From positions 1 to 57,191 of the IMG/VR virus record IMGVR_UViG_3300044724_009593: DNA of 57,191 bases. One strand, 5' to 3'. This DNA is from a virus. Lineage: Duplodnaviria > Caudoviricetes. Under the pieces are notes generated by a model, which did not search any database, was not told the origin of the DNA, and worked only from the letters and a program-made list of their open reading frames with translations. Position numbers and translations under genes: made by a program. This document shows, piece by piece, positions 1 through 57,191 of this stretch; positions within the stretch are counted from its first letter, which is position 1, and each line of letters begins with the position of its first letter.

Positions 1-23
1 GCTTTTGTTCAGCGTCATCGTTA

Positions 24-128
24 TTAGTTTAGATCAGGTACGTGTAAAGCAATTTCTGCTGACCAAATTAATATGTATATAATAGCCATACACAATAACC
101 AAATAGCCAAGTTTTTACCGTCACGCAT
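24..128 (-). CDS. Small membrane peptide (34 aa), not in ORF track
   Basis: Hand translation MRDGKNLAIWLLCMAIIYILIWSAEIALHVPDLN*; AGGAG RBS upstream; one hydrophobic segment. Confidence 0.6.
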   Translation of the reverse strand: MRDGKNLAIWLLCMAIIYILIWSAEIALHVPDLN

Positions 129-142
129 CTTAATCTCCTACG

Positions 143-223
143 CTAGCAGCCGCACTCTTTGCAATTAGGTTTACAGTCTTTGCAGTTGCACGGATCGCAT
201 TTACAGTTGGGATTATTACACAT
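143..223 (-). CDS. Metallothionein-like Cys-rich micro-peptide (26 aa, 9 Cys), not in ORF track
   Basis: Hand translation MCNNPNCKCDPCNCKDCKPNCKECGC*; AAGGAG RBS; ATAAATA motif at 242-248. Confidence 0.75.
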   Translation of the reverse strand: MCNNPNCKCDPCNCKDCKPNCKECGC

Positions 224-244
224 AATTTTCTCCTTGTCAAGTAT

Positions 245-376
245 TTATTTGCCTTGTCCACGATATCTTTTCCATGCCCTTCGAATTCCTTTATTCTTGG
301 GACGGCTATATCCGCTGTTTCCTATACTAGTCCTTTTACGGAATCTTGTTCTTTTTTGTATTTTAATTTGTGCCAT
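245..376 (-). CDS. Small basic phage protein (43 aa) ending KRYRGQGK, not in ORF track
   Basis: MAQIKIQKRTRFRKRTSIGNSGYSRPKNKGIRRAWKRYRGQGK*; AAGGA RBS; C-terminus resembles small basic proteins of T4-like marine phages. Confidence 0.7.
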   Translation of the reverse strand: MAQIKIQKRTRFRKRTSIGNSGYSRPKNKGIRRAWKRYRGQGK

Positions 377-384
377 TTTTTCCT

Positions 385-699
385 TTATGCTGCATATGAT
401 GTGCCTGATCCTGATATGATTACACCACTACCTACAAAGGGTTGTATACCTTTAGCACCCGAATGATCAAGCGGACAAGTTCCAAATGTGCTGTCGCCTA
501 TCCTAGCAACAGGAATTCCGTCTGCATTTGTTGTTCCTGAACCTGACGTAATAGTAGCGACATAAGGTCCTGCAACTGAATCACCTACCCTAGCAACAGG
601 TATACCATCTGCAAATGTCGTTCCAGAACCGGACACAATAGTGCTTACATGACCACAACCTGGTAGTACTGAATCTCCTACTCTAGCTATTGCTGGCAT
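385..699 (-). CDS. PAAR-repeat baseplate spike tip protein
   Basis: Three (P/I/V)AR(V/I)GD repeats with Cys/His metal ligands (CGH, CPLDH). Confidence 0.9.
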   Translation of the reverse strand: MPAIARVGDSVLPGCGHVSTIVSGSGTTFADGIPVARVGDSVAGPYVATITSGSGTTNADGIPVARIGDSTFGTCPLDHSGAKGIQPFVGSGVIISGSGTSYAA

Positions 700-702
700 A
701 AG

Positions 703-879
703 TCACATCGCATTCTTTTTGTCTTGGATTTCTTTTCGGCGATCTTTTGTTAATTTGCCTAGATCGCCTAGGGCTTTCCTTGCCCTTGCTGCGGCTGCTT
801 TTACGCCCTTGTCATCAAATGTAGCTGTTTCTGCCATATATGCTGTATAAGCATGTACTATTTGTTCATGTAATGTCAT
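703..879 (-). CDS. Histone H1-like/Hc1-type small basic helical protein (58 aa), not in ORF track
   Basis: MTLHEQIVHAYTAYMAETATFDDKGVKAAAARARKALGDLGKLTKDRRKEIQDKKNAM*; AGGAG RBS; KGxKAAxxRARK motif. Confidence 0.75.
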   Translation of the reverse strand: MTLHEQIVHAYTAYMAETATFDDKGVKAAAARARKALGDLGKLTKDRRKEIQDKKNAM

Positions 880-880
880 T

Positions 881-1174
881 TTATACTCCTAAACTTATTC
901 CTGTTGTTGATTGTAAGTAATGATCTGCAACTTCTTTGTGACTTTTTGCAGTAATTACTATTTGGTTTTTACTTACGGTTAAATCCTTTTCTGGATCAAC
1001 GGTCAGCATAAAAGGTAGCATTGCTAAACCTTTTTCAGACATTATTGCTGATAGTGGTTGTTTTAATTTTATTGTTTTGTCATTATCATCTAATAATTTT
1101 CCGACTATTTCTTCTCCAGATGAAAGTCGAACTGACACAACATCGCCTGTTGCATACGGTGCTTCTATTAACAT
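881..1174 (-). CDS. Conserved phage protein, possible Sm-like fold
   Basis: VSVRLSSGEEIVGKL beta-rich N-terminus; in operon with grx/nrd. Confidence 0.55.
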   Translation of the reverse strand: MLIEAPYATGDVVSVRLSSGEEIVGKLLDDNDKTIKLKQPLSAIMSEKGLAMLPFMLTVDPEKDLTVSKNQIVITAKSHKEVADHYLQSTTGISLGV

Positions 1175-1181
1175 TTTTTCC

Positions 1182-1427
1182 TTAATGCATAATGTTTTTA
1201 TAATTCATAGTTTCTACGTAGGTGATCATTTGATCACATCCTCCTACATTTTTACCATCAATGGTAATTTGTGGAAAAGTTTTTGCTCCTGGAAACCATT
1301 CAAAAATTTCTTCTCTTGTAAAATCTTTGTCTAGTTGTTTGTATGTGTAATCTAAATTTCTAGTTTCACAAAAAGCTTTTGCTTGATGACATTTAGGACA
1401 AGAACTTTTTCCATAAATTTCAATCAT
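1182..1427 (-). CDS. nrdC: Glutaredoxin
   Basis: CPKC active site, TFPQI cis-Pro motif, GG; overlaps nrdB stop. Confidence 0.92.
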   Translation of the reverse strand: MIEIYGKSSCPKCHQAKAFCETRNLDYTYKQLDKDFTREEIFEWFPGAKTFPQITIDGKNVGGCDQMITYVETMNYKNIMH

Positions 1428-2524
1428 AATGAAAATCCTTTTAATAAATCTTTGTTGACATCTTGTTTAATACCACCGATTATATATGATTCTACTTCTG
1501 TCTCCTGAGGAGCTACTTGTAAACCTGAACTGCTCAACCAATGTGTAGTCCATGGTAGAGGGTTAGTATTTACTGGTTGTTCAAATATAGTTTCAAAACC
1601 AAGTGCTTTTAACCGCCTGTTTGCAATATATTCTACGTATTGGTCTAATAGCGTTTTATTTAGTCCAATCATCGATCCATCCTTAAATAAATATTCTGCC
1701 CATGCTTTTTCTTCGTTTACGCATTCTCGCCAAATATCATATACTTCTTCTTCGCATTCTTTTGCTGCCTGTTGCATAGCAGGATCATCTTTGCCTTGCA
1801 TCCATAGTTTTAAAATATGTGTGCTAATTGCTAAATGCTGTGCTTCGTCACGTGCAATTAACGAGATAATTTTTGCAGAGCCTTCCATTAATTTTAATTC
1901 ACCAAATCCGAACGTACATGCAAATGAAACATAAAATCTTAGGCCCTCAAGGATATTTACAGTCATCATTGCAAGGAAAAGTTTTTTGTTGAGGATTTTT
2001 TTATCAATTGACCGATCGTGTGTATATTGTTGTGCAAGTTTCATAAATTCATCGTAGTACTTTGTGACACTGTTTGCACGATTAATAATCATTTCGTCGT
2101 CTAGTATTGTATCAAATACTTCCTCTGGATTTGCATACACGTTTTTCATAATATGTGTGTAAGATCGACTGTGGATAGTTTCAAAGAAATCCCATGTAAC
2201 AATACATCCTTCTAATTCAGGCAGTGACACATATGGAAGGAAAGCTAGGCAAGGGCCCCTGCCCTGTACGCTGTCAAGTAAAGTTTGATATTTAAGATTA
2301 GCAGTAAAAATATGTTTTTGCTCAGGACGAAAATTTTGGTAATCGGCCCTATCTTTTTGGAGACTTACTTCTTCTGGTCTCCAAAAATAACCAAGCATTG
2401 TTTGATTCAATTTATCAAATTGAGGAAACTTAAAAGTATCATACCTTTGGACATTTTGATCAGCACCAAAAAACATATGTTGCTTGCTAAAATCGACTTT
2501 ATCTCTATTAAAAACAGTTTTCAT
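1424..2524 (-). CDS. nrdB: Ribonucleotide reductase class Ia beta subunit (start reassigned to MKTVF at 2524)
   Basis: FWRPEEV, ETIHSRSY, EGLRFYVSF, RDEAQH, VAPQETE motifs. Confidence 0.97.
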   Translation of the reverse strand: MKTVFNRDKVDFSKQHMFFGADQNVQRYDTFKFPQFDKLNQTMLGYFWRPEEVSLQKDRADYQNFRPEQKHIFTANLKYQTLLDSVQGRGPCLAFLPYVSLPELEGCIVTWDFFETIHSRSYTHIMKNVYANPEEVFDTILDDEMIINRANSVTKYYDEFMKLAQQYTHDRSIDKKILNKKLFLAMMTVNILEGLRFYVSFACTFGFGELKLMEGSAKIISLIARDEAQHLAISTHILKLWMQGKDDPAMQQAAKECEEEVYDIWRECVNEEKAWAEYLFKDGSMIGLNKTLLDQYVEYIANRRLKALGFETIFEQPVNTNPLPWTTHWLSSSGLQVAPQETEVESYIIGGIKQDVNKDLLKGFSL

Positions 2525-2534
2525 TTTTTTCCTT

Positions 2535-4832
2535 TCAAATTGCACATGCCTCACACTCCTCGTCTGGTACCGTAGTCGTAGGAGCTATTGGTTCTTCTAT
2601 TTTTTCTTCAACATCATTTGGATCAATTTTAAAATCATATGTATTTTGATAATAACTTGTTTTCCATCCGAGCTTGTAAGTTGTAATTAAATCTTTAATC
2701 ATTACGCTCATTGGCACTTCGTTGTTTGGATAGTGGGTAGGATTATAACTCCAATTTCCACTGATTGCCTGATCAAAGAATTTTTGCATCACCGCTACGA
2801 TATTTATGTAGCCTTGGTTGTCTGGCATATCCCACAACAGTGTGTAATATCCTTTTAGACTTTGATATTGTGGAACTATTTGTTTTAGGGGCCCTTTTTT
2901 ACTTTTCTTAACTGATAGGAAGCCTCTTGGAGGTTCAATACCATTTGTTGCATTTGATACGACTGAGCTGCTTTCGCTTGGCATTTGTGCAGATAATGTA
3001 CTGTGCCGTAACCCCCATATTTCTATTTGTTTTCGTAAATCATCCCAATCCATTTTCAGTTCATTAGGAACAATAGTATCTACATCATTTTTATAGGTGT
3101 CAATTGGTAGTATTCCTTTTGCATATTTTGTTTTCTTATAGCCATCGCACACACCTTTTTCTTGTGCAATCCTATTGCTAGCTTTTAAAAGATAGTATTG
3201 GAATGCTTCAGTTAACTCATGTACTAAAACAGCAGCCTGCGGATCGCTATAAGTTACTTTATTTTTTGCTAGGTAATGTGCAAGCCCAATATAGCCTATA
3301 CCTAGTGACCTGCGAGCCCTTGTTCCAATTTCTGCTGCTTGTACCGGATATTTTTGATAGTCAATAATTTCTTCTAAGCCTCTAACTGCCAAATCGCACA
3401 AATCCTCTAAATCGCCAAGATCTTTCACAATACCAACGTTGATTGCACTCAAAATACATAAGGCAATCTCTCCGTCGCGATCATCAATATGCTGCAGTGG
3501 TTTAGTAGGTAGTGTAATCTCCTGGCATAGATTCGACATGTAGACAGTGTCGGTAAAACTGCTGTGGGTGTTGCAATGATCTACATTCATTATATAAATT
3601 CTACCAGTTTCTGCCCTTTCTTTAATCAGCGCACTAAACAGATCCATCGCATCAATCTTTTTCTTTTTAATACTAGTTGCCCTCTCGTACTTTTCATAAA
3701 GTTCTTTGAATTGATCTGCATCGTTAAAAAACGCATCATAAAGATCTGGTACATCGTGCGGAGAAAACAATGTAATATGTTCTCCTGCTAATAGTCTTTC
3801 ATACATTGTTTTATTAAGTTGGATAGAATAATCTAGCTTCCTAACTCTGTTGTCTTCTGTGCCTTTATTATTTTTTAGAACAAGGATGTCTTCAATTTCT
3901 TGGTGCCATAAAGGAAAATGCACAGTGGCACTACCACCACGTACACCATTTTGTGTGCAGCATCTAACAGTAGCCTCAAACTTTTTTAGAAACGGCACTA
4001 CACCAGTATGGGCAACCTCACCACCTCTAATTTTACTGTTCACGCCCCGAATCCTTCCAGCGTTAATCCCAATGCCTGCACGTTGTGCAATATACTTTCC
4101 AATTGCCATATCACTAGAAAAAATACTGTCGAGTGTATCGTCACTATCAACAAGCACACAACTTGCAAATTGTCGAACTGGCGTTCTCACACCGGCCATA
4201 ACTGGAGTAGGAATGTTAATTTTAAATAATGACAGCGCATCGTAATAACGTTTTATATAGTGCATCCTTATCTCTGGTGGATATTTTGCAAAAAGGGTCG
4301 CAGAGATTAAAATGTACATATATTGTGGAGATTCAAAAATAATACCCGTTGAACGATCTTGACAGAGATACTTGTCAGCAATTTGACGTAAACCTGCGTA
4401 TGTAAAATTTTCATCTCTTTTATGATTAATATAAGAATTTAATTTGTTAAACTCTTCCTCTGTATAAAAAAGTAAGATATCCTTGTCATAAACACCTCTC
4501 TCTACATTATTTTTTACAATGTCATATAAAGGAATAACATCATAAGAACCAAACAATTCTTTGTACATTCCATAAAGCAATAATCTGGCTGCTGCATATT
4601 GATAATTAGGGTGATCTAATGATATTAGATCATCTGCACTGCGTATTAAAATGTCTTGTATTTCTTTTGTGGTCATTCCATCATAAAATTGTAAATTAGC
4701 ATTCATTTCTATTTGACTGCTACTGACTCCTGCAAGACCTTCACATGCGAATTCAACAACCTTATGTATCTTATCAATATTTAAATGTTCTTTGTGTCCT
4801 TTACGTTTAATAATATTGATAGGGTTATTCAT
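2535..4832 (-). CDS. nrdA: Ribonucleotide reductase class Ia alpha subunit with ATP cone
   Basis: PTPVMAG, QFASC, SNLCQEI, TSYY, C-terminal CEAC; no intein or intron visible. Confidence 0.97.
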   Translation of the reverse strand: MNNPINIIKRKGHKEHLNIDKIHKVVEFACEGLAGVSSSQIEMNANLQFYDGMTTKEIQDILIRSADDLISLDHPNYQYAAARLLLYGMYKELFGSYDVIPLYDIVKNNVERGVYDKDILLFYTEEEFNKLNSYINHKRDENFTYAGLRQIADKYLCQDRSTGIIFESPQYMYILISATLFAKYPPEIRMHYIKRYYDALSLFKINIPTPVMAGVRTPVRQFASCVLVDSDDTLDSIFSSDMAIGKYIAQRAGIGINAGRIRGVNSKIRGGEVAHTGVVPFLKKFEATVRCCTQNGVRGGSATVHFPLWHQEIEDILVLKNNKGTEDNRVRKLDYSIQLNKTMYERLLAGEHITLFSPHDVPDLYDAFFNDADQFKELYEKYERATSIKKKKIDAMDLFSALIKERAETGRIYIMNVDHCNTHSSFTDTVYMSNLCQEITLPTKPLQHIDDRDGEIALCILSAINVGIVKDLGDLEDLCDLAVRGLEEIIDYQKYPVQAAEIGTRARRSLGIGYIGLAHYLAKNKVTYSDPQAAVLVHELTEAFQYYLLKASNRIAQEKGVCDGYKKTKYAKGILPIDTYKNDVDTIVPNELKMDWDDLRKQIEIWGLRHSTLSAQMPSESSSVVSNATNGIEPPRGFLSVKKSKKGPLKQIVPQYQSLKGYYTLLWDMPDNQGYINIVAVMQKFFDQAISGNWSYNPTHYPNNEVPMSVMIKDLITTYKLGWKTSYYQNTYDFKIDPNDVEEKIEEPIAPTTTVPDEECEACAI

Positions 4833-4865
4833 ATAAGTCCTTTTTATTGATTTTATTTATATTTT

Positions 4866-5252
4866 CTATTCTACAGATATTTTTGTTAAAATTTCATGAT
4901 TACTATTATATAAGTAGCACTTTTTATCTAGTTCAAATGCAAAATCGATGTTACCTGTTACAGTGTTTTGACAAATTAATAAAAAAAATTGGCTATGACT
5001 GAACATTTTTGTTAATTTTAATGAATAAATGATGCCTAAAATTCTTGTAAACGCACAATATTTATTTGCATAAATTAATTCCCACGGAGTAGGCCATGAT
5101 TTTTTATCCCAAGGATCATATTGTAAACTGTTTTGCTCTACATTTTCGTACACAGAGATTGCAAAGTCTATTGGACTCTTAGATAATTCTATTAATCGTC
5201 TGCATTTTACCCATTCGGCTACCCTAGTTTCGTAGTCGTTATTACTAAACAT
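4866..5252 (-). CDS. Hypothetical phage protein
   Basis: 128-aa ORF coupled to upstream gene at 5252; WPTPWELI motif. Confidence 0.65.
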   Translation of the reverse strand: MFSNNDYETRVAEWVKCRRLIELSKSPIDFAISVYENVEQNSLQYDPWDKKSWPTPWELIYANKYCAFTRILGIIYSLKLTKMFSHSQFFLLICQNTVTGNIDFAFELDKKCYLYNSNHEILTKISVE

Positions 5253-6949
5253 TAGCTATGATATAAGTAGCGATTAGTGTTTAGTTTATACCTTAAATAA
5301 GTTGTTCCACTTATTTGATTGCCAGTAAGAGTTTTTAAATAAATGCTATATTTTGGATTTAATTCTGATCCGTCATTGACATATTCTGCTGAAAACGTGA
5401 TATCATACGTAAGATAGTTGTCTCCAATATCAAAATTTGTATCTCCTAAAAACGTATAATCATCTATAATATCTACTTTTCTACCAAGTGTTACATCACA
5501 AGTTATGATCAATGTACCTGACCTTGTATAGCCAGCGTTACTGTTGTGCATCAAATATTCTAGAATGTAGCTTTGATTACTTTGTCCCGGCAATTTTAAA
5601 ATATTGGTAGGCTCGGTACTTGCAGGAATAACAACATTATCTAAAAATCCAGTATACGCAACAGATCCTGATATTTCTTCTGTATACGGTACATCTACAG
5701 AATTAAAATTACTTTTTGCTAGTTGTACAGTTCTATAAAAATAATCATTTTTGCTTTCATTTCCACTATACTCAAAATGAATTATTGATGACGTAGAATC
5801 TAATTCGTTACTTCCTGAATTGCCTACATTTCTAAAAAAATTATTATGGCTGTGATTACCTTTTCCATTTTTTAAATTTATAGCTCTATCATGGATATCA
5901 TAAAAATAAGAATTGTCGATCAAATTGTTATCAGGTGTTTCTACTAGTAAATTAGCATCATTTTGGACTTGTGTTCCTATATTAATACCTTCTCCTAATT
6001 GGATGAATGACATTTTTTCTAGATTATTATTTGAAGAGTTATTATTTAATATTACACCATGCGACCAATTAGCAACTTTACAGCGAGAAAAATTATTATT
6101 TTGTGTTTTAATACTTCTGCTTAGAGAATCAAAAAATATACCAGTGTCAGTAGGGTCTATAAAAGGGTCGACTTCGCTTATTTGCGTTCCAAAATTCCAA
6201 TTACCTATAATATCTATATCTTCAAAAAGACTATCTCTACAACTTGCTAAATGAATCCCTATTCCTGCTTGATCGCAAGATAAAGTTAAGCTTTTTATTT
6301 GGATCACTCTTGGTTGATTACCTGAAGTGGTAGCTGAATTAGGATCATTGTCATCTAATGCAGGACTACCGGGTATACTGCTACCATTGACAGTTCTAAT
6401 AATAGTGCTTGCCGTGCTACTAATGATGGTTTTTTCTTTCCCTGCCCCAACTATTGTAGCATAAGGAGGTATGTAAATTGTTCGATTAACTTTATAAACA
6501 CCCGGTTCAAATGTTAATATAACTCTGCTTTGTTCATTTCCAACAGTTGAAGGGTTAATAAAAAGCATGTCAATAGCTTTTTGTATTATATCTGTTGCAT
6601 CTTGATTAGCGTCTCCAGTGGCGCCAAACGATCTAATGCTTACAGTATCATCTAATCTATCTTGTAATGTACGTCGAAAAGGATTTGTGCTACTAGATCC
6701 TGTTTCTATATATGGGAAATCCTTTTTATAGGAATAGGTATCAGCAAGACTAAAAAGATCATCACTTTGAGTCAGTATTTTTGTGTTACCTACAGCCGGA
6801 GCGCCTTCTATTACACTTCCGTTACCTATATACAGTTCTTGTGAATCAATTGCCCATGCTAATTCTCCACTTGCAAGCTGCGGAAGTCCTTCTCCTTGAT
6901 TTTTTTGTCCTCTTCTGATTTGTATTCTTGAAATTTGTACAACGGCCAC
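5252..6949 (-). CDS. Virion structural protein with tail-fibre-type N-terminus and beta-helix (pectate-lyase-like) domain
   Basis: RIQIRRG..LPQLASGELAW N-terminus; RTLQDRLDDTVSIRSFGATGD tailspike motif; Asn-rich beta-helix. Confidence 0.75.
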   Translation of the reverse strand: MAVVQISRIQIRRGQKNQGEGLPQLASGELAWAIDSQELYIGNGSVIEGAPAVGNTKILTQSDDLFSLADTYSYKKDFPYIETGSSSTNPFRRTLQDRLDDTVSIRSFGATGDANQDATDIIQKAIDMLFINPSTVGNEQSRVILTFEPGVYKVNRTIYIPPYATIVGAGKEKTIISSTASTIIRTVNGSSIPGSPALDDNDPNSATTSGNQPRVIQIKSLTLSCDQAGIGIHLASCRDSLFEDIDIIGNWNFGTQISEVDPFIDPTDTGIFFDSLSRSIKTQNNNFSRCKVANWSHGVILNNNSSNNNLEKMSFIQLGEGINIGTQVQNDANLLVETPDNNLIDNSYFYDIHDRAINLKNGKGNHSHNNFFRNVGNSGSNELDSTSSIIHFEYSGNESKNDYFYRTVQLAKSNFNSVDVPYTEEISGSVAYTGFLDNVVIPASTEPTNILKLPGQSNQSYILEYLMHNSNAGYTRSGTLIITCDVTLGRKVDIIDDYTFLGDTNFDIGDNYLTYDITFSAEYVNDGSELNPKYSIYLKTLTGNQISGTTYLRYKLNTNRYLYHS

Positions 6950-6999
6950 GTGTTTCTCCTACGCTTTTATTATGTATTTAGCGATTCCAATGTATAGTC

Positions 7000-7680
7000 T
7001 TATGAAAATTTTTTATAATATTGATAAACTCTGTTGTACCATTCGTTCCTCCATTCTTTATATTCATGTGGCCAAATGTCAAATTGTTGATACTCCCCCT
7101 CTCTACTGCACATAAAGATATGGCCTTCGCGTATGTCAGTACCATAAATTTCATTATGTGCTTCTGCATATGCAACTAGCTGTAAAAAATAATCTTCTAT
7201 CCATTCTATTTTTTTTGGTTTATTTGTTTGTTTAAAGTCCATAATAGCAGGATTATTTTTATATGTACCAACTAAATCAGTTGTACCTGCATACATAGAT
7301 GGCATATACAACGCAACTTCGCTACCCCAAATTTCGACATCATTTAAGGCTTTTTCTCTTATTACATCGGCCATTTTATGCGCCTGTTGTGCGTAAGGAT
7401 TAGAACCTGCCTTAGGCCAGACACTACTTTCGATGTAATTTTCAAGATATTTGTGCATCCTAGTGCCAATGCCTGCAGCTTCATTTGTAATTTCTAGTGC
7501 TTTTTCTTCTCCTACACGTTGTCGCCATTTAATTAAATGTGTATTGTCTTTTGTTGAGTTTAAGATTGTTGTTACACTTGCTACAGCATTACCATCTGGT
7601 GTTAGATATAATCGTTTGCCGTTTACTTGTTTGCGTGAGATTGGTGTATAATTATACTTTTTAACTAAGAGGCTCATCAT
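7000..7680 (-). CDS. PD-(D/E)XK exonuclease (Cas4/Exo5-like); start reassigned to about 7680
   Basis: SVTTIL, GTRMH, AGTTD, DFKQT, QLVAYA motifs. Confidence 0.88.
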   Translation of the reverse strand: MMSLLVKKYNYTPISRKQVNGKRLYLTPDGNAVASVTTILNSTKDNTHLIKWRQRVGEEKALEITNEAAGIGTRMHKYLENYIESSVWPKAGSNPYAQQAHKMADVIREKALNDVEIWGSEVALYMPSMYAGTTDLVGTYKNNPAIMDFKQTNKPKKIEWIEDYFLQLVAYAEAHNEIYGTDIREGHIFMCSREGEYQQFDIWPHEYKEWRNEWYNRVYQYYKKFS

Positions 7681-8002
7681 CCTCTTCATTAAAATAATAA
7701 TCTTGATACATAAATGGATCGTGTTGATAGAAAGGATCAACAGAGCTGTTTGGATCATCTTGAGCAAGAATATTAGTAACTTCGGGTACAAAATGCATTA
7801 ACATGCCTTCTACACCCTGCTTCAATGTGTACATGCTGCCTGCACAACCACTGCATGCTCCACTAAGCATTAATTCAACAGTGCCATTGTCAAAGCTTAC
7901 AAAGTCTATATGTCCGCCATGTTCTGCTACTGCTGGTTGTACATAATCTTCTAATGCTTCTTTTATTGCGGTAACTATTTCTTTATTTGTTCTTTCAGTC
8001 AT
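7661..8002 (-). CDS. nfuA: NifU C-terminal/NfuA-type Fe-S cluster carrier
   Basis: VQPAVAEHGGHI and GACSGC..S..TLKQGVE motifs. Confidence 0.9.
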   Translation of the reverse strand: MTERTNKEIVTAIKEALEDYVQPAVAEHGGHIDFVSFDNGTVELMLSGACSGCAGSMYTLKQGVEGMLMHFVPEVTNILAQDDPNSSVDPFYQHDPFMYQDYYFNEEDDEPLS

Positions 8003-8040
8003 AAAACCTTTTAATTTTTAATTATAACGTTAATTTAAGT

Positions 8041-8412
8041 TTATGTCAACTGGTCTCCTAAATCTGTTGCTGATTTTGCCATTTGTGCAACTTCGTCCCC
8101 TCCAGCATCTCCTTGTTCAGGTTGATCTTCAATGGTGTTAGCCGTTTTGGGTTCAATTCCTGTTTCATTAAAATTGTTTACCATTGTTTTAATTCTAGGA
8201 TCAGTGTCATATGCAGCCTTAAAACTACCATAATCGAATTGTTCTCCTTCGACATTTTGCATAAGTTTATTAAGGTCAAGATTCATTGCATCTTGTTTCA
8301 TATCTTCTTTTTTTGGAGGAGTATTAAAGTGTAGGAATAATGCAACATTATCTTTATCGGCTGTTGCAATTACTGTGCGAAGGACTTGGACTAACTTTGC
8401 AGTATGGTCCAA
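8041..8412 (-). CDS. Hypothetical phage protein
   Basis: 123-aa acidic ORF co-oriented with neighbours; start uncertain. Confidence 0.65.
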   Translation of the reverse strand: MDHTAKLVQVLRTVIATADKDNVALFLHFNTPPKKEDMKQDAMNLDLNKLMQNVEGEQFDYGSFKAAYDTDPRIKTMVNNFNETGIEPKTANTIEDQPEQGDAGGDEVAQMAKSATDLGDQLT

Positions 8413-8426
8413 GTCTTCAGTAATAC

Positions 8427-9347
8427 TTAGTTTTTTTTTGAGCTAAGGATTTGGCCTAGAGATCTTGATAAATTTTGTCTTTCAATAATTCTAGCTTTTA
8501 GGAATTCTCTACGAATTGATTCTCTTTGTTCTCTGCCTGTTTCTTCCATTCCGCCTGCGGCTGGTTCAGCTGTAGCAAACTCGTCGCCCATCTCTGCTTC
8601 AGCATCAACAGTAGGCTCCATTCCTGGTTCTTCCATTCCTGGTTCTTCCATTCCTGGTTCTGCACCCATTGGAGCAGGCATTTCTTCGCCTGTTAACATG
8701 GTTACACCTTGTGTTAATGTGCCTCTTGTACTTTCAAGTGCTTGATATAGTGCCTCAAGTGCTGGTTTTACAGAATCGATAAATGTTTGTGATTGTTCTT
8801 GGCCCAATTCGTCGCGGATAGCATCACCTAGTTCTAGCATAGATTCTGTTTGCATTTCTGCAGTATCTTCCATCCATGCTGTAATGCGATCAACCATATC
8901 TTTAGCAGCCATTACTAATTCTGCTTTATCTTCTTCACCTTCTCTAACTATAGATTCATCTGCTTTCTTTTTACCTTTGACTTTTGCAATAGCTTCAGGT
9001 TTGCTCATGCCAGAGGCTACCATTCTAGCTATCCTAACATCATCAAAATCATTTTTCCCATCGCCATCTTGATCTACTTTTTTTGCTTCTTGAATGTTTC
9101 TCTCTTCAATAGCTTGATTTAGCACATCTAAAAACATTTTATTTTTTTGGTAAGAAGCATTCTTGGCAGGTGCGTCGAAGCTCTCATTAGTTTCGATTTG
9201 GCTTAATGTTGTTCGTAATTTATTCCTAGCATCTTGTAATTGTTCAAGTGTAAATGTGTCAACGTCAATAGTGGTGTTAAACATTTTGGCTAGATTTTCG
9301 TTAAGTGACTTAACTGTGGTTGGTTTAGAAATTTCTCGTAACTTCAT
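8427..9347 (-). CDS. Acidic coiled-coil protein, putative scaffold or internal head protein
   Basis: MKLREI start, DQDGDGKND Ca-loop-like motif, EPGME repeats, many xxE sites. Confidence 0.6.
   Translation of the reverse strand: MKLREISKPTTVKSLNENLAKMFNTTIDVDTFTLEQLQDARNKLRTTLSQIETNESFDAPAKNASYQKNKMFLDVLNQAIEERNIQEAKKVDQDGDGKNDFDDVRIARMVASGMSKPEAIAKVKGKKKADESIVREGEEDKAELVMAAKDMVDRITAWMEDTAEMQTESMLELGDAIRDELGQEQSQTFIDSVKPALEALYQALESTRGTLTQGVTMLTGEEMPAPMGAEPGMEEPGMEEPGMEPTVDAEAEMGDEFATAEPAAGGMEETGREQRESIRREFLKARIIERQNLSRSLGQILSSKKN
8617..8661. repeat. 15-bp tandem repeat x3 (coding EPGME)
   Basis: TCCATTCCTGGTTCT three exact copies. Confidence 0.9.
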
Positions 9348-9385
9348 ATGAATAATCCTAATTAAACTTTACATTTATTTATCAT

Positions 9386-9796
9386 TTAATGTAATATCAA
9401 TCCTTGTAATTCTTTTTTTGAACTTTGTAATATTTGATCAGCAATTTCTAGCCTTGTCATTGTAGAAAATCTTTTATTTTTATTTTTTACGGTTGCTATT
9501 GTATGTTTATAAAAAGTACAATCATTTTGATTTTTTTCAATTGTCTTATCCAATTCAAGTATATATTTTTCATTCTTATCATTTTTTAATTTTGCTTTTA
9601 CTATGGCTAGGGCAGCGGCTTTTGTGTAGGTGGTTGCAATACATGTATTGTTTTTAGTAATGTAATATAAATTATTTTTATAATTTATAATCCAGTCTTT
9701 AATTTGAATTTGATTATCTTTTACTTGTGGAATAGACGTAAGGATTTCATTTTGGAATAAAAGTTCTAATTGTTGTAAAATTTTATTTTTGTTCAT
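9386..9796 (-). CDS. Hypothetical phage protein
   Basis: 136-aa ORF overlapping upstream gene. Confidence 0.65.
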   Translation of the reverse strand: MNKNKILQQLELLFQNEILTSIPQVKDNQIQIKDWIINYKNNLYYITKNNTCIATTYTKAAALAIVKAKLKNDKNEKYILELDKTIEKNQNDCTFYKHTIATVKNKNKRFSTMTRLEIADQILQSSKKELQGLILH

Positions 9797-9992
9797 TTTT
9801 CCTTATATAAACATCTGACTGATTGTTAATTTTTGTCACTAAACTTTTACGTATTAAAGAATCCGCTATAAATTGATCATGCTCTTCTAGATCTTTATAG
9901 CGTTTTGGTTTTGTATCTAATTTATCTAACAGTGTTTGTTCTTCACTACTAGTATAGATACCAAAATCTCCTAATAATTCATTTACTTTCAT
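9783..9992 (-). CDS. Hypothetical protein (MKVNELL start)
   Basis: 69-aa ORF, ATGA-coupled. Confidence 0.65.
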   Translation of the reverse strand: MKVNELLGDFGIYTSSEEQTLLDKLDTKPKRYKDLEEHDQFIADSLIRKSLVTKINNQSDVYIRKNEQK

Positions 9993-10396
9993 TTTTCTTC
10001 AGGTAATCCTTTGTGCTTAGTGCTAGCAAAATCTTTTGCATCTTTCTTTTTCATGTTGCTTGCAACTTTTGCTACTTCACCTGATGCTGGTTGCTCTCCT
10101 TTTTGTGCAGCATGTACCATACCCATAAATCGCTGTTGTTTTCGTGATACTGCTTTTTCCATTGCTGCTACTTCTACCTGTTCGCCTGGTTTGATTGTTT
10201 GGTCAACTTCTCCAGATTGTTGCGTATTTACTACAAACTTGTTACTGGTAGGATCTTTTGTAATCATTCCTGGCTTATTTGGATCCTTAGGTATCAGAGT
10301 TTGTATCTTTGTTTTTGGGTCTACCAGCGTGGTTTGCTTTGGGTCATCTGCTACTACTTGTAAAGTTTGCTCTCCTAGTATATCAGCTACTTTCAT
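9989..10396 (-). CDS. Putative internal virion protein with DUF3008-like C-terminus
   Basis: AVSRKQQRFMGMVHA...DFASTKHKGLPE motif. Confidence 0.7.
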   Translation of the reverse strand: MKVADILGEQTLQVVADDPKQTTLVDPKTKIQTLIPKDPNKPGMITKDPTSNKFVVNTQQSGEVDQTIKPGEQVEVAAMEKAVSRKQQRFMGMVHAAQKGEQPASGEVAKVASNMKKKDAKDFASTKHKGLPEEK

Positions 10397-10668
10397 TAGT
10401 TATTCCTTTTATTCATGCTTTGTACCCTTTTAGACGCTGGGTTTACACGTTTTGTTTTTTTTGCTTTCCTAGCTAGCTTCGAGCCTAATCTAGCTTTTGT
10501 CTTTTTTAACGTTATTCTTTTTTTAACATCAATAGGTGCAAAGCATTGTGCAGGATTGCTAACTATACGACCATTCCTACGCCCGCCTGAACAACGATAT
10601 TTACGGACAACAGATTGTCCTGATCTTGCCCAAACCTGCTTTTCACCTAGTATTTCGTTAACTAACAT
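10396..10668 (-). CDS. Basic protein, possible prohead core/DNA-binding
   Basis: 90 aa, K/R rich, TAATG-coupled on both sides. Confidence 0.65.
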   Translation of the reverse strand: MLVNEILGEKQVWARSGQSVVRKYRCSGGRRNGRIVSNPAQCFAPIDVKKRITLKKTKARLGSKLARKAKKTKRVNPASKRVQSMNKRNN

Positions 10669-10913
10669 TAGCTTATCTTATCCAGTATAACCACTACTGT
10701 AGATAAGAAACCTACAATGATGGTGGCTGCAGCTCCAATAAAAACCTTTATCATTGCCTTGTTTCCTGCAAGGATGTCATTATGAACACGTTCAACTTTA
10801 TCTTCGATTACAGACAATCGTTTATCAAGTTGTTGATATCTTTCTTGACATAATTCTACATGCGCTTCTAGATGCTGCTTTTCGATTTCTGTTGCAGACA
10901 ATACCTTCTCCAA
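10668..10913 (-). CDS. Coiled-coil protein with C-terminal membrane anchor
   Basis: LEAHVELCQERY coiled coil then hydrophobic tail; hemolysin XhlA/holin-like architecture. Confidence 0.6.
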   Translation of the reverse strand: MEKVLSATEIEKQHLEAHVELCQERYQQLDKRLSVIEDKVERVHNDILAGNKAMIKVFIGAAATIIVGFLSTVVVILDKIS

Positions 10914-10946
10914 AAAATATATTACATTTGTATTTATTTTGTTTTT

Positions 10947-11345
10947 TTAATTATTATCTATAAAGATAAAACTTACATTTTTGTAATCTTCATTTTTACT
11001 TTCAAATACATTTTCTGGAAATTCTACGCTTTCATTTAAGCCAGTTGTTATTGGTACAAGATTAAAATCATTTTGCAGCATGATCTCATCAACACCAAAC
11101 TCGGCTCTTTCTGACTCTAATGTTACAATCCAATATTTTTGTCTATCTTTATATTTTTTTCCTAAAGCCAACTGTGCAATACCCCCGTGTTTTTGTTCAA
11201 TAGACACTGGTCGTAGATTAGTCCTTAGAGTTGCAGTGTTAAATAAAGTGTTAAGGTTTGCTTGCTGTGAATATTTTTTTGTGTCACCGTCTCTTTTTTC
11301 TCTTGTCTCGGTGACGTCAACAAGAGTAATAATTTGTAGTCTCAT
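10947..11345 (-). CDS. Hypothetical phage protein
   Basis: 132-aa ORF; GTAAATA motif 5 nt upstream of ATG. Confidence 0.7.
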   Translation of the reverse strand: MRLQIITLVDVTETREKRDGDTKKYSQQANLNTLFNTATLRTNLRPVSIEQKHGGIAQLALGKKYKDRQKYWIVTLESERAEFGVDEIMLQNDFNLVPITTGLNESVEFPENVFESKNEDYKNVSFIFIDNN

Positions 11346-11362
11346 GCAGTTATTTACAGGTC

Positions 11363-11395
11363 AAAAAAAAAGCACCATGTAAAAATGGTGCTTTT
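11363..11395 (-). terminator. Rho-independent terminator
   Basis: AGCACCAT/ATGGTGCT inverted repeat followed by a T run on minus strand, just after 11420..11782. Confidence 0.85.
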
Positions 11396-11419
11396 CAAAT
11401 TAATTTATATTAGAATAAA

Positions 11420-11782
11420 TTATCTAGCTGGTTCAAAGACTGCTACTATTGCTACTGTTGCACCAGTGGTTCCTGCTGCGTCAGTTGCATCAAATGTTCC
11501 GTTACCTTGTACACGAAGCATAGCTGGTGATGTACCAGCTGTCCAAATTGCAGCTCCATCTACTGTACCTACGCCACCGATTGTGAATGCATCACCTGTG
11601 TTGGCAGGTAATGTACCATCTTCACCACCTGGTAATGTAATATTGTTGATAACAGCGCCTAACTCAGCATCAGTCAAAGATGCTTTAGTTACGCTAACAA
11701 TATACTCTTTACCTACACCTGATTGACTACCTTGGTGCTTTAAATAATTTGCGGCAATATCCGTTCCTACTAAACTTGGCAT
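11420..11782 (-). CDS. Small Ala/Gly/Thr-rich protein, likely abundant virion (decoration) protein
   Basis: Own promoter motif, AAGGAG RBS and terminator; structural-protein composition. Confidence 0.65.
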   Translation of the reverse strand: MPSLVGTDIAANYLKHQGSQSGVGKEYIVSVTKASLTDAELGAVINNITLPGGEDGTLPANTGDAFTIGGVGTVDGAAIWTAGTSPAMLRVQGNGTFDATDAAGTTGATVAIVAVFEPAR

Positions 11783-11849
11783 TTTTTTCTCCTTTTAATT
11801 CATATGCCTTATGCCTATAAGGCTTCTAAACTTATTTATCATCTGTGAA

Positions 11850-12725
11850 TCAAAACTTTTTGTTACGCTGTTTTTTAGCTCTTTTTTGTAAAGATTTAAG
11901 CATGTTTATATAAGTAGGTCCTGCTGTTACAATGTCATCCATTATTTCAACTACAGGAGAGTAAGCCCTAACCATATTACTGGGTATTGCCTTACCTTCT
12001 CTTGTGTTTTGTAGGAAATTTTTGATTAATATTAAATTTTCTGGCTTTGCTAATAAGCGATAATAGGTCAAGTCTTGACTAGTTGTAACAACATCAGGCT
12101 TACTAACGGTTGGTTCAGGATCAGCTTGCCATTGACTTTCTAAATCAAAGTGATTAATTAATTTTTCAAAGTCTTCTATTATATCACTGTTACGTAATTT
12201 TGCTCGTGCTGCAAATAACAATCTGGTAGCAATGGCTTTTTGCCTACGTTTATCCTGCTTGTTAAGCTTGCCAACGCTTCTCCTAATTTCTTTGTAATCG
12301 CTGTTGTTTATATGAAGGCCATTCTCTAACCTTATAAACATTTGTTGGACCATAAAGGGCCTATTACCATTTGAAACTTTTGCAAAGTAATCTATTACAT
12401 CTGGTAATGGTAATGCGGTCGAAGCCTGGGCTCTTTGTGCAGCTTCGAGATCTTTTAATTTTCCTAATGCATGTTCGTCGCCATTTAAAAAATATAGGAA
12501 ATTGTAAGCATCAGTGCCGCTTATCTTAAAATGTTTAAAATTATCATATTTTGTGCGCCTACAATAATTTTGTACAAAGTGTGTGCTGTAGGGCATTTCC
12601 CGCATCATTTCTAATATTAACATAATTAGATAGAACTTTTCGCAGCAATCATTATATGTCAAAGTTTTTTGATTGCTTTCATCACGAGTCATTCGACCTT
12701 CGTTTAAATCTTTAAGGAAATCCAT
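11850..12725 (-). CDS. Hypothetical phage protein
   Basis: 291-aa ORF in operon. Confidence 0.75.
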   Translation of the reverse strand: MDFLKDLNEGRMTRDESNQKTLTYNDCCEKFYLIMLILEMMREMPYSTHFVQNYCRRTKYDNFKHFKISGTDAYNFLYFLNGDEHALGKLKDLEAAQRAQASTALPLPDVIDYFAKVSNGNRPFMVQQMFIRLENGLHINNSDYKEIRRSVGKLNKQDKRRQKAIATRLLFAARAKLRNSDIIEDFEKLINHFDLESQWQADPEPTVSKPDVVTTSQDLTYYRLLAKPENLILIKNFLQNTREGKAIPSNMVRAYSPVVEIMDDIVTAGPTYINMLKSLQKRAKKQRNKKF

Positions 12726-12726
12726 A

Positions 12727-13875
12727 CTATCTTTCTACTGCTCTATTTGCGGCTGTGAATCCACCTCTATCTACTAACTTTATTGCACCTTCTGGATGAG
12801 CCATTACAAAGCCTTCTCCGCCTGGATTATCATTTATATAAGCTTTTACAGGTACATCTTGTGCTTCTAACTGATTTATAATATCGTGTTTTACATTTTG
12901 TATACCTGCGACAATTTGCCAAATAGCTGCAAAGCCTGCTTGTTGCTTGCCAATATACTCTGCTATTTTACCTTTTTTATTTTGACTAACTTTACTAGTA
13001 GATAACCATTCAAGGAAATCTGTACCTAAATTTTCCATGCCTGTATCAACTTTACTGTTTACATATGTATATAGAATGCTAGGAAAATCTGTAATTTTCA
13101 TTGCTGTTAGTGTATTTTTATTTAACAGTTTATCAATTGCAGCCGCATTTTTGCTAGTCAAGGCTTGTAAATTTTTTATTTCATTATCGTTTACTTGTGG
13201 TGCCTCTTGTATCGTAACAGGTGGTACGACTAAAACTTCATGACCTTTGAAGAATGTTACAGGATCTATCTTTAAACTAGTTTCGTTTCCATTAATATCA
13301 ATTTCATTATGAATCACTACAGCAGATTTACTTTTAGCAATTTGCATTCCAAGTACACTCTTTGCATCAACTGTATAAGTTACTATATTTGGTTTGAAAG
13401 TAAAATTACCTTTGTTAAGTAATGGAGTGTTGTAGTAAAGCAAATCGCCTTTAAAGTACCCTACATGGTTTCGTGGAGTGGCCTTTTCATACTCGTCAAA
13501 GATATCCCGCATGTTACCGGCAAACAGTCTGTAGGAATCTTCAGGTTCTATACCTTTACTTAATTTCCTATTTAAAATCATTTTTTCTAAATCTTTAGAA
13601 CTGGTACTCTTTCCGTCATAACCTTTTGCACTAAAACCACTTTTATCAGTCAAAACAAATTCGCCTTGTTCATTCCTTCCAAAAATAATAGCAGGAGACC
13701 CATCCCACTTTACAGTTACGTCGGTATGTCCACCTTGTTCGAGATTTTTTAAAGCCTCTATTGCCCGTTTAGCACCTTTACTTCCTTCCCAGAAGACTAT
13801 ATCTTCAGCATGCTGGATCCGTGCTCCTTCCATCAATGGTATTGAGTTGGACTGATAAAATTCAAAAAATCTCAT
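12727..13875 (-). CDS. Conserved large-phage protein (DUF6267-like)
   Basis: RIQHAED, TVKWDGSPAIIFG, FKGDLLY, GEGFV, KLVDRxxF motifs; KxDG recalls ligase-type nucleotidyltransferases. Confidence 0.7.
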   Translation of the reverse strand: MRFFEFYQSNSIPLMEGARIQHAEDIVFWEGSKGAKRAIEALKNLEQGGHTDVTVKWDGSPAIIFGRNEQGEFVLTDKSGFSAKGYDGKSTSSKDLEKMILNRKLSKGIEPEDSYRLFAGNMRDIFDEYEKATPRNHVGYFKGDLLYYNTPLLNKGNFTFKPNIVTYTVDAKSVLGMQIAKSKSAVVIHNEIDINGNETSLKIDPVTFFKGHEVLVVPPVTIQEAPQVNDNEIKNLQALTSKNAAAIDKLLNKNTLTAMKITDFPSILYTYVNSKVDTGMENLGTDFLEWLSTSKVSQNKKGKIAEYIGKQQAGFAAIWQIVAGIQNVKHDIINQLEAQDVPVKAYINDNPGGEGFVMAHPEGAIKLVDRGGFTAANRAVER

Positions 13876-14606
13876 ATTCCGGCTAGCTCCCTGATACGCC
13901 GGATCTCCGTGCCTTCTGGTAGTGTGAGTCTGTCTCTTTCAAATGCAGTACGAGCATCTGCAGTAATTTGTTCTAGATCGCTTCTTCCTCTGATAGCATC
14001 ATATATACTGGTAACAGTTTCTAAACTTTTCGCATCGTTATTTTTACCAAGTAACATTTTTGCTATCTCATCGGGTTGATCTGAAATAACATCGTCAGTT
14101 GCCCTATCAATTAATCCTCGCAGGTAACTCCATTTCATTCCTTGTGCTTTAGCAATACTAGCTAAAAGTAAATGCCTATGTTTACCTTTGTATTGGCTGC
14201 CACCAGGTTCACCACGCATACTCCATTTTAACCATTCAGGATTTCCAAACATTAAATCCGTTTGCACAAATCCTAGTGACTCATCGCCGTTTATTGGTGT
14301 TTTAAAGTGTACATTGATGCCGGACTTGGCAATCCATTCTTTTGGATTTTTTCCATTTTGTTTACACCAAGCAGATAATTTTTGTACCATTTCATCTTTT
14401 GATACATCATCTATGTTGACAGCAACATCTAGATCACCTGAAGTGTCTGCTACGCCAGTACTACCTAACTTAAAATCATTATGTGGCAATCCTGTAATTT
14501 TTTCTAGCCAAGCAAGTGTAGTTTCAACATCAACCCTATCTATCCTTTTGGTGGCTAGTGATTTATCTGGATTTTTAAATACATTACCACCTTCTTTTAG
14601 AAGCAT
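13872..14606 (-). CDS. Putative Pol-beta-superfamily nucleotidyltransferase
   Basis: LGSTG-x5-GDLDVAV plus VQTDLM third acidic residue. Confidence 0.65.
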   Translation of the reverse strand: MLLKEGGNVFKNPDKSLATKRIDRVDVETTLAWLEKITGLPHNDFKLGSTGVADTSGDLDVAVNIDDVSKDEMVQKLSAWCKQNGKNPKEWIAKSGINVHFKTPINGDESLGFVQTDLMFGNPEWLKWSMRGEPGGSQYKGKHRHLLLASIAKAQGMKWSYLRGLIDRATDDVISDQPDEIAKMLLGKNNDAKSLETVTSIYDAIRGRSDLEQITADARTAFERDRLTLPEGTEIRRIRELAGI

Positions 14607-14863
14607 TAAAGTTTCCTTTTATTCTCAATAATACGTTGTATTCCTCTTTTAAATTTTTTTGGATCAGCTGAGCGGATACTGTTGATAAATCTTTTTTCTA
14701 ATTCAGCAGCTTCTGCAGGCGAATAATTTTCATAAATTAAATTAATTAAATTTATAGAACTATTAATAATATTATTAGCTGTTGAATCAATGATTAAATC
14801 ATTATTTTTATTCAAAGCAAGATGATTCAATTCTTGCAATATAGATCTAGTTTGTTTTCGCAT
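14606..14863 (-). CDS. Hypothetical phage protein
   Basis: 85 aa; GAGGA RBS and ATAAATA motif upstream. Confidence 0.7.
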   Translation of the reverse strand: MRKQTRSILQELNHLALNKNNDLIIDSTANNIINSSINLINLIYENYSPAEAAELEKRFINSIRSADPKKFKRGIQRIIENKRKL

Positions 14864-14897
14864 ACACGTATCCTCTTATTGTATTTATTTTAAAATG

Positions 14898-15827
14898 TTA
14901 CACAAAGAGGCTACTAATAGATTCTTCATTGGTTACACGACGTATAGCTTCTCCAAACAAATTAGCTACACTTACTTGCCTTACCCTACAACCATCTTCA
15001 CAGTGATCTGCAATCGTATCAGTGATAACTAGCTCAGTTAAAACGCTCTCTCTTACCCTAATACAGGCACTACGACTTAATACACCATGTGTAATGTAGG
15101 CCTTTACATCAATTGCACCTGCATCCATAATGGCTTTTGCAGCATTGCATAATGTACCTCCACTGTCTACGATATCATCTACTAGGATAGCATGTCGACC
15201 TTCCACATCTCCTATTAAATGCATTACTTCACTCTTACCTGCTGCAGGTCTACGCTTGTCAACAATAGCAATGTTACCATGGAATGCGTCTGCAAACTTA
15301 CGAGCACGGACAGCACCACCTGCATCTGGACTTACAAACACATATTCACTACTGTCTTTTTGATGTTCCTTAATATCTCTTGCAAAGATAATCCTGCTAG
15401 TAAGATCATCAACAGGAATGTCAAAGAACCCTTGTATCTGTCCGGCGTGTAAATCCATAGTCAGTACACGATCGGCACCTGCTGTCGTAAGTAGGTCAGC
15501 AACTAGTTTTGCTGTAATCGGTGTGCGGCTTGCACTCTTACGATCTTGTCTAGCATATCCAAAATATGGAATGACTGCTGTAATACGTTGTGCAGAACTA
15601 CGTTTAGCTGCATCAATCATAACCATGAGTTCCATTAGGTTATCGTTGACCGGAGTGCTGGTAGATTGGATTATAAAAACATCTTCTCCTCGGATATTTT
15701 CTAAGAATTCTACAGAAGTTTCTCCGTCTGAAAACCTGTCAATCTTAGCCGGTACAAGTGTACTAAAACTATGCTCTGCAATTGCGTTTGCAAGAGGCTG
15801 ATTTGAATTTCCTGCGATTAGTTTCAT
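14898..15827 (-). CDS. prs: Ribose-phosphate pyrophosphokinase (PRPP synthetase)
   Basis: FSDGE, PYFGYARQDRK, DLHAGQIQGFF, VSPDAGG, VDDIVDSGGT. Confidence 0.97.
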   Translation of the reverse strand: MKLIAGNSNQPLANAIAEHSFSTLVPAKIDRFSDGETSVEFLENIRGEDVFIIQSTSTPVNDNLMELMVMIDAAKRSSAQRITAVIPYFGYARQDRKSASRTPITAKLVADLLTTAGADRVLTMDLHAGQIQGFFDIPVDDLTSRIIFARDIKEHQKDSSEYVFVSPDAGGAVRARKFADAFHGNIAIVDKRRPAAGKSEVMHLIGDVEGRHAILVDDIVDSGGTLCNAAKAIMDAGAIDVKAYITHGVLSRSACIRVRESVLTELVITDTIADHCEDGCRVRQVSVANLFGEAIRRVTNEESISSLFV

Positions 15828-15879
15828 TATTCTTTAGATTAAGGTTAAATTATTATGTTACTGTAAAAAGTTATTTACG

Positions 15880-16254
15880 TCAACCTAATAATATATCAAG
15901 GATGTTTTGATTAGATATATCTGCGATCTTGGCACCGCAAGCTTCGGCTTCTTTTGCAAGCAATTTATGTTCATTGTTGTTACAGATACTTACAAAAAAA
16001 TCACAGGCCTTAAACCATCCTGCAAGTTCTTGATCAGTTTGATAACTTACAAAGATTGTATCAGGTAGATCGTTAAGTGCGGAATGGGCAAGCACGACAC
16101 AAGTCGCTCTAGCAGGTAGTTCAAGTTCGCAAAATTCAGCAAGCTGTTCTTCTGCACACCCTAGACTAACTGTAATTACTATTGGTCTACCGCAGTATAA
16201 TGTAGCAGGATTTTCTCTGTTCCATATCGTACGGTCAATATCATTATCTTCCAT
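15880..16254 (-). CDS. Truncated or degenerate GT4-like glycosyltransferase C-terminal domain (start reassigned to 16254)
   Basis: ELAGWFKACDFFV...KEAEACGAKI resembles GT-B nucleotide-sugar-binding motif; ATAAATA motif at 16262-16268. Confidence 0.5.
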   Translation of the reverse strand: MEDNDIDRTIWNRENPATLYCGRPIVITVSLGCAEEQLAEFCELELPARATCVVLAHSALNDLPDTIFVSYQTDQELAGWFKACDFFVSICNNNEHKLLAKEAEACGAKIADISNQNILDILLG

Positions 16255-16363
16255 AACAAAATATTTATGTTGATTTTTTATTACAGATAATTTATAATGA
16301 TAAATAGTTTTGTGCATTTGCACAGTTACACACAAACATTTACACACATAGAAGGAGACACAA

Positions 16364-16537
16364 ATGAACATTGTAACATCAATTTTTGATTGGTTGAATG
16401 GCAGCGCCAGTGAGCGAGATCGCGAACTAAAAACTTTCGTAAAATCAGAATATAAACATGATTGGGAATATGCTTTTAATACCCTAAAAGAAAGCCGACA
16501 GCTACCTCTTCTAGAGGATAGATGGAATGTTAGATAA
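16364..16537 (+). CDS. Small protein (57 aa), not in ORF track
   Basis: MNIVTSIFDWLNGSASERDRELKTFVKSEYKHDWEYAFNTLKESRQLPLLEDRWNVR*; AAGGAG RBS. Confidence 0.75.
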   Translation: MNIVTSIFDWLNGSASERDRELKTFVKSEYKHDWEYAFNTLKESRQLPLLEDRWNVR

Positions 16538-16631
16538 GCTACGAGCATTAGGAAAACGTTTGCTTGCAGCTATTGAAAAAAGCCAAATGCGTAGGGCTCG
16601 TCGTGAGATGGAGCAAGGCGGATGGAGCTAG
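16527..16631 (+). CDS. Small Arg-rich peptide (34 aa), DUF1127-like in character
   Basis: MLDKLRALGKRLLAAIEKSQMRRARREMEQGGWS*; GAGGA RBS; overlaps both neighbours. Confidence 0.55.
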   Translation: MLDKLRALGKRLLAAIEKSQMRRARREMEQGGWS

Positions 16632-16840
16632 ATCAATTTTCTTTTAAAGAAATTGGTCATAACATACTTGGCCCCAATCGAAACAGTTGGGGCTATGTAT
16701 ATACAATTGCAATATTTGCAAGAGATGATATCATTATTAAAACTATTACACCAAGTAAAACAAAAATAATTAAAAGATTTAGTTGTTGGAATGACGCTGC
16801 AGATTATGTAGAACTGATAAATGCAGATAGACGTTATTAA
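16622..16840 (+). CDS. Hypothetical protein
   Basis: 72-aa ORF continuing the small plus-strand operon. Confidence 0.5.
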   Translation: MELDQFSFKEIGHNILGPNRNSWGYVYTIAIFARDDIIIKTITPSKTKIIKRFSCWNDAADYVELINADRRY

Positions 16841-17322
16841 TTTGCATCCACCCACTGGGCACTTTGGCCATCATCATAATATATTTTAAGCTTACCATCG
16901 GCAGAATTCCACCATAAATCTCCTTGACTAGGATTACTAGGGGAATTGTCTGACACAATTGCCTGTGCTGAAGCGGTTTGTTGTTGTGGTAAATCAGTTG
17001 GTACAAATGCACTAACAGTTTGATCCCAACTGAGTACCTTTCCTTGTCCATTATCTGCATCTAGCGTAACTGAATTAGGATCAACATCAGTGAGATCAAA
17101 TACCGTTGATATTGAACTGCCTGTAGATAATCCATCCAAGGCATCAGCAAGTATTTTTTCATTGACAAGAAGGAAACCGCCTTTTGTTTCCTTGTTGTAC
17201 AATCTTAAAGAATCATTGTCATTGTCGAAATAAATTTCTCCACGTGACCCTACGTTATTTTCTAGAAAATCAGTTTCTCTTGGAATAACCCTAATCCTAT
17301 TTACAATCGGCGATGATGACAT
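16837..17322 (-). CDS. Short tail-fibre-like structural protein
   Basis: GSRGEIYFD N-terminus, DLTDVD repeat, SPSNPSQGDLWWNS...QWVDAN C-terminal module. Confidence 0.7.
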   Translation of the reverse strand: MSSSPIVNRIRVIPRETDFLENNVGSRGEIYFDNDNDSLRLYNKETKGGFLLVNEKILADALDGLSTGSSISTVFDLTDVDPNSVTLDADNGQGKVLSWDQTVSAFVPTDLPQQQTASAQAIVSDNSPSNPSQGDLWWNSADGKLKIYYDDGQSAQWVDAN

Positions 17323-17369
17323 AAAAAATCCTCTTTACGATATTTATCGTGTAATGTTGGTAAATATAT

Positions 17370-17398
17370 TTGACATTTGTTTTAGAATGTTATATATT
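17370..17398 (+). promoter_or_regulatory. Sigma70-type promoter
   Basis: TTGACA-17 nt-TATATT upstream of 17428. Confidence 0.7.
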
Positions 17399-17427
17399 AT
17401 TTTTTTACACACACAGAGGAGTACAAC

Positions 17428-17727
17428 ATGACCAAAAATAATTATACCAACCAAACCTTTGACCAAATGAATGATATGATGAAGAACTTCATGCCCGTGG
17501 TAAAGCCTAATAAGAATGGATATGAAATCCGGACTAAAGTGCTAGAAATGGCACAAAACCAAATGTGGCAAGACTACCATGCAAAATGGGGAGCTTGGGA
17601 AACTAAGATCTCTAAGGACGGAGACGAAATTGTTACAGAAGTAAAGATGCCCGAAGTACCTGGTGTAGAGTCAGTTTTATCAGCAGCAGAAAGAATGTAT
17701 GCATTCGTCACTGGTAATAATAAATAA
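17428..17727 (+). CDS. Conserved small phage protein (KNGYEIR motif)
   Basis: GAGGAG RBS; KNGYEIRTKVLEMA...AERMYAFV. Confidence 0.8.
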   Translation: MTKNNYTNQTFDQMNDMMKNFMPVVKPNKNGYEIRTKVLEMAQNQMWQDYHAKWGAWETKISKDGDEIVTEVKMPEVPGVESVLSAAERMYAFVTGNNK

Positions 17728-17793
17728 GTTGTAACTGAAAGACCCTAAATAGGAAACGAGAGCATAGCTCGGGAAATATTAATTTATCAAGAA

Positions 17794-17858
17794 AGCCCCT
17801 AGCAATTAAATCTAATAGCTCGCTTGAGCGAGGCACTGTTTAACTGTTGTTAGGGGTT
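17794..17858. terminator. Long stem-loop between convergent transcription units
   Basis: AGCCCCTAGCAA pairs with TTGTTAGGGGTT (12 bp, 2 G-U on + strand); inner CTCGC-TTGA-GCGAG hairpin. Confidence 0.6.
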
Positions 17859-17866
17859 AACCGCCT

Positions 17867-18016
17867 CTATATCTTTAGGTATATGTCTAATAGGATAGCA
17901 AAAAATATTTGAATAAAAAATAATATAAAAAGTGTGCTAATAAATTTTCTCGTTGCACATCCTTTACAAACCTCTCTAATCAACTTTACATCATCTTTTA
18001 ATTTATGCAGCAACAT
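17867..18016 (-). CDS. Small CxxC + transmembrane peptide (49 aa), last gene of the long operon; not in ORF track
   Basis: MLLHKLKDDVKLIREVCKGCATRKFISTLFILFFIQIFFAILLDIYLKI*; starts 4 nt after upstream stop. Confidence 0.5.
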   Translation of the reverse strand: MLLHKLKDDVKLIREVCKGCATRKFISTLFILFFIQIFFAILLDIYLKI

Positions 18017-18020
18017 AAGT

Positions 18021-18800
18021 TTAACTTACTTTTAAATATAAAACTATTCTACATACCCATTTACAACTAAAATTTTGAAAATCCCCACTACAATGAATTT
18101 GATATGGATTTAAAGATTCAATTGATCCTAACTTCATTTTACTAACTTTTTCTATATCTAAGCCTAGTTGTAACTTCTTAAAATGACTTTGAAAATGATT
18201 AAAAATTGTAGGATCCTCTTCGTATAAAAATTTTTCATTGTGTTTATTTATGATATTTAATTCCTTGTCTTCTAGGTTATACGAATTATAAGTTAGATTA
18301 TTTTTTAATAATAACCTTGTGTATTCATAACCGCCTTCTGTGTAATAATTATAATGCTGCTTAAATTTAACCAAATAGGTTATCAGAGATGAAGTATCAT
18401 CATATTCTGTATCAAATGCTAACGGAATAATAAATATTTTCGCAATGCAGTATTTTTTATTATCTAAAAAAGGTAAATGGCCATCTATATGTGTATGAGT
18501 TGGTTGAACCAGTTTACACAAATGGATGTCTATATGATAATCTTGTTGAAATTCTAAATATTGTTCTAATTTATCCATTAACTTTGTTTTAATATCAGTT
18601 GACCTAATTGAACTTATACTTTGTTCTCGCCCGAAAACGTCAACATGATTTTGCCTCTCAGCATACCAAATATCTAAAAGGTCTTTTTGATCTAGAAAAT
18701 TATCAAGACTTAGATTAAAATCCTTAGATTTATTTTTAATGAAATTTCTATAATTTTTAATTTCAGTATATGAAAAATTCGACAAAGTTTCTGAAGACAT
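18021..18800 (-). CDS. Divergent 2OG-Fe(II) oxygenase-like protein (paralogue of 22477..23385)
   Basis: HIDGH and NPYQIHCSGDF facial-triad motifs. Confidence 0.6.
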   Translation of the reverse strand: MSSETLSNFSYTEIKNYRNFIKNKSKDFNLSLDNFLDQKDLLDIWYAERQNHVDVFGREQSISSIRSTDIKTKLMDKLEQYLEFQQDYHIDIHLCKLVQPTHTHIDGHLPFLDNKKYCIAKIFIIPLAFDTEYDDTSSLITYLVKFKQHYNYYTEGGYEYTRLLLKNNLTYNSYNLEDKELNIINKHNEKFLYEEDPTIFNHFQSHFKKLQLGLDIEKVSKMKLGSIESLNPYQIHCSGDFQNFSCKWVCRIVLYLKVS

Positions 18801-19482
18801 TTTTTCCTGTTAACAATTCACCACTAGCATGATATTGTGTTGGATTAAACAACAGAGCATCATTTACAGAATAATTCAGCATTGATTGGAAATCCTGTAA
18901 TATTAGATTATAAGTTTCTGCATTTAGTGTATAGCTTTTCCTGGTTAGCTTATTTATATATCCTGTAATTGAATTTTTATTTTCTACTGGTAGATAAGTT
19001 TTTATTACTTTGCATGATTCATTAGTAATACCATTGTAAAATTTTCCTTGATTAATCTTGCTCCATTCAATATTTTCGCCTAGAAAATAATTTAAGAATA
19101 TCAAATAGTTTTCGTCTTGTGCAGAACTAGCTAATAAATTTAATTTGCCTTTACAATCATAAATAAATGTTTTACTTGTGTGCAAAGAATAGTTGACACC
19201 TAATGCGTGGCCATCTGTGTGGAAATTAAGTGAAGATCCTATTGTCCTATGCCGTCCAAGCACCTTTTCTATTCTATTTAATTTAAGGTATTCACATAAA
19301 GCATTGTTAACTTTTTTATCAGCTCTAAATCGTAATGTTATATCAAACATAGCACCTATTTCATCACCCTCATTTTTGTTTAGGATTGGAAATTTGCTTT
19401 TGTCAATAACGTAATCAGCAAATAAATCTTTTAGCACTATTGGCTTATAAAAGTTAGCCTTTTGTTTTTGTGTAGAGTTCAT
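18763..19482 (-). CDS. Divergent 2OG-Fe(II) oxygenase-like protein
   Basis: HTDGH and FNPTQYHAS. Confidence 0.55.
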   Translation of the reverse strand: MNSTQKQKANFYKPIVLKDLFADYVIDKSKFPILNKNEGDEIGAMFDITLRFRADKKVNNALCEYLKLNRIEKVLGRHRTIGSSLNFHTDGHALGVNYSLHTSKTFIYDCKGKLNLLASSAQDENYLIFLNYFLGENIEWSKINQGKFYNGITNESCKVIKTYLPVENKNSITGYINKLTRKSYTLNAETYNLILQDFQSMLNYSVNDALLFNPTQYHASGELLTGKNVFRNFVEFFIY

Positions 19483-20446
19483 AAATTACCTTAACATCGT
19501 GAGTTAACAGTTTTTGTTTTTTTAATTTTTTTAAAAAATCATAAAATAAATCTTTACTAAAACTTACATTATTAACCTTTAAAGATTTTTCAAAACAACC
19601 TTTTGCATCGAATTGACTAATTTCTCTTATATTAAATTTTTTACAGAGCTTAAAAAAATCTTTTTCACCTCCTAGTGAGTTTTTGTCGATAGTTAAATGT
19701 AAAGTTAATTTTATTCTATTTCTTCTACATAATAGAAAAAAATCTTCTATAAAATTTAATTTTGTTTCGATATCATTTGATGTTAATTGTAATGTTGCAT
19801 AGTCTAATCTTTTATCAATATCTGATTTAAGCGTTAGATAAGATCCGGTTAAAATTGTATTATCAACGTTGGTAACATCATTTAGATTTACAAATTCTAT
19901 AGCATCGAATTTCTTGGTACTTGTAATTACGTCAATGTAGGATTTATTTTTTGACGTAATCTGGCATACTCTATTGTGATACCAATATTTACTTAGGTCT
20001 AAATTAAAGAAACTTAATTTTTTTAATGGTGTGACTGGAAAATCATTTAATATTTTAAATTGCATTTCCGGATATAAAATTGCGAATTTTTCTAAAAAAA
20101 TTTGTGATAATTGATCTTCATTTCTCACTAAGAAAATTTCTTCATAATCTACAAGGCATTCAGTAGCTCCTTGTAGTAGGGTTAAAAAACTATCTTCATC
20201 ACTTAAATATTTTTTCAATTCACATGCAGCGTTTTTATTGTGTAAAAAAGATTCATTTTTTCTTAAGGATAGATTTCTATTTTTAGGTGGTGGATATATT
20301 TTTTTACCACCTAATTCTATAATTTTATTGAGTTGCCAGTTTAGGTCAAAAAGATATATATCATCATTAAAATAATTAGCATGGATTAGGAAATTTATTG
20401 GAAAGTATTCAACTGGATGTAAAGGTAAATTTACAATCGCTTTCAT
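19454..20446 (-). CDS. Hypothetical protein, possibly a decayed B12-binding/radical SAM-like fold
   Basis: 330-aa ORF in operon; no CxxxCxxC; family call weak. Confidence 0.5.
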   Translation of the reverse strand: MKAIVNLPLHPVEYFPINFLIHANYFNDDIYLFDLNWQLNKIIELGGKKIYPPPKNRNLSLRKNESFLHNKNAACELKKYLSDEDSFLTLLQGATECLVDYEEIFLVRNEDQLSQIFLEKFAILYPEMQFKILNDFPVTPLKKLSFFNLDLSKYWYHNRVCQITSKNKSYIDVITSTKKFDAIEFVNLNDVTNVDNTILTGSYLTLKSDIDKRLDYATLQLTSNDIETKLNFIEDFFLLCRRNRIKLTLHLTIDKNSLGGEKDFFKLCKKFNIREISQFDAKGCFEKSLKVNNVSFSKDLFYDFLKKLKKQKLLTHDVKVIYELYTKTKG

Positions 20447-20640
20447 ACACTCCTTGCAACAATAATCACAATTTCATCGCTTAATAAATTTTTTGTTATT
20501 ACATTTTTGAGCAACTGTAAATTCTCATCATTCAAATCAGTAATCCGTCTTTGATTTACTATAATATTGGCTTGTTGCAGTATAGTGACTAATTCTTGTT
20601 CATTTTCATCGTTTGGTCCACTATATAAAACAGCTTCCAT
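20443..20640 (-). CDS. Small hypothetical protein
   Basis: 65 aa, coupled to neighbours. Confidence 0.6.
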   Translation of the reverse strand: MEAVLYSGPNDENEQELVTILQQANIIVNQRRITDLNDENLQLLKNVITKNLLSDEIVIIVARSV

Positions 20641-20643
20641 AAA

Positions 20644-21339
20644 TTACCTTTCTAAGTAAAGCACACCTGTTAACATGTATTTATAAAGTTTCTCTTTATG
20701 ATGGTATGATCCATGTAAATTATTACAAGGAAATACATGACAACTTCCATGGATAAAAGGTAGAATTTTATAAGTTTTTAGACCAGCTAGTTCTTTATCG
20801 TTACCAACATGTCCGTCTAAACCTAAGTCTAAGTCAGGCTTTGTATATTCTCTTGTATTGTTTTCTATACTATACAAAATAGGAATACTGACCAGCTTAT
20901 CAATATCTACAAGATGAAACATATTATGTGTTTTTTTAATGTAGAAATCATTTGTAGGTAAATTTTTATTATAATAAATTGTATCATTACCATCTGAACA
21001 ACATATGTTAAATCTTGTAATTACTTTTCCATGTTTACTTAGCCCGTTATCACTGTCAGTATGCGGAGGGTGTCCTCCTTCTTTAACCTTTTTTAGATAT
21101 GCATTATATTTTACGTTTAATGGCAATTTTAAAATAGAAAATAAATTTTTAAAATCCGAAAAATAATCTTGTATCAAATCCTGTGTTGCAATTGGATAAT
21201 GACTGTTATTTAAATCAAATTCGCTATGGTTACTATTGTTTATAATAGGTATGCAACCGTCACTATATTTGCTAATTATATTTTCAAAATCAAACTTTAT
21301 AAAATCTTGCAAAAAAATTTTAGTTTTATTTTCATGCAT
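20644..21339 (-). CDS. Divergent 2OG-Fe(II) oxygenase-like protein
   Basis: PHTDSD and FPCNNLHGS. Confidence 0.6.
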   Translation of the reverse strand: MHENKTKIFLQDFIKFDFENIISKYSDGCIPIINNSNHSEFDLNNSHYPIATQDLIQDYFSDFKNLFSILKLPLNVKYNAYLKKVKEGGHPPHTDSDNGLSKHGKVITRFNICCSDGNDTIYYNKNLPTNDFYIKKTHNMFHLVDIDKLVSIPILYSIENNTREYTKPDLDLGLDGHVGNDKELAGLKTYKILPFIHGSCHVFPCNNLHGSYHHKEKLYKYMLTGVLYLER

Positions 21340-22480
21340 AATAATTATCTATAATAGCTTTGAAGTCTACCTTTCTTTTCTCTTTCACTAGATCACAATA
21401 ATCAAAAAATGTGTTTTTGTAATGTTCACCAATGAAGTCTTCTTGTGAGAAGACATTTGATAAGGTATGATAATCAGCATTATTCATCAAATTTTTAACG
21501 TCATTTAAGATTTTTTGCTTCAAATTTTTATCTAGTATAGCTGGATGTACATAGCTGTTAGATTTATTAACTCCTGTTGCATAGCTATCTGTTATTGCAT
21601 ATCTAAAATTATAATAGATCCCCAATGTTTCGGCCCATGATATAAAATCTTTCAAACCTAACGCACTAAATGAACTAATCGTATAAACTAAGTTAAGCTC
21701 TATTGTTTTATAATTAGTAGCCAACTCATTAAATTTATCAATTATTTTTGTTACTTTATCCCATTTCGCAGGATATCTTACAAAATTAAATACATCATTT
21801 GTGCCATCTATACTAAGATTAATAACACTGCGTTTAAATTTAGGTAAAACCATTTCTAGTGTTTTATTAAAGATTGTACCATTTGTAAAGATATGTAGCT
21901 GTATTGTTTGCAGCTCTTTTGATTTTGTATTGACATAATTAAAAAAATCCCTATGTATCAACGGTTCGCCTCCATACAATGTAATTTTTTTTGCAGTATT
22001 CTTATTATATGCAATAAAATCATCGAATATTTTTTTTACTGCAATTAAATCTAATTTTTCTTCAGGATAATATACAGCATTTTTTTGATATCTGCTAAAA
22101 GCGTCAACATCTTCATTCCATTTACTACTAAAATGAGCGGAACACATAATACATTTCAAATTACATGTAGTGCTAAGTTTTAATTGTAATTCGGACGGAA
22201 ATCTTCTTGGAATTTTAATTACACCTTTTGAGTTAATTGTATCTTGTCTAAGGCTTCTTATATTATTAGATTCTTGTGCAAAACAAAAACTACAATTTTG
22301 TGGTGGTTTAGCATTAGGTAATAACATTTGTTGTCTTAGACTGTTCATTTTTTTAGAATTCCAAAAAGCTACCCAAGACTCTTCTTTATTTTCATAGGTA
22401 TCCCCTGATACACAACATAATCGCGCATTATTTCCTTGCACTTCTAGATTAAAAAATGGTATAGGACAATAATTTTTCAT
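21332..22480 (-). CDS. Radical SAM enzyme with N-terminal twitch/SPASM-like Cys cluster
   Basis: CNLKCIMC motif, GGEP, SIDG; N-terminal YCPIPF..LCC..NCSFC. Confidence 0.9.
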   Translation of the reverse strand: MKNYCPIPFFNLEVQGNNARLCCVSGDTYENKEESWVAFWNSKKMNSLRQQMLLPNAKPPQNCSFCFAQESNNIRSLRQDTINSKGVIKIPRRFPSELQLKLSTTCNLKCIMCSAHFSSKWNEDVDAFSRYQKNAVYYPEEKLDLIAVKKIFDDFIAYNKNTAKKITLYGGEPLIHRDFFNYVNTKSKELQTIQLHIFTNGTIFNKTLEMVLPKFKRSVINLSIDGTNDVFNFVRYPAKWDKVTKIIDKFNELATNYKTIELNLVYTISSFSALGLKDFISWAETLGIYYNFRYAITDSYATGVNKSNSYVHPAILDKNLKQKILNDVKNLMNNADYHTLSNVFSQEDFIGEHYKNTFFDYCDLVKEKRKVDFKAIIDNYYA

Positions 22481-23385
22481 TTTTTATTAATATAAAGGTT
22501 TAATCTAAGACATAATTTCGCATCAAAGTCCTTAAAATCACCACTACAATGTGTTTGATATGGATTTTGGACTAAAAACTCTCCATCTTTAAAATTATAG
22601 ATATTTTCTATAGTCAGTCCGTGCAAACAATTGAACAGAACCAAATCTAAATTAGGCAAGACCTTAGATGCTTCCTCTCTAAAATCAGTATATGCATCTA
22701 CCATTTTCCTAAAGAAAACAATATTTTGTTTAGTGATCCAACTGTTTTGTAAATTGAGCAAAAGAGTATTACCGTTATTATCTTCTATAGGTAAATCTTC
22801 AATGCCTGCTTTGTTGAAGTAATGTTTTCCTATAAAACGTTCATAAAATTGTGTTTGTTTAAATTCTTGTATTTGCTTTTTACGTAAAAAAGTTTTGTTA
22901 AATTCTAATCCGCCTAGCGAAGCTGTATAATTTAAATGTTGCTGAAATAATGTAAAAATTACGTTATCAAAAGAAAAATTTATATTGTTATTTTTAATTA
23001 TACACAATGGTATGAGTATTGTTTTAATTAAATATCCGCCTTCTTTACCATAAACAAGGTGTCCATCTATATGCGGCATAGTTGGTTCAACAATATATAA
23101 TACACATGGATCGCTTAAATGCAGTTTAAAATTTTGGATTGGGAAATCTAATAAATGTGGTAAAATAAATTCCTGTATTGAATTGCGAAATATCGACGGA
23201 CAAGGTAACGTAAATGATACACCCTTAGATACCTTACTTTTGTTTACATCCCTTGTTAATTCCCATATATGATTTTCAAAATAGTTAACAATTTGTTTTC
23301 TAATGGCCTTAGGTATAACATTACTGAAAATTTTATTTGGAAATTTTATTTCATCCTTTAATCTGCTATAAAACACCTTATCCAT
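22477..23385 (-). CDS. Divergent 2OG-Fe(II) oxygenase-like protein
   Basis: PHIDGH and NPYQTHCSGDF. Confidence 0.6.
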   Translation of the reverse strand: MDKVFYSRLKDEIKFPNKIFSNVIPKAIRKQIVNYFENHIWELTRDVNKSKVSKGVSFTLPCPSIFRNSIQEFILPHLLDFPIQNFKLHLSDPCVLYIVEPTMPHIDGHLVYGKEGGYLIKTILIPLCIIKNNNINFSFDNVIFTLFQQHLNYTASLGGLEFNKTFLRKKQIQEFKQTQFYERFIGKHYFNKAGIEDLPIEDNNGNTLLLNLQNSWITKQNIVFFRKMVDAYTDFREEASKVLPNLDLVLFNCLHGLTIENIYNFKDGEFLVQNPYQTHCSGDFKDFDAKLCLRLNLYINKK

Positions 23386-24247
23386 TTTTCAAAAGATTTT
23401 CTAGATTATCTATAATAATTTTAGTATCAATAGAGACTGAATTGATTTTTTCACTTTTTAAATTGATATTGTTATGACCTAACGAAATAGGCGAAGTAAC
23501 ACTCCACAAAACAATACCATTAATTGATTTTTCAAAATTTGCTGCTGCATGAGGTACCATACTATCAATACTAACAAACGCAGCGGCATTTTTAATCGTT
23601 TCTATTAAATTTAGGATATTTTCATTTTCTACTTGTCCTACTCTCTCATAAGCAAAAATTTCTTTATCATAAAAATCTACTGAGGTTCGGACAATAATGA
23701 CCCAATAATTCCGGAAATGCTCAAGGATGCTACAAATGATTTCTTTAGAGTTATCGCAAGATCTAGGATCATTTACAGCCCTATTACCTTCAACAGTGCT
23801 ACCGCCTTGTAATTGAATAATAATATAAGGAGATTTTATTGTGTTTTTTAATTTTTCTACGTAATTTTTATTTAAATCTGTAGTCTTAACTTCATTTAAA
23901 ATAGTCTGTGGATCAACTGATAATTTTAATTCTAATTGCTCATATAATGATTCATAAAAATGGACATCATGATACCAATACGAACTAAGATAAGGTTCAG
24001 TGTAAACTATATTATCAAAATAATCCTTATAGTCTGATGGTACTTTTTGAGACGGGCCTGGTATAGGGATAACATTTTGCACAGCTCTATGATTTTTAAA
24101 CAACTCCATCCATATAGCTGGGCACATAATACTAATTTTTCTTCTATCTTTTTTTGCCAAAGCACTCACTGCACCTGAAAACAAGATGTTTTTGCCTAAA
24201 CCTCCTTGGATTCCATAAAGAGTTGTTTTTGGTATTTCATTATTCAT
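23378..24247 (-). CDS. Glycosyltransferase, GT9/heptosyltransferase-like
   Basis: GGLGKNIL N-terminal motif; IIIQLQGG; FVSIDSMVPHAAA. Confidence 0.75.
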   Translation of the reverse strand: MNNEIPKTTLYGIQGGLGKNILFSGAVSALAKKDRRKISIMCPAIWMELFKNHRAVQNVIPIPGPSQKVPSDYKDYFDNIVYTEPYLSSYWYHDVHFYESLYEQLELKLSVDPQTILNEVKTTDLNKNYVEKLKNTIKSPYIIIQLQGGSTVEGNRAVNDPRSCDNSKEIICSILEHFRNYWVIIVRTSVDFYDKEIFAYERVGQVENENILNLIETIKNAAAFVSIDSMVPHAAANFEKSINGIVLWSVTSPISLGHNNINLKSEKINSVSIDTKIIIDNLENLLKNG

Positions 24248-24906
24248 CTAAATTTAGGTCCTTGTATCCAGCATATAAAACCAAATCTATTACCCCGAGT
24301 AATTTCGGTTACTTCGTGCTCTAAAAAGGTAGGAAATATTAAAATACTTCCTTTTTCTTTTTGATGAGAAGGTTGTTGTATTTTATCAGTTTGACCTAAC
24401 AATGTTTCTCCACCGTCATAATCGGACTCGTCTGATAATTGTATGATTACTGTAAGTTTTCTATCATAATAATTGTTATCCCAATGATTTGTATCATCGT
24501 GTGGCTGGAACCAATCGCCTGGTCTATACCACATTAATTGTTTGCTCATTATTCCATAGCTAATATCTAAGAAAAAATTGTTAACATTTGCATAAAATGT
24601 ATAGTCTAAAATTTTTTTATCTAACCAGTCTATTTTGTCTGGTAAGAACATATGTTTTCTAGACCTTTTTTCTCTAAAGTACTTAAACCAAGGATTATTT
24701 TCATCAACTTGATTTTCAACGAAACATTCATCTTCGTTCCACATATCTAGTAACAGCTTACACTCATTGTCATCAAATGCATGCCTCTCAAAATAATACG
24801 GTTTCCTGACATCGTTCATTTGATCGTAATTATGATGTTCTAAAATATCTTTCGAAGCTGCTAATTCTAAAGGATGTTGTATCATGTTAACCTTAAAAAA
24901 ATACAA
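24244..24906 (-). CDS. 2OG-Fe(II) oxygenase, prolyl-4-hydroxylase/PKHD type
   Basis: HDD...RKLTVIIQLS..DYDGGE..FPTFLEHEVTEITRGNR..GPKFR; complete triad. Confidence 0.9.
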   Translation of the reverse strand: MYFFKVNMIQHPLELAASKDILEHHNYDQMNDVRKPYYFERHAFDDNECKLLLDMWNEDECFVENQVDENNPWFKYFREKRSRKHMFLPDKIDWLDKKILDYTFYANVNNFFLDISYGIMSKQLMWYRPGDWFQPHDDTNHWDNNYYDRKLTVIIQLSDESDYDGGETLLGQTDKIQQPSHQKEKGSILIFPTFLEHEVTEITRGNRFGFICWIQGPKFR

Positions 24907-25552
24907 TAAAGCTATATCTTGTTTTTATTTTTGGATGGAAAAATTTTACCATATGTTCTCTAGCAGGATACAAAGATTGTTGTGTACCTAGGAATATAGC
25001 ACTCGTTTTAGGTGTCCTAAATAATGGCATCCATTTTCCTGTTGAATCATCTCTAGATACTAATCCAGGATGTGTTGAATTGACCAAAGAAAAAGTTTTA
25101 TTATCTTTGTGCATACCCATGTGTGGGTAAGACTTTTTGCTAGTAGCTGTAGGATTTCTTTTATAATATTTTAAGAAATTGTAACTTAAAGATGCTGTAT
25201 TTACATCCTTATTGATTCCTAAACCTTCGGCTAATCCGCTGAAAATTTCTACAACTGTTTCAAAGTAGACATCAATTAATTTATTAAAGTCGTCTTTGCC
25301 ATCGGTTAGCTCAAAATTGTAAGATACTGTGGTAGTCTTATCATTTTCAAAATTATAAAAATTTCTTTGAATTTGCGCTTCTGTTTTAACTCTATCGAGA
25401 TGTAATTTATCCCAATTCAATAAACTAGGCTGGTCTGGTATGTCAAAGTTATCATAAAGTTTAGGAGCCAAATTTAAAATGTCCATAATAATTTCATCTT
25501 GTTCGTAAAAACAATAACTATACTTTTTAATGAAAGCAAGCATGTCATTCAT
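24893..25552 (-). CDS. 2OG-Fe(II) oxygenase, IPNS/ACCO-like
   Basis: HKD...PGL...AREHMV...RYS. Confidence 0.75.
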   Translation of the reverse strand: MNDMLAFIKKYSYCFYEQDEIIMDILNLAPKLYDNFDIPDQPSLLNWDKLHLDRVKTEAQIQRNFYNFENDKTTTVSYNFELTDGKDDFNKLIDVYFETVVEIFSGLAEGLGINKDVNTASLSYNFLKYYKRNPTATSKKSYPHMGMHKDNKTFSLVNSTHPGLVSRDDSTGKWMPLFRTPKTSAIFLGTQQSLYPAREHMVKFFHPKIKTRYSFIVFF

Positions 25553-26148
25553 CTAAATTTAGGTCCTGTAGCAAAAGCAAGCAAAATTTTCTTATTACCC
25601 TTTGTTATGGGTTCCACACTATATCGGATATATGATGGAAAAATTGTAACAGTACCTTTAGTTAGAAATTTCTTAGGTATAGGAACGGTGTTCATATAAC
25701 ATCCATATGCACCACCGTTGTAGTCAGTATAATTTTCTAATTCAATCAATATTGTTAATTTTTTATCAAAGGGCAAAGGATTAAACCACCAATCGCAATC
25801 TTCATGAAAATCCCACTCATCATTTAATCCAAAATGTAAAATGTTACATTGATAAATCTTATTAATATCTAGTAAAAAATTACTATCATTGGCGTCTTTA
25901 ACTAATTTCCATATCGGATCTATTATCCATGAATGGCTTATATCTTTATATTGATCAAAAATGTTGATAATATCCATTGAAGATCTATTATTATGATATC
26001 CAGTATATTTTTTTGTATATTTGTTAATTATTAAATCACAAATTTGCGGAGAAAAATAATTTTGATATTGTACCCAAGGAAATTTTTTGTAACTTATTAC
26101 ATGATGACTATTGTTTTTTCCAAAAATTGGTTCTTGTTGTTCAGTCAT
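25549..26148 (-). CDS. PKHD-type 2OG-Fe(II) oxygenase-like, distal His replaced by Tyr
   Basis: HED, KKLT, DYNGG, FPSYIRYSVEPITKG, GPKFR. Confidence 0.8.
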   Translation of the reverse strand: MTEQQEPIFGKNNSHHVISYKKFPWVQYQNYFSPQICDLIINKYTKKYTGYHNNRSSMDIINIFDQYKDISHSWIIDPIWKLVKDANDSNFLLDINKIYQCNILHFGLNDEWDFHEDCDWWFNPLPFDKKLTILIELENYTDYNGGAYGCYMNTVPIPKKFLTKGTVTIFPSYIRYSVEPITKGNKKILLAFATGPKFR

Positions 26149-27485
26149 AATTCAGGCCTAACTTGCTTTCCGTCTATTTTTACTACTTTTTGTCCAGTTA
26201 ACATTTTGATTGCGGCTTTGAAATGACCCATATTATATGCATATTCATTCCAACAGGTTTGAGCAAATTCTTGTCCTTTTAAGAACATACACGATCCTTG
26301 ACATAGTTGTACAACTGGACAATGACTACATTCTTGTCTCCAAGACCAATGCTGGCTAGACTTAATACGTACATCCTCAAGGCTATCTAAATGTCCTGCA
26401 AGATGATCTCTTTCTAATCCTACATTTTGGCAAGTTAAAACATTGCCTTTCAAATCAACTGCAAGCTCGTCATCTCTATCCATTCCGCATTTTTGTCCAA
26501 CCACTTGCCAAGGTTTTTTATAAAGGAGTGTGGCAAAAAATTCATTAAATTTATCAACAGATGAAATAACATTTAACAATGGTTTTGTGCCTTCTATACA
26601 ACCATTGTAAACGCTATCTTCAAATTCTTGTAAAAATGTATAGTCAAACTTACCTGTCTTTTCATTTGTCGCAGTCTTAATATCATAGGCTTCGACAACT
26701 CCCTCTGCGTTTAATGGCACATTAGGATCATTCATTTTATCTTTAAACCATTGAACGGTAGCTTCAAAGTCCTTGTTAGCTTTTGTCCAAACAATAGTAA
26801 AACTGAATCCTAATTTTCCTTTTTTGCTTTTATCAATAAGTTGTTTTACCAATGCGTATTTTTTTGGATTATCAAGTGGATCTGGACCTCTTAAGTGATA
26901 TCCTGGTCCATCGTGGCTCATAGCTATTCCGAAATTATATTTTTCAAAAAAGTCTACTTTTTCTTGTGTTAATAAACTTCCATTTGTAACAATTGTAAAT
27001 TCTAAGTCATCACCCCATTTTTCACGTAAAATAGGAGTCAAGCGTTTAATTTGATTCCAATACAATAATGGTTCTCCTCCCCAAAATTCTACACTATGAC
27101 ATGTATCTTCTGGGAACCATTCGTCTAATTTTTCTATGAAAGTTTCTAAATCAGTTTGATCACTTTTTATTGCTTCTGGAACAAAACTACTTTGGCTACA
27201 ATATTCACATTTATAATTACATTTCAATCCAAGTTGTATTTTTAATCTTCCAACTTCTCTAGTTTTTGTACCAGGATTGAAAAATGGATGGATAGGATCA
27301 ATTGGCTGCATATGAAAATAGTCTTTCACTCCATAGACTTCCATGTCATTAATTTTCTTAATACCAATAGGATTTTTTTGATATACATCACTCCTATGTT
27401 CATCTACTAATTTAGATTGATGCGGCTTGTAGTAAAGTTTTTTACCATTTTCAAGGTGTAAAGTATATTCTAAATCTTTATCCAT
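26145..27485 (-). CDS. Radical SAM/SPASM-domain enzyme (peptide/protein maturase type)
   Basis: CNYKCEYC, FWGGEP, SHDG; SPASM KCG..LTCQ..CSHCPVVQLCQGSC..C. Confidence 0.92.
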   Translation of the reverse strand: MDKDLEYTLHLENGKKLYYKPHQSKLVDEHRSDVYQKNPIGIKKINDMEVYGVKDYFHMQPIDPIHPFFNPGTKTREVGRLKIQLGLKCNYKCEYCSQSSFVPEAIKSDQTDLETFIEKLDEWFPEDTCHSVEFWGGEPLLYWNQIKRLTPILREKWGDDLEFTIVTNGSLLTQEKVDFFEKYNFGIAMSHDGPGYHLRGPDPLDNPKKYALVKQLIDKSKKGKLGFSFTIVWTKANKDFEATVQWFKDKMNDPNVPLNAEGVVEAYDIKTATNEKTGKFDYTFLQEFEDSVYNGCIEGTKPLLNVISSVDKFNEFFATLLYKKPWQVVGQKCGMDRDDELAVDLKGNVLTCQNVGLERDHLAGHLDSLEDVRIKSSQHWSWRQECSHCPVVQLCQGSCMFLKGQEFAQTCWNEYAYNMGHFKAAIKMLTGQKVVKIDGKQVRPEL

Positions 27486-28671
27486 TATTTTTCCTTAGTT
27501 TTATATTATTAGCTAGATATCTTTTTCCAAATGCGTTAAAAAACTTATTGTATCCATATTTACCATAGAATATAGGCCACCCTTTTTTTTCTAGTTTTTT
27601 TAAATACCAGTCTTGAAATTGGGTAACATATTGCCAATATGGAGAATCTCTCCTAGAGCTTATACAATAGGCACCTTCAACATACGAAATATGGTTTTCA
27701 ATCATATTTCTAAAACCAAAATTATATATTGATTGAAGCTTGTTACTTATTGTAAAATTATTATCTTTAAGTAATTTACAAAAAGATTCTAACATAAAAG
27801 ATATAATGGTTAATGTTGTGCTTTCCAATGGTTCTATAAATACCGCAGCGCCTCCTATTTTCAAACTGTTTCTATTCCACGGATTAGGATTATAACGCGA
27901 AGGAAAACGTACTTCGTATAAATTTTCTAAACCATACCATTTATACATTTCTTTCTTTGCTTCTTCAATTGAAAGATATTTGGTTGAAAACACTCGCCCT
28001 ACTCCTAGTTGATCTTGTAATGGAATCTCCCAACTCCATCCAACTGAATGTGCAAAAGTTTGTGTAAAATATCTTTTTTCTGAAAAAGGTATATGCCCTG
28101 CCAAAGCGTAATCATTAATAATAGCACGAGATGCTCTTATCCTAGAATCTTGCCCTCGGAAACCTCTGCAATCAACAACAAATTCATGTAGATTTGCAAG
28201 CAAAGAAGTATCTTTAACATGTTGATTAAAAATGTTTATATCTAATGTTTCACATTTTTGCAATAATAAGGGTTGTAATTTAGTGCTTTGTAAGTGATAT
28301 GCATAAAGAGCAGACGAAGGTAAGTTATCTTCGTTGTAAGTAAAAATTTTATTTTCACAATCGATATCAGATGTTAAATGTTCATGACAAAAGGGAAAGA
28401 TCCATTCGTGACCTTTATAATTCCAATTATTATGTTTTACATAAAATTTATAAGTTGCATTGCAATGGCTTATCCAGTCCTTGTTATCTCCAAAAACTGT
28501 ATCAAAATATTTTGACAAGTACGGTTGGGTAGATTCCCCAACGATCAAAGGTTGCAGATTAGGATCACGATAAATTTCAACCTCTAAATCTTTACAAACA
28601 GACTTTATAAAAGTTGCAGCCATTAATCCTGCTGTTCCAGAGCCAACAACCTTTATTTTTTTAATTTCCAT
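27478..28671 (-). CDS. Tryptophan-halogenase-like flavoprotein
   Basis: GSGTAG, VGEST, ATYK (catalytic Lys position), WSWEIP, FIEPLEST. Confidence 0.88.
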   Translation of the reverse strand: MEIKKIKVVGSGTAGLMAATFIKSVCKDLEVEIYRDPNLQPLIVGESTQPYLSKYFDTVFGDNKDWISHCNATYKFYVKHNNWNYKGHEWIFPFCHEHLTSDIDCENKIFTYNEDNLPSSALYAYHLQSTKLQPLLLQKCETLDINIFNQHVKDTSLLANLHEFVVDCRGFRGQDSRIRASRAIINDYALAGHIPFSEKRYFTQTFAHSVGWSWEIPLQDQLGVGRVFSTKYLSIEEAKKEMYKWYGLENLYEVRFPSRYNPNPWNRNSLKIGGAAVFIEPLESTTLTIISFMLESFCKLLKDNNFTISNKLQSIYNFGFRNMIENHISYVEGAYCISSRRDSPYWQYVTQFQDWYLKKLEKKGWPIFYGKYGYNKFFNAFGKRYLANNIKLRKNNG

Positions 28672-28672
28672 T

Positions 28673-28885
28673 TTAGATAGGATTGTTTATTTCATATACA
28701 GAAGAAAGATTTCCCTTACCATAAAGGTACACAATCTCTTTTCCTAAACTATATCCTCTTACAGGCGTTATCCTTGATTTATCAATCTTAAGTGGTAATT
28801 CTTTTAATTCCTGCTTTATGTCTTTTCTTTCTTCATTGCTTTTTGTTTTAATTAAAGTCCTTCTAAAAAGTATAAATGAGTTCAT
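28673..28885 (-). CDS. Small hypothetical protein
   Basis: 70 aa between the two halogenase-like genes. Confidence 0.55.
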   Translation of the reverse strand: MNSFILFRRTLIKTKSNEERKDIKQELKELPLKIDKSRITPVRGYSLGKEIVYLYGKGNLSSVYEINNPI

Positions 28886-30626
28886 ATTTCTTCAGATATT
28901 CTTTCTGTGTTAAAGTATTTGGTGATAAATTATTTTTTATAGCCAAAAAATAGCCTTGTAATGTTTTTAATTCATCTTTATCTATTGAGTCTTCAAGATT
29001 TTCGTTTCTAGTCTCAATATCGTAAAAATCAATACCATCCAAGACGAACAACCAATTTTGTAGGGTTAGTACAGATAAGTCAGGGTTATGAGGTTGATAA
29101 TGAACAGGACTTCTATACCATTGACTTAACCGTAAAGAGATACTTTGATCAGTATAATCGTGTAAATCATAAGCAGCATTAAAGTCTTCTTCTGATAAAA
29201 GTTCAACTAATTGTCTCTTATCAATCCAAAATTCTGTATCATCCTTATTAGTGATAAAGTGTAGAAAAATAAAGTTAGCCAGCTCATTGGTTGCATCGGC
29301 AACATCGTTGTTATAAGCTAATCGATGATTAAACATAATATCATCATCCAAATCTAGCATTTCCCAATCATCAAAACTCTCAACCTCTTCCAAGATGTCA
29401 ACCTGCTCATTATTATTATCTTTATCATTATCTAATGATTTTGCTTGGATTTGCTTAAAATTTTTAAGGACAGCAAAAAGTTGTGTTATCATAAATCCTA
29501 GGCTTGTTGCTTCTAATGGCTCTAAAAAACTTTGACTCAATCCAATAGCAATAACATTACCAAACCATGGTTGATCTAAATACCCAGCTTCGAATTTGAT
29601 TTCTTTTTCTGTTTCAATAGCATTACCAAATATAGACTCTAATTCTTTTTTTGCTTCGTGTACTGAACAATAATTATCATCAAAAACGTAACCGTATCCA
29701 GTTTTATGCTGTAATGGTATTTTCCAAAGCCATCCATATTTTAATGCAATTGCTTCTGTCCAAGCTTCATCAAGTGTTTCTGAAACAGAAAACGGTATTG
29801 CGGTATTTGTAGTCAGATAATGATAGGGTATATACACTGGGCTTACTAGAGAGTCTATAGAACTATATTTTTGCATTATAATTCTACTAAAGCCTGTACA
29901 ATCAAAAATAAAATCCACATCATGATATTGATATTCGTCTTCAACTCCTGTTATAATAGTGGTTGTATTGTAATCTATATCAACTTCTGTATCTGTAATG
30001 TGTTCTTCATAATATTTTACGCCAAGTTCGATACTTTTATTTTTAAAAAATTCACTTGTTTTATCTGCATCAAAATGTAAACTAATACCAGTTTGTTGAG
30101 AATAGTTTGTAAATTTTATAATTTCGTCAATATCTCTATCGGGAATTTGCTCCATAAACGGATTGACAAATTTTGAGTAATCTCCAGCAACGAAACATCC
30201 ATTTAAATAATCGCTCTCAAGTTGATTGTTTAATTTTATTTTTTCAGTCTCGGTTCCTTGGATTCCATCATCTGCATAACTCTCTAGTTCTTTTTCAGTC
30301 TTGTCAGGCCAATATATGTCTTCAATTTTTAATAAACTACCTGTAAAAGGATGCACATATTCAGATTTTTTTTGATTCCAGTTTTTAAATTTTACACCTA
30401 ATTTTACTGTAGCTCCAGTTTTCTGGAAAAACTCTTTCAAATCTATACCACATAGTTTGAAAAAATGCAAAAATATAGGCAATCCTCCTTCTCCTGTAAT
30501 AAGTTTGTCAACTTCTTTACTACAAAATAAAGAAATTTCTAAATTAGGAAAGTTTTTTTTCATCCAATATGCTGTAATCCAGCCACTCAATCCTCCGCCG
30601 GCAACGGCAATTTTTTTAATTTCCAT
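28863..30626 (-). CDS. Tryptophan-halogenase-like flavoprotein with acidic insertions
   Basis: GGGLSG, ATVKLG, FDCTGF, WLWKIP, FLEPLEATS. Confidence 0.9.
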   Translation of the reverse strand: MEIKKIAVAGGGLSGWITAYWMKKNFPNLEISLFCSKEVDKLITGEGGLPIFLHFFKLCGIDLKEFFQKTGATVKLGVKFKNWNQKKSEYVHPFTGSLLKIEDIYWPDKTEKELESYADDGIQGTETEKIKLNNQLESDYLNGCFVAGDYSKFVNPFMEQIPDRDIDEIIKFTNYSQQTGISLHFDADKTSEFFKNKSIELGVKYYEEHITDTEVDIDYNTTTIITGVEDEYQYHDVDFIFDCTGFSRIIMQKYSSIDSLVSPVYIPYHYLTTNTAIPFSVSETLDEAWTEAIALKYGWLWKIPLQHKTGYGYVFDDNYCSVHEAKKELESIFGNAIETEKEIKFEAGYLDQPWFGNVIAIGLSQSFLEPLEATSLGFMITQLFAVLKNFKQIQAKSLDNDKDNNNEQVDILEEVESFDDWEMLDLDDDIMFNHRLAYNNDVADATNELANFIFLHFITNKDDTEFWIDKRQLVELLSEEDFNAAYDLHDYTDQSISLRLSQWYRSPVHYQPHNPDLSVLTLQNWLFVLDGIDFYDIETRNENLEDSIDKDELKTLQGYFLAIKNNLSPNTLTQKEYLKKYELIYTF

Positions 30627-31252
30627 TATACATTCTCTATGTCGCTATAATCTTTGGGATTTTGTTTCATTATATTAAGGTTTTCGCTTTGATCTCGTGA
30701 TGTTACATCTTTTGTCAAATAAACATATTCTTCATTATTCCAAGGAAGGTCCGGCTCATTAAAATTCAGCCTTATTAGATAAATTAAAAATTGTGCTTCT
30801 CTAGCAGAATTGAAAAATATTTCTTCTTTTCCTTTCAACACCACCACATGATTTAATTCTAATGTAGAATCATTATATACAAATGACATACTTGGTATTT
30901 TATTGGTATCTTCGGTATAACCTCCACAATAAAAGGCACACATTTCATTTGTTGTTTTATTGAGGGTATTTACCTTTTTATTGCTCCAGGCAGCAGCAGT
31001 ATCGACTTCTAGCGTTATACTTGTAAGTGTAGCATCTGCGTAAGTAGTTTTCACTGCACTATAGATTTTTTGTAATAAAAGTAAAATATTAGAATAATTA
31101 GTTATTCCAATTTTTTTTGGTAGGTTAATTCGACTTATTTGTAATTCTTGCCGCGCATTAATAACATGTACAAGGCTCTGATGTTGTCTATGACAAAAGT
31201 TTATTATTTTTCGTTTATCTGCTTCAGTTAAGATATCATTTAAAAAATGCAT
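30626..31252 (-). CDS. Hypothetical protein, possibly decayed DSBH/2OG-oxygenase fold
   Basis: 208 aa; N-terminus similar to neighbouring oxygenases; no metal triad. Confidence 0.5.
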   Translation of the reverse strand: MHFLNDILTEADKRKIINFCHRQHQSLVHVINARQELQISRINLPKKIGITNYSNILLLLQKIYSAVKTTYADATLTSITLEVDTAAAWSNKKVNTLNKTTNEMCAFYCGGYTEDTNKIPSMSFVYNDSTLELNHVVVLKGKEEIFFNSAREAQFLIYLIRLNFNEPDLPWNNEEYVYLTKDVTSRDQSENLNIMKQNPKDYSDIENV

Positions 31253-31254
31253 TT

Positions 31255-32919
31255 TTATCCTAAAAATAATTTTCTAAAAGCATAAAAATTTAAAGGAGCT
31301 CTAAAAAGATATTTTTTTCTTTCTCTTTCATAATAATAAGCCTTGGCAAAAGTATTTAGGGCAAGATTACTTTTTTTAAGTTTATTTTTTTGATACCTGA
31401 TTAACCATCTATCCCAAGCATTGGTAATACAATCAAAATCATCATTGTTTGAATTGAGTGCATTAACATTGAATGTAGATGCATTTAGATCAGGCAGTGT
31501 ATGTTCTGATTCAACAAATGTATCTTGATACTGTTGTAAAAAGTTGCTAGAAACACCTTGAAACATTTCTAAATTGATATTAGATATATCAGTTATAATC
31601 TTCTGGTAATGATGCTGTAAACTACCTAAAATTATACTTCCATAAAACGATGCATCTTCTAAACATTTAGTTAGTGTACTTGGTAATGATACCGCCATAG
31701 TGACAAGCACATTGATATCATGAAAAGAAAAAGGTTCAAGGGCATATTTTTCTAAAGAAAAAAGCAGATAATTACTATAAGGTAAATCTGAGCTATTAAT
31801 ATCGTTTGATGCAAAATTAGATATAATAGTTCTAGGCCGTAAAGTGTTGATATCTTTGTAAGGTAAATCTAGTGATGTTGTAGTTTTTTGGAAAAAAATA
31901 TTTTTCCTGCTAGTTAATTTAGGATCTGAAAATGTTATACAATCATTTCCAATAGTAACAGTAAATTTGTTTTTATTAAAATTTTCTTGCACATCCGGTT
32001 CAAAATAGATTCTATTACAAATATTGTTTGTATGAACAAAAGGTGGTAATAGGGCTAGTAAACTTTCATTATCTCCAAGAGTATCAATTACAAAATCAAT
32101 TTTTTGTCCATTAATGGTAATCGTTGTGAAATTGTCATCTTGTCCAAAATTGATTTCTTCGTTAGTATTAGTTGATGTTATTATATCTGTAAGATTATCG
32201 GTATAATAGTTTTCTAATGGTATTTTAGAGTCTAATAATAAATTTAAACCTTCGATATCATGATTCCAAACTAAATGATCTATTGAATTGTTTAAGTTAG
32301 TTCTTGTCTTGCCTGCTATAAATTGATTTGATAGCCTCTGTATAAGCTCTATTCCATTTAAATCATCAGTATCTATATCTGAATCATAATGTGGAAAATC
32401 GTCGCCTGTTTGTAAAAATAAAAATAAATTTTCTAATAAATCTAAATCATTGTCAATTAGATAATGACAATATGATTGCAATGCTTCTGCTATAGAGATT
32501 TCAGATATTTTTGCTAAATCGCCTAGAACAGTTATCGTGGGTTGATTTTGATTTACTGTATTTCGCAAATTATTGCCTACTATATTTTGCATGTATTCAA
32601 ACACTATATTTTCTATGCTACCTATGTTAGGTTCAGCAATCCTATACAGTGGTTTATCAATTAGATTTAGATATTCTATTGCTAAACCAAAGGTGGTAGT
32701 AGTTGCATTTAAATATTCTTGGATATTAATTCCAACTTGGCGAAGCAATTTAATGAAAGCTAACCCTGTTACAGGTTTTTCTAACCCTGTGTGAAAATGA
32801 TTTTGAAAAGGTTGATTATTGGTAAAAATTGTAATATTCCAAGAAGGATTTTCTTTTTTAATTAAAAGATAAGAAAGTTTGCTTTCGATAGTATTACCAA
32901 TTATCGCAATATGTTTCAT
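31255..32919 (-). CDS. Degenerate tryptophan-halogenase-like protein
   Basis: HIAIIGN, ATTTFGLAI, DFVIDTLG, ALEPF in halogenase order, but GxGxxG, catalytic Lys and WxWxIP are absent. Confidence 0.6.
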   Translation of the reverse strand: MKHIAIIGNTIESKLSYLLIKKENPSWNITIFTNNQPFQNHFHTGLEKPVTGLAFIKLLRQVGINIQEYLNATTTTFGLAIEYLNLIDKPLYRIAEPNIGSIENIVFEYMQNIVGNNLRNTVNQNQPTITVLGDLAKISEISIAEALQSYCHYLIDNDLDLLENLFLFLQTGDDFPHYDSDIDTDDLNGIELIQRLSNQFIAGKTRTNLNNSIDHLVWNHDIEGLNLLLDSKIPLENYYTDNLTDIITSTNTNEEINFGQDDNFTTITINGQKIDFVIDTLGDNESLLALLPPFVHTNNICNRIYFEPDVQENFNKNKFTVTIGNDCITFSDPKLTSRKNIFFQKTTTSLDLPYKDINTLRPRTIISNFASNDINSSDLPYSNYLLFSLEKYALEPFSFHDINVLVTMAVSLPSTLTKCLEDASFYGSIILGSLQHHYQKIITDISNINLEMFQGVSSNFLQQYQDTFVESEHTLPDLNASTFNVNALNSNNDDFDCITNAWDRWLIRYQKNKLKKSNLALNTFAKAYYYERERKKYLFRAPLNFYAFRKLFLG

Positions 32920-33461
32920 ATAAATTTATTTCCAGAACATGTAGCTGTAATATAACGTACAGGTTTGTCTGTTTTTACTTGCGAGATTGAATATCTAGTA
33001 AAGGCATCGATAATGACTGCACTACCTTTTTTCTTATAAAAAATATCATCTATTGGCTCACTATAACCGTCGCTGGTATGCAAATAAATTAAACCCCCAG
33101 TAGAATCATCTAATTTTTCATTAACATTTAGTATTGCAAATAACTTCCTATCAGTGAAATTATGATAAAAATGATTTAATTCTCTTCTTTCTGTGAGATA
33201 TCCACCTTTAGGAATATCTTCTGTTCTTATACTATCAGTAAGACTTATGTCATATCCCCAATTTAATTGATTACTTCTTACAAAATAATAGTAAATAGCG
33301 TCTTCAAGATCGGAAACATAGCCTCCTCCATAAAATTTTGTAGCTACACCTAGTTTATCTGTAGTGCTTCCTGGTTTGACTTCTGCATCTTCTAATATTT
33401 TTTCGGCTGTTTCGATATAAGCTGCAAAAGCACCTGGAAAAACTATATGCGATTTTATCAT
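32916..33461 (-). CDS. Degenerate PKHD-type oxygenase-like protein
   Basis: DRKLFAIL, GG, KKGSAVII..RYSI, GNKFI; lacks HxD and distal His. Confidence 0.6.
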   Translation of the reverse strand: MIKSHIVFPGAFAAYIETAEKILEDAEVKPGSTTDKLGVATKFYGGGYVSDLEDAIYYYFVRSNQLNWGYDISLTDSIRTEDIPKGGYLTERRELNHFYHNFTDRKLFAILNVNEKLDDSTGGLIYLHTSDGYSEPIDDIFYKKKGSAVIIDAFTRYSISQVKTDKPVRYITATCSGNKFI

Positions 33462-33464
33462 ATT

Positions 33465-34049
33465 TTACCTAAATTTTGGACCAATAATATGGCAATGTAA
33501 AAGTTGTCTTAGAGAAATTTTAGATGACTCAATTGAATAAGTTAAAAAACTAGGAAATATTAAAACCGATCCTTTTTTACCTGCAACAACTTGATTGTCT
33601 TGGTCGAAATGTATTTTTGCAACCGGAATATTAGGGTCATCGTTGTTAATAAAGGCAATAACAGACAATTTCCTATCATTTGGTTCGATTGAATATCGCA
33701 GTAAATCTTCATGCTTTCCGTATGAATAACCAGGCTTAAATGTTAGTAGAATCGGAGGCTTTTCAACTCCCCAAATATTATATCCAAAAAGTCTAGCATT
33801 TGCATCTAAAACATAATTCATTACCTTCGTTTCATAAAATTCTATTTCATCAGATAATTCTGTAATTTCGTAAGTAAAAAAATTATAACTTTTATCAATA
33901 TAATTTGTCGTAACTTCATTATCTTGATTTGTAAGTGTAATACTTGATCCTATTTGCTTTTCTAATATTTGATCACACTCAGCATCTGTAAAAACCCTGT
34001 CGTAAATTTTATAAATTGGTTTAACATTTTCAAAATTATTTAATATCAT
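33465..34049 (-). CDS. PKHD-type 2OG-Fe(II) oxygenase-like, distal His replaced by Tyr
   Basis: HED, DRKLSVI, KKGSVLIFPSFLTYSI, GPKFR. Confidence 0.8.
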   Translation of the reverse strand: MILNNFENVKPIYKIYDRVFTDAECDQILEKQIGSSITLTNQDNEVTTNYIDKSYNFFTYEITELSDEIEFYETKVMNYVLDANARLFGYNIWGVEKPPILLTFKPGYSYGKHEDLLRYSIEPNDRKLSVIAFINNDDPNIPVAKIHFDQDNQVVAGKKGSVLIFPSFLTYSIESSKISLRQLLHCHIIGPKFR

Positions 34050-34786
34050 AATTCACAAGAATTGTCATTGTTATTTTGTAGATCTTCTACTTTTTTGTTA
34101 AGTTGTTTTATTGACTCAAGTAATACTGGTATCATTTGTATATATGAAACAGCTTTATACTTTTCATTTTCAATGTTTACATATTCTATCATTTCAGGAA
34201 ATATATCTTCAATTTCATCTGCTAAAAAGCCTATCTGTTCTAAAGGTATGTCTTCGTCAATTTTACCTTCCATTAACTCAGTTACGTTTAATCCTTTATC
34301 ATTGTATTTAAACATAACACTTTGGATTTGGTTTATTTTATCGAGTACATTTGGTCCTAAACCTTCAATATCTGTCTTAAGTTTTTCGTCGCTCCAACAT
34401 TTACATTTGCAGACGCACTTGCACTTACATTTGCATTTACAGATGCATTTGCATTTGCAATTACATTTACATTTACATTTACATTTGCATTTACATTTGC
34501 ATTTACATTTGCATTTACAGGCACATTTGCATTTACAATTACAATTGGTGCTATACCTTACAGTAAGCGATCCTCCACTAGTGCCAGGAGTAGTTTCAAA
34601 TTGATAAACTTTCCTTGCAGTTGAACCAGTATATTTGCTGTCACCAGTTGCTACAAAACTTATACTGTTTAATGTAGTTCTACGACTATTTACAGTTCCT
34701 GGCAAAACTGCTGTATCGAAGCTTGCACCATCAGCTTTGGTTCCTGCTTCTAAGTCAACTGTTTTATTTCCAATTTTTATTGCCAT
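34046..34786 (-). CDS. Mini tail-fibre-like protein: short N-terminus, (Cys-X)24-Cys tract, C-terminal S74 intramolecular chaperone
   Basis: Residues 82-130 alternate Cys; followed by WSDEKLKTDIE..GFLADEIE..PEMI..VSYIQMIPVLLESIKQL coiled coil. Confidence 0.88.
   Translation of the reverse strand: MAIKIGNKTVDLEAGTKADGASFDTAVLPGTVNSRRTTLNSISFVATGDSKYTGSTARKVYQFETTPGTSGGSLTVRYSTNCNCKCKCACKCKCKCKCKCKCKCKCKCNCKCKCICKCKCKCKCVCKCKCWSDEKLKTDIEGLGPNVLDKINQIQSVMFKYNDKGLNVTELMEGKIDEDIPLEQIGFLADEIEDIFPEMIEYVNIENEKYKAVSYIQMIPVLLESIKQLNKKVEDLQNNNDNSCEL
34397..34543 (-). repeat. 6-bp coding repeat giving 25 Cys alternating with 19 Lys, 2 Asn, Ala, Ile, Val
   Basis: 147 nt = 49 codons; TGT/TGC and AAA/AAG both used. 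Confidence 0.95.
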
Positions 34787-34795
34787 TTATTTTTT

Positions 34796-35083
34796 TTATC
34801 CATTACAAATTACCAATTGGCAGCTGGCATTAATTACCATTGCAAAATTTACAGTGACACTAGTGCAATTAGTGCCAGCAAAAACCTTACACTTATTTAC
34901 TATATATCGTCCATAAGCAGCATCGTTCATGGTCCAACTATCAGTGTATGCAGTATAACCATCTGCTGCTGTAAAACTAGCAGGATAATTTTCTATAAAA
35001 AAAGCTAAATTATTTCCAAGACCGTAATCTACCGCTTCCCCATTACTATCGATTACCTCTGCATTACCTATAAAAAAAGCCAT
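34796..35083 (-). CDS. Small Cys-containing fibre-like protein (MAFFIGN start)
   Basis: 95 aa; AAGGA RBS; 4 Cys in C-terminal third. Confidence 0.7.
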   Translation of the reverse strand: MAFFIGNAEVIDSNGEAVDYGLGNNLAFFIENYPASFTAADGYTAYTDSWTMNDAAYGRYIVNKCKVFAGTNCTSVTVNFAMVINASCQLVICNG

Positions 35084-35096
35084 TAAATAAATCCTT

Positions 35097-35507
35097 TCAA
35101 GAACAGATCATACACACAGAAAAATTGTCTCCCCAATTAGGAAAAGCAACCCTATTAAGTGCTGCAACATTGTTTCGCCAAAATCCATATTCACCTTGAC
35201 ATTCACTATACGTACATGTAGCTGTGCGATTATAATTATAAATGATATAAATATCTCCGTTAAACGTTCCTTCGTCCCACGTGAAAGTACAAGTTACATT
35301 AGCAGAACAATTGGCTTGATTGCTCGTTGCTCTATAATACGCTATGCTACAGCATGTACCTAAGGCAGTGTTTGTGCCACTATTCACAATCACTCGGTTG
35401 ATTGCTTTTGAATTAAAGTACCAATCAGAAGTAACAAATGGTGCAATTGCATCCCACTGGAGGCCTTCTCCATCTATTACCACAAGATTATTAATTTTAA
35501 AAGCCAT
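35097..35507 (-). CDS. Small Cys-rich fibre-like protein (MAFKINN start; start reassigned to 35507)
   Basis: TAATG overlap with upstream stop; 8 Cys. Confidence 0.7.
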   Translation of the reverse strand: MAFKINNLVVIDGEGLQWDAIAPFVTSDWYFNSKAINRVIVNSGTNTALGTCCSIAYYRATSNQANCSANVTCTFTWDEGTFNGDIYIIYNYNRTATCTYSECQGEYGFWRNNVAALNRVAFPNWGDNFSVCMICS

Positions 35508-36595
35508 TACCCTACCTTTATAATTTTTGTTGCCCAATTACTGAAATGCTTAAAGCCTGCCTTTATTACCATTAGATCGTTTGGATCTAAGTCTAAAGCT
35601 CTAATCTTAAATTGTCCTTGACCATTTACTAAATTTATTTTACTTTTAGCTAAGTACCCATTATTGGTTTTAACATATAAGTCTGTATCGTAATCATATA
35701 GTGTAATACCATCTGATGCAGCAGTTGTAGATAAAGTAACATTTATTATGCCAACTTCATTAGGTTGCAACATACTAGGTCCGTCTAAAATAATGTGAGG
35801 AATAGGTAAAGTAGAATAATCCGTGAGCATTGTTGGTGCATGGGTCAGTGTATTTAAATCAACATCTCCAGAAACACCAAATCCGTGCATCATACTAATA
35901 TTACAATATAGGCTTGCAGCAGTAAAAGGCATAGTTTTTTCAAATAAAAATAAACTTAAAATCCTTTGTCGCCAAAATCTTGGTTTGCGTTTAACAATAT
36001 TGTTATCAACAGTTTCGATTTGTGGATCAGTCTGGAACTGGTTCATTCTATCGTGCCTATTCCAGTTTATTTTAGTGTTGTGAGTAAATGTAAATTGGTT
36101 ATATGGAATGTGCCAATTATGACCTGCAAAATTATAATCAAATGACCACAGCATACAATCTTTGTACTCTGGAATACATTCCTGATTAATACGTCTACCT
36201 TCATCTAAACTTTCTTGACTCAGAGCTGGTTCAGTAGCAAAATTATGTGTTGTATTCCTTGCAATAATACCTTCCGCAGCACGTTCAATTTGAGCTGCAC
36301 CTACAAATTTTAACCATTTCCCCTCTAACTCTGACGCTATTAAATCTCCAAGGACAATCGAATATACATCTTGGTCATCTTGAGAAAATTCTAATTCTAA
36401 CCGGTGTCTAGTTAGCAGTGGGTGATCACTAGAATCAATTAAGTTGAATGTATTAGCATCTACACCAGGAATATAATCTGGATCATTTACCAACACATCT
36501 TTAAACATCCTTACTGTTAGCATATCATCATCTATATCAACAATATAATGAATGGTGTCAAAAAATGTATATCTATACTGAAGTTGTTGTTCCAT
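35507..36595 (-). CDS. Hypothetical tail-associated protein with C-terminal Ig-like domain
   Basis: 362 aa; beta-rich C-terminus GYLAKSKINLVNGQGQFKIRALDL..KAGF; coupled to the fibre gene. Confidence 0.7.
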   Translation of the reverse strand: MEQQLQYRYTFFDTIHYIVDIDDDMLTVRMFKDVLVNDPDYIPGVDANTFNLIDSSDHPLLTRHRLELEFSQDDQDVYSIVLGDLIASELEGKWLKFVGAAQIERAAEGIIARNTTHNFATEPALSQESLDEGRRINQECIPEYKDCMLWSFDYNFAGHNWHIPYNQFTFTHNTKINWNRHDRMNQFQTDPQIETVDNNIVKRKPRFWRQRILSLFLFEKTMPFTAASLYCNISMMHGFGVSGDVDLNTLTHAPTMLTDYSTLPIPHIILDGPSMLQPNEVGIINVTLSTTAASDGITLYDYDTDLYVKTNNGYLAKSKINLVNGQGQFKIRALDLDPNDLMVIKAGFKHFSNWATKIIKVG

Positions 36596-39500
36596 TTGAA
36601 TTTCCTAATTTCTTTTCTAGTTCATCGATTTTTTTGTCCATTTGTTTTAACGCTGCAAGTAGAACAACTGTAATTTTTTGATATTCTAATTTTAAAAATT
36701 CAGTAGATCCTTTTCTTGCTACTAATTCAGGAAAATATTTTTCTACATCCTGCGCCAAAAGTCCTATTTCAATATTGTCCTTTTTATTAAATAAAACCTT
36801 TGCTTCATTATTCCATTTAAACTTAACAGGATTTACATTACGGACAAAATCCATACCATCTTCAATCTCCTCAAGTACATCTTTTAATCTTGCATCTGAA
36901 GTATATTCTGATGTGATATCACCTGTAGCATTAATATTACCAGTTGCTGCTTCAAAGTAGATTGTAGAATTTCCGGCACTATCTTTAACAATGATGTCAT
37001 TGTTAGTTGCATTATCAAAGTACAAACCAGATTGGTTTGTACTTCCCCCAACACTATAATCCGTATGTTGAATTGCATCTGTAAATAATTTTTGTACAGA
37101 TGGTTCAGCTTGTAGATCAATAGTAATGTTACCATCTAAATCACTTAGAGTATCAATATTGCTTCCGCCAATAAATTGTATTGTTTGCCCGCCTGAAACT
37201 GCCCTGACAGTTGAATCGTCTCCCGTAATCCTCCAAACGCCGCTTCCGTCACCTACCGCTGTATTTGCGAACGTGATTGTTTTGTTTACATTATCAAAGC
37301 TAATTCCAATTCCTGGACCAGGTATCCATGTTAATGGCTCATGTCCTGTTGCAACTAAATCAATTGCTCCTTCAGTTTCCCATGTCCTGAAAGATGCCAT
37401 GCTAATTTTTACATCACGATTTCCCAAATCAGTGATGCTAAATCCACTTTCTTCATCAAACTTTATGGTTTTATTATCATCTACAACAGATTGCACGGTA
37501 TCTACACTATCAACCGTGTTTACATCTATACCAGCAAAGATAGTCAGTGAGCCATTACTTGCACTCTGTGTATAGACGTTTGTATCGCCTATAATTGATA
37601 ATGTATCCCCTGACCCTAATTCCCGTAAGACTGCATCGGTTCCAGTAAAATTAAAACTAAATGTTACATTTGAAATAGCATTATCAATATACAATTGTGT
37701 GATAGAATCGCTTGAAAGTAATAAACTAGACGTTGTTAATGCTCTTCCTATTGTACCATATTCTGTTTGCGTTAATGTTAGTGATCCGTCTGCTGCTAAA
37801 AAATATTCTTCATTAACAATTAAATTTTGTTGTCCAAAGGCAATTTGTCCATTTACATAAACCTGCCCGTCATTTGATGTAGCAATATTTTCTTTTGCTA
37901 TTCCAATGTAATCATCTGCATTACTAGTCGTGGTTGTAAAAGATGTGTTATATACAACCACTTCGCCTGTACCAGTAGCTTGATTTTTGTAGGCTATATA
38001 AACTGCGTTATTTGTTGAATCAGTTGTGGCATGCGACTCATAATAAGGATTATCTACCAAATCTGGTGCATCTAGGTTCAGTGCAGTTTTAGAAGAATTC
38101 AGTGTGCTGCTTATTGCATCGCCATTACCATTGGATACATCTTTATATACAAACACAATGCGATTCGTGTTTCTTACAAATGTAAGTGTTAAATCGCTAA
38201 CATTACCGTTATGAAAATCATTGACTCCATTTGCGCCAAAACCATTACCTATTACATTGACAACGACATAGCTTCCTTTTGTGTTTGTCGTATCTCTATA
38301 GGCAATTACGAGTTTATTCTCTTGTTGAACAATTGTGAGGGCAATTGTATCTTTTGATATAGTTGGTTCAATCGCTAGTTTGTCACTTGTGTTAAGCGTT
38401 AATATATTACCCGATATGCTTGCTGATAATAAGAACACCGGGCCTGCTGTTAATTTATAAGCTAAGATCATTAAATTTAAACTACTGTCAAAATCTAAAG
38501 AAAGTTCGCTGACAGCAACATTATCTATATCTTGGGCAGTTCCATACGTAAACAAAAGGCTACCATCTACTTCTCCTAGAAATGCTTTTGCTTTATTACT
38601 GTCACCATTATCGATATAGGTGATAAAAATTCTATTTTGTATTGGATCAAATTTAACGACAATATTATTATTACCAGCAGTAGCATTAAAAACGACAGGA
38701 GATTTCATAACTACCGACAATCCTGCTACTTCAACGACACGAGCAGTACCATTATAAAAAACCACAAAGCAATTTCTATTTGGAAGAAAAATAGAACTGG
38801 TAATATATCCAGTAGAATCTAATTGGACAGCACTACCAGTATCAATAGTTCCGTCATCTTTGAATTCTGCAACAACGATCTTAGTTTCATTGTTAGTTAT
38901 ATCATTATAGGTAACTATAGCTTTTTTATTATCATTATATGCTATAAAAATATCTTGATGATTTACAGTATTTTCAAATACCTTTGCTGTATTAGTTGTT
39001 CCTGCTGTATTGCTGTATGTAGCATAAACCGCTTCGATTTCACCATCTGATCGTAATGCTACAGGTTGTCCTTCCCTAACAAAGGAGTTTGCTGTAAATG
39101 TCGGAGACAGATCTGTGATGCCATAACCTGCAAAAGTGTTAGGTAAATTTAAAATTTTATCAAACGATGTCTCAGGAAATAATTGTATGTGAGTAGCACT
39201 TAAAGCTCTACCTGCAACTCCAAACTCAGTAGGTGTGGTAGACAATTGTCCATCAGCAGTGACATAATAAACTTCATTTGGTGTTAAATTTACTTGGGCT
39301 CTATCAACTGATCCTCTGAGATTTACTTTACCTTCTTCTCCAATTGTTGCATCATCATCGGCAATTCCAATAAATTTGTTAGCGTTTCCTCCAGCTGTAA
39401 CCTCACTCGTAAAAATTGTTACTATGCCTTTGTATGTCAAATTCACATCAGCATAAGCAACTACAGTTTTATTTTGAGAAGCATCAAATACGCTATGGAC

Positions 39501-41822
39501 GTAATCTACATCGTTGTTAGCACCATTTGCGAAAAGGAATTCATCTGTGAAAGTCATTGTGTAATTGTCTACATCAACAGTAGCAATTTTGATCTTCCCA
39601 ATTGAATCAGCTGCATAAGAAATAACAAATCTAACTTTCTCTATGTCGTACACAACTGCAGTTTCAGTAACTGTTCCAGAATCAAATTCAAAAGGAGAAC
39701 CAAAAGTAATAAGGCTTCCACTTAAACTACCTAAGACTGCATAACCTTTTGATGAATTACCTCCATCAACATAAGTTAGCAAAAATCTATCTAAAGTGTC
39801 GCTCCAAGCTAAACTGATATTAGTTACAGGTCCGCTATTATTAGAAAATACATAGTGTGGCCCAACACTGAAACTTGTGCCAGTTGCATCTGTCCATATT
39901 AAATTAGCATAACCATATCCAGTGGCACCGTCTTGATACACTAGTAAAGAAAAATCATCAGCTACAACGCCATCGCCTGGTACATTACTAACACTCGTAA
40001 TATGAGACATTGTTTCAGCAGTGTTAATGCTCATACCCGACAAGTAACCCAATGTTACTGTATTTCCTATTACGGAAGCTAGTCTTACAAAACCTCTATT
40101 TGATTCCCCCCTATAGGAAATGACTAAAACACCTGCCAGTTCATCGTAAGTAATCGAATTATATATACCCTGGAAACCATTTGAAAATTCTATCGGAGTT
40201 CCGTAATTTATTATTTTTGTACTTGGATTATAAGTACCAACTACTACATATCCTTTATTAGAATTATTAACATCGGTGTACGCTATTGCAATTCTACTGC
40301 TTGGCATATATGTAACAGATACAAAATCAACTTCATCTTGGTAAAATAAAGCGCGGCCTCCGTAACTTGCCAAACCGTTACTAATCTCGCCTATCCGAGC
40401 GTAACCATAACCTGTTGTTGCTAGATTTTTATAAACTATTACATGCGTATTATCACTGTCATTATAAGCTGCAGCTAGATCGTATACTTCTTCACCAGTA
40501 TCGTTAGCAAAGTTAATAGGAACTGAGTTGCTACTAGGCGTTAAGATGTCACCTCCTACAAATTGTCCTGTAGGTGTTATCTTATTATTTTGATCCGTTA
40601 CAACTAACTCTCCTTTTGTTACAGCTTCACTAGCTTCATAGAATTTTTGATTATCACCAAGTGTTTCTTGTAAGCTATAGGTTCCGTCACCGTCTGATGT
40701 CAGAACTAAACCTTGAGTTGCGCTAGAACTTGTATCTACATCTGATAAACTAGTAAGGGAACCAGCTGTGAAGGTTTGGAAGGAAAACGATCCATCACCA
40801 TCCGAAGCTAATACTTGTCCTAGTGTTGATGTTGCATCAACGTCAATTAATCCTGTAAGTGTTGTACTGACACTTGCTGCCCATGTAAAAGTACCATTTC
40901 CATTTGCATATAGAATATTATCTTGGGAAGGAGAATTAGTAATTTCAAGTAGATCACTAACATTGCCGGTAAACGCATCAGTAATTCCGTATCCTGCTAT
41001 TGTAGTAGGTACGTTTAATAGACTCGTAAACTCTCCGTCGAAATGGGCTGCACTTACCGCAGCTATTTGGGCGTCAACATAAGTTTTAGTTGTATAGTTT
41101 ACATTATTATTTAGAACATCTATATTATCATTAGGTTGTACTGCTGATTCTGCTAAATTTCCTTGTGTATTTGTAGCTGCATCAGTTATTCCATATCCAG
41201 CTAGTGTAGTTGGAAGGTTTAGCAAACTGCTGAACTGAGCATCAAATGCAGTAGCAGCGAGTTGGTATGGTGATAAATCTGGACCTTCAATCGTTAAGTT
41301 GCCTTCACTATCACTATAAGTTGCTATATTTCTAATTCCAGAAAATTTAATACTTTCTGTTATAGGAACCGAAATTATTGTACTATCGTCAGCTGCTATC
41401 TTAATAGGAATACTAGAAAAATCAACGTCGATACGGATGTCGTTTAGGTTATCCCTTGTAAGATTTATTCCCCAACCTTCTTTCAGCTGTATGTTTGTAG
41501 GTAAGGATGTATCAACCGATGCTGCATAACTTGTAATAACATCTACACTATTGGCAACATTGCTCCTAACTTCTACTTTTGTATTATAGCCTAGTACTAA
41601 TTTTTCACCAGTTGACACCGCTCTCAAACTAGTTCGGTTAGGCAATAAGACGTTTTTTAGGTAATAGGCACCATTTATCACGATGTCAACTGTAATAATC
41701 AAATCTGTGACATTAGTCAAACTCAACCCTATTAAGGTATATCTTTCAAATGCGGTTGAGGAAAGGACTTCTGTTAACTCTGTGCCTATATTTTTTACTA
41801 CTCTATTACCAATTACTGCCAT
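36573..41822 (-). CDS. Long tail fibre/receptor-binding protein with duplicated propeller-like region and C-terminal S74 chaperone
   Basis: 1749 aa; PTTxAGYGITD repeats; two copies of a module ending FIGIA/YIGIA..NL..NExY..ADGxL..TE(F/Y)G..GRAL; TSDARLK..GLLAQDVEKYFPELV. Confidence 0.9.
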   Translation of the reverse strand: MAVIGNRVVKNIGTELTEVLSSTAFERYTLIGLSLTNVTDLIITVDIVINGAYYLKNVLLPNRTSLRAVSTGEKLVLGYNTKVEVRSNVANSVDVITSYAASVDTSLPTNIQLKEGWGINLTRDNLNDIRIDVDFSSIPIKIAADDSTIISVPITESIKFSGIRNIATYSDSEGNLTIEGPDLSPYQLAATAFDAQFSSLLNLPTTLAGYGITDAATNTQGNLAESAVQPNDNIDVLNNNVNYTTKTYVDAQIAAVSAAHFDGEFTSLLNVPTTIAGYGITDAFTGNVSDLLEITNSPSQDNILYANGNGTFTWAASVSTTLTGLIDVDATSTLGQVLASDGDGSFSFQTFTAGSLTSLSDVDTSSSATQGLVLTSDGDGTYSLQETLGDNQKFYEASEAVTKGELVVTDQNNKITPTGQFVGGDILTPSSNSVPINFANDTGEEVYDLAAAYNDSDNTHVIVYKNLATTGYGYARIGEISNGLASYGGRALFYQDEVDFVSVTYMPSSRIAIAYTDVNNSNKGYVVVGTYNPSTKIINYGTPIEFSNGFQGIYNSITYDELAGVLVISYRGESNRGFVRLASVIGNTVTLGYLSGMSINTAETMSHITSVSNVPGDGVVADDFSLLVYQDGATGYGYANLIWTDATGTSFSVGPHYVFSNNSGPVTNISLAWSDTLDRFLLTYVDGGNSSKGYAVLGSLSGSLITFGSPFEFDSGTVTETAVVYDIEKVRFVISYAADSIGKIKIATVDVDNYTMTFTDEFLFANGANNDVDYVHSVFDASQNKTVVAYADVNLTYKGIVTIFTSEVTAGGNANKFIGIADDDATIGEEGKVNLRGSVDRAQVNLTPNEVYYVTADGQLSTTPTEFGVAGRALSATHIQLFPETSFDKILNLPNTFAGYGITDLSPTFTANSFVREGQPVALRSDGEIEAVYATYSNTAGTTNTAKVFENTVNHQDIFIAYNDNKKAIVTYNDITNNETKIVVAEFKDDGTIDTGSAVQLDSTGYITSSIFLPNRNCFVVFYNGTARVVEVAGLSVVMKSPVVFNATAGNNNIVVKFDPIQNRIFITYIDNGDSNKAKAFLGEVDGSLLFTYGTAQDIDNVAVSELSLDFDSSLNLMILAYKLTAGPVFLLSASISGNILTLNTSDKLAIEPTISKDTIALTIVQQENKLVIAYRDTTNTKGSYVVVNVIGNGFGANGVNDFHNGNVSDLTLTFVRNTNRIVFVYKDVSNGNGDAISSTLNSSKTALNLDAPDLVDNPYYESHATTDSTNNAVYIAYKNQATGTGEVVVYNTSFTTTTSNADDYIGIAKENIATSNDGQVYVNGQIAFGQQNLIVNEEYFLAADGSLTLTQTEYGTIGRALTTSSLLLSSDSITQLYIDNAISNVTFSFNFTGTDAVLRELGSGDTLSIIGDTNVYTQSASNGSLTIFAGIDVNTVDSVDTVQSVVDDNKTIKFDEESGFSITDLGNRDVKISMASFRTWETEGAIDLVATGHEPLTWIPGPGIGISFDNVNKTITFANTAVGDGSGVWRITGDDSTVRAVSGGQTIQFIGGSNIDTLSDLDGNITIDLQAEPSVQKLFTDAIQHTDYSVGGSTNQSGLYFDNATNNDIIVKDSAGNSTIYFEAATGNINATGDITSEYTSDARLKDVLEEIEDGMDFVRNVNPVKFKWNNEAKVLFNKKDNIEIGLLAQDVEKYFPELVARKGSTEFLKLEYQKITVVLLAALKQMDKKIDELEKKLGNSNGTTTSV

Positions 41823-41850
41823 AAAATTTCCTATTACCAGTATTTATTTG

Positions 41851-43425
41851 TTATCCAAAAGCCATTATCTGCAAAAATATATCGTCCTCTTCAAATATGA
41901 TAGCATTTTCAGCCTGGTTGACTCTAAGATATGCTCCCCCAAATGTATCATATGACGATGGGGTATCAATCATAGCCCTAAAATTTGTTACTCCATCTAC
42001 AGCATTTCCTGTAATTTGGGTATTTAATTTGTTAACTAATTGTTGATAGCTAATTGCGTAAAGACGTTCGTTTGCAAAATCTCTAACCATGAATTCATCA
42101 CCTGATGAAATATCAGGTAGTAAATTTGTTTCTGTGATGTCATCTAAATTTGCAATAATTTTGTCATTGACACCTAATGTAACAATTGGTCCAGTATCAG
42201 AACTTACTCGCTCAATACCTTCTGTTGGAGCAAAATCAGCAGGCAAATCTGGCCTGACATTTGAAGGGTCAAATTTACGAAGTTCAAATACACCATTACC
42301 TACATCAATTGCACCTAAAAAAGTAGTATTTGTGCCAGTTGTTTCTAGCTCAGTTGCTGTAGTTTGATTTATCACAGCATCAACAGTTAATGCAGTTGTA
42401 ATAGCAGTTTTACCAGTGCCAGTAACATGTCCTGATATTGTAATGTCTTGGTTTTCTTGTAGGTATGTGTTAGTATCTATTGTAATTATAGCATTTTGTC
42501 TTACTAAAAAACCATCAGTAGTAAAATCCGATTCTCTTAAAGAATCTCCTGACAATAATAATTGGAATTTATATGCCGTGTTAGCTGGATTTTGTTGGAA
42601 CGCAACTCTTTCTAAAACGACATAGGTAGAACCTTGATATACAAGTATATCGCCTTTATAATAACCTTCGTAGCTCGTTGGATCATATTCTCCTACCCAG
42701 TCAAAACCTTGGACTAAAAGTTCCCAAGAACTATTAATACTTCCGTCTGCATTTACAGGAATATTAGTTGTAGTTTCTGCAGTAACAACGTAAGTAGAGC
42801 CATGGAATACAACTGTATCACTCAGTTCATAAATTGTGTTTGCCGTCCATTGTCCTTTTGGATCTAACCTTCCATCTAGTCTATCAAATTTATCAGGATC
42901 AGTTTCCGGATTTTCTCCCGGCGAAACTACATCAACTGCTAACCATAGTGTACCATCATAGGTAACCATATCGCCTGGATCTAAATTTTGTGTGCTGTCA
43001 AAATCAGGCACATAATTTCCAAATCCTTTAGCTAAAATTTGCCAATATCCTGCATTGTTGTTATAATCAACTAAAGGAGTTGGTCTGCCAGTAGGTACTT
43101 CTGTAAGGGCAATAAATGTATTAGGACCGTACTTTACAATTTGATTTTCATAGTAAATTAGATCAGATGTTTGATTTGGTCCACCGTCACTCCATTGTCC
43201 TACAAACTGTACACCGGTTGTAATCTGTAAAAAACTTGCTTGCCCATTTACAGTAGGAGGCCTATTACCAGTGTCGCTATCGTCTACCACAACTGATGTT
43301 GCTGTTACTACATAAAGAGATCCGCCATATGTAACAGCATCAAAAAATTCTAACGTGCTTCCATTAAGGGTAGAAAATTCTCCCTTAAATACCATTCGCA
43401 CTCTACCAAGATTAAGTGTAGCCAT
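41851..43425 (-). CDS. Tail/baseplate structural protein with CBM5/12-like repeats
   Basis: MATLNLGRVR start; repeated GxW..Y..D.V.YxGSxY..W units. Confidence 0.75.
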   Translation of the reverse strand: MATLNLGRVRMVFKGEFSTLNGSTLEFFDAVTYGGSLYVVTATSVVVDDSDTGNRPPTVNGQASFLQITTGVQFVGQWSDGGPNQTSDLIYYENQIVKYGPNTFIALTEVPTGRPTPLVDYNNNAGYWQILAKGFGNYVPDFDSTQNLDPGDMVTYDGTLWLAVDVVSPGENPETDPDKFDRLDGRLDPKGQWTANTIYELSDTVVFHGSTYVVTAETTTNIPVNADGSINSSWELLVQGFDWVGEYDPTSYEGYYKGDILVYQGSTYVVLERVAFQQNPANTAYKFQLLLSGDSLRESDFTTDGFLVRQNAIITIDTNTYLQENQDITISGHVTGTGKTAITTALTVDAVINQTTATELETTGTNTTFLGAIDVGNGVFELRKFDPSNVRPDLPADFAPTEGIERVSSDTGPIVTLGVNDKIIANLDDITETNLLPDISSGDEFMVRDFANERLYAISYQQLVNKLNTQITGNAVDGVTNFRAMIDTPSSYDTFGGAYLRVNQAENAIIFEEDDIFLQIMAFG

Positions 43426-43428
43426 AAA

Positions 43429-44661
43429 TTATATTCCATCACTCAGTACAAATTCTCCATTATTATTAATGAAAGCATTGTTTTCTGTAAATGTATCCAC
43501 ATGAGTTAATATTAAATCACCGTCGTTATCTATACTCATGTCTATAATAACTCCTAATAAATCACCCCCACCAGGAGGAGCAGATGAATCTGCTCCTGGT
43601 ATCCATTCATATCCATTCCATTTCAGGACATCACCAACTTCTACTGAACTATCGTATGCAACATCAAATAAATCATTAAGGCCTCTTGCTGTACTATCTG
43701 CATCAGGTACCCATTGGGTTCCATTCCAAGTTAATGTGTCACCTATTTGTACATCAGCTTCATTATATGATACATCAGTTAATTCATTTAAATTAGTTGC
43801 GCCTCCAGTACCTCCGCCAGTTGCAGATAATGTGATAGTTTGATATGGAGATCCATTAGGATCTAACGCAATATTAATTCCTGCACCAGCAACAAATTCG
43901 ACTACATCTAAACCAGTTGCAACTAAATCTTGTGACCCAACTGATTTCCAAGTTTTGAATGTAGAATTCATTTGGACTTTTACAATACCAGATCCTAAGT
44001 CAACTACATCAAATCCGCTATCAGTATCAAACCTTATTGCTGTAACATCAGTTGTATTACTTAGGAGAGTATTATTAGTATCGACTACACCAACTGATAA
44101 CGGAGTTGGCTTGTCTGTTAGATCATTATAGCTGCCACTAAACAATGTAGGTAGATTTGTTAAGTCATTATAATCACCACTAAACAGAGTTGGTTTATCT
44201 GTTAGATCATTATAGCTGCCACTAAACAATGTAGGTAGATTTGTTAAGTCATTATAATCACCACTAAACAGAGTTGGTTTATCTGTTAGATCATTATAGC
44301 TGCCACTAAATGCATTTGAAATTAGTTGGTATATTGATAAGTCTGGAGTGTTTATTAGATTATTATAATCGCCATCAAATACAGTTTGATCTACAAATTC
44401 AAGACCACTAGCATCTAGCTTAACTTTAACAAAGTAACCTTCTGATCCAATATAGGTACTAGGAGTATCAAACAATTGTCTAAAAATTGTAGCGCCACCG
44501 CCACCTCCAGCACCTAAGGGAATACCACCTGGTGTTGTGCCATCAGATAGCCTAAGTTCTCCTGTATCAGGATCAAAGAAGATATTTCCAATTTCACCTA
44601 TAAAGGTATTAAGAGTGGTCTTTTTGACAAGACCGGCTTTGATTTTCCTAATGCCTGCCAA
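43429..44661 (-). CDS. Tail-fibre-like structural protein with 14-aa repeats
   Basis: GEIGNIFFD..LRLSDGTTPGG head; LFSG(S/D)YNDLT repeats; LNxLxDV..GDxLxWNG repeats. Confidence 0.8.
   Translation of the reverse strand: MAGIRKIKAGLVKKTTLNTFIGEIGNIFFDPDTGELRLSDGTTPGGIPLGAGGGGGATIFRQLFDTPSTYIGSEGYFVKVKLDASGLEFVDQTVFDGDYNNLINTPDLSIYQLISNAFSGSYNDLTDKPTLFSGDYNDLTNLPTLFSGSYNDLTDKPTLFSGDYNDLTNLPTLFSGSYNDLTDKPTPLSVGVVDTNNTLLSNTTDVTAIRFDTDSGFDVVDLGSGIVKVQMNSTFKTWKSVGSQDLVATGLDVVEFVAGAGINIALDPNGSPYQTITLSATGGGTGGATNLNELTDVSYNEADVQIGDTLTWNGTQWVPDADSTARGLNDLFDVAYDSSVEVGDVLKWNGYEWIPGADSSAPPGGGDLLGVIIDMSIDNDGDLILTHVDTFTENNAFINNNGEFVLSDGI
44103..44310. repeat. 84-bp tandem repeat x2.5 (alternating 42-bp subunits), coding
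   Basis: Units begin at 44103, 44187 and 44271; near-identical DNA. Confidence 0.9.
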
Positions 44662-44671
44662 TTAATTCTCC

Positions 44672-44905
44672 TTAGGCAATTTCGTCTTCTTCTGGCTCGT
44701 CTAGAAGTTGTGCTGATACAATAGTTGGCTTACCTTGTTCTGCTTTTTTAAGTTCTAATTCTTGTTGTTGTGGACTTACAAACACAGGTGGTGCATCGTC
44801 AGCTTCAGGCTCATCCTGTGCTCCAGGCATATCTACTTCAGGATCACCGTCACCGTTTATTTTAATGTTAATAGGTACATTTATTGTAAATTCTCTTGCT
44901 CTCAT
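44672..44905 (-). CDS. Small acidic protein (MRAREF start)
   Basis: 77 aa; ATAAATA motif at 44923-44929. Confidence 0.7.
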   Translation of the reverse strand: MRAREFTINVPINIKINGDGDPEVDMPGAQDEPEADDAPPVFVSPQQQELELKKAEQGKPTIVSAQLLDEPEEDEIA

Positions 44906-44933
44906 ACTTTAACCTTTTTTAATATTTATCCTG

Positions 44934-46514
44934 TTATATTTCTGTCCAAATCGCTGCACATGATATACGTGAAATATTCTGTGAGCTGCTTACTGCGATA
45001 TTGATTGCACTACCTGGAGGTATCCTTACTTCTAATTCATTTACAGCTAATATAGCACTACCATTGATAGGTAAAACAAATTCTGCCAACGGATGCTCGT
45101 TTGTAATGGTATAAATTCCTTTATCTTTATCTAATATACAACAACTGTAATCAGCTATCTTATAGTATTCATGCGGTATACTTTTAGTTCCATCTAAAAA
45201 CAAATAAACGATTAATGGATCGTTGCCTTGATATGCTAAACTTATTTTCTTAAGTATTGCTTCTCGTAAATTTATTTTATTTTGATATATTAAACGATTT
45301 TTTACAGTCAATATATTGTGTATTGTATTATTCGTAAGGTTTGAAAGTATATTTGATCCTGCTGTTGAGTAATTAGAATCTAACTTGTAACCTTCTAGTG
45401 CTGCCATCATGCTAGCACCCGTGATATGACTATCTGTTCCTGTGTTGGCAGATAAATTAGCAGCAATAAATCCTATCTTAAAACTAGGATTGTCAAGGTG
45501 TACGTCTGTATTCCTATTACTAAATAATTCTTGATGGAAAAATATCATTTCGCCATTGTCTGGATTTTCAAATGAGTATTTTATAATGCCTGCTCCAAGC
45601 CATCTAAATTGTATTTGAAATATATTAATTTTTGTTGTATCTAACAAAACTCCAGAAGGTCCATTTCCATCTAATGTGTCAACATTGAAGTCAGCTTGAT
45701 AAGTCCAGTTTGTTACATCATTAACACCTGTTTGCACCGAACTGAAAGTTGCAGCCGATCCTCCTGAAGTTGCAGTATATGAAAATACCCCTGCTTGTGC
45801 TCCTAGTGAGGTAGAAAGGAATGTTACTGAGTTGTCACATTGTTCGGTAATGTAACCTCCAAAGCTATTACTACTGATACTAACTGCATTTTCTGCTGCA
45901 GTGCTACCTGTGATTGCAATATTATATGCAACTCCATTAAGTGTAATTGTAATATTTCCGGCGCCTGGTGTTGTTATTGTTAATCGTTCAATATGTGCTT
46001 TACCGCCATTCTGCCGCAAAACACCAAAAGTTGTTCCATCATAACCTATGTTTAAGCCTTGTTCTTGTGCAAAGAGGCCTGCCCTTAATGTAGCACCTGC
46101 TTGCGGATTTTCAAAAGATGCTGTAAATCTAGCCATTACTCCTTGTCCAGGCCTATACCTAATTATCCTGTTAGATCTTAAAACTGCATAACCGTAGGCT
46201 CCTGTGCCTGTATGACATTTAAATAATGTACCGGTTGATTCTACTTCTCCTGTTGAAAAAGTAAATTGTTCAAACTCTCGTGGATCAAAATTGTAAAGTG
46301 CATCTAACTGTATTACAGGAGTAATTGGTACAGCTATAGGTTCTCCAAAAGCGGTAGTTTGTGCAGAATTATACGATACCGATTGTGTTCCTACTGTGCG
46401 AAGAACAGGTTGTCCCAGCGCATTATACTGCATTGCTTTATGCAGGTCATATAAGTTACTCTCATTAGGATGATTATAACTTGTAGAATTATTTTCTCCT
46501 CTTTGATAAGCCAT
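44934..46514 (-). CDS. Virion structural protein with lectin/ConA-like beta domain (start reassigned to 46514)
   Basis: TAFGE, RYRPGQG, FRWLGAG motifs; Thr/Gly-rich. Confidence 0.7.
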   Translation of the reverse strand: MAYQRGENNSTSYNHPNESNLYDLHKAMQYNALGQPVLRTVGTQSVSYNSAQTTAFGEPIAVPITPVIQLDALYNFDPREFEQFTFSTGEVESTGTLFKCHTGTGAYGYAVLRSNRIIRYRPGQGVMARFTASFENPQAGATLRAGLFAQEQGLNIGYDGTTFGVLRQNGGKAHIERLTITTPGAGNITITLNGVAYNIAITGSTAAENAVSISSNSFGGYITEQCDNSVTFLSTSLGAQAGVFSYTATSGGSAATFSSVQTGVNDVTNWTYQADFNVDTLDGNGPSGVLLDTTKINIFQIQFRWLGAGIIKYSFENPDNGEMIFFHQELFSNRNTDVHLDNPSFKIGFIAANLSANTGTDSHITGASMMAALEGYKLDSNYSTAGSNILSNLTNNTIHNILTVKNRLIYQNKINLREAILKKISLAYQGNDPLIVYLFLDGTKSIPHEYYKIADYSCCILDKDKGIYTITNEHPLAEFVLPINGSAILAVNELEVRIPPGSAINIAVSSSQNISRISCAAIWTEI

Positions 46515-46795
46515 TATGCCCACGGTCTCCCAACAACTAATCCTCCTAGGTTTGCATTATCAATTACATCTTTTGAATTGTTACTAGCAGGATCATAAAC
46601 TGTAGGTAGTTGGTCTATATCTAATATATTCCTAGTTCTATACCAATTAGCTGCAGGATTATCAATTCCATCTGTTACCCAACTTCCATTTCCCTCTGTA
46701 ATAATTTGTCCTTTACGTTTAGCTTCGCTATAAGCAAGTTTTACATCTTGTCTTGCTCTTTTATTTGGTAAATGCGAGATTCCATTTGCTGACAT
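46514..46795 (-). CDS. Small conserved phage protein (MSANGIS start)
   Basis: TAATG-coupled on both sides; ends GLVVGRPWA. Confidence 0.7.
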   Translation of the reverse strand: MSANGISHLPNKRARQDVKLAYSEAKRKGQIITEGNGSWVTDGIDNPAANWYRTRNILDIDQLPTVYDPASNNSKDVIDNANLGGLVVGRPWA

Positions 46796-47082
46796 TATGC
46801 CCATCCCCTAGGGTCTTTTACCCTTAAATCATCTACATGCTTTGCACCATTTAATCCTCCGCCTGCATCAGTTGTTACACTGTCTACATTAGTAACAATT
46901 TCATTAGGCGTGTTAGCATATGGTCCATCGCTTGGATTTTGCAACATTGCAAAAATTTGTTTGAATCTACTTGTTTGCTCACCTGGCTCGTTTGGCACGG
47001 CATCTACTGTTGATGTAGTAGTTCCTGCATTATCTATTATATCCAGCACAGCTCTAATTATATCAGTCGTTGTCATTGTCAA
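46795..47082 (-). CDS. Small phage protein
   Basis: 95 aa; YANTPNE, DAGGGLN motifs. Confidence 0.7.
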   Translation of the reverse strand: MTMTTTDIIRAVLDIIDNAGTTTSTVDAVPNEPGEQTSRFKQIFAMLQNPSDGPYANTPNEIVTNVDSVTTDAGGGLNGAKHVDDLRVKDPRGWA

Positions 47083-47084
47083 TC

Positions 47085-48554
47085 CTAATAATTTATATCG
47101 TCGTAGTCTGGGCTATCGTCAGTCCACTTCAGTTTGATAACTTCCTCTTTTTCCATATCCTTAAATCGTCTATAGAACATTTCAATTTCCCCTTCTAGCT
47201 CCTGTCCAATAGGTAGATTGTCTACATCATACCATTTAGAAAATTCTTTTTCTTTAGTGTCAGGATATTTTTTCATATATTCTTGTTTTAGCGAAGCAGG
47301 TATTTTAAATTGTATCTTGTTCGCTCCACCAAATAAATTTACCATATCATAACCATCTGACATTAAATTTATCTCTTCTGGAAAGTCTTCATACTGCTGC
47401 TCGTTAAAGTCGACTCCATACTTGGTAGCATTTATCAGCGCCATTTTAGATTGCTTCCCCCATTGATCAAAGCCAGTACCCTTTCCGATTGTCAACTTTG
47501 TGTTCAGCATATTTTGCGCTACAACACAGGCTCCCCAGATGCGTATGCCTACTGCCCATGCATTCTTGCCATCTATGTCTTCGTGTAGAGTAAAGAAAGT
47601 TCCAAATACTACATGCGGATTCGATACTTCACTAAGTGGTACATCCCACTCCATTGGCTTTGCTCCATACTCTTTATTATAAACCATATCAACAACTTTG
47701 AACGCTCCTGTATGGAAAAACACTGCTTGTACAGGTTCATATGGATGTATTATTTCTTGGCCTTTCCTGTCTACAGCACCGTCATAACCCATATCTCTAA
47801 ATAACTTATTCCACTTGTTTGTATCTTTAGGCTGTGCAGGTTTGTCAAATAATTTAAAACGCACTACTTCATCATTATAGTTAGGAGGAGCATCGCCTTC
47901 GTCCTGTGCTTTCTGCTCCATTCGCTTTAGTTCCGTGGTGTACTGTTTGATAGGAATAAGATTACTGTCATTTACAGTTCCGGAAAGGGCAAAGAATGCG
48001 ATGCGTGTAGCATTCCAAAACATACCTCCCGGAGTCCGTATACGTGCTGCTGACTTTGCACTATCCAGTAGTCCTTTGGCCATTTCCCAACTCAGCACTT
48101 GACTATGTCCTTTAGAGTGGAAATGGTCCACAAGTTTTTTTGCTACTATTTCTAAATCTTTGTCTATTTGATCACTGCCATATTTTTCTAGATCTAACAT
48201 GTTCCCTGTTGCTCGGATGATATATACAGCAGGCTGTTCGCCAGCAAACGGAACTTCAAAAATCCTCCTATTGGGGTCTGCACCTTTTCTCCACATCTCA
48301 GGTAATGGATAGGTATATATTCCATTAGGTGTATTATACTTGCTTTTTGGATTTATTCCTATCTTAAACCCACTTGTGTTTCTGCCTTTAGCAACAGATG
48401 TCTTACTTGTTATGCCTCTCCCTACATCCATAGTGTAACTTATATAGATATCAGGATCATCCTTATGCTTTTCAAGTGCATCATACAAACTTATTTTAGG
48501 ATTTTGTTCCGGGTTACGTCTTGCTTCGTCTATTTTAAATTCTCTAAATCTCAT
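47085..48554 (-). CDS. Putative internal virion protein
   Basis: MRFREFKIDEA start; KIGINPKSKYNTPNGIYTYP and GYDGAVD..IIH..EPVQAV motifs. Confidence 0.7.
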   Translation of the reverse strand: MRFREFKIDEARRNPEQNPKISLYDALEKHKDDPDIYISYTMDVGRGITSKTSVAKGRNTSGFKIGINPKSKYNTPNGIYTYPLPEMWRKGADPNRRIFEVPFAGEQPAVYIIRATGNMLDLEKYGSDQIDKDLEIVAKKLVDHFHSKGHSQVLSWEMAKGLLDSAKSAARIRTPGGMFWNATRIAFFALSGTVNDSNLIPIKQYTTELKRMEQKAQDEGDAPPNYNDEVVRFKLFDKPAQPKDTNKWNKLFRDMGYDGAVDRKGQEIIHPYEPVQAVFFHTGAFKVVDMVYNKEYGAKPMEWDVPLSEVSNPHVVFGTFFTLHEDIDGKNAWAVGIRIWGACVVAQNMLNTKLTIGKGTGFDQWGKQSKMALINATKYGVDFNEQQYEDFPEEINLMSDGYDMVNLFGGANKIQFKIPASLKQEYMKKYPDTKEKEFSKWYDVDNLPIGQELEGEIEMFYRRFKDMEKEEVIKLKWTDDSPDYDDINY

Positions 48555-48560
48555 AGCTTC

Positions 48561-49481
48561 TCACATCAATATAATTTCACCTTTAATGCTGTCTTCGAAA
48601 GCAGGAAACAGTTCGTCATTTAATTGGTCTTGCAAGTCTTCTATGTAACCTTCTAGGATACTTTTATCCATATCAGTCAGCTCTTGCTCATTGCGTGGGT
48701 TAGGTGCTTTAGTTACGTTTTCAATATCAAGTGTGTCAGGCGCTCGTAATTGTACTGCTCCTCTGTTGAGATACTGTGCCCACATTTCATATATGCCTTC
48801 GTATCTGTCTCGCACAACACCTTTCCTTGCGCTACCTGTAGTCATTATCTTTTGCAATCCGTAGTCAGCCCATTTAGCTTGCTTGTCATCTAACATCTTG
48901 TTAGGATTCTTTGGATTGTGCTGTAGGTCAACGCCAAAGTTGCCAAATATACTATGTAGTCCTTCAAACACTGCGGTTACAATTGCTGAGTAAGCAGGAT
49001 TCTCTTCTCCATTTGTCATCCTGCTGCCATGACCTAGTCTGTGTAACAACATCCATCCACTAACAGCTATCCAATTGTCAGCTGCATTACCTAGGAAGAA
49101 CACAATAGTTTTATCTTTGTGTTGTGGAGTCCTTGTCATTGTTTCAGCATCTACCACACCCATCTCAACCAACTGATCAAAGCCTTCTTCAAACTCTTGG
49201 AATAGGTCGTCTACTGTAACAACACCTCTTTCTAAAATTTCCGGATTATATGTAGCTTCCCCTGATACAGGAATTAGGATATAATCATTCTTAGTTTTGC
49301 TCCAGCTCTTGTAAACTTTCTGCTTCCATTGCGGATTAAAGATCTTTTTCTTTTCTCCTGCTTTCCACGGCTCTTGATACTCATCACCCCATCCATCTTC
49401 ATGATCATAATCCCAGTCGCCCATTGGTTGGAAATCGCTAATAGGAGCTTCCTTAATCCTTTTAAATTCTTTGAATCTCAC
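48561..49481 (-). CDS. Putative internal virion protein
   Basis: MRFKEFKRIKEA start; HRLGH zincin-like motif followed by distal Glu. Confidence 0.7.
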   Translation of the reverse strand: MRFKEFKRIKEAPISDFQPMGDWDYDHEDGWGDEYQEPWKAGEKKKIFNPQWKQKVYKSWSKTKNDYILIPVSGEATYNPEILERGVVTVDDLFQEFEEGFDQLVEMGVVDAETMTRTPQHKDKTIVFFLGNAADNWIAVSGWMLLHRLGHGSRMTNGEENPAYSAIVTAVFEGLHSIFGNFGVDLQHNPKNPNKMLDDKQAKWADYGLQKIMTTGSARKGVVRDRYEGIYEMWAQYLNRGAVQLRAPDTLDIENVTKAPNPRNEQELTDMDKSILEGYIEDLQDQLNDELFPAFEDSIKGEIILM

Positions 49482-49530
49482 AGCTTGTCCTTTTATTATT
49501 TCTTGTTTACATATTTATGTAAATAGCAGT

Positions 49531-50724
49531 ATGATAGATAAAAAGCCGTTCCATGATACAATACAAGCATTAAAGCAACAAGGACGTTATCGTGTGTTTA
49601 ACGATATTGTACGAGAACGAGGAGAATTCCCCCGTGCTATCTGGTATGGACCGTACGCTATTAAAACAGTTGTAAACTGGTGTAGCAACGACTATCTTGG
49701 CATGGGGCAGAACAAAGTTGTAATAGATGCTATGCACACTGCACTTGATCAAACAGGCAGTGGCAGTGGAGGAACTCGTAACATTGGAGGCACTAGTCAC
49801 TATCATGTTGCGTTAGAAAAACAAATAGCCATGCTCCATAGGAAGGACCGGGGGCTATTGTTTACGTCCGCCTATGTTGCAAATGAATGGACGTTGATCG
49901 CCTTAAGCAAAATCATACCCGACCTAGTATTCCTAAGTGATAGCAAGAATCACGCATCTCTTATACAAGGGATCCGGCATAGTGGGGCTCCCAAACGGAT
50001 TTGGCAGCATAATGATATGGGCGATTTAGAACGTGCATTGCAAGAAACAGAAGGCACGCCTTGCATCGTGTTCGAATCCGTGTATAGCATGGATGGAGAT
50101 GTTTCGCCAATGCACGACATTTGCAACCTCGCCGACCGCTATGGAGCTATAACGTATATAGATGAAGTGCATGCTGTCGGACTCTATGGCACAACAGGTG
50201 GAGGTAAGTTAGAAGAATTAGGTTTACAAAATCGTGTTGATATTGTAAATGGTACATTAGGAAAAGCATTTGGAATGCAAGGAGGTTATATTGCTAGTGA
50301 TGAAATTGTTTGTGATGCTGTGCGCTCTATTGCTAGTGGTTTCATATTTACAACTAGCCACAGTCCTGTGATGTGTGCAGGAGCATTAACCAGTATCAAG
50401 TATGTAATGGATCATAATGATTTAAGGATTAAGCACCAAGCACAATCCCAAAAACTAAAACACCATTTATCTGCATTAGGCTTTGAAATACATCCTGCAG
50501 CCAGTACACATATTGTACCAGTAATGGTAGGAGACGCTGTGAAATGTAAAGCAATAAGCGATTCTCTTTTAAATGATCATAGCATTTATGTACAGCCTAT
50601 AAATTTCCCCACAGTAGAAGAAGGTACAGAGCGTTTGCGGTTTACTCCTACACCTTTACATACTGATAATATGGTAAATGAACTTGTAACCGCATTAACA
50701 CAGGTATTTAATGAACATTCGTAA
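49531..50724 (+). CDS. hemA: 5-aminolevulinate synthase (C4/Shemin pathway); start reassigned to 49531
   Basis: WCSNDYLGM, GGTRNIGG, NHASLI, FESVYSMDGD, DEVHAVGLYG, GTLGKAFG (PLP Lys), GFIFTTS. Confidence 0.95.
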   Translation: MIDKKPFHDTIQALKQQGRYRVFNDIVRERGEFPRAIWYGPYAIKTVVNWCSNDYLGMGQNKVVIDAMHTALDQTGSGSGGTRNIGGTSHYHVALEKQIAMLHRKDRGLLFTSAYVANEWTLIALSKIIPDLVFLSDSKNHASLIQGIRHSGAPKRIWQHNDMGDLERALQETEGTPCIVFESVYSMDGDVSPMHDICNLADRYGAITYIDEVHAVGLYGTTGGGKLEELGLQNRVDIVNGTLGKAFGMQGGYIASDEIVCDAVRSIASGFIFTTSHSPVMCAGALTSIKYVMDHNDLRIKHQAQSQKLKHHLSALGFEIHPAASTHIVPVMVGDAVKCKAISDSLLNDHSIYVQPINFPTVEEGTERLRFTPTPLHTDNMVNELVTALTQVFNEHS

Positions 50725-51127
50725 AGCACTTTGGTTTTCAGCAGGAATGTTTTTCCTTGCTGTAGCATTTGTTGGAGTATACTTACCGGGCTTGCCGTGG
50801 AGCACTCCTGCTGTCATTGCAGCATTCTGTTTTAGTAAGAGCAGCGATAGGATGCATCGCTGGTTATATAATCATAAACTGTTTGGGCCATTCCTTACTG
50901 GCTGGCAAGAGAAAAGGATATTCCCTACCAAGTTCAAATACTTTATGGTGATTACCATGTGCAGCAGTTTGATCCTAATGTGGTTTACAACTGGTAATCT
51001 AACTGCAATCTATTGGACTGCAGGCTTTATGGCACTGGTAGTGATATGGGGCTGGAGATATCCAGGCAGCGAAGCAGAATGGCTACGCAGGAAAGATGCA
51101 GGTGAAAAGATAGCGTGGATCCGCTAG
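50711..51127 (+). CDS. ybaN: YbaN/DUF454 inner-membrane protein
   Basis: GVYLPGLP..AAFCFSKSSDRMHRWLYNHKLFGP. Confidence 0.88.
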   Translation: MNIRKALWFSAGMFFLAVAFVGVYLPGLPWSTPAVIAAFCFSKSSDRMHRWLYNHKLFGPFLTGWQEKRIFPTKFKYFMVITMCSSLILMWFTTGNLTAIYWTAGFMALVVIWGWRYPGSEAEWLRRKDAGEKIAWIR

Positions 51128-51630
51128 AGATATTTCTCCCAAACTGGATGTTTTATATCAAACTCTAATTGTTTACGCTTTGCAACCAATTCCCAATAGC
51201 TAGGCTTAAACGGTAGTTGCTTAGGTCTCTCTACCCTGTTACCTTTACGCTCGTTACAGCAGTGACACGCTACAACAATATTTTCCCAATTAGTCCTACC
51301 ACCTTTGCTCAGAGGAATGACATGATCCATTGTACATTGGCTATGGGCTAGTCTTTGTTCGCAATACTGGCAGGTGTATAAATCTCTTATACAGATATTG
51401 GTTTTTGAAAATCTCGGTTTGCGTTTTGTCCTTAGTCGTTCTTTTAACATTATCACAGCAGGTACACGGGTCTCCCAACTAGGGCTCCTAACCACCCAAT
51501 CATCATACCATTCTAATACAGTGCATTTATCTAAGAACAAATAAGTTATAGCATCCTTCCACTGTATTGCGCTCAGTGGAAGGTAGTTAAGTGGAAGTCC
51601 GTCTGTGCTTAAAACTAGAACGTCGGTCAT
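51124..51630 (-). CDS. HNH endonuclease family protein (start likely 51630)
   Basis: RDLYTCQYC, TMDHVIPLSKGG, CHCCNERKG. Confidence 0.9.
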   Translation of the reverse strand: MTDVLVLSTDGLPLNYLPLSAIQWKDAITYLFLDKCTVLEWYDDWVVRSPSWETRVPAVIMLKERLRTKRKPRFSKTNICIRDLYTCQYCEQRLAHSQCTMDHVIPLSKGGRTNWENIVVACHCCNERKGNRVERPKQLPFKPSYWELVAKRKQLEFDIKHPVWEKYL

Positions 51631-51631
51631 A

Positions 51632-52069
51632 TCATGTTTCGATAGGTTTCTCAAATTGTGCTGGTTTTAAATTTGTGCCACTGCCAATAATGCAAGCGGC
51701 TATACCCATAGGATTAGATAACATCTCGTCGGGTAATTTAAAAACAATGCTGTAGGATCCTGTTTGAGGGTTCATAAACATTGCCGTTTCGCCTGTTACA
51801 ACTCGTGGAGGTAATTGACCTTTTGGATCCATAGGAACTTGCATAATGCTTTTGTTACTGTGGATAAAAGGAATTTCCTGGTAAGGTGCCAACTTTGCCA
51901 TAATAGCTGGTAAAGTTCCGCAATCCATTGCCATTGGCATCTTATGTAATTGTAACTGTGGTGGTACCACACGTTGTGGTTGTTGTGTGCTCGGCTCTTC
52001 GGCGTGTAAGGATACTGTTGTGAGCAATATCGCTAACCCGCTGAAAAGCGATATCAGGGTTAGCTTCAT
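51632..52069 (-). CDS. Exported protein with signal peptide
   Basis: Hydrophobic N-terminus with SLHA cleavage site; two Cys; AGGAG RBS. Confidence 0.7.
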   Translation of the reverse strand: MKLTLISLFSGLAILLTTVSLHAEEPSTQQPQRVVPPQLQLHKMPMAMDCGTLPAIMAKLAPYQEIPFIHSNKSIMQVPMDPKGQLPPRVVTGETAMFMNPQTGSYSIVFKLPDEMLSNPMGIAACIIGSGTNLKPAQFEKPIET

Positions 52070-52097
52070 TTTATACTCCTATAAACTAATATTTAGC

Positions 52098-52655
52098 TTA
52101 CTTAAAGTACTGATTAAACATCTGTGAGCAACTTAGTTTGAAAGCTGTGTGCCATTGTTTTTCATGTGATTGATCAAATAGGAGTTCTTCAGTAGGATCA
52201 GCCAACAACCAGCTATTTTCTGGCTTATAAGGGTATCTACCTCCTAGTTCAGCTAGCAGTTGTCCTGGTGCCCATCCAGACAGTCCACCAAATAATCTAT
52301 ATTTTCTTGGTGTATCTCCAATTGCTATTTTTTTCAGCATATCGTTATCACTTGATATGCGAAGATTATTGCTTACATAAGCAGAATTTGAACTTATCCA
52401 TTCTATGGTATGCAATAATACGAGTGCATTTGTGTTGACAGGTCCACCGTGATAGATAGGTTGATATGATCCAGCATATACTATTTGATTATCATTGCAG
52501 ATATCTGCTATTGAATATTTGCTAGGTTTATTTAAAATAACACCAATTGAACCTTTTGTCATATCATCTTGATATAGGTAGACAACACTTCGATAAAAAA
52601 AAGAATCTTTAGGGCAATTTGGGTGTGAAATTAAAAGTTTACCTTCTAATGACAT
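52098..52655 (-). CDS. yqgE: YqgE/AlgH (DUF179) family protein (start likely MSLEG)
   Basis: GKLLIS.P, F.RSVVY, GVILNKP, GGPV, GWAPGQL, W. Confidence 0.88.
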   Translation of the reverse strand: MSLEGKLLISHPNCPKDSFFYRSVVYLYQDDMTKGSIGVILNKPSKYSIADICNDNQIVYAGSYQPIYHGGPVNTNALVLLHTIEWISSNSAYVSNNLRISSDNDMLKKIAIGDTPRKYRLFGGLSGWAPGQLLAELGGRYPYKPENSWLLADPTEELLFDQSHEKQWHTAFKLSCSQMFNQYFK

Positions 52656-52656
52656 A

Positions 52657-53505
52657 TTATACAATTTGAAGTTGATCTAATTGAGCTATTGTATCTTCAA
52701 GATCGACATTAGCTTTATTATTGCCAAGTCCTAAATGAAAAGATTTACCAGTAGATGGATCTGGTAAACCTGCCCATGTTTTAGATAATCGTTTTAAAAA
52801 TTTTGCACTAGTTATTTGTCCATCTAAAAATTTATCTAAATTATGCTCTTTTTTAAGATGGAATAATGCAATCTTATCCTGTGTAGCTGCATCAAATACA
52901 GTCGTTTTAGGATCAAGACCCATCTGACTTACAAGGCTTCGCAGTGTTTTGTGTAAGTATTGATACCTACCGGAAGCAGAGCCACCATGTGATCTTATCC
53001 TTTTCCGCATGTCTTGGAAAAGTTCTGCTAGTGTCATTGTGATGATTTGTGGACGTCTCTTGTTAGGATAAACGGCATCGTAATGGCCAGAAGATTCAGG
53101 TTTGGCAATAATATCTAAAATCTCTTTTTCCTTGTTGAATGATGTAGCAAGGGGTTTTTCAATTGTTTCTGGATCAAGTTTTGGAGATGCTACCATTGCA
53201 GATAGCTTATTAGGTTGCACACTCTTCTTACCATTCCAGCCCATCATAGCAAGAATTGTTTTCCTGCCTGCATCGCCGTCTGGTTTTAACCCTGCGTCTT
53301 TTTGGAATTTTTTAACAGCCATTGCCGTCTTAGAACCGTAAATCCCATCTACAGGGCCTGCATCATAATTGTTATCATTTAACCATTCTTGCAGTTCTTT
53401 GACCTGTTCTATCTTTCCTCTTCGTGCCAGTCCGCCCTTCATCTTAGGATCGAGATACATAAACGTTGTAGTATCTTTGTCTAAATTAATTTCGTATAAA
53501 TTCAT
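52657..53505 (-). CDS. Peptidoglycan-binding domain + lysozyme-like lysin
   Basis: VKELQEWL..GPVDGIYG..AVKKFQ..DGDAG; PES, ASGRYQ, TQDKIA, WAGLP. Confidence 0.88.
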   Translation of the reverse strand: MNLYEINLDKDTTTFMYLDPKMKGGLARRGKIEQVKELQEWLNDNNYDAGPVDGIYGSKTAMAVKKFQKDAGLKPDGDAGRKTILAMMGWNGKKSVQPNKLSAMVASPKLDPETIEKPLATSFNKEKEILDIIAKPESSGHYDAVYPNKRRPQIITMTLAELFQDMRKRIRSHGGSASGRYQYLHKTLRSLVSQMGLDPKTTVFDAATQDKIALFHLKKEHNLDKFLDGQITSAKFLKRLSKTWAGLPDPSTGKSFHLGLGNNKANVDLEDTIAQLDQLQIV

Positions 53506-53750
53506 TTTGTTGTTCCTGACCCATAATCTGGAATTGATCCTCCATATTTTTTTCCTTTAATCCTTTTACCGTCCATCTTAACCCTTGCCTTACCTATCAG
53601 GTGAGATTTATTTCCTTCTCTAGACCGCAACCCTTGACTTTTACAGCTTGCTTCTGCGCTAGCGCCAATATTTTTCTTAGGACTTAGGCAAAGTTTTCTT
53701 GTCGCCTTCCACTCTGTAGCCAAAACATCATCAATTTCTACTAATAACAC
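53502..53750 (-). CDS. Small basic protein
   Basis: 82 aa; ASCKSQGLR..KKYGG.IPDY; ATAAATA motif upstream. Confidence 0.65.
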   Translation of the reverse strand: MLLVEIDDVLATEWKATRKLCLSPKKNIGASAEASCKSQGLRSREGNKSHLIGKARVKMDGKRIKGKKYGGSIPDYGSGTTK

Positions 53751-53782
53751 AGCTTCATCCTTTTTACTTATTTATTATAAAC

Positions 53783-53811
53783 TTGACACAAGACTTTTTT
53801 TTTGTTACTAT
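53783..53811 (+). promoter_or_regulatory. Sigma70-type promoter
   Basis: TTGACA-17 nt-TACTAT. Confidence 0.65.
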
Positions 53812-53840
53812 TAAATAATACTAATAATACAAGGAGACTT

Positions 53841-54041
53841 ATGATTGAGGCTTTCGCTGCTTACTTACTCGTGACATTTGTTTTTTATCAGCTGGATCCT
53901 AACCCTGCTCCAGAAGGATATACAGCTTCCGATCCTTGTTTTCGATGTGGAGAAAATTGGGAGTTTTACCCGCCCAGCCAAGTAGGCACAATCAATGATT
54001 CTAGAGTGTTGTTACCTCAAAGACAAACAATGGAAGAATAA
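53841..54041 (+). CDS. Small membrane-anchored protein with CxxC (start reassigned to 53841)
   Basis: AAGGAG RBS before MIEAF; PCFRCG. Confidence 0.65.
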   Translation: MIEAFAAYLLVTFVFYQLDPNPAPEGYTASDPCFRCGENWEFYPPSQVGTINDSRVLLPQRQTMEE

Positions 54042-54232
54042 TGGAAATATGGCAAGTAGTTTTAATAAGTTATATTGTAGGTAGTGCAATTGGATATTTT
54101 TTAGCATACAAACCTCATGTAGCTACCCAGAATGAATTATTAGATGTGCTCATCGAAGAAGGATTTTTACGGCATAAGACTGATAAAGATGGTAGAATCA
54201 TTATCCTTAAATATCACGATAATGTATCATAA
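54041..54232 (+). CDS. Small membrane protein
   Basis: 63 aa; TAATG coupling; N-terminal TM. Confidence 0.65.
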   Translation: MEIWQVVLISYIVGSAIGYFLAYKPHVATQNELLDVLIEEGFLRHKTDKDGRIIILKYHDNVS

Positions 54233-54258
54233 TCCTAATTTTTTTATAAATAATCAAA

Positions 54259-54420
54259 ATGTTTAAATTTTTATTTGGTGCCTTTGTAGGTTCTTTTCTA
54301 CTTTACAACTTTATTATTCCGAATCCAAACTATAAACAAACTTTAGATAATATTAATCAATCGTTGCTTACCCTTATCCATCAAGCAACCCAAGAATTAG
54401 ATAAAAATGTTCAAAATTAA
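54259..54420 (+). CDS. Small membrane protein (53 aa), not in ORF track
   Basis: MFKFLFGAFVGSFLLYNFIIP...; TATAAATA at 54245-54252. Confidence 0.55.
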   Translation: MFKFLFGAFVGSFLLYNFIIPNPNYKQTLDNINQSLLTLIHQATQELDKNVQN

Positions 54421-54673
54421 TGAAATTCAAACCGGCAAAAGTTATGCATGTAAATTTAAATGCGAAACTATGCTAGATGAAAATAATAAACCAATTACCA
54501 ACCCAGAGACTCCTCTTAAAGGACCAGGTATCTATGAATCGATTGGGATAATTCAATTAAGAGATAATGAAAAGCAACTAGTAAAATTAGTTGATAAAAT
54601 AACCAAAAGAGAATTTATTATTCCCTATGACAATATTTGGGATATTGACGAAGTTGAGTGGATTTCAGATTAA
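54407..54673 (+). CDS. Hypothetical phage protein
   Basis: 88 aa; GKSYACKF..IWDID. Confidence 0.7.
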   Translation: MFKINEIQTGKSYACKFKCETMLDENNKPITNPETPLKGPGIYESIGIIQLRDNEKQLVKLVDKITKREFIIPYDNIWDIDEVEWISD

Positions 54674-54679
54674 TCTTAA

Positions 54680-54783
54680 CGACCCCGGCGATCGGTCCAT
54701 CATTCCTTCCGGTTAAAGGCTTATTGTTCTACGGCCGCCGATAGCCATTACCCCACCCCCTGGGAAACTGGGGGGCCTCTCCA
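54680..54783 (+). ncRNA. Candidate structured ncRNA of unknown family
   Basis: GC-rich intergenic island; CCCCCTGG-GAAA-CTGGGGGG hairpin; CGGCG/CGCCG and GGCTTATTG/CGATAGCC pairings. Confidence 0.45.
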
Positions 54784-54792
54784 ACTTTTAAG

Positions 54793-54820
54793 TTGACTTT
54801 TTTATTATTCTATATATAAT
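54793..54820 (+). promoter_or_regulatory. Sigma70-type promoter
   Basis: TTGACT-16 nt-TATAAT. Confidence 0.65.
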
Positions 54821-54848
54821 TAAAACTTAACACTAACAAAGAGGCATT

Positions 54849-54962
54849 ATGTGGAAAACAATTAGGAAGGGTATTACCTTTGAAAGGGTGTTTTATACCT
54901 ATTTAATCTTTGCTTGGTTTGCAGCCTTGATAGCATTTGCTAGTCTGCGTTTCTACAACTAA
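54849..54962 (+). CDS. Small membrane peptide (37 aa), not in ORF track
   Basis: MWKTIRKGITFERVFYTYLIFAWFAALIAFASLRFYN*; GAGG RBS. Confidence 0.55.
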   Translation: MWKTIRKGITFERVFYTYLIFAWFAALIAFASLRFYN

Positions 54963-54968
54963 TCTTCT

Positions 54969-55043
54969 GTCCCGGTAGTTAAATGGATATAACAGTAGAC
55001 TTCTAATCTTCTATTCTAGGTTCAATTCCTGGTCGGGACACCA
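54969..55043 (+). tRNA. tRNA-Arg(UCU)
   Basis: GTCCCGG/TCGGGAC acceptor stem, CT-TCT-AA loop, GGTTCAATTCC T arm, encoded CCA. Confidence 0.92.
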
Positions 55044-55055
55044 TAAAAAAAATAG

Positions 55056-55083
55056 TTGACATAATAAACAGCTATGTTATACT
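55056..55083 (+). promoter_or_regulatory. Sigma70-type promoter for tRNA-Leu
   Basis: TTGACA-16 nt-TATACT with TGn extension. Confidence 0.75.
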
Positions 55084-55096
55084 TTTAGAACATTAA

Positions 55097-55183
55097 GCGA
55101 CTGTGGTGAAACAGGTAAACACACTGGACTTAAAATCCAGCGGCAGTGATGCTTTGCCGGTTCGATTCCGGCCAGTCGCACCA
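55097..55183 (+). tRNA. tRNA-Leu(UAA)
   Basis: GCGACTG/CAGTCGC stem, CTGGA-CTTAAAA-TCCAG arm, long variable arm, CCA. Confidence 0.95.
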
Positions 55184-55202
55184 CATTCTAAACGGAGACA
55201 TC

Positions 55203-55331
55203 ATGCGAATCACACCACGTAATTGGGCAGCTCAACAGTGTAGAGATTTAAATGGTCCGTTCCGTCCTACTGTAGAACGAGACCGTTCAAAATACACCCG
55301 CAAACAAAAGCATAAAGAGAGATATGCTTAA
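55203..55331 (+). CDS. Small basic peptide (42 aa; start reassigned)
   Basis: GGAG RBS; MRITPRN...KYTRKQKHK. Confidence 0.65.
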   Translation: MRITPRNWAAQQCRDLNGPFRPTVERDRSKYTRKQKHKERYA

Positions 55332-55365
55332 TTTCCTGCGAGGCTTATTTTACCTAAGTTTTTCC

Positions 55366-55394
55366 TTGACTTTTATAGTAATAGCCATTATACT
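55366..55394 (+). promoter_or_regulatory. Sigma70-type promoter
   Basis: TTGACT-17 nt-TATACT. Confidence 0.7.
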
Positions 55395-55436
55395 AATTGC
55401 TTTACTACTAGAAGTTTACATCTTTGAGGAGGTACT

Positions 55437-55742
55437 ATGTCCCTGTCAACTGTGATTAAAGAAGCAAACATTTATCGTAAATTTTGCAGACAAATGCCTA
55501 TCGATCCTAGACATGTAAGCATTAAAGATTCTATTGATCTTTTTCGCTATATTGATCGAGAACTTAGTCCAGAACACTTGTATCAAGACGGTGAACGCTC
55601 GCCTAAAGAAGCTCAACGTCAAGCCGCAAAATTACGCAAGGCTGCACAGGTATTGCTAGACCGCGGCTATAAAGCTCCAATTAACCTAGATTGCCTAAGG
55701 ATTGATTATGCGAATAGATTTTCAAAAGGCGTATGCATCTAA
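55437..55742 (+). CDS. Hypothetical early phage protein
   Basis: GAGGAGG RBS; LSPEHLYQDGE motif. Confidence 0.75.
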   Translation: MSLSTVIKEANIYRKFCRQMPIDPRHVSIKDSIDLFRYIDRELSPEHLYQDGERSPKEAQRQAAKLRKAAQVLLDRGYKAPINLDCLRIDYANRFSKGVCI

Positions 55743-56022
55743 ATCCTACTATGATGATGACGGGAAACAATGGCTAGTACAGTTGGGAAATGACTACCAA
55801 CTCAGCATCATCCGTCATCGTGGTAGTATGGGATACCGTGAAGGGTTATTTGAAATCGGTGTGTTCGGTGACTGTGATAGCATGGTTGAACTGCCAGGTA
55901 TCACAGCAGAAGGGGATACTGTTAAAGGATTCCTTACACCCGAAGAGGTTAACTGTATCATCCTTAAAATGCAATTCCTTACAGACTCAGCACCAGTTTC
56001 GGTGTTTGGGTACCTAAACTAA
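55708..56022 (+). CDS. Hypothetical early phage protein
   Basis: SMGYREGLFEIGV..DTVKGFLT motif. Confidence 0.75.
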   Translation: MRIDFQKAYASKSYYDDDGKQWLVQLGNDYQLSIIRHRGSMGYREGLFEIGVFGDCDSMVELPGITAEGDTVKGFLTPEEVNCIILKMQFLTDSAPVSVFGYLN

Positions 56023-56032
56023 ATATTCTACT

Positions 56033-56109
56033 GGACCTCTAGCTCAATAGGTTAGAGCACACGACTCATAATCGTTAGGTTCTCGGTTCAAGTCCGAGGG
56101 GGTCCACCA
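56033..56109 (+). tRNA. tRNA with CAU anticodon, most likely tRNA-Ile2 (lysidine type)
   Basis: GGACCTC/GGGGTCC stem with C4-G69 and C5-G68; GACTCATAATCG arm typical of Ile2; CCA. Confidence 0.88.
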
Positions 56110-56134
56110 ACAACCTACACCCCAGGAGAATTAA

Positions 56135-56317
56135 ATGGATTTTAATCACTTTGTATTAATGTTAGCTACTGCATTTGCTTTCGGTATCTTTGGATATGTC
56201 CTAGGTGAGCAAGAACGAGAACGGCAAGCAATCGAACGAGGCTTTGCAATCCACTGTCCATTAGATGGTAAATTTGGTTGGATAGACGAATGCAAAGAAG
56301 AACTTGACATACCTTAG
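56135..56317 (+). CDS. Small membrane-anchored protein
   Basis: AGGAG RBS; N-terminal TM. Confidence 0.7.
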   Translation: MDFNHFVLMLATAFAFGIFGYVLGEQERERQAIERGFAIHCPLDGKFGWIDECKEELDIP

Positions 56318-56331
56318 TTACATGCTATAAT
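56304..56331 (+). promoter_or_regulatory. Consensus sigma70 promoter upstream of the atypical tRNA
   Basis: TTGACA-16 nt-TATAAT with TGn extension. Confidence 0.8.
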
Positions 56332-56348
56332 AAAGTTATATTGAAAAT

Positions 56349-56435
56349 GCGGGGCGTTCCTTCCAGCTGTCTTATAAGCAGTCAGCCAAACAGGGAGGCG
56401 GTGCTATAGAGGTTCAACTCCTCCGCCCCGTACCA
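56349..56435 (+). tRNA. Atypical tRNA-like RNA: UAU anticodon, no D arm, long variable region
   Basis: GCGGGGC/GCCCCGT-A-CCA; GCTGT-CTTATAA-GCAGT; GAGG-TTCAACT-CCTC; only about 10 nt where the D arm should be. Confidence 0.75.
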
Positions 56436-56457
56436 CTTAACCCTAACCACTTTACTT

Positions 56458-57141
56458 ATGATATCTAAACGTGTGCGAGATCGTTTTGTAGCACAGCACG
56501 GGGAACCGGCTAACCTAGATGAATTAGGACGAGCCCTTGTCGCCCATATCAACAACCTTGGTGAAAGCTCAAAGGGCCGTGATAAGGGTCAGCGGGTGCT
56601 GGGCTTAGTTTGGAATATTAGCTCAGGCGAGCAGTGCAACAGCCACAACGCACCTGTTGGTATCCCAAGTAGTTTTAGTGACCCTGAGAGGTTTCCTGCG
56701 TTTTATGGTAAGGTATGGCTGAGACTAGCCAAGCCTCCTGGATGGTCTGTAACTGATTACTTTGAGGGTACTTGTTGTCACTTAGGATCAGGTGGAGGCG
56801 GGTCATATGAAGGCCCTTGGGATCAAATATACGAAATGTGGCATAAGCAGCATAGACGTTGGCGCACTCGGGTAAAGTTGGACTACCCTGAACCTAGCCT
56901 ATACAGTTGGACATTTACTATCTGGCTGCAGGATTGGCCTCTAATCGAAAAGCATTACAGTAAGTTAGACATGCTTGACATGATCAAAGGAGTTAGGGTA
57001 GATTACCTTAAACGTAATCATACGTTTACCTATGAAGCAGAAGGCATAGATGCTGCTGATGGCAAATATATACAGCAGTATGCCGAGATTGACTATTCTT
57101 TTTGTAGAGATAACCTTTTAAACGAGATTTTTAATGACTGA
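56458..57141 (+). CDS. Hypothetical phage protein
   Basis: 227 aa; NSHNAP, HLGSGGGG motifs. Confidence 0.75.
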   Translation: MISKRVRDRFVAQHGEPANLDELGRALVAHINNLGESSKGRDKGQRVLGLVWNISSGEQCNSHNAPVGIPSSFSDPERFPAFYGKVWLRLAKPPGWSVTDYFEGTCCHLGSGGGGSYEGPWDQIYEMWHKQHRRWRTRVKLDYPEPSLYSWTFTIWLQDWPLIEKHYSKLDMLDMIKGVRVDYLKRNHTFTYEAEGIDAADGKYIQQYAEIDYSFCRDNLLNEIFND

Positions 57142-57191
57142 AGAAACAATCCAAGAACTTGAATATATCCTACGTGAACAGCAGAGTATGC

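What the first reader, a model, noticed from the sequence alone, without database searches (positions are those of the whole stretch)
17867..41847. Candidate phage RiPP-like system that matures a poly-(Cys-X) virion fibre
Seen: from the tail fibre (41822) down to 17867, every gene overlaps or lies within 13 nt of the next, behind a late-type ATAAATA motif at 41841, so this reads as one ~24 kb unit. Order: long fibre, Ig-like accessory protein, three small Cys-rich fibre-like proteins (one with the Cys-X tract), then a radical SAM/SPASM enzyme, a second radical SAM, three halogenase-like flavoproteins, about nine 2OG-Fe(II)-oxygenase-like proteins and a GT9-like transferase. Established: SPASM radical SAM enzymes modify Cys-rich peptides (sactipeptide and ranthipeptide thioethers); marine phages often carry 2OG oxygenases and halogenase-like genes near fibre genes, mostly without known substrates. 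Inference: precursor and tailoring enzymes are co-encoded and the product is a chemically decorated virion appendage (receptor-ligand mimic, metal chelator or protective coat), not a secreted small molecule. No transporter or leader peptidase is evident; the S74 domain could supply the processing.
Basis: partly seen in the sequence, partly recalled or inferred. Interest (0 to 1): 0.95.

Follow-up and report, generated by a model that had tools for sequence, protein, structure and literature searches.

The report
Cysteine-repeat phage fibre tip with maturase
A marine cyanophage encodes a short tail-fibre protein ending in 25 alternating cysteines, and fibre genes with such cysteine-repeat tips sit beside the same radical SAM enzyme family in many unrelated phages, which suggests that these phages chemically modify the tip they may use to touch their host.

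Summary
The central observation is real. Window 17867..41822 (minus strand) is a tightly packed block in a T4-like cyanomyovirus contig. It encodes a 246-aa protein with an N-domain, an (X-Cys)25 tract and an S74 autochaperone. It also encodes a full SPASM radical SAM enzyme, a twitch radical SAM enzyme, two intact halogenases and four clear 2OG oxygenases.

The strongest result is comparative:
- Viral contigs: 31 of 37 loci with a real NCNC(xC)n-tipped ORF carry a homologue of the 26145 enzyme on the same strand. Only 1 of 43 control loci does.
- Bacterial genomes, starting from the enzyme: 54 of 80 loci have an upstream Cys-X-tipped ORF.
- Cultured phages: the pairing recurs in Achromobacter phage JWF and Ralstonia phage RSP15.

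The enzyme folds like the thioether-forming CteB. I could not find the pairing in NCBIfam or in the searched literature.

The pairing of the SPASM enzyme with the Cys-X fibre tip is therefore well supported, although no modification has been shown. The wider claim, that all ~20 enzymes decorate this fibre, rests on synteny in three related contigs. Halogenase and 2OG families also occur in phages without such fibres. The cyanophage tract is an extreme Lys-rich version (25 Cys against a median of 5).

The parts
41841..41847 (-). ATAAATA, a T4-late-promoter-like motif 19 nt upstream of the fibre ATG
   Evidence: Sequence read. The motif is not enriched in the window (25 found, 42 expected). No minus-strand copy lies between 41841 and 20684.
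36573..41822 (-). Long tail fibre, 1749 aa, with a C-terminal S74 intramolecular chaperone
   Evidence: Pfam PF13884 at residues 1642-1701, E 4e-13. 49-51% identical homologues in L002/L003.
35507..36595 (-). 362-aa multi-domain beta-sandwich protein with a C-terminal Ig-like domain; a recurrent partner in the module
   Evidence: AF2 pLDDT 73, pTM 0.76. PDB matches are only Ig-like/beta-sandwich domains. Seven uncharacterised viral proteins match at TM 0.36-0.68 in BFVD. Relatives in 20 of 36 module loci and in L001-L003 and L007. No Pfam, PHROG or NCBIfam family.
35097..35507 (-). Small Cys-rich fibre-like protein (136 aa from the ATG, 8 Cys)
   Evidence: Shares the N-terminal MAFKINN motif. 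Analogous Cys-rich MAF... ORFs at the same place in L001-L003.
34796..35083 (-). Small Cys-rich fibre-like protein (95 aa, 4 Cys)
34046..34786 (-). Short fibre-like protein: N-domain (residues 1-80), (X-Cys)25 tract (81-130), Trp131, S74 autochaperone (132-199 and beyond)
   Evidence: Homologues with a conserved tract in L001-L003 and P0001-P0003. The trimer model passes only through the S74 part.
34397..34546 (-). DNA of the Cys-X tract: an imperfect hexanucleotide (TGYAAR)n repeat
   Evidence: A near-identical allele, P0001, has 12 Cys instead of 25. Metagenome contigs break and pile up here.
33465..34049 (-). 2OG-Fe(II) oxygenase, P4H-type paralogue, HxD and distal His present
   Evidence: phrog_61; family membership; motifs.
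32916..33461 (-). Paralogue of the 2OG oxygenase family without an HxD motif (probably not catalytic)
31255..32919 (-). Degenerate halogenase-like protein (554 aa)
   Evidence: hhalign 93.9% to the halogenase family over ~100 N-terminal residues. Lacks GxGxxG, WxWxIP and Lys. No Pfam hit.
30626..31252 (-). 208-aa protein of unknown family, seen only in this window
   Evidence: No family. No homologue in L001-L005.
28863..30626 (-). Flavin-dependent halogenase-like enzyme (587 aa)
   Evidence: Pfam PF04820, E 2.6e-69; phrog_2928; motifs.
28673..28885 (-). 70-aa ORF
   Evidence: 39.5% identical over 43 aa to an ORF at the same place in L001. No Pfam hit.
27478..28671 (-). Second flavin-dependent halogenase-like enzyme (397 aa)
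   Evidence: Pfam PF04820, E 1.7e-54; motifs. Weak hit to QhpG (NF049967, E 8e-5, far below its cut-off).
26145..27485 (-). Radical SAM/SPASM enzyme (446 aa), the conserved partner of Cys-X-tipped fibres
   Evidence: AF2 pLDDT 87. Best fold matches: CteB Z 23.0, ChlB 22.2, anSME 21.0. Co-occurrence tests.
25549..26148 (-). 2OG oxygenase paralogue (HxD present, no later His)
   Evidence: phrog_61.
24893..25552 (-). 219-aa protein with HxD...H spacing; unverified oxygenase; seen only in this window
24244..24906 (-). 2OG-Fe(II) oxygenase
   Evidence: Pfam PF13640, E 3.6e-14. 49-60% identical homologues in L001-L003.
23378..24247 (-). GT9-like glycosyltransferase candidate (289 aa)
   Evidence: Atlas lead, feature score 0.97, structural TM 0.82 to a Glyco_transf_9 cluster. 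No Pfam hit. Homologues in L001-L003.
22477..23385 (-). Paralogue of 18021 (302 aa) with HxD...H
21332..22480 (-). N-terminal-twitch radical SAM enzyme
   Evidence: NF033640, 212.6 bits against a cut-off of 170; Pfam Radical_SAM. Homologues in L002-L005.
20644..21339 (-). 231-aa protein with HxD...H; conserved in L004/L005
   Evidence: The only Pfam hit is a marginal Pox_D5 match.
20443..20640 (-). 65-aa ORF, unknown
19454..20446 (-). 330-aa protein, unknown, seen only in this window
18763..19482 (-). 239-aa protein with HxD...H, seen only in this window
18021..18800 (-). 259-aa protein, DUF6445/2OG-like by Atlas lead only
   Evidence: Homologues in L001-L005.
17867..18016 (-). 49-aa ORF at the edge of the block, where conservation with related contigs returns
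   Evidence: 83% identical in L004/L005.

Best explanation
The window is part of a T4-like cyanomyovirus. Its tail-fibre region holds a low-GC, fast-diverging island. The core of the island is a module found in many unrelated phages:
- (i) a fibre or fibre-like protein whose mature C-terminal tip is an alternating Cys-X tract, usually starting N-C-N-C;
- (ii) a beta-sandwich/Ig-like protein;
- (iii) often a 2OG-Fe(II) oxygenase;
- (iv) a dedicated radical SAM/SPASM enzyme.

Proposed mechanism:
1. The 246-aa protein from 34046..34786 is made as a precursor.
2. The SPASM enzyme from 26145..27485 acts on the Cys tract. By analogy with its nearest folds and with known Cys-to-Asn/Asp crosslinking enzymes, it most probably forms thioether crosslinks between Cys sulfur and carbon atoms of neighbouring residues.
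3. The S74 domain trimerises the chains and then cuts itself off after Trp131.
4. The modified, very Lys-rich (X-Cys)25 needle is left as the distal tip of a short virion fibre that contacts the host surface.

In this cyanophage lineage the module has been enlarged with halogenases, extra oxygenases, a GT9-like protein and a second radical SAM enzyme. These may decorate the same protein or the neighbouring small Cys-rich proteins.

Shown: gene content, motifs, folds, and co-occurrence across lineages. Inferred: that the tract is the substrate, the chemistry, the order of steps, virion location, and the role of the accessory enzymes.
For: (1) Conserved cassette. Three related viral contigs (L001; L002/L005; L003/L004) keep the same gene order. 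Cassette proteins are 25-67% identical, while the proteins 14898, 13872 and 12727 beyond its 17867 end are 94-100% identical. All three homologues keep the tract, and every Cys column is invariant while X varies.

(2) Reverse test. A scan of viral contigs for NCNCxCxCxC returned 80 loci.
- In 37 of them the match is a real ORF with the tract within 25 aa of the stop (35), before a Hint domain (1) or before an S74 domain (1).
- 31 of these 37 carry a homologue of the 26145 enzyme on the same strand, mostly within 2.6 kb downstream and at most 4.3 kb (23-43% identity over all their radical SAM hits; 34-43% for most of the nearest ones).
- Only 1 of 43 control loci (out of frame, internal or junk) does. 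Fisher p = 4.6e-15.
- Four of the 6 misses are truncated loci and 2 are junk ORFs.

(3) Forward test. 80 bacterial-genome loci were chosen only by the enzyme.
- 54 have a same-strand ORF within 3 kb upstream carrying at least 4 alternating Cys, and in 49 the tract lies within 12 aa of the stop.
- 5 loci lack upstream sequence.
- The same pattern on the opposite strand occurs in 4 of 80.

(4) Cultured phages.
- Achromobacter phage JWF gp028 is a fibre with ...RQNCNCDCNCNCSC followed by a Hint domain, two genes upstream of its radical SAM gene.
- Ralstonia phage RSP15 ORF048, a side tail fibre, ends ...NTNCQCGN. It is followed by an ORF that to my eye has a 35507-like C-terminus (no alignment was run), and then by the radical SAM gene.

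(5) Tree. On a tree of 111 enzymes the association spans all deep branches. A single sub-clade of 11 instead sits beside ~65-70-aa ORFs, most of them with one or a few Cys in N/D/S-C motifs (e.g. SNCDCGCG, SDCSxISP).

(6) Enzyme.
- CX3CX2C plus the full SPASM Cys set is present; 9 of these 10 Cys are invariant across 15 homologues and the tenth (C399) is nearly invariant, 90% or more.
- Best fold matches are CteB (Z 23.0, rmsd 4.3, 363 aligned, model residues 3-432), ChlB (22.2), anSME (21.0) and TigE (18.3).
- Best sequence matches among solved structures are the same enzymes.

(7) Tract composition outside the cyanophage group: X is Asn 65%, Asp 11%, Ala 11%. The viral half of that set was selected for NCNC, which biases the figure. 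From recall, Asn and Asp are the acceptor residues of PapB-, NxxcB- and QhpD-type thioethers.

(8) Oxygenase. A 2OG oxygenase (PF13759, 3 of 4 tested, E 6e-6 to 1.4e-3) lies between fibre and enzyme in 10 of 36 module loci.

(9) Trimer model. ipSAE 0.73 against a best control of 0.27. That mark was reached by 20 of 30 solved pairs and 1 of 23 single chains. The runs agree in at least 31% of contacts and the partner pLDDT is at least 48. Contacts lie only in residues 136-240. Because it resembles solved S74 trimers, this pass may come from memory.
Against: - No modification has been observed; all evidence is genomic or structural prediction.
- The enzyme scores far below every NCBIfam equivalog cut-off (PapB 69.8 against 340; anSME 56.6 against 349; QhpD 63 against 453), so the chemistry cannot be transferred from any of them.
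- The cyanophage tract is mostly Lys-Cys, not Asn/Asp-Cys, so the thioether-acceptor argument covers only its first two repeats.
- The tract and the N-domain were modelled at low confidence (pLDDT about 50).
- No canonical leader peptide, leader peptidase or exporter is present, and an RRE was not demonstrated. The model shows only a three-stranded N-terminal sheet.
- 20 of 80 enzyme-selected bacterial loci show no tract.
- Halogenase and 2OG families are common in cyanophages and pelagiphages without the SPASM enzyme or any Cys-X tract. Published readings give them metabolic or DNA-repair roles (PMC3037559, passages read).
- Many loci come from related prophages, so the counts overstate the number of independent events.
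- Radical SAM enzymes are oxygen-labile, whereas the oxygenases and halogenases need O2 (general knowledge).
Confidence: 0.6

Rival explanations
1. Mosaic island. Only the fibre, the Ig-like protein and the SPASM enzyme (perhaps with one oxygenase) work together. The halogenases, most oxygenases, the GT9-like protein and the twitch radical SAM enzyme are ordinary cyanophage island genes. They would act on host metabolites, 2-oxoglutarate pools, DNA or cell-surface glycans, and sit here only because this is a hotspot for gene gain. This rivals the 'one 24 kb pathway' claim, not the core pairing.
For: - Halogenase homologues occur in 65 phage records (33 Synechococcus, 15 'Cyanophage', 6 Prochlorococcus, 2 Pelagibacter), while none of the 34 records with a homologue of the SPASM enzyme is a cyanophage.
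- In HTVC008M the halogenase lies between the terminase subunit genes. In S-PM2 it lies among tRNA and hli genes. Neither locus has a tract of at least 4 alternating Cys within 9 kb.
- According to passages of PMC3037559, 14 of 16 cyanomyoviruses carry several 2OG oxygenases, and metabolic or DNA-repair roles are proposed there.
- Only 1 of the 37 true tract loci from the viral scan has a halogenase hit (L093).
- Five window genes (30626, 24893, 19454, 18763, 27478 as an extra copy) have no counterpart in the three syntenic relatives.
- GC is 26-31% across 18-34 kb against 35-37% in the flanks.
Against: - Gene order for the halogenase-like, oxygenase, GT9-like, 18021-like and twitch radical SAM genes is kept in three contigs at 25-60% protein identity, with overlapping stops and starts.
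- A 2OG oxygenase recurs inside the module in 10 unrelated loci.
- Halogenase-like genes also lie beside Cys-tract proteins and radical SAM genes in L015 (two copies) and L093.
- Between 41841 and 20684 there is no further minus-strand ATAAATA, and only one weak terminator-like site (at 23507), so nothing clearly splits the block.
Confidence: 0.4
2. Metal- or disulfide-stapled needle. The alternating Cys would face the three-fold axis of a trimeric beta-structure. They would bind metal ions or form interchain disulfides, as the His-x-His motifs of the T4 gp37 tip bind iron (recalled). The radical SAM enzyme would act on something else, such as another fibre protein, the Ig-like partner or a cofactor.
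For: - The strict two-residue periodicity with invariant Cys and variable X is what an inward-facing strand would give.
- The protein carries a trimerising S74 domain, and its trimer model passes.
- The composition recalls metallothionein-like C-x-C strings (recalled).
Against: - It does not explain why a SPASM enzyme follows the tract gene in 31 of 37 viral loci and 54 of 80 bacterial loci, across fibres whose N-terminal domains are unrelated.
- It does not explain why a sister sub-clade of the enzyme sits by small Cys-bearing peptides.
- The tract itself was not confidently modelled.
Confidence: 0.12
3. Same pairing, different chemistry. The SPASM enzyme oxidises Cys to formylglycine, as anSME does on a whole protein, or performs another radical reaction such as epimerisation or C-C bond formation. 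In the Lys-rich cyanophage tract the resulting aldehydes could then crosslink with Lys amines.
For: - anSME is the third-best fold match (Z 21.0, 318 aligned) and the third-best sequence match among solved structures.
- anSME acts on a folded-protein precursor rather than a small peptide (recalled).
- Lys alternates with Cys in the window tract.
- The best sequence match, TigE, makes C-C bonds (entry title; paper seen only in the search listing).
Against: - The anSME recognition motif (C/S-x-P/A-x-R, recalled) is absent.
- Lys is rare outside the cyanophage lineage (2 of 483 X positions).
- The anSME NCBIfam score is 56.6 against a cut-off of 349.
Confidence: 0.1
4. The tract is a slippage-prone simple-sequence repeat of no specific function, or an assembly artefact, inside an otherwise ordinary small fibre gene.
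For: - It is a hexanucleotide repeat.
- A near-identical allele has 12 rather than 25 Cys.
- Metagenome contigs break at the repeat.
Against: - The repeat is imperfect, with synonymous changes that preserve Cys and mostly Lys.
- Tracts are kept in homologues only 42-55% identical.
- Equivalent tracts with other codons and other X residues recur in over 80 loci, always at the mature C-terminus.
Confidence: 0.03

Closest known systems
Thioether-forming radical SAM/SPASM peptide maturases (CteB/thermocellin, PapB/freyrasin, SCIFF and other Cys-rich precursor systems)
   Same: - CX3CX2C plus two auxiliary-cluster Cys sets.
- Best fold match is CteB, Z 23.0 over model residues 3-432.
- PapB is the best full-length NCBIfam alignment (residues 81-400).
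- The enzyme gene lies beside a gene whose product has a repetitive Cys motif.
   Different: - All equivalog scores are far below cut-off.
- The putative substrate is a 100-1700-aa structural fibre protein, not a short leader-core peptide.
- The modified part lies at the C-terminal tip. It is released by a C-terminal S74 or Hint domain, or simply ends the protein.
- No exporter or leader peptidase is present.
- The chemistry is untested.
Quinohemoprotein amine dehydrogenase maturation (QhpD radical SAM/SPASM, QhpG flavoprotein, QhpC subunit)
   Same: A SPASM enzyme that (recalled) makes Cys-to-Asp/Glu thioethers in a protein subunit that stays part of a larger assembly, together with a halogenase-fold flavoprotein acting on a Trp of the same subunit. 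The window combines the same two enzyme families. The tract ends in Trp131. 27478 gives a weak QhpG hit (E 8e-5).
   Different: The QhpD score is 63 against a cut-off of 453, and the QhpG score 21.7 against 240. There is no dehydrogenase context. The window flavoproteins keep the halogenase WxWxIP and Lys motifs.
Anaerobic sulfatase-maturating enzyme (anSME)
   Same: A SPASM enzyme that modifies a Cys of a full-length protein rather than a small peptide (recalled). Fold Z 21.0.
   Different: There is no sulfatase and no C/S-x-P-x-R motif. The score is 56.6 against 349.
T4 gp37 long-tail-fibre tip with His-x-His iron sites (recalled, not tested)
   Same: An alternating-residue motif at the distal tip of a trimeric phage fibre, a precedent for inward-facing alternate residues forming a stapled needle.
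   Different: The window has Cys instead of His and 25 repeats instead of a few. A dedicated enzyme is encoded alongside. Metal binding is untested.
S74 intramolecular chaperone fibres and tailspikes (endosialidase, T5 pb1 type)
   Same: Pfam PF13884 scores above cut-off in both 34046 and 36573. The Ser-Asp-x-x-Leu-Lys start is present. The trimer model contacts lie in this domain.
   Different: Here the chaperone directly follows a poly-(Cys-X) tract, so cleavage would expose that tract as the tip.
Cyanomyovirus hypervariable islands rich in 2OG oxygenases and PrnA-like halogenases
   Same: The same protein families in a low-GC island near structural genes. These families are described as common in 16 cyanomyoviruses (PMC3037559, passages).
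   Different: Isolates in the phage collection lack the SPASM enzyme and the Cys-X protein. There were 0 cyanophage records among 34 enzyme hits, and 0 records covering at least 80% of the tract protein.

Membership tests
Radical SAM/SPASM subfamily (for 26145..27485) | CX3CX2C cluster motif in a Radical_SAM domain | tested here: met
   CNYKCEYC at residues 89-96. Pfam PF04055, E 1.3e-13. Invariant in 15 homologues.
Radical SAM/SPASM subfamily (for 26145..27485) | Seven-Cys SPASM motif: CX9-15GX4C, CX2CX5CX3C and a final Cys (motif recalled) | tested here: met
   C333...G347...C352, then C386-C389-C395-C399, then C411. TIGR04085 scores above its cut-off in relatives L070, L141 and L140.
Radical SAM/SPASM subfamily (for 26145..27485) | Fold like solved SPASM enzymes | tested here: met
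   CteB Z 23.0 (rmsd 4.3, 363 aligned), ChlB 22.2, anSME 21.0, TigE 18.3. Viperin-type enzymes score about 14.5.
PapB / SCIFF / QhpD / anSME / CcpM equivalogs | Score above the curated NCBIfam cut-off | tested here: not met
   Best scores: 73.2 (TIGR04280, cut-off 400), 69.8 (PapB, 340), 63 (QhpD, 453), 56.6 (anSME, 349), 50.8 (SCIFF, 425). The same holds for three relatives.
RiPP biosynthetic system | Short precursor with a leader and a core peptide | tested here: not met
   The putative substrate is 246 aa, with an ~80-aa N-domain and a C-terminal S74 domain. In other lineages it is 85-1700 aa of fibre. Only one sub-clade of 11 enzymes has ~65-70-aa peptides.
RiPP biosynthetic system | RiPP recognition element in the maturase | tested here: inconclusive
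   The model has a confident three-stranded sheet at residues 7-27 followed by a disordered linker. The CteB alignment spans residues 3-432, but no winged-helix fold was tested separately.
RiPP biosynthetic system | Proteolytic release of the modified part | tested here: inconclusive
   S74 (window, L093) or Hint (JWF, L050) autoprocessing domains follow the tract. In most loci the tract simply ends the protein. Cleavage itself was not tested.
RiPP biosynthetic system | Demonstrated post-translational modification | not testable with these tools
   Needs mass spectrometry.
Peptidase_S74 intramolecular chaperone (34046 and 36573) | Pfam PF13884 above the gathering score | tested here: met
   44.4 bits (cut-off 22) at residues 132-199, and 49.9 bits at residues 1642-1701.
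Peptidase_S74 intramolecular chaperone (34046 and 36573) | Ser and Lys of the cleavage motif S-D-x-x-L-K (recalled) | tested here: met
   WSDEKLK at residues 131-137, and TSDARLK in the long fibre.
Flavin-dependent halogenases | Pfam Trp_halogenase plus GxGxxG, WxWxIP and the catalytic Lys (motifs recalled) | tested here: met
   27478 and 28863 meet all of these. 31255 meets none and is only remotely related.
2OG-Fe(II) oxygenases | Family model hit and an HxD/E...H triad | tested here: inconclusive
   Met for 24244 (Pfam) and 33465 (phrog_61), which both have the triad. 25549 lacks the distal His and 32916 lacks HxD. 24893, 22477, 20644, 18763 and 18021 show motif spacing only, with no model hit.
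Glycosyltransferase family 9 (23378) | Pfam PF01075 hit | tested here: inconclusive
   No Pfam hit up to E 5. The Atlas feature score is 0.97, and structural TM is 0.82 to a cluster in which 46% of members carry PF01075.
N-terminal-twitch radical SAM (21332) | NF033640 above its cut-off | tested here: met
   212.6 bits against 170, covering residues 2-378.
T4 gp37-type metal-stapled fibre tip | His-x-His motifs binding iron on the three-fold axis (recalled) | tested here: not met
   The tract is Cys-x-Cys and has no His. Metal binding cannot be tested here.

The most novel reading that the evidence does not exclude
Phages of several unrelated lineages would enzymatically crosslink the distal tip of a receptor-binding fibre with a dedicated radical SAM/SPASM enzyme. 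The lineages are T4-like cyanomyoviruses, Ackermannviridae, JWF-like siphoviruses, and prophages of Rhodobacteraceae, Comamonadaceae, Bradyrhizobium and Ferrovibrio. This would be a class of RiPP-like chemistry applied to a virion structural protein, which I could not find described.

The cyanophage in this window would carry the extreme form:
- a 25-repeat, polycationic Cys-Lys needle;
- further hydroxylated, halogenated and perhaps glycosylated by the co-inherited enzymes;
- with a length that changes in whole hexanucleotide units between near-identical alleles (25 against 12 Cys), tuning adsorption.
Probability: 0.4. Interest if true: 0.95.

Novelty: new variant of a known kind. Interest (0 to 1): 0.88.

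Why it matters
**New chemistry on a virion protein.** If the tip of a phage receptor-binding fibre is chemically crosslinked by its own radical SAM enzyme, host recognition depends partly on chemistry that cannot be read from the fibre sequence. That bears on host-range prediction, phage engineering and structural work on fibres.

**A large new substrate class.** SPASM enzymes would gain a structural-protein substrate class. The enzyme profile finds 722 clusters (50% identity) at E <= 1e-30. No curated family name exists.

**Directly testable.** The idea can be tested in cultured systems such as Achromobacter phage JWF and prophages of cultured marine Rhodobacteraceae.

**A possible substrate for cyanophage oxygenases and halogenases.** For marine cyanophages, it offers a concrete candidate substrate for some of the many 2OG oxygenases and halogenases whose role has been open since the first genomes.

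Tried and rejected
**Searches that found nothing**
- Megablast of 26000-42000 against phage isolates: no match.
- tblastn of 35507 against phages: no match.
- tblastn of the tract protein against phages: only the S74 part matched, and 0 of 44 records covered at least 80% of the query.
- PHROGs, Pfam and NCBIfam gave nothing for 18021, 18763, 19454, 22477, 23378, 24893, 30626, 31255, 35507, 34796 and 35097.

**Remote homology and structure**
- hhalign of shallow in-session profiles linked only 31255 to the halogenases. The absence of other links is weak evidence, because the profiles held 1-25 sequences.
- Foldseek of the 35507 model against the PDB gave only generic Ig-like or beta-sandwich matches at TM <= 0.25. 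I do not name a function for this protein.
- Longer relatives of the enzyme (P0032, P0068, P0105, P0026, P0047, P0078) were read for fusions to a fibre or a tract. One is a double radical SAM enzyme and two carry what looks by eye like an acetyltransferase tail. None has a Cys tract.

**Promoters and terminators**
- The sigma-70 and terminator scans were at chance level: 114 promoter-like sites against 119 expected, and 8 terminator-like sites against 6.9.
- ATAAATA is below chance. I therefore do not claim a mapped promoter or a single transcript.

**Trimer model.** It says nothing about the tract, because confident contacts lie only in residues 136-240.

**Sequencing runs.** All runs were contigs.
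- RNA run X24 gave 4 identical short contigs over 34331-34569 only. This does not show transcription.
- Uncovered bins in other runs are not evidence of absence.

**Literature.** No paper linking radical SAM enzymes to Cys-rich tail-fibre tips appeared in the searches. Searches served other questions.
- PMC12801897 and PMC7159879 were read as passages and proved irrelevant to the pairing.

**Considered and dropped**
- DNA hypermodification as the role of the SPASM enzyme: dropped because the enzyme sits in fibre modules, not replication modules, in JWF and RSP15.
- The plus-strand ORF 34062..34604 as the real gene: dropped because the minus-strand frame carries S74 and has homologues.

- In the tree, row L060 was labelled 'CXn C-term' by default, although its tract ORF was not detected (the pattern match lies at the locus edge).
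- Rows L196 and L207 were labelled 'none seen', although a tract lies downstream of the enzyme.

Full report
**What the window is.**
- The 57,191-base window is the whole contig held for this genome.
- Its ribonucleotide reductase is about 70% identical to those of T4-like Synechococcus myoviruses. Fibre-type genes flank the region of interest. It is therefore a T4-like cyanomyovirus, but not close to any isolate: megablast of 26000-42000 found nothing.
- GC falls to 26-31% between about 18 and 34 kb, against 35-37% on either side.
- The sequence occurs in several estuary metagenomes.

**Checking the observation.**
- Twenty-five minus-strand ORFs run from 41822 down to 17867, with gaps of -38 to +13 nt.
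- The long fibre (36573..41822, 1749 aa) ends in a Peptidase_S74 domain.
- 35507..36595 gives a moderately confident AF2 model (pLDDT 73) made of beta-sandwich domains. Its only PDB matches are Ig-like modules, and it matches seven uncharacterised viral proteins in BFVD.
- Three small proteins follow. They share the N-terminal motif MA-x-x-I-G/N-N-x-x-V with the long fibre and are Cys-rich: 8 of 136, 4 of 95 and 26 of 246 residues.
- The third, 34046..34786, has 25 Cys alternating with mostly Lys at residues 81-130, then Trp131, then S74 starting at Ser132.
- The tract DNA is an imperfect hexanucleotide repeat whose differences are synonymous. The frame is supported by the S74 hit and by homologues.
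- The enzymes:
  - 26145 is a radical SAM enzyme with a complete SPASM Cys set.
  - 21332 is a twitch radical SAM enzyme scoring above its NCBIfam cut-off.
  - 27478 and 28863 are halogenase-family flavoproteins with intact motifs, while 31255 is a degenerate relative.
  - 24244, 25549, 32916 and 33465 form one 2OG-oxygenase family, and only two of them have a full metal triad.
  - Five more proteins have only HxD...H spacing.
  - 23378 is GT9-like by an Atlas lead only.
- The ATAAATA motif at 41841 is present but is rarer in the window than chance predicts.

**Close relatives keep the cassette.**
- Three other viral contigs hold homologues of the tract protein. BLAST maps show the whole cassette in the same order: fibre, 35507-like, small Cys-rich ORFs, tract protein, two oxygenases, degenerate halogenase-like, halogenase, SPASM enzyme, two oxygenases, GT9-like, 18021-like, twitch radical SAM, 20644-like.
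- Cassette proteins are 25-67% identical. Genes just beyond its 17867 end (14898, 13872, 12727) are 94-100% identical.
- All three tract homologues keep Y-(S/T)-x-N-C-N-C-K-C-K-C... Every Cys is invariant and X varies among K, Q, A, L and others.
- The island therefore diverges fast as a unit but keeps its content. These contigs are one lineage, so this counts as a single observation of linkage.

**The enzyme is tied to Cys-X fibre tips far beyond this lineage.**
- Among phage isolates, the best homologues of 26145 (36-39% identity) are in Ralstonia phage RSP15 (Ackermannviridae) and in Achromobacter phages JWF and 2-1. In RSP15 and JWF, the two I examined, the gene lies in the tail-fibre module.
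- JWF gp028 is a fibre with ...RQNCNCDCNCNCSC directly followed by a Hint domain.
- RSP15 ORF048, a side tail fibre, ends ...NTNCQCGN. To my eye, the C-terminus of ORF047 resembles that of 35507; no alignment was run.
- Another viral lineage (L007/L008) has a fibre ending ...NYCTYCSYCSYCCHDCCQDC, then a 35507-like gene and two radical SAM genes.
- A further lineage (L015 and relatives) has a 202-aa MALGKMF... protein ending in four CTCNCNY repeats, amid about seven radical SAM genes and two halogenase-like genes.

- In 43 loci the match lies in an ORF of at least 40 aa.
- In 37 of those it is a plausible protein, with the tract within 25 aa of the stop (35), before a Hint domain (L050) or before an S74 domain (L093).
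- Three matches are internal and three are low-complexity junk.
- A radical SAM homologue (BLASTP E <= 1e-5 against the query set) is present in 31 of the 37. It is always on the same strand, mostly within 2.6 kb downstream and at most 4.3 kb. Most of the nearest hits are 34-43% identical to 26145, with E-values from 1e-61 to 1e-108.
- It is present in 1 of the other 43 loci. That locus is L060, where the match lies at the locus edge and is probably a real case. Fisher p = 4.6e-15.
- Of the six misses, four loci end too soon and two ORFs are junk.

**Forward test.** I searched one genome per prokaryotic species with a profile of 15 enzymes. The search found 199 relatives and kept 80 loci.
- 54 of 80 have a same-strand ORF ending within 3 kb upstream with at least 4 alternating Cys, and in 49 the tract lies within 12 aa of the stop.
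- 1 locus has the tract downstream, 5 lack upstream sequence and 20 show none.
- The same pattern on the opposite strand appears in 4 of 80 loci.
- Hosts named in the records include Rhodobacteraceae, Comamonadaceae, Variovorax, Bradyrhizobium and Ferrovibrio.
- About eleven of the 20 loci without a tract form one well-supported sub-clade (support 99). There the enzyme follows a ~65-70-aa ORF ending in motifs such as ...SNCDCGCG... or ...SSNDCSAISPFPEPKK..., beside what look like an ATP-grasp protein and a ~770-aa protein. In other words, a conventional small-peptide cluster uses the same enzyme clade and a related N/D/S-Cys motif.

**The recurrent module.**
- I clustered same-strand ORFs of 36 module loci (31 of the 37 true-tract loci with the enzyme, 4 of the 6 without it, and L060). 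The radical SAM enzyme is present in 31 loci, a JWF-like fibre family in 20, a 35507-like protein in 20, a lambda-J-like central fibre in 12, and a ~200-aa protein in 10.
- The ~200-aa protein matches Pfam 2OG-FeII_Oxy_5 in 3 of 4 members tested, at or below the gathering score.
- The usual order is fibre with tract, Ig-like protein, oxygenase, radical SAM enzyme.
- Outside the cyanophage group, tracts have 4-9 Cys (median 5). X is Asn 65%, Ala 11% and Asp 11%, and Lys accounts for 2 of 483 positions. A Tyr is common two residues before the tract. The viral half of that set was selected for NCNC, which biases the Asn figure.
- The window's 25-Cys, Lys-rich tract is therefore an extreme variant.

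**What the enzyme looks like.**
- The AF2 model is confident (pLDDT 87). Its best structural matches are:
  - CteB: Z 23.0, rmsd 4.3, 363 residues aligned, spanning model residues 3-432;
  - ChlB: Z 22.2;
  - anSME: Z 21.0;
  - TigE: Z 18.3.
  Viperin-type enzymes score about 14.5.
- A sequence search of solved structures gives the same set: TigE 7e-22, CteB 7e-21, anSME 1e-17.
- No NCBIfam equivalog is reached by the window enzyme or by three relatives. Only the generic SPASM domain model passes, in the relatives.
- The fibre, Ig-like and oxygenase partners match no NCBIfam model.
- The clade is large: 722 representative clusters at E <= 1e-30.

**Mechanism.**
- The tract is the only feature shared by the partner proteins, whose N-terminal parts are otherwise unrelated. 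It always ends up at the mature C-terminus. I therefore take it to be the substrate.
- The nearest characterised enzymes abstract hydrogen next to or from Cys-containing motifs. From recall, PapB-, NxxcB- and QhpD-type enzymes link Cys sulfur to carbons of Asp, Asn or Glu, which are the commonest X residues here. Thioether crosslinking is therefore my first choice, at roughly one chance in three. Oxidation to formylglycine or another radical reaction are alternatives.
- The S74 domain should trimerise the chains and then cleave before Ser132 (family knowledge, recalled).
- The trimer model passed: ipSAE 0.73 against a best control of 0.27. That mark was reached by 20 of 30 solved pairs and 1 of 23 single chains. 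The runs agree in at least 31% of contacts and the partner pLDDT is at least 48. Confident contacts lie only in residues 136-240, and the pass may reflect memory of solved S74 trimers.
- The mature product would be a ~131-residue chain ending ...CKCKCW, carrying about 20 Lys per chain in the tract. This would be a polycationic tip suited to anionic cell surfaces (inference).

**How far the rest of the block belongs.**
- For:
  - synteny at low identity in three contigs;
  - overlapping reading frames;
  - a 2OG oxygenase inside the general module;
  - halogenase-like genes beside Cys-tract proteins in L015 and L093.
- Against:
  - halogenase homologues are found in 65 phage records, and in HTVC008M and S-PM2 they sit in unrelated contexts with no Cys-X tract nearby;
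  - cyanophage isolates lack the SPASM enzyme;
  - 2OG oxygenases are near-universal in cyanomyoviruses and have been given other roles (PMC3037559, passages);
  - several window genes are absent from the syntenic relatives.
- I put the 'mosaic island' reading of the accessory genes at about 0.4.

**Extra observations.**
- A database protein, P0001, is otherwise almost identical to the window's protein but has 12 rather than 25 Cys. This could be real repeat-length polymorphism or an assembly collapse.
- In three estuary metagenomes, many contigs with unrelated flanks pile up on the repeat, and assemblies break there. This suggests many different Cys-Lys-repeat genes in those samples.

**Novelty and limits.**
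- Five full-text searches combining radical SAM or SPASM with tail fibre, receptor-binding protein, cysteine-rich, thioether, prophage or phage JWF returned nothing on this pairing.
- Everything here is inference from sequence, predicted structure and gene neighbourhood. No modification, virion location or transcript has been shown.

Noticed in passing
L140, L143, L161, L163, L168, L171, L172, L177, L187, L139, L160 (bacterial loci, about 200 nt upstream of the radical SAM gene): One sub-clade of the same enzyme (Variovorax, Ramlibacter, Polaromonas and relatives) follows a ~65-70-aa ORF. In most of these loci the ORF ends in ...S(S/N)DC(S/G)xISPxPxxKK... or ...NCDCGCG.... It sits beside what look like an ATP-grasp protein and a ~770-aa protein. 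This looks like an undescribed small-peptide RiPP cluster.
   Followed up: partly
L015 4104-4712 and surroundings (also L009-L016): A 202-aa protein ends in four CTCNCNY repeats. It sits among about seven radical SAM genes, two halogenase-like genes and sugar-modifying genes, in a separate viral lineage.
   Followed up: partly
P0001 compared with window 34397-34546: A near-identical allele of the tract protein has 12 Cys instead of 25 (a 26-residue difference, in whole Cys-X units). This is either repeat-length polymorphism or an assembly collapse.
   Followed up: no
window 34363-34576: In three estuary metagenomes, summed contig depth over the repeat is 10-100 times that of the flanks. Many contigs run on into unrelated sequence, so many other Cys-Lys repeat genes coexist in those samples.
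   Followed up: no
window 44099-44310: An 84-bp (2 x 42 bp) tandem repeat, 97% identical, lies inside fibre gene 43429..44661. It encodes repeated ...YNDLTDKPTLFSG / YNDLTNLPTLFSG units.
   Followed up: no
window 41851-43425: The 524-aa protein upstream of the long fibre has a CBM_5_12 carbohydrate-binding match at residues 192-219 (30.4 bits, cut-off 26.2).
   Followed up: no
window 20644-21339: Marginal Pfam Pox_D5 hit (23 bits, cut-off 21.4) in a protein that otherwise looks like an HxD...H oxygenase candidate. Probably spurious.
   Followed up: no
window 18000-34000: GC drops to 26-31% against 35-37% in the flanks. The drop coincides with the part of the contig that diverges most from related contigs.
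   Followed up: partly
L141-L169, L205, L212 (Rhodobacteraceae genomes): Very uniform prophage-like loci. A ~90-200-aa ORF ending ...NCNCNCRC lies about 635 nt upstream of the radical SAM gene. Several copies occur per genome in some strains, for example three loci in one Thalassobacter genome.
   Followed up: no

Follow-up and report, generated by a model that had tools for sequence, protein, structure and literature searches.

The radical SAM/SPASM enzyme encoded by the minus strand at 26145..27485 of the DNA analysed here (57,191 nucleotides, hereafter the window, a fragment of a large marine phage) shows a tight genomic coupling, which holds in both directions, with proteins bearing an alternating Cys-X tract, and it is reasonably likely to be the thioether-forming maturase of one of them, the virion protein encoded at 34046..34786. 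The phage probably modifies the tip of its own fibre, most likely by cross-linking it. The tract is likely to be the substrate of the enzyme; given the tract as substrate, a thioether as the product has a slightly better than even chance. The enzyme and the parts of its proposed substrate are located as follows.

26145..27485, minus strand: radical SAM/SPASM enzyme, 446 aa (PF04055, phrog_1802, 3+7 Cys, AF2 model, fold matches)
34046..34786, minus strand: fibre-type pre-protein, 246 aa, proposed substrate (translation, Pfam, PHROGs, orthologues)
34544..34579, minus strand: residues 70-81 (partly TSGGSLTVRYSTN), a pre-tract motif in which Asn immediately precedes the first Cys (family motif comparison)
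34397..34543, minus strand: (Cys-X)24-Cys tract, residues 82-130, 25 Cys (translation)
34049..34393, minus strand: S74 chaperone domain starting at S132 (Pfam profile position 1 at residue 132)

The ORF of the enzyme is open throughout, and its product is a member of the radical SAM superfamily, as it contains the CxxxCxxC motif and matches Pfam Radical_SAM PF04055 above the cutoff (E 1.3e-13, 52 bits, cutoff 29.5); it also matches phrog_1802 (E 7.6e-57). The Cys residues of the motif, C89, C93 and C96, are invariant in the 29 sequences of the family alignment and conserved in 93 of 94 representatives, and C333, C352, C386, C389, C395, C399 and C411, arranged as C..C..CxxCx5Cx3C..C, are likewise invariant among the 29. 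In the set of 94 representatives, these ten columns hold Cys in 92-94 sequences, and every other column is below 30% Cys. The seven C-terminal Cys, together with the alignment of the C-terminal region with the SPASM domains of anSME and CteB, place the enzyme in the SPASM subfamily, the SPASM Pfam model giving no match at E<=1 among the 29 family members. By analogy with what is known for such enzymes, the 3+7 Cys would bind the clusters. The initial annotation had described an intact CxxxCxxC motif and a full SPASM Cys set, which correspond to these ten Cys, as well as an N-terminal extension of about 80 aa, in agreement with a radical SAM core that begins near residue 80. The family is large, comprising 580 clusters at 50% identity (E<=1e-30).

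The AF2 model of the enzyme (pLDDT 85.9) has as its closest folds CteB (Z 22.0; rmsd 4.6 over 350 aligned residues) and anSME (Z 20.8; rmsd 3.4 over 317); since CteB, anSME and ChlB lie within about 1.5 Z of each other, the fold gives no choice of chemistry. The best NCBIfam alignments over the full length of the enzyme were to thioether maturases (PapB) and to anSME, and the scores of the enzyme to all NCBIfam equivalogs were far under the respective cutoffs. The RRE, a PqqD-like winged-helix domain of three strands and three helices, binds leader peptides. In the AF2 model, residues 1-80 form three short strands (7-11, 16-20 and 25-27) and only two helices of four residues, and none of the 29 family members matched the PqqD/RRE Pfam model at E<=1; the structural alignments of the enzyme to the RRE-bearing CteB and to TigE begin at residue 1.

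Assignment of the enzyme to a described group of maturases was considered and rejected in four cases. For anSME (TIGR03942), it scored 56.6 bits against a cutoff of 349.45, the C-T-C of anSME has no counterpart in it, and no sulfatase was found in the Pfam scans of 58 window ORFs (20 + 38). PqqE was discarded because these scans revealed no PQQ genes, no PqqE model was among the best 25 of its 54 NCBIfam matches, and the structure 6C8V gave a Z of only 10.6. The model of PapB-family ranthipeptide maturases (NF047865) gave a full-length alignment but only 69.8 bits, its cutoff being 340, and that of SCIFF maturases (TIGR03974, CteB) gave 50.8 bits against 425, with no SCIFF-type peptide present, yet CteB provides the best fold. 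The view of the initial annotation, that the window has neither sulfatase nor PQQ genes and that the roles of anSME and PqqE lack partners, is borne out over the 58 ORFs scanned.

In the fibre-type pre-protein, 81 N-terminal aa precede the Cys-X tract, and the tract is followed by W131 and by an S74 intramolecular chaperone/autoprotease at the C-terminal end. The match of the pre-protein to Pfam Peptidase_S74 is above the cutoff (E 2.1e-11, 44.4 bits, cutoff 22), residues 132-199 covering profile positions 1-56, with position 1 at S132, and tail-fibre PHROGs match the protein via its C-terminal domain. Self-cleavage at S132, which we take from the S74 family, would leave the tract and W131 as the mature C-terminus. 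The tract opens with N-CNC, its X residue is mostly Lys, and it is the only one of its kind in the window; with its 25 Cys, and located 6.9 kb upstream of the enzyme start in the direction of transcription, it is the Cys-rich fibre that had been noticed about 7 kb upstream of the enzyme. The hexanucleotide repeat that encodes it is only 75-77% regular in the DNA, and the alignment of the four-sequence clade shows 24 of the 25 Cys as invariant, orthologues of the protein being present in L002, L003 and L017. The antisense ORF 34062-34604 (plus strand), which reads HLHLHL, was ruled out as a gene, since it only mirrors the tract.

The coupling of enzyme and tract was first of all apparent in the forward direction. 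Family members were taken as those scoring 330 bits or more with the A1 profile, separated by a clear gap from the next scores (at most 232 bits), which amounted to 138 loci; the related loci were sampled as the best 80 of 134 viral and the best 80 of 163 genomic confirmed stretches. Upstream sequence of 2 kb or more was available for 117 family loci; a same-strand CxCxCxC tract lies close to the enzyme in 88 of these and at least a CxCxC in 102, the remaining 15 lacking any, while no CxCxCxC tract was found in 31 control loci with unrelated radical SAM genes. Tracts of at least four Cys have a density of 0.15 per kb near the enzyme, which falls to 0.003 away from it in these loci and to 0 in the controls. 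When counts were de-replicated by identity clusters, (C-x)3C or longer was present upstream on the same strand, where at least 3 kb was available, in 75 of 97 clusters at 95% identity, 34 of 52 at 70% and 8 of 10 at 50%, and CxCxC in 88 of 97, 45 of 52 and 9 of 10, respectively; these loci are related by descent, and the counts carry no phylogenetic correction. In the reverse direction, a scan for NCNCNCNC-coding DNA rendered at least 121 stretches, from which 80 viral loci were taken. These contained 40 ORFs, each 90 aa or longer, in which no more than 11 aa separate the tract from the stop, 36 of them with at least 2 kb downstream, and in 34 of these 36 phage ORFs ending in NCNCNCNC a family enzyme is encoded a few kb downstream, among the matches listed. 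The initial annotation had proposed the Cys-rich fibre as the substrate and had raised the question of whether the closest homologues of the enzyme lack Cys-repeat neighbours; the opposite was found, and both the 75 of 97 clusters and the 34 of 36 ORFs back its proposal.

Some branches of the family depart from this arrangement. The clade of L023, L041 and L055, which is the nearest to that of the window in the midpoint-rooted tree, has only a three-Cys CDCAC, located near the N-terminus of a protein encoded downstream of the enzyme. In the clade of L099, L113, L115, L122 and L161, the enzyme is found in bacterial YcaO/ATP-grasp clusters with peptides of about 65 aa, mostly with a single (D/N)-C, and the fibre of Ralstonia phage RSP15 has just ...NCQCGN at its C-terminus. 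A tblastn search with the fibre of Achromobacter phage JWF rendered only two related phages.

Across the family, the tract always corresponds to the mature C-terminus, provided that the S74 domain is cleaved off: it ends at most 4 aa from the stop in 67 of 78 unique cases, and in the others it is followed by a Hint or an S74 domain. In the 78 unique pre-tract 24-mers, Asn occupies position -1 in 74, aromatic residues are found at -2 to -4 and Arg at -5. The usual tract has 4-6 Cys, with X mostly Asn, and lies at a median of 1359 nt from the enzyme; outside the phage of the window, Asn, Asp or Ala dominate as the X residue. The tract is borne by about ten N-terminal scaffolds that BLAST does not link, including collagen-like, shufflon-like and 77-aa proteins, and the size of the tract proteins ranges from 77 to about 620 aa. 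It is present in the cultured siphovirus JWF and in the jumbo-phage fragment studied here, as well as in genome loci of Rhodobacteraceae, Burkholderiales and Bradyrhizobium, and all the major branches of the enzyme tree (FastTree, midpoint rooting) hold tract-bearing loci. The window is atypical in this respect: its tract gene is 6.9 kb and eight genes away from that of the enzyme, the median distance being 1.4 kb, and the tract has 25 Cys versus the usual 4-6, Lys as X and Asn preceding the first two Cys only. It may be therefore that the enzyme acts here on the start of the tract only, or that the second radical SAM enzyme of the window, of the twitch-domain type, shares the job.

The enzyme is encoded in a tight minus-strand gene row of 16 kb that is headed by the tract protein; the host-recognition gene block has the fibre gene at 36573-41822 at its head. 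The neighbours of interest are listed below.

36573..41822, minus strand: fibre protein of 1749 aa that carries an S74 chaperone of its own (Pfam Peptidase_S74, residues 1642-1701)
35507..36595, minus strand: conserved module partner, 362 aa, beta-rich, with a C-terminal Ig-like (intimin/invasin-type) domain (alignment A4, AF2, fold matches)
33465-34049 and 32916-33461, minus strand: two 2OG-oxygenase-like paralogues with degenerate metal triads, right after the tract gene (alignment A2)
27478-28671, 28863-30626 and 31255-32919, minus strand: three tryptophan-halogenase-like flavoprotein genes (Pfam Trp_halogenase for two of them, E 1.7e-54 and 2.6e-69; one without a Pfam match)
25549..26148, minus strand: 2OG-oxygenase-like paralogue, HxD kept, distal His replaced by Tyr (alignment A2)
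24244..24906, minus strand: 2OG-Fe(II) oxygenase with an intact HxD...H triad (PF13640 E 3.6e-14, alignment A2)
21332..22480, minus strand: second radical SAM enzyme, twitch-domain type (NCBIfam NF033640, 212.6 bits, cutoff 170)

The block 27478..32919 (minus strand), between the tract gene and the enzyme, also includes ORFs of 208 and 70 aa and is syntenic in L002, L003 and L017, and the paralogue at 25549-26148 is located directly downstream of the enzyme and overlaps its stop by 4 nt. The many decayed paralogues reported for this region by the initial annotation were in part recovered: all the ORFs of the row are intact, but only one of the four 2OG-oxygenase-like proteins has the full HxD...H triad, and one of the three halogenase-like proteins is altered, the one without a Pfam match reading IGNTIES where its paralogues have GxGxxG. 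Homologues of the 362-aa partner adjoin the tract protein in 24 of 37 loci; its AF2 model (pLDDT 72.9) matches the Ig domains of GH2 C-terminal regions, intimin and invasin through residues 265-362 (Z 10-12), and no usable feature match was obtained in the ESM Atlas. In most loci the module is minimal: besides the enzyme and the tract protein, it comprises the Ig-like partner and often also a 2OG oxygenase. Pfam searches covered 102 of the 142 neighbour ORFs, those of L003 and L017 and small ones excepted. A scan for promoters and terminators in the window performed no better than shuffles (115 promoter-like sequences versus 119 expected and 8 terminator-like versus 5.7), and no cultured phage matched a 20-kb portion of the window in megablast.

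In the mechanism that we envisage, the pre-protein would be made as an adaptor head followed by a conserved pre-tract strand ending in Asn and by the alternating Cys-X tract, and the S74 chaperone behind the tract would trimerise the fibre and then cut itself off, making the tract a free C-terminal tip. The enzyme would recognise the pre-tract/tract region in the cytoplasm, a Cys thiolate of the tract would bind the open iron of the first auxiliary [4Fe-4S] cluster, and the 5'-deoxyadenosyl radical would take a hydrogen from a neighbouring residue, rendering a thioether of the sactionine or ranthionine type. Thioether formation might be repeated several times along the tract, and the outcome would be a fibre tip that is covalently stapled and redox-insensitive. 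Between its first two SPASM Cys, anSME carries two additional Cys that are missing from the present family as well as from CteB, so that the ligand Cys of the family are seven and not eight. According to the available text of PMC8326336, one SPASM cluster of CteB has an open coordination reachable by a substrate Cys, whereas the clusters of anSME are fully ligated by Cys.

It can also be the case that the enzyme acts on the tract through other chemistry, converting Cys to formylglycine in the manner of anSME, epimerising residues or forming C-C links, with a tip that would be reactive or otherwise altered, although we consider this unlikely. Besides being nearly tied with CteB in fold, anSME is the second-best PDB sequence match to the enzyme (57 bits) and works on whole proteins without an RRE, a domain that the Pfam search of the 29 family members did not reveal either, and the JWF homologue was deposited as an 'anaerobic sulfatase-maturating enzyme'. 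The sulfatase motif is C-x-P/A-x-R, and the tracts are devoid of it, which together with the low score to the anSME equivalog and the lack of a sulfatase in the 58 ORFs scanned argues against formylglycine. So does the absence from the family of the extra Cys that, in the accessible part of PMC8326336, complete the ligation of the anSME clusters. The remaining readings are both improbable. The tract could form a metal or iron-sulfur ladder at the fibre tip, the enzyme targeting the conserved Asn, the pre-tract aromatic or another part of the fibre. His-x-His iron sites occur in T4-type fibre tips and in spike tips (T4, P2), and the alternating Cys would line one strand face in a trimer. A NifU-like Fe-S scaffold is encoded at 7661-8002 of the window, and in L052 the gene for a class-V aminotransferase of the cysteine-desulfurase type separates the tract gene from that of the enzyme. 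Binding of metals by CrpA is likewise deemed possible by its authors in the available text of PMC13692751. However, the cluster need of two radical SAM enzymes explains the Fe-S helper genes equally well, and metal alone leaves unexplained why a SPASM enzyme is found beside 34 of 36 C-terminal tracts among the matches listed.

With no greater probability, the enzyme could be associated with the tract merely as part of a host-recognition block, modifying a small molecule, a glycan precursor or another protein of the row. Its location among halogenase-like and oxygenase-like genes recalls a small-molecule or tailoring pathway, in one bacterial clade the family members operate within YcaO clusters, and the host-recognition clusters of pelagimyophages are reported to gain and lose radical SAM cassettes (PMC7029224). 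Nevertheless, in most loci the minimal module has no halogenases or other pathway genes, and the coupling holds over about ten unrelated tract-protein scaffolds and in both directions. A broader picture, which we hold as rather doubtful in its entirety, is that many phages and prophages of Proteobacteria, and the marine jumbo phage of the window, tag a receptor-side fibre with a portable Asn-(Cys-X)n tail that a dedicated radical SAM/SPASM enzyme converts into a thioether-laddered tip. In the present phage this tip might be a polycationic Cys-Lys rod with 25 Cys, further tailored by the co-transcribed oxygenase, the three halogenase-like enzymes (perhaps on the terminal Trp) and the second radical SAM enzyme.

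Our literature searches found no description of an enzymatic RiPP-type cross-linking of a structural virus protein, and nothing relevant for the tract strings or for radical SAM combined with tail fibre. If the proposed role of the enzyme is true, phage host-recognition tips can be hardened or functionalised chemically after translation, and a chemistry of peptide antibiotics serves virion building. It would involve the large family mentioned above, would have consequences for the engineering of receptor-binding proteins as well as for their structure prediction and proteomics, and would make a short portable C-terminal tag and a single enzyme a ready protein-stapling tool.

Among known systems, CteB/CteA (SCIFF, thermocellin) and PapB/PapA (freyrasin) also consist of a radical SAM/SPASM enzyme and a Cys-rich substrate. 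CteB is the top fold match to the enzyme (Z 22.0 and 21.3, aligned from residue 1) and is gapped like the present family where anSME has its extra SPASM Cys, and PapB provides the best full-length NCBIfam alignment (residues 81-400). Unlike these systems, the enzyme family has no RRE detectable with Pfam at E<=1 in the 29 members aligned, the proposed substrate is a folded virion protein and not a short leader-core peptide such as CteA or PapA, and the repeat is strictly alternating C-X instead of CxxxD or six Cys in 45 residues. PapB also takes a free C-terminal carboxylate as an acceptor determinant, according to the text available for PMC12373016, which may bear on the tract being always C-terminal. 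The fold of anSME (PDB 4K36-4K39) is shared over residues 77-432 (Z 20.2-20.8) with an identity of 17-18% (VIA alignment) or 20-21% (Foldseek), and its substrate is also a protein that is handled without an RRE; it differs in the Cys pair (C-T-C) completing cluster ligation, in its sulfatase partner and in its target motif. The streptococcal ranthipeptide enzyme NxxcB, whose model is not among the best 25 of the 54 NCBIfam matches, links Cys of NxxcA to the beta-carbon of the Asn three residues upstream, as stated in the accessible text of PMC8326336. In N-C-N-C each Cys from the second on has an Asn at -3, a resemblance of motif only, whereas X in the tract of the window is mostly Lys.

The nearest precedent is cellular, namely CrpC/CrpA of Methanococcus voltae (2026) and QhpD/QhpC, as presented in the available text of PMC13692751. 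The CrpC model (TIGR04463) gives 35.9 bits on the enzyme against a cutoff of 525, and CrpC has a predicted RRE, whereas the repeats of CrpA are 17 residues long and contain C-x-x-Q/D. The pair belongs to an archaeal cell, and the term 'phage' is absent from that text. In both precedents, on the same source, a SPASM enzyme installs ranthionines on a protein, CrpC on CrpA and QhpD on QhpC, and, as proposed here for the fibre, what the radical SAM enzyme links is a Cys-repeat protein and not a short peptide.

The open reading frame at 26145-27485 (minus strand) encodes a protein of 446 residues that scores 52 bits with Pfam Radical_SAM (cutoff 29.5, E 1.3e-13) and also matches the PHROG family phrog_1802, 'radical SAM domain-containing protein' (E 7.6e-57). 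In an alignment of 29 relatives (A1, 40-83% identity), the CxxxCxxC cysteines C89, C93 and C96 are invariant, as are seven C-terminal ones (C333, C352, C386, C389, C395, C399 and C411), and among 94 family representatives Cys occupies ten columns in 92-94 sequences, all other columns having less than 30% Cys. The Cys motifs described in the initial annotation were thus correct, as was the N-terminal extension of about 80 residues. The enzyme reaches no NCBIfam equivalog cutoff; its best matches there, all far under cutoff, are peptide-modifying SPASM maturases and anSME, including the models for PapB (69.8 bits, cutoff 340), anSME (56.6, cutoff 349), the SCIFF maturase (50.8, cutoff 425) and TIGR04463 (35.9, cutoff 525). 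At 50% identity and E<=1e-30 the family has 580 clusters; relaxing to E<=1e-10 gives 5987, which certainly take in other radical SAM families too.

The window, an IMG/VR virus record, is about 20% complete according to CheckV and no end repeats were found in it, so that it represents a fragment of a large phage; it codes for ribonucleotide reductase, PAAR, tail-spike and fibre proteins and endolysin. A row of minus-strand ORFs, in which adjacent ones touch or share a few bases, runs from 34786 down to ca. 18021 with a G+C of 0.27-0.31, versus 0.35-0.41 in most of the remaining window. It opens with the gene of a protein bearing a run of alternating cysteines (the tract), followed by two 2OG-oxygenase-like genes, three tryptophan-halogenase-like genes, the enzyme, three more oxygenase-like genes, unknown ORFs and a twitch-type radical SAM gene. 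Features of this row and of other parts of the window are:

7661-8002, minus strand: NifU-like domain protein, 113 aa (Pfam E 3.1e-23)
21332-22480, minus strand: twitch-type second radical SAM protein (212.6 bits to NF033640, cutoff 170)
24244-26148 and 32916-34049, minus strand: four 2OG-oxygenase-like paralogues
26145-27485, minus strand: radical SAM/SPASM enzyme, open ORF
27478-32919, minus strand: three tryptophan-halogenase-like genes, between tract gene and enzyme
34046-34786, minus strand: tract protein, 246 aa
35507-36595, minus strand: beta-rich partner protein, 362-aa ORF

The second radical SAM protein, N-terminal-twitch in type, is conserved in the three comparison loci closest to the window (L002, L003 and L017) and may act, alongside the SPASM enzyme, on the long Cys-Lys tract. 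Judging from its domain match, the NifU-like protein is a putative phage-encoded Fe-S scaffold or carrier, which could plausibly supply both radical SAM enzymes of the row. The third halogenase-like protein (31255-32919) has no Pfam match and carries IGNTIES where its paralogues have GxGxxG. Elsewhere, a block of cellular-type genes at 49471-52664 (class I/II aminotransferase, DUF454, HNH endonuclease and AlgH-like protein) shows the highest G+C of the window (0.41).

Residues 82-130 of the tract protein read C-N-C-K-C-K-C-A-C-K..., with 25 strictly alternating Cys, and are followed by W131 and, from S132, by a Peptidase_S74 intramolecular chaperone. This Trp stands just before the predicted S74 cleavage site in a phage that encodes tryptophan-halogenase-like proteins. 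The hexanucleotide repeat that codes for the tract (34398-34543) is only 75-77% regular at the DNA level because synonymous codons are mixed, which would limit replication slippage; nevertheless, tract length among the four relatives of the window clade ranges from 25 to 29 Cys. An antisense ORF at 34062-34604 (plus strand, 180 aa, ...HLHLHLHLQ...) was rejected as a gene, being the mirror image of the Cys-Lys repeat. The tract protein shares an N-terminal motif, MA(F/I)KI(N/G)N..., with the small protein at 35097-35537 (minus strand), and comparable MAFY/MAFR/MALK N-termini occur in proteins of L002 and L003; the shared motif points to one type of docking head used by small fibre subunits that can replace one another.

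Family loci were gathered by profile, keeping 80 of 134 confirmed viral and 80 of 163 genomic stretches, to which the first 13 loci and two cultured phages were added. A profile search of six-frame segments yielded 138 loci at >=330 bits, all others scoring <=232 bits. For loci in which 3 kb or more precede the enzyme, clusters with a same-strand upstream run of (C-x)3C or longer number 75 of 97 when formed at 95% identity, 34 of 52 at 70% and 8 of 10 at 50%; the corresponding figures for CxCxC are 88 of 97, 45 of 52 and 9 of 10. The median tract-to-enzyme distance is 1359 nt (range 159-7049). Cys-repeat neighbours do accompany most homologues, the three closest relatives included, in line with the initial annotation, which had proposed that the enzyme matures the Cys-rich fibre about 7 kb upstream. 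Those relatives (63-67% identity) are syntenic with the window and carry Cys-Lys tracts of 25-29 Cys. Between -4 kb and +1.5 kb, tracts of at least four Cys occur in 88 of 117 loci and tracts of at least three in 102; the other 15 have no CxCxC there. The density of tracts with at least four Cys is 0.15 per kb in this zone versus 0.003 per kb in the other strand-kilobases of the same loci, and zero in 31 control loci brought in by unrelated radical SAM genes. The enzyme of the cultured siphovirus JWF (Achromobacter phage) is 37% identical to that of the window, and two genes upstream of it a tail-fibre protein reads ...RQN-CNCDCNCNCSC directly ahead of a Hint domain.

The reverse relationship was approached by scanning IMG/VR for DNA able to encode NCNCNCNC, which returned at least 121 stretches, 80 of which were fetched. 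In 28 of these the match lay in frames shorter than 60 aa and was low-complexity noise, several coming from giant-virus bins; in another 40 the frame was 90 aa or longer and no more than 11 residues separated the tract from the stop. Four of the latter had less than 0.8 kb downstream and were not assessable; a family enzyme accompanied 34 of the remaining 36, scored by 2-kb flank or whole-record search (313-459 bits, or a partial hit at a contig end). The two misses were L207, whose record held only distant radical SAM genes (62-91 bits), and L250, with no enzyme within 2 kb. The same tract ending was also seen in four ORFs of 67-82 aa, whose records contain a more distant radical SAM protein (118-142 bits). 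Among seven frames of at least 90 aa with more than 11 residues after the match, six were assessed, the enzyme being present in two (L189 and L191) and absent in four.

Across 78 unique cases, tracts contain four (34 cases), five (22), six (10) or seven to nine Cys (8), and 25-29 in four cases, all from the window's clade; the window tract is five times the usual length. The X residues are Asn (173), Lys (72, mostly contributed by the window's clade), Ala (54), Asp (38), Arg (19) and Gln (13). Asn stands just ahead of the first Cys in 74 of the 78, with aromatic residues at -2 to -4 and Arg at -5, a pattern that the ...GGSLTVRYSTN-CNC... of the window fits, although there only the first two Cys are preceded by Asn. 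The stop follows 0-4 residues after the tract in 67 of the 78. Where the sequence continues, it does so into a self-excising module, either a Hint domain (JWF, L039, L044, L052, L057 and L147), whose first Cys is or closely follows the last tract Cys, or the S74 chaperone (the window and L017). Hint and S74 domains cleave themselves off, so that the mature protein, given the predicted cleavage, should always end in the tract. The parts ahead of it fall into about ten BLAST-unlinked groups, among them 77-aa mini-proteins, which in some cases lie in tandem, and proteins of collagen-repeat, shufflon-like and cadherin-like type; given this range of scaffolds, the tract behaves as a portable tag.

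Some loci depart from this arrangement. An upstream tract is absent in L023, L041 and L055, the clade nearest to that of the window in a midpoint-rooted tree, where the protein just downstream of the enzyme (L023 11185-12594, L041 11227-12381, L055 11203-12390) has an S74-like C-terminus and, close to the N-terminus, the sequence ...GLFD-CDCAC-AAPPDY. The L023 protein carries a Hint/intein-like insert precisely between GLFD and CDCAC. In a bacterial clade (Ramlibacter, Polaromonas and relatives; L099, L113, L115, L122 and L161), the enzyme lies beside a peptide of 64-68 aa encoded directly upstream, with a single Cys after Asp or Asn and a ...SPLPQP-like tail in four of the five loci and four Cys in L099. 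The same clusters contain a YcaO-nitroreductase fusion (Pfam E 5e-38 and 3e-9) and an ATP-grasp protein, and are classical RiPP clusters in their make-up. The side tail fibre of Ralstonia phage RSP15 ends only in ...NCQCGN.

Partner genes recur as well. A beta-rich protein of about 275 aa, found in 24 of 37 representative loci and represented in the window by the 362-aa ORF, looks structural; the C-terminal 100 residues of the window copy model as an Ig-like domain (Z 10-12 to GH2 enzyme C-terminal domains and to domains of intimin and invasin). In 10 of 33 loci with scanned ORFs a 2OG-Fe(II) oxygenase (PF13759, about 200 aa) was detected, rising to about 15 of 36 with BLAST groups; the window clade has PF13640-type paralogues instead. 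The island had initially been described as rich in decayed paralogues. Three of the four 2OG paralogues indeed lack the full HxD...H triad, kept only at 24244-24906 (minus strand), but the same degenerate triads are conserved in the L003 orthologues, so these copies are being kept, not lost. Other loci occasionally add a second radical SAM protein, an ATP-grasp protein or a cysteine-desulfurase-type aminotransferase. The spans in comparison loci are:

L052, 7906-9024: class-V aminotransferase of cysteine-desulfurase type (Pfam E 4.4e-28), flanked in this related viral locus by the enzyme and the tract protein with its Hint domain
L115, 6534-11311, and L161, 6252-11296: bacterial RiPP-type clusters

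An AlphaFold2 model of the enzyme built on A1 was confident (mean pLDDT 85.9, pTM 0.88). With Foldseek and VIA-align its top fold match was CteB (Z 22.0, 350 aligned, rmsd 4.6; also Z 21.3), anSME being second (Z 20.2-20.8), with ChlB at Z 20.5-20.6, so that the three appear effectively tied; TigE (Z 17.5), viperins, SuiB and SkfB (Z ca. 14) and PqqE (Z 10.6) scored lower. In the model, the N-terminal 80 residues, in which a PqqD-like RiPP recognition element (RRE) was looked for, form three short strands and two 4-residue helices, PqqD gave no match at E<=1 in any A1 member, and the structural alignments to CteB and TigE start at residue 1. The stretch from the first to the second SPASM Cys includes C-G-M-N-G-T-C-T-C in anSME, according to profile alignments; CteB and the enzyme family are Cys-free there, which leaves the family seven, not eight, candidate ligands for the two auxiliary clusters. 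In CteB one SPASM cluster has an open coordination site that a substrate Cys can reach, while the anSME clusters are fully Cys-ligated (PMC8326336). By analogy, these features would favour a thioether-forming mechanism, although this is only a hint.

We consider it likely, from gene neighbourhood and tract anatomy, that the enzyme is the maturase of the C-terminal tract of the fibre protein. That the two are merely co-located seems improbable beside the tract densities and the reverse counts, which, like all the evidence, are genomic, the counts being de-replicated by identity with no phylogenetic correction. The loci with no CxCxC nearby, the departures described above, and the length of the window tract with its few Asn-preceded Cys speak against the maturase reading. 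It is similarly improbable that the tract binds a metal while the enzyme acts elsewhere, a reading that the alternating Cys would allow but that leaves the recurrent pairing unexplained. An unlikely alternative, though one to be weighed, keeps the tract as substrate with formylglycine or another chemistry as the outcome: anSME is among the tied fold matches, but its additional Cys are missing from the family, and the absence of sulfatase and PQQ genes noted initially was borne out by Pfam scans of 58 window ORFs. If the tract is the substrate, one or more Cys thioethers are the most likely product, by a little over even chances, and the full statement, a thioether-forming maturase of the fibre C-terminal tract, is somewhat probable.

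No paper describing such tracts, or a phage structural protein modified by a radical SAM enzyme, came up in literature searches. Radical SAM cassettes have been reported in Pelagimyophage 'host recognition clusters', with no function proposed (PMC7029224). SPASM enzymes form ranthionines in protein substrates, as CrpC does in CrpA and QhpD in QhpC (PMC13692751, a paper that does not mention phages). NxxcB forms its link between Cys and the beta-carbon of the Asn that lies three residues before it (PMC8326336), a spacing that an N-C-N-C tract supplies. For PapB, a free C-terminal carboxylate can serve as acceptor determinant (PMC12373016), and similar use here could explain the need for a C-terminal tract. 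Compared with these systems, we moderately favour a SPASM maturase of thioether type recruited to a virion protein with a portable C-terminal tag.

What the first reader, a model, noticed from the sequence alone, without database searches (positions are those of the whole stretch)
34046..34786. (Cys-X)24-Cys tract fused directly to an S74 autocleavage site
Seen: residues 82-130 are 25 strictly alternating Cys with 19 Lys, 2 Asn, Ala, Ile and Val, followed at once by W-S-D-E-K-L-K. The Cys positions never vary, while X and synonymous codons do, which points to protein-level selection. Established: S74 chaperones trimerise fibres and self-cleave at the Ser of the SDxxLK motif. Inference: the mature ~131-aa trimer would end in a 75-Cys tip. 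In a beta-strand all Cys face one side and all Lys the other, which suits a metal-thiolate core or processive enzymatic modification. The S74 domain would act like a self-removing follower peptide.
Basis: partly seen in the sequence, partly recalled or inferred. Interest (0 to 1): 0.92.

Follow-up and report, generated by a model that had tools for sequence, protein, structure and literature searches.

The report
Cysteine-repeat phage fibre tip, enzyme-linked
A small phage tail-fibre-like protein really does carry 25 strictly alternating cysteines just before a self-cleaving domain, and it appears to be an extreme member of a widespread, undescribed phage family whose cysteine-repeat tails are always encoded beside a dedicated radical-SAM enzyme.

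Summary
ORF 34046-34786 (-) encodes 246 aa: an 81-aa N-domain, (Cys-X)24-Cys at residues 82-130, W131, then a Peptidase_S74 domain starting at S132-D-E-K-L-K. The tract is real and under protein-level selection. About ten relatives from independent metagenomes (38-99% identity) keep it, with 12-29 Cys. TG of every Cys codon is invariant while third positions and X codons vary.

New here: the protein belongs to a widespread unannotated phage family with an 'MAYKVG..' N-terminus and a C-terminal Asn-(Cys-X)n-Cys. That family is genetically coupled to one radical-SAM/SPASM enzyme family (window copy 26145-27485). Of 78 viral loci holding this enzyme, 70 have a same-strand CxCxC run within 4 kb, and 3 more (this lineage) have one at 5.7-6.5 kb. 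The other 5 are cut at a contig end.

In most relatives the tract is the natural C-terminus. In others it is followed by S74 or a Hint domain, so cleavage would expose the same end.

Best reading (about 0.55): a trimeric fibre tip whose Cys tract is the substrate of the radical-SAM enzyme, with S74 acting as a traceless follower. The chemistry, metal binding and virion location are untested. The trimer model was confident only in S74.

The parts
34046..34786 (-). Whole gene: 246-aa fibre-like protein (N-domain, Cys-X tract, S74 domain)
34544..34786 (-). N-domain, residues 1-81, starting MAIKIGNKTVDLEAG. It is homologous to the N-part of small 'MAYKVG...N-CNCxCxC' phage proteins
   Evidence: hhalign probability 97.4%, E 9.5e-12 over 90 columns. 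No Pfam family at E<=1
34397..34543 (-). (Cys-X)24-Cys tract, residues 82-130
34391..34396 (-). W131 and S132. S132 is the presumed S74 nucleophile and cleavage point
   Evidence: Pfam profile position 1 aligns at residue 132. That cleavage occurs at this Ser is recalled knowledge of S74, not tested
34049..34393 (-). Peptidase_S74 intramolecular-chaperone domain, residues 132-246
   Evidence: PF13884 E 2.1e-11; 22 PHROG tail-fibre C-termini; trimer model
34796..35083 (-). 95-aa tandem paralogue, N-terminus MAFFIGNAEVIDSNGE, Cys-containing C-terminus
35097..35507 (-). About 135-aa tandem paralogue, N-terminus MAFKINNLVVIDGEGLQW, Cys-rich, ending ..CMICS
   Evidence: N-terminal motif as in A5
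35507..36595 (-). 362-aa protein whose C-terminal domain (..GFKHFSN..) recurs beside the enzyme in other phages
   Evidence: BLASTP E 9e-9 to RSP15 ORF047 and E 1e-6 to L223 8419-9186
36573..41822 (-). 1749-aa large fibre with its own C-terminal S74 domain
   Evidence: match to 36597-36902
33465..34049 (-). 194-aa 2OG-Fe(II)-oxygenase-like (DSBH) protein; its start overlaps the stop of the tract gene
   Evidence: PHROG 61 E 1.5e-5; Pfam 2OG-FeII_Oxy_3 E 0.024, below cut-off
32916..33461 (-). 181-aa paralogue of the previous protein
   Evidence: BLASTP E 0.001, 27% over 112 aa
31255..32919 (-). 554-aa protein with a halogenase-like N-terminus in which the glycine-rich motif is replaced
   Evidence: E 3e-6 over 109 aa; no Pfam or NCBIfam hit
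27478..30626 (-). Two tryptophan-halogenase genes (28863-30626 and 27478-28671)
   Evidence: PF04820 E 2.6e-69 and 1.7e-54
26145..27485 (-). 446-aa radical-SAM/SPASM enzyme, the presumed modifier of the tract
   Evidence: PF04055. Best NCBIfam matches are Cys-peptide maturases, all below their cut-offs. CxxxCxxC and Cx2Cx5Cx3C are invariant. Nearest solved structures are 8vpo, 5wgg and 4k36-39

Best explanation
The gene encodes a short trimeric tail-fibre-like protein of a marine myovirus distantly related to T4-like cyanophages.

Shown: it is a member of a widespread, unannotated phage protein family. That family has an N-terminal 'MA(Y/I/F)K(V/I)G..V' segment and a C-terminal Asn-(Cys-X)n-Cys tract, and its genes lie in tail-fibre modules next to one particular radical-SAM/SPASM enzyme family. 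In this lineage the tract has expanded from the usual 3-7 Cys to 12-29 Cys, X has become mostly Lys, and an S74 domain has been added behind it.

Inferred mechanism:
1. The S74 domain trimerises the chains and sets their register.
2. The radical-SAM/SPASM enzyme (26145-27485) modifies the tract cysteines. Thioether cross-links as in sacti- and ranthipeptides are the most likely chemistry; Cys-to-formylglycine is an alternative.
3. S74 cuts itself off at Ser132. The modified, Lys-coated tract is then the free C-terminal tip, the same end that most relatives have by simply stopping there.
4. In-frame slippage of the hexanucleotide repeat changes tip length between strains.

The tip probably serves in adsorption as a rigid polycationic needle. 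That last point is the weakest inference.
For: Family and selection. Relatives with the same architecture occur in 3 other IMG/VR records and 5 metagenome contigs, and as P0001-P0003, with 12-29 Cys. TG of the Cys codons is invariant in 234 of 234 units while other positions vary. Differences inside the tract between close pairs are synonymous only. hhalign of the N-part against small 'MAYKVG..NCNCxCxC' proteins gives probability 97.4%, E 9.5e-12.

Coupling to the enzyme. The enzyme is kept at 63-67% identity in all 3 other viral records of the lineage. A scan of IMG/VR with the enzyme alignment found 363 relatives; the best 80 loci were examined. 75 of the 80 have a CxCxC run in an open frame of 80 aa or more. 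Of the 78 loci where the enzyme frame was recognised, 70 have a same-strand run within 4 kb and 3 more have one at 5.7-6.5 kb. The 5 without have the enzyme 33-614 bp from the locus start. 107 of 118 runs follow Asn. That is 118 runs in 0.49 Mb near the enzyme against 29 runs in the remaining 1.80 Mb of strand, and 3 runs in 0.16 Mb of control loci read on both strands. The 78 enzymes form 46, 15 and 9 clusters at 90, 70 and 55% identity, and every 55% cluster has tract neighbours. In bacterial genome contigs the figure is 57 of 72. In the reverse direction, of 65 terminal NCNCNCNC tracts in open frames, 38 have the enzyme within the short fetched locus.

Cultured phages. Achromobacter phage JWF gp028, a fibre protein, has (C-X)5-C directly before a Hint domain, two genes upstream of the enzyme homologue (37% identity). 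Ralstonia phage RSP15 side tail fibre ORF048 ends ..TNCQCGN, three genes upstream of its homologue (36%).

Enzyme type. CxxxCxxC and the SPASM motif Cx2Cx5Cx3C are invariant. The nearest solved structures, matched over the full length, are 8vpo, 5wgg and the anaerobic sulfatase maturase 4k36-39. The best NCBIfam matches are Cys-peptide maturases.

S74. Pfam match. Trimer model: score 0.73 against a best control of 0.00 among 3 controls. The mark was reached by 20 of 30 proteins solved as pairs of one chain and by 1 of 23 solved as single chains. The runs agree in at least 48% of contacts and the partner pLDDT is at least 51. Confident contacts lie only in residues 132-240. The pass may reflect likeness to solved S74 trimers.

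Terminal-tract logic. The tract is the C-terminus in at least one protein of 52 of 78 loci. It is followed by S74 in L248 and L452 and by a Hint-like domain in L216 and JWF.

Length polymorphism. P0001 is 99% identical outside the tract but has 12 Cys. Contigs of runs X10 and X11 carry a joint that suggests a longer tract.
Against: No chemistry was observed; modification is inferred from gene neighbourhood alone.

In this lineage six genes separate the tract gene from the enzyme, whereas elsewhere the gap is 0.2-3 kb.

The tract here is Lys-rich whereas most relatives are Asn/Ala/Arg-rich, so the substrate chemistry may differ.

Nine bacterial loci with at least 1.7 kb of upstream sequence (eight of them 4.5 kb or more) have the enzyme but no CxCxC run of 3 or more Cys. 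Three viral loci with a 28-29% identical enzyme (L156-158) have no Cys-rich ORF within 10 kb.

T4-like cyanophages are known to carry arrays of dioxygenases and tryptophan halogenases with no assigned protein substrate (PMC2938197, passages read), so part of the local synteny may be lineage background.

The two adjacent DSBH-like proteins show no significant BLASTP similarity to the oxygenase-like proteins of other lineages. By eye their HxD motif is not conserved among orthologues (sequences).

A subclade lacks the S74 Ser/Lys motif.

The structure models gave no confident geometry for the tract. Virion incorporation is unknown.
Confidence: 0.55

Rival explanations
1. A purely structural cysteine core. 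In the trimer the Cys face inward and are held by bound metal ions (a thiolate analogue of the His-X-His iron sites recalled for the T4 gp37 needle) or by inter-chain disulfides formed after lysis. The radical-SAM enzyme serves another purpose.
For: The strict two-residue periodicity, with no Gly or Pro inside the tract and tolerant X positions, fits one buried and one exposed face. Cys-Lys-Cys composition recalls metallothioneins (recalled). Tract length can double without loss of the gene, as expected for a stackable rod.
Against: It does not explain why tract-bearing proteins and this enzyme family co-occur in 70-73 of 78 viral loci and 57 of 72 bacterial loci. There is no Pfam hit, metallothioneins included, for the tract at E<=1. 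No model placed the tract confidently.
Confidence: 0.2
2. A RiPP precursor rather than a virion part. The conserved N-part would be a long leader, the tract would be the core of a released modified peptide used against the host or competitors, and S74 would be only a processing device.
For: The layout of a conserved N-part, a Cys-rich C-terminal core and an adjacent radical-SAM/SPASM maturase is the classical precursor arrangement. The small relatives are only 83-107 aa. In L159 three or four maturase-like radical-SAM genes directly precede a 202-aa protein ending in (CTCNCNY)x4.
Against: The same tract ends bona fide long fibre proteins: JWF gp028, RSP15 ORF048, the 620-670-aa proteins of L213, L215 and L225, and the 430-aa L239 protein. 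The genes lie inside tail-fibre modules. S74 is a fibre trimerisation domain. I did not look systematically for a leader protease or an exporter.
Confidence: 0.1
3. An assembly artefact or a neutral hexanucleotide microsatellite that happens to be in frame.
For: The DNA is a tandem repeat. Short-word contigs break inside it, so the copy number could not be bridged. Alternating-Cys translations of simple repeats are common in viral contigs.
Against: Independent assemblies and metagenomes keep the tract between the same conserved flanks at 38-52% protein identity. TG is invariant against variable other positions. Changes within the tract are synonymous only. Contigs of independent runs enter the tract from both sides with no mismatch.
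Confidence: 0.02

Closest known systems
S74 intramolecular-chaperone fibres (endosialidase tailspikes, T5 L-shaped fibre; Pfam PF13884)
   Same: A C-terminal domain matches PF13884 from its first profile position at a Ser-Asp-x-x-Leu-Lys motif. It is predicted to trimerise. A second, large S74 fibre lies next door.
   Different: What precedes the cleavage site is not a known beta-helix or stalk sequence but 25 alternating Cys. The mature part is only about 131 aa. A sister clade has lost the Ser/Lys motif. The named examples are recalled; no PDB chain matched by sequence.
Radical-SAM/SPASM maturases of Cys-rich peptides (sactipeptide, ranthipeptide, SCIFF; anaerobic sulfatase maturase)
   Same: The linked enzyme has CxxxCxxC plus Cx2Cx5Cx3C. 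It matches 8vpo, 5wgg and 4k36-39 over its full length. Its best NCBIfam hits are PapB, CcpM, SCIFF and geopeptide maturases. Its presumed substrate is a C-terminal Cys-repeat.
   Different: All NCBIfam scores are far below the family cut-offs (for example 69.8 against 340 for PapB), so it is a separate family. The presumed substrates are tail-fibre-module proteins of 83 to about 670 aa, some with self-cleaving C-domains, not short exported peptides.
Achromobacter phage JWF gp028/gp030 and Ralstonia phage RSP15 ORF048/ORF045
   Same: A fibre protein with an Asn-(Cys-X)n tract lies two or three genes upstream of a 36-37% identical enzyme. RSP15 ORF047 shares the C-terminal domain of window 35507-36595.
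   Different: The tracts have only 6 and 2 Cys. JWF uses a Hint domain instead of S74, and RSP15 has no follower domain. Neither tract nor link is annotated in the records.
Metal-binding fibre needles (His-X-His iron sites of T4 gp37; recalled) and metallothioneins
   Same: A two-residue periodicity of a metal-ligand residue, and Cys-Lys-Cys composition.
   Different: The ligand would be thiolate. There is no sequence relationship (no Pfam hit). Metal binding is untested.

Membership tests
Peptidase S74 / C-terminal intramolecular chaperone domain | Sequence match to PF13884 above the gathering score | tested here: met
   44.4 bits against 22, E 2.1e-11, residues 132-199
Peptidase S74 / C-terminal intramolecular chaperone domain | Ser and Lys of the catalytic dyad at the start of the domain (S-D-x-x-x-K; the motif is recalled) | tested here: met
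   S132-D-E-K-L-K137. Absent in P0003, L004, L005, L148 and L149
Peptidase S74 / C-terminal intramolecular chaperone domain | Homotrimerisation of the domain | tested here: met
   Prediction only. Score 0.73 against a best control of 0.00 among 3 controls. The mark was reached by 20 of 30 solved pairs and by 1 of 23 single chains. Contact agreement at least 48%, pLDDT at least 51. May be from memory of solved S74 trimers
Peptidase S74 / C-terminal intramolecular chaperone domain | Autoproteolytic release of the domain | not testable with these tools
   Needs expression of wild type and Ser132Ala
Phage 'MAYKVG... Asn-(Cys-X)n-Cys' tail-module proteins (unnamed, defined here) | Homologous N-part plus a tract that begins after Asn | tested here: met
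   hhalign 97.4%, E 9.5e-12. The tract starts T-N-C-N-C in all members
Phage 'MAYKVG... Asn-(Cys-X)n-Cys' tail-module proteins (unnamed, defined here) | Same-strand radical-SAM/SPASM gene of family A4 nearby | tested here: met
   Present 6.6 kb downstream in the window and in all 3 other viral records of the lineage. More distant than the usual 4 kb or less
Phage 'MAYKVG... Asn-(Cys-X)n-Cys' tail-module proteins (unnamed, defined here) | Tract is the extreme C-terminus | tested here: not met
   115 residues (S74) follow the tract. The feature would be met only after cleavage at S132. L248 and L452 have the same S74 arrangement
Radical-SAM RiPP systems (sacti-/ranthipeptides) | Radical-SAM enzyme with a SPASM auxiliary-cluster motif beside a Cys-rich substrate gene | tested here: met
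Radical-SAM RiPP systems (sacti-/ranthipeptides) | Thioether (or other) modification of the substrate cysteines | not testable with these tools
   Needs mass spectrometry
Radical-SAM RiPP systems (sacti-/ranthipeptides) | Membership of the enzyme in a curated maturase family | tested here: not met
   All NCBIfam scores are below their cut-offs (best 73.2 against 400 and 69.8 against 340)
Radical-SAM RiPP systems (sacti-/ranthipeptides) | Short exported precursor with a leader protease or transporter | not tested
   Not searched for systematically
Metallothionein | Match to a metallothionein family model | tested here: not met
   No Pfam family at E<=1 for residues 81-131

The most novel reading that the evidence does not exclude
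Phages post-translationally armour the tips of their tail fibres with RiPP-type chemistry. A dedicated radical-SAM/SPASM enzyme cross-links a C-terminal Asn-(Cys-X)n-Cys tract of a structural protein. Self-cleaving S74 or Hint domains act as traceless follower domains that hold the chains while the tract is modified. In this lineage the tract has grown, by in-frame repeat slippage, into a 12-29-rung covalent ladder coated with lysines. The co-encoded tryptophan halogenases may further decorate the Trp that becomes the C-terminal residue.
Probability: 0.35. Interest if true: 0.92.

Novelty: new variant of a known kind. Interest (0 to 1): 0.85.

Why it matters
If the link holds, radical-SAM peptide chemistry, so far known from small secreted natural products, would also be used on virion proteins at the receptor-binding end of tail fibres. 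That would open a new layer of host-range determination and of phage particle stability. It would also give a natural example of large self-removing follower domains (S74, Hint) in a RiPP-like pathway.

The system is widespread: 363 viral and 147 bacterial-genome stretches encode the enzyme. It is present in cultured phages, and no Pfam or PHROG family matched the tract proteins, so it can be tested directly.

The 25-rung Cys-Lys tract itself is an unusual biomaterial motif. No paper in the held library mentions it.

Tried and rejected
**Searches and models that led nowhere**

- DNA search of cultured phages with 33000-37000 found no match. A protein search found only S74 domains.
- The 181-aa and 554-aa neighbours have no match in cultured phages.
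- The AlphaFold2 monomer was poor: mean pLDDT 52, and 30-46 over residues 1-137. Foldseek of that model against the PDB gave nothing at E<=0.001.
- PDB sequence searches with the family profile and with the S74 part alone found nothing meaningful.
- The ESM Atlas gave scores of 0.80 or less, which are leads only.
- The trimer job gave no confident contact in the tract or the N-domain, so the geometry of the tract stays open.
- The profile search of 1.84 billion representatives gave 7280 hits at E<=0.001, nearly all S74 only. One full-length representative (P0002) reached E<=1e-30.

**Scans with limits**

- The NCNCKCKC pattern scan found 19 stretches, of which only 3 are family members, the same three records as before.
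- Alignment A3 (L159 protein plus P0015, P0104, P0150) brought back only 8 contigs with an identical protein.

**Reads**

- Logan contigs could not bridge the tract. The depth peaks in the tract bins come from unrelated repeats.

**Pairwise comparisons**

- BLASTP of the window's DSBH-like proteins against RSP15 ORF046 and L223 9195-9836 was not significant. JWF gp029 against RSP15 ORF047 was also not significant.

**Literature**

- Seven accepted searches found no paper on Cys-X repeat fibres or on a radical-SAM link to tail fibres.
- I read passages only of PMC2938197, PMC12801897 and PMC7159879.
- Subscription journals and supplements were not visible, so prior description elsewhere cannot be excluded.

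**Hypotheses considered and rejected**

- Assembly artefact.
- Neutral microsatellite.
- Membership in the metallothioneins.

Full report
**1. What is there**

The window is an IMG/VR virus record of 57,191 bases with 34% G+C, estimated about 20% complete. Nearly all long ORFs lie on the - strand. A virion structural protein (44934-46523) is 41% identical to those of Synechococcus phages S-T4, S-B43 and S-B05. The virus is therefore a distant relative of T4-like cyanomyoviruses. Its host is unknown.

ORF 34046-34786 (-) encodes 246 aa. Residues 82-130 are 25 Cys alternating with 19 Lys, 2 Asn, Ala, Ile and Val. Then come W131 and S132-D-E-K-L-K. Pfam Peptidase_S74 matches from its first profile position at residue 132 (E 2.1e-11, above the cut-off). 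Twenty-two PHROG tail-fibre families match the same C-terminal part.

**2. Is the tract real and selected?**

The DNA is a degenerate hexamer repeat, so artefact and neutral microsatellite had to be excluded.

Relatives with the same three-part architecture exist in several places:
- proteins P0001-P0003;
- three other IMG/VR records;
- five metagenome contigs.

They are 38-99% identical and carry 12 to 29 Cys. In 1.84 billion representative proteins, only one full-length representative of the family appears. The family is rare.

In 9 DNA-distinct tracts the TG of every Cys codon is invariant (234 of 234 units). The third position is split T 134 and C 100, and the X codon is changed in about a fifth of units. 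Exceptions exist outside that count: one Trp at a Cys position in P0002, and register shifts at the tract end in L005 and L149.

Between the close pair L004 and L148 there are 19 synonymous and 4 non-synonymous codon differences. The six that lie in the tract are all synonymous.

P0001 is 99% identical outside the tract but has only 12 Cys. Contigs of runs X10 and X11 carry a joint that suggests a longer form. Length therefore varies by in-frame slippage. Contigs of runs X6 and X8 enter the tract from both flanks without a mismatch but break within it, so the number 25 itself is not independently bridged.

**3. Structure predictions**

The monomer model was poor over the N-domain and the tract.

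The trimer job passed:
- score 0.73 against a best control of 0.00 among 3 controls;
- the mark was reached by 20 of 30 solved one-chain pairs and by 1 of 23 single chains;
- the runs agree in at least 48% of contacts, and pLDDT is at least 51.

All confident contacts lie in residues 132-240, and the pass may come from likeness to solved S74 trimers. It supports S74 trimerisation. It says nothing about the tract.

**4. The surroundings**

Upstream on the coding strand lie:
- a 1749-aa fibre with its own S74 domain;
- a 362-aa protein;
- two small Cys-containing paralogues that share the N-terminal motif (MAFKINNLVVIDGEG, MAFFIGNAEVIDSNG).

Downstream, tightly packed on the same strand, lie:
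- two DSBH (2OG-oxygenase-like) paralogues;
- a degenerate halogenase-like protein;
- a 208-aa unknown;
- two tryptophan halogenases;
- a 446-aa radical-SAM enzyme.

This order is kept in every related locus long enough to show it.

Arrays of dioxygenases and halogenases are a known, unexplained feature of cyanomyoviruses (PMC2938197, passages read). Synteny alone was therefore weak evidence.

**5. The decisive comparison**

The radical-SAM enzyme has CxxxCxxC and a SPASM-type Cx2Cx5Cx3C. It matches 8vpo, 5wgg and the anaerobic sulfatase maturase 4k36-39 over its full length. Its best NCBIfam hits, all far below their cut-offs, are maturases of Cys-rich peptides.

Its closest relatives in cultured phages sit inside tail-fibre modules:
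- In Achromobacter phage JWF the fibre protein gp028 contains ..N-CNCDCNCNCSC directly followed by a Hint domain, two genes before the enzyme.
- In Ralstonia phage RSP15 the side tail fibre ORF048 ends ..TNCQCGN, three genes before the enzyme. ORF047 shares the C-terminal domain of the window's 362-aa protein.

I then scanned IMG/VR with an alignment of the enzyme. There were 363 relatives, and the best 80 loci were examined:
- 75 of the 80 have a CxCxC run in an open frame of 80 aa or more.
- Of the 78 loci in which the enzyme frame was recognised, 70 have a same-strand run within 4 kb.
- The three loci of this lineage have it at 5.7-6.5 kb.
- The five without any have the enzyme 33-614 bp from the locus start.
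- 107 of 118 runs follow Asn.
- The density is 118 runs in 0.49 Mb near the enzyme, against 29 runs in the remaining 1.80 Mb of strand and 3 runs in 0.16 Mb of control loci read on both strands.
- The enzymes form 9 clusters at 55% identity, and all have tract neighbours.

In bacterial genome contigs (probably prophages of Variovorax, Limnohabitans, Bradyrhizobium and others, by record title), 57 of 72 loci show the same. Nine of the 15 without have ample upstream sequence.

In the reverse direction, a capped scan for NCNCNCNC gave 80 tracts in open frames, of which 65 are terminal. Of those 65, 38 have the enzyme inside the short fetched locus.

**6. What the relatives look like**

The typical partner is a protein of 83-107 aa, often in three tandem copies. 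It starts MAYKVGTTIVIDD.G or MS.QLGNG..TFGDGT and ends ..N-CNCNCRC or ..N-CNCACNC at the stop codon. Longer fibre proteins end the same way (L213, L215, L225, L239).

A profile comparison links the window family's N-part to these proteins (97.4%, E 9.5e-12). No Pfam or PHROG family matches them.

The modules also hold oxygenase-like proteins (PHROG 81, Pfam 2OG-FeII_Oxy_5) and a protein with the shared C-terminal domain.

In a minority the tract is followed by something else:
- S74 (L248, L452);
- a Hint-like domain (L216, JWF);
- a domain starting SKIICAKL, of unknown nature, in 14 viral loci.

**7. Reading**

Shown: the window protein is an extreme member of this family, and the family is genetically coupled to the enzyme.

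Inferred: the tract is the enzyme's substrate, and the follower domains (S74 here) are removed so that the modified tract is the free C-terminal tip, as it is by default in most relatives.

The kind of modification is open. From recalled knowledge of the enzyme class, the options are thioether cross-links or Cys-to-formylglycine. Also open are whether metals or disulfides take part, whether the neighbouring DSBH-like proteins and halogenases act on the same protein, and what the tip binds.

Points against:
- the six-gene distance in this lineage;
- the Lys-rich rather than Asn-rich tract;
- loci with the enzyme but no tract;
- the subclade without the Ser/Lys motif;
- the absence of any chemical or virion data.

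**8. Comparison and novelty**

The S74 part is an ordinary member of a known family. The enzyme belongs to a known superfamily but to no curated family. Tracts of 12-29 alternating Cys, and the coupling of a radical-SAM/SPASM enzyme to tail-fibre proteins with self-cleaving follower domains, were not found in the held literature. Subscription papers and supplements were not visible.

I rate it a new variant of known kinds (S74 fibres; radical-SAM systems acting on Cys-rich peptides), with high interest.

Noticed in passing
L159 1042-6350 (same protein in L167-L174): A separate viral lineage (8 contigs with an identical protein) has four tandem radical-SAM genes, three of them PapB-like. They are followed by a 130-aa ORF and a 202-aa protein ending in (C-T-C-N-C-N-Y)x4-S with no S74 domain. 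That protein aligns with the mature part of the small S74 proteins P0015, P0104 and P0150 and stops exactly at their cleavage-site Ser.
   Followed up: partly
P0015, P0104, P0150, P0055, P0089, P0024: Other small S74 proteins carry CxC-rich segments (for example CPCNCNW repeats, CxCNxx repeats, CGxCG repeats) directly before Y/C-SDxxLK. Of 120 S74 hits with 40 or more residues before the motif, 8 have 4 or more Cys in those 40 residues, and 2 of the 8 are this family. The sample is biased by the Cys columns of the query profile.
   Followed up: partly
L217, L219, L227, L236-L238, L240, L242, L245-L247, L250, L251, L253: In 14 enzyme-bearing viral loci the tract (..SYN-CNCACNC) is followed by a conserved domain starting SKI(I/V)CAKL(Y/F)..G(M/L)M, of unknown nature. 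It may be a third kind of follower domain.
   Followed up: no
window 31255-32919 (-): The first 105 residues of this 554-aa protein resemble the N-terminus of the neighbouring tryptophan halogenase (E 3e-6). The glycine-rich nucleotide-binding motif (AVAGGGLSG in the halogenase) reads AIIGNTIES here, so it looks like a degenerate, possibly non-catalytic halogenase relative. It is conserved in all related loci.
   Followed up: partly
window 27478-30626 (-) and residue W131 (34394-34396): Two intact tryptophan halogenase genes lie in the same gene string. The residue that would become the C-terminus after S74 cleavage is a Trp in 5 of the 6 distinct SDxxLK-clade proteins (Leu in L146). Whether the halogenases act on it was not tested.
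   Followed up: no
window 21332-22480 (-): A second radical-SAM gene matches the 'twitch domain-containing radical SAM protein' subfamily above its cut-off (212.6 against 170 bits). Another 2OG-Fe(II) oxygenase (24244-24906, PF13640 E 3.6e-14) lies between the two radical-SAM genes.
   Followed up: no
window 44099-44310: An 84-bp tandem repeat (2.5 copies, 97% matches; also readable as 42 bp x 5) lies inside ORF 43429-44661, which has weak tail-fibre PHROG matches.
   Followed up: no
window 33465-34049 and 32916-33461, with orthologues in L003-L005: The two DSBH-like proteins next to the tract gene are paralogues (E 0.001). By eye the HxD motif reads HED in the window, HTR in L004, HSR in L005 and HEN in L003, and the distal His is not conserved. 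They may not be active oxygenases in this lineage.
   Followed up: partly
window 2535-4832, 5252-6949, 14898-15827: A ribonucleotide reductase large subunit with an ATP cone, a pectate-lyase-like tailspike with an Mtd_N N-terminus, and a PRPP synthetase.
   Followed up: no
L255-L334: The enzyme plus tract module occurs in genome contigs titled Variovorax, Limnohabitans, Bradyrhizobium, Ramlibacter, Rhodoplanes, Polynucleobacter and Paraburkholderia, presumably in prophages. These are possible culturable models.
   Followed up: partly
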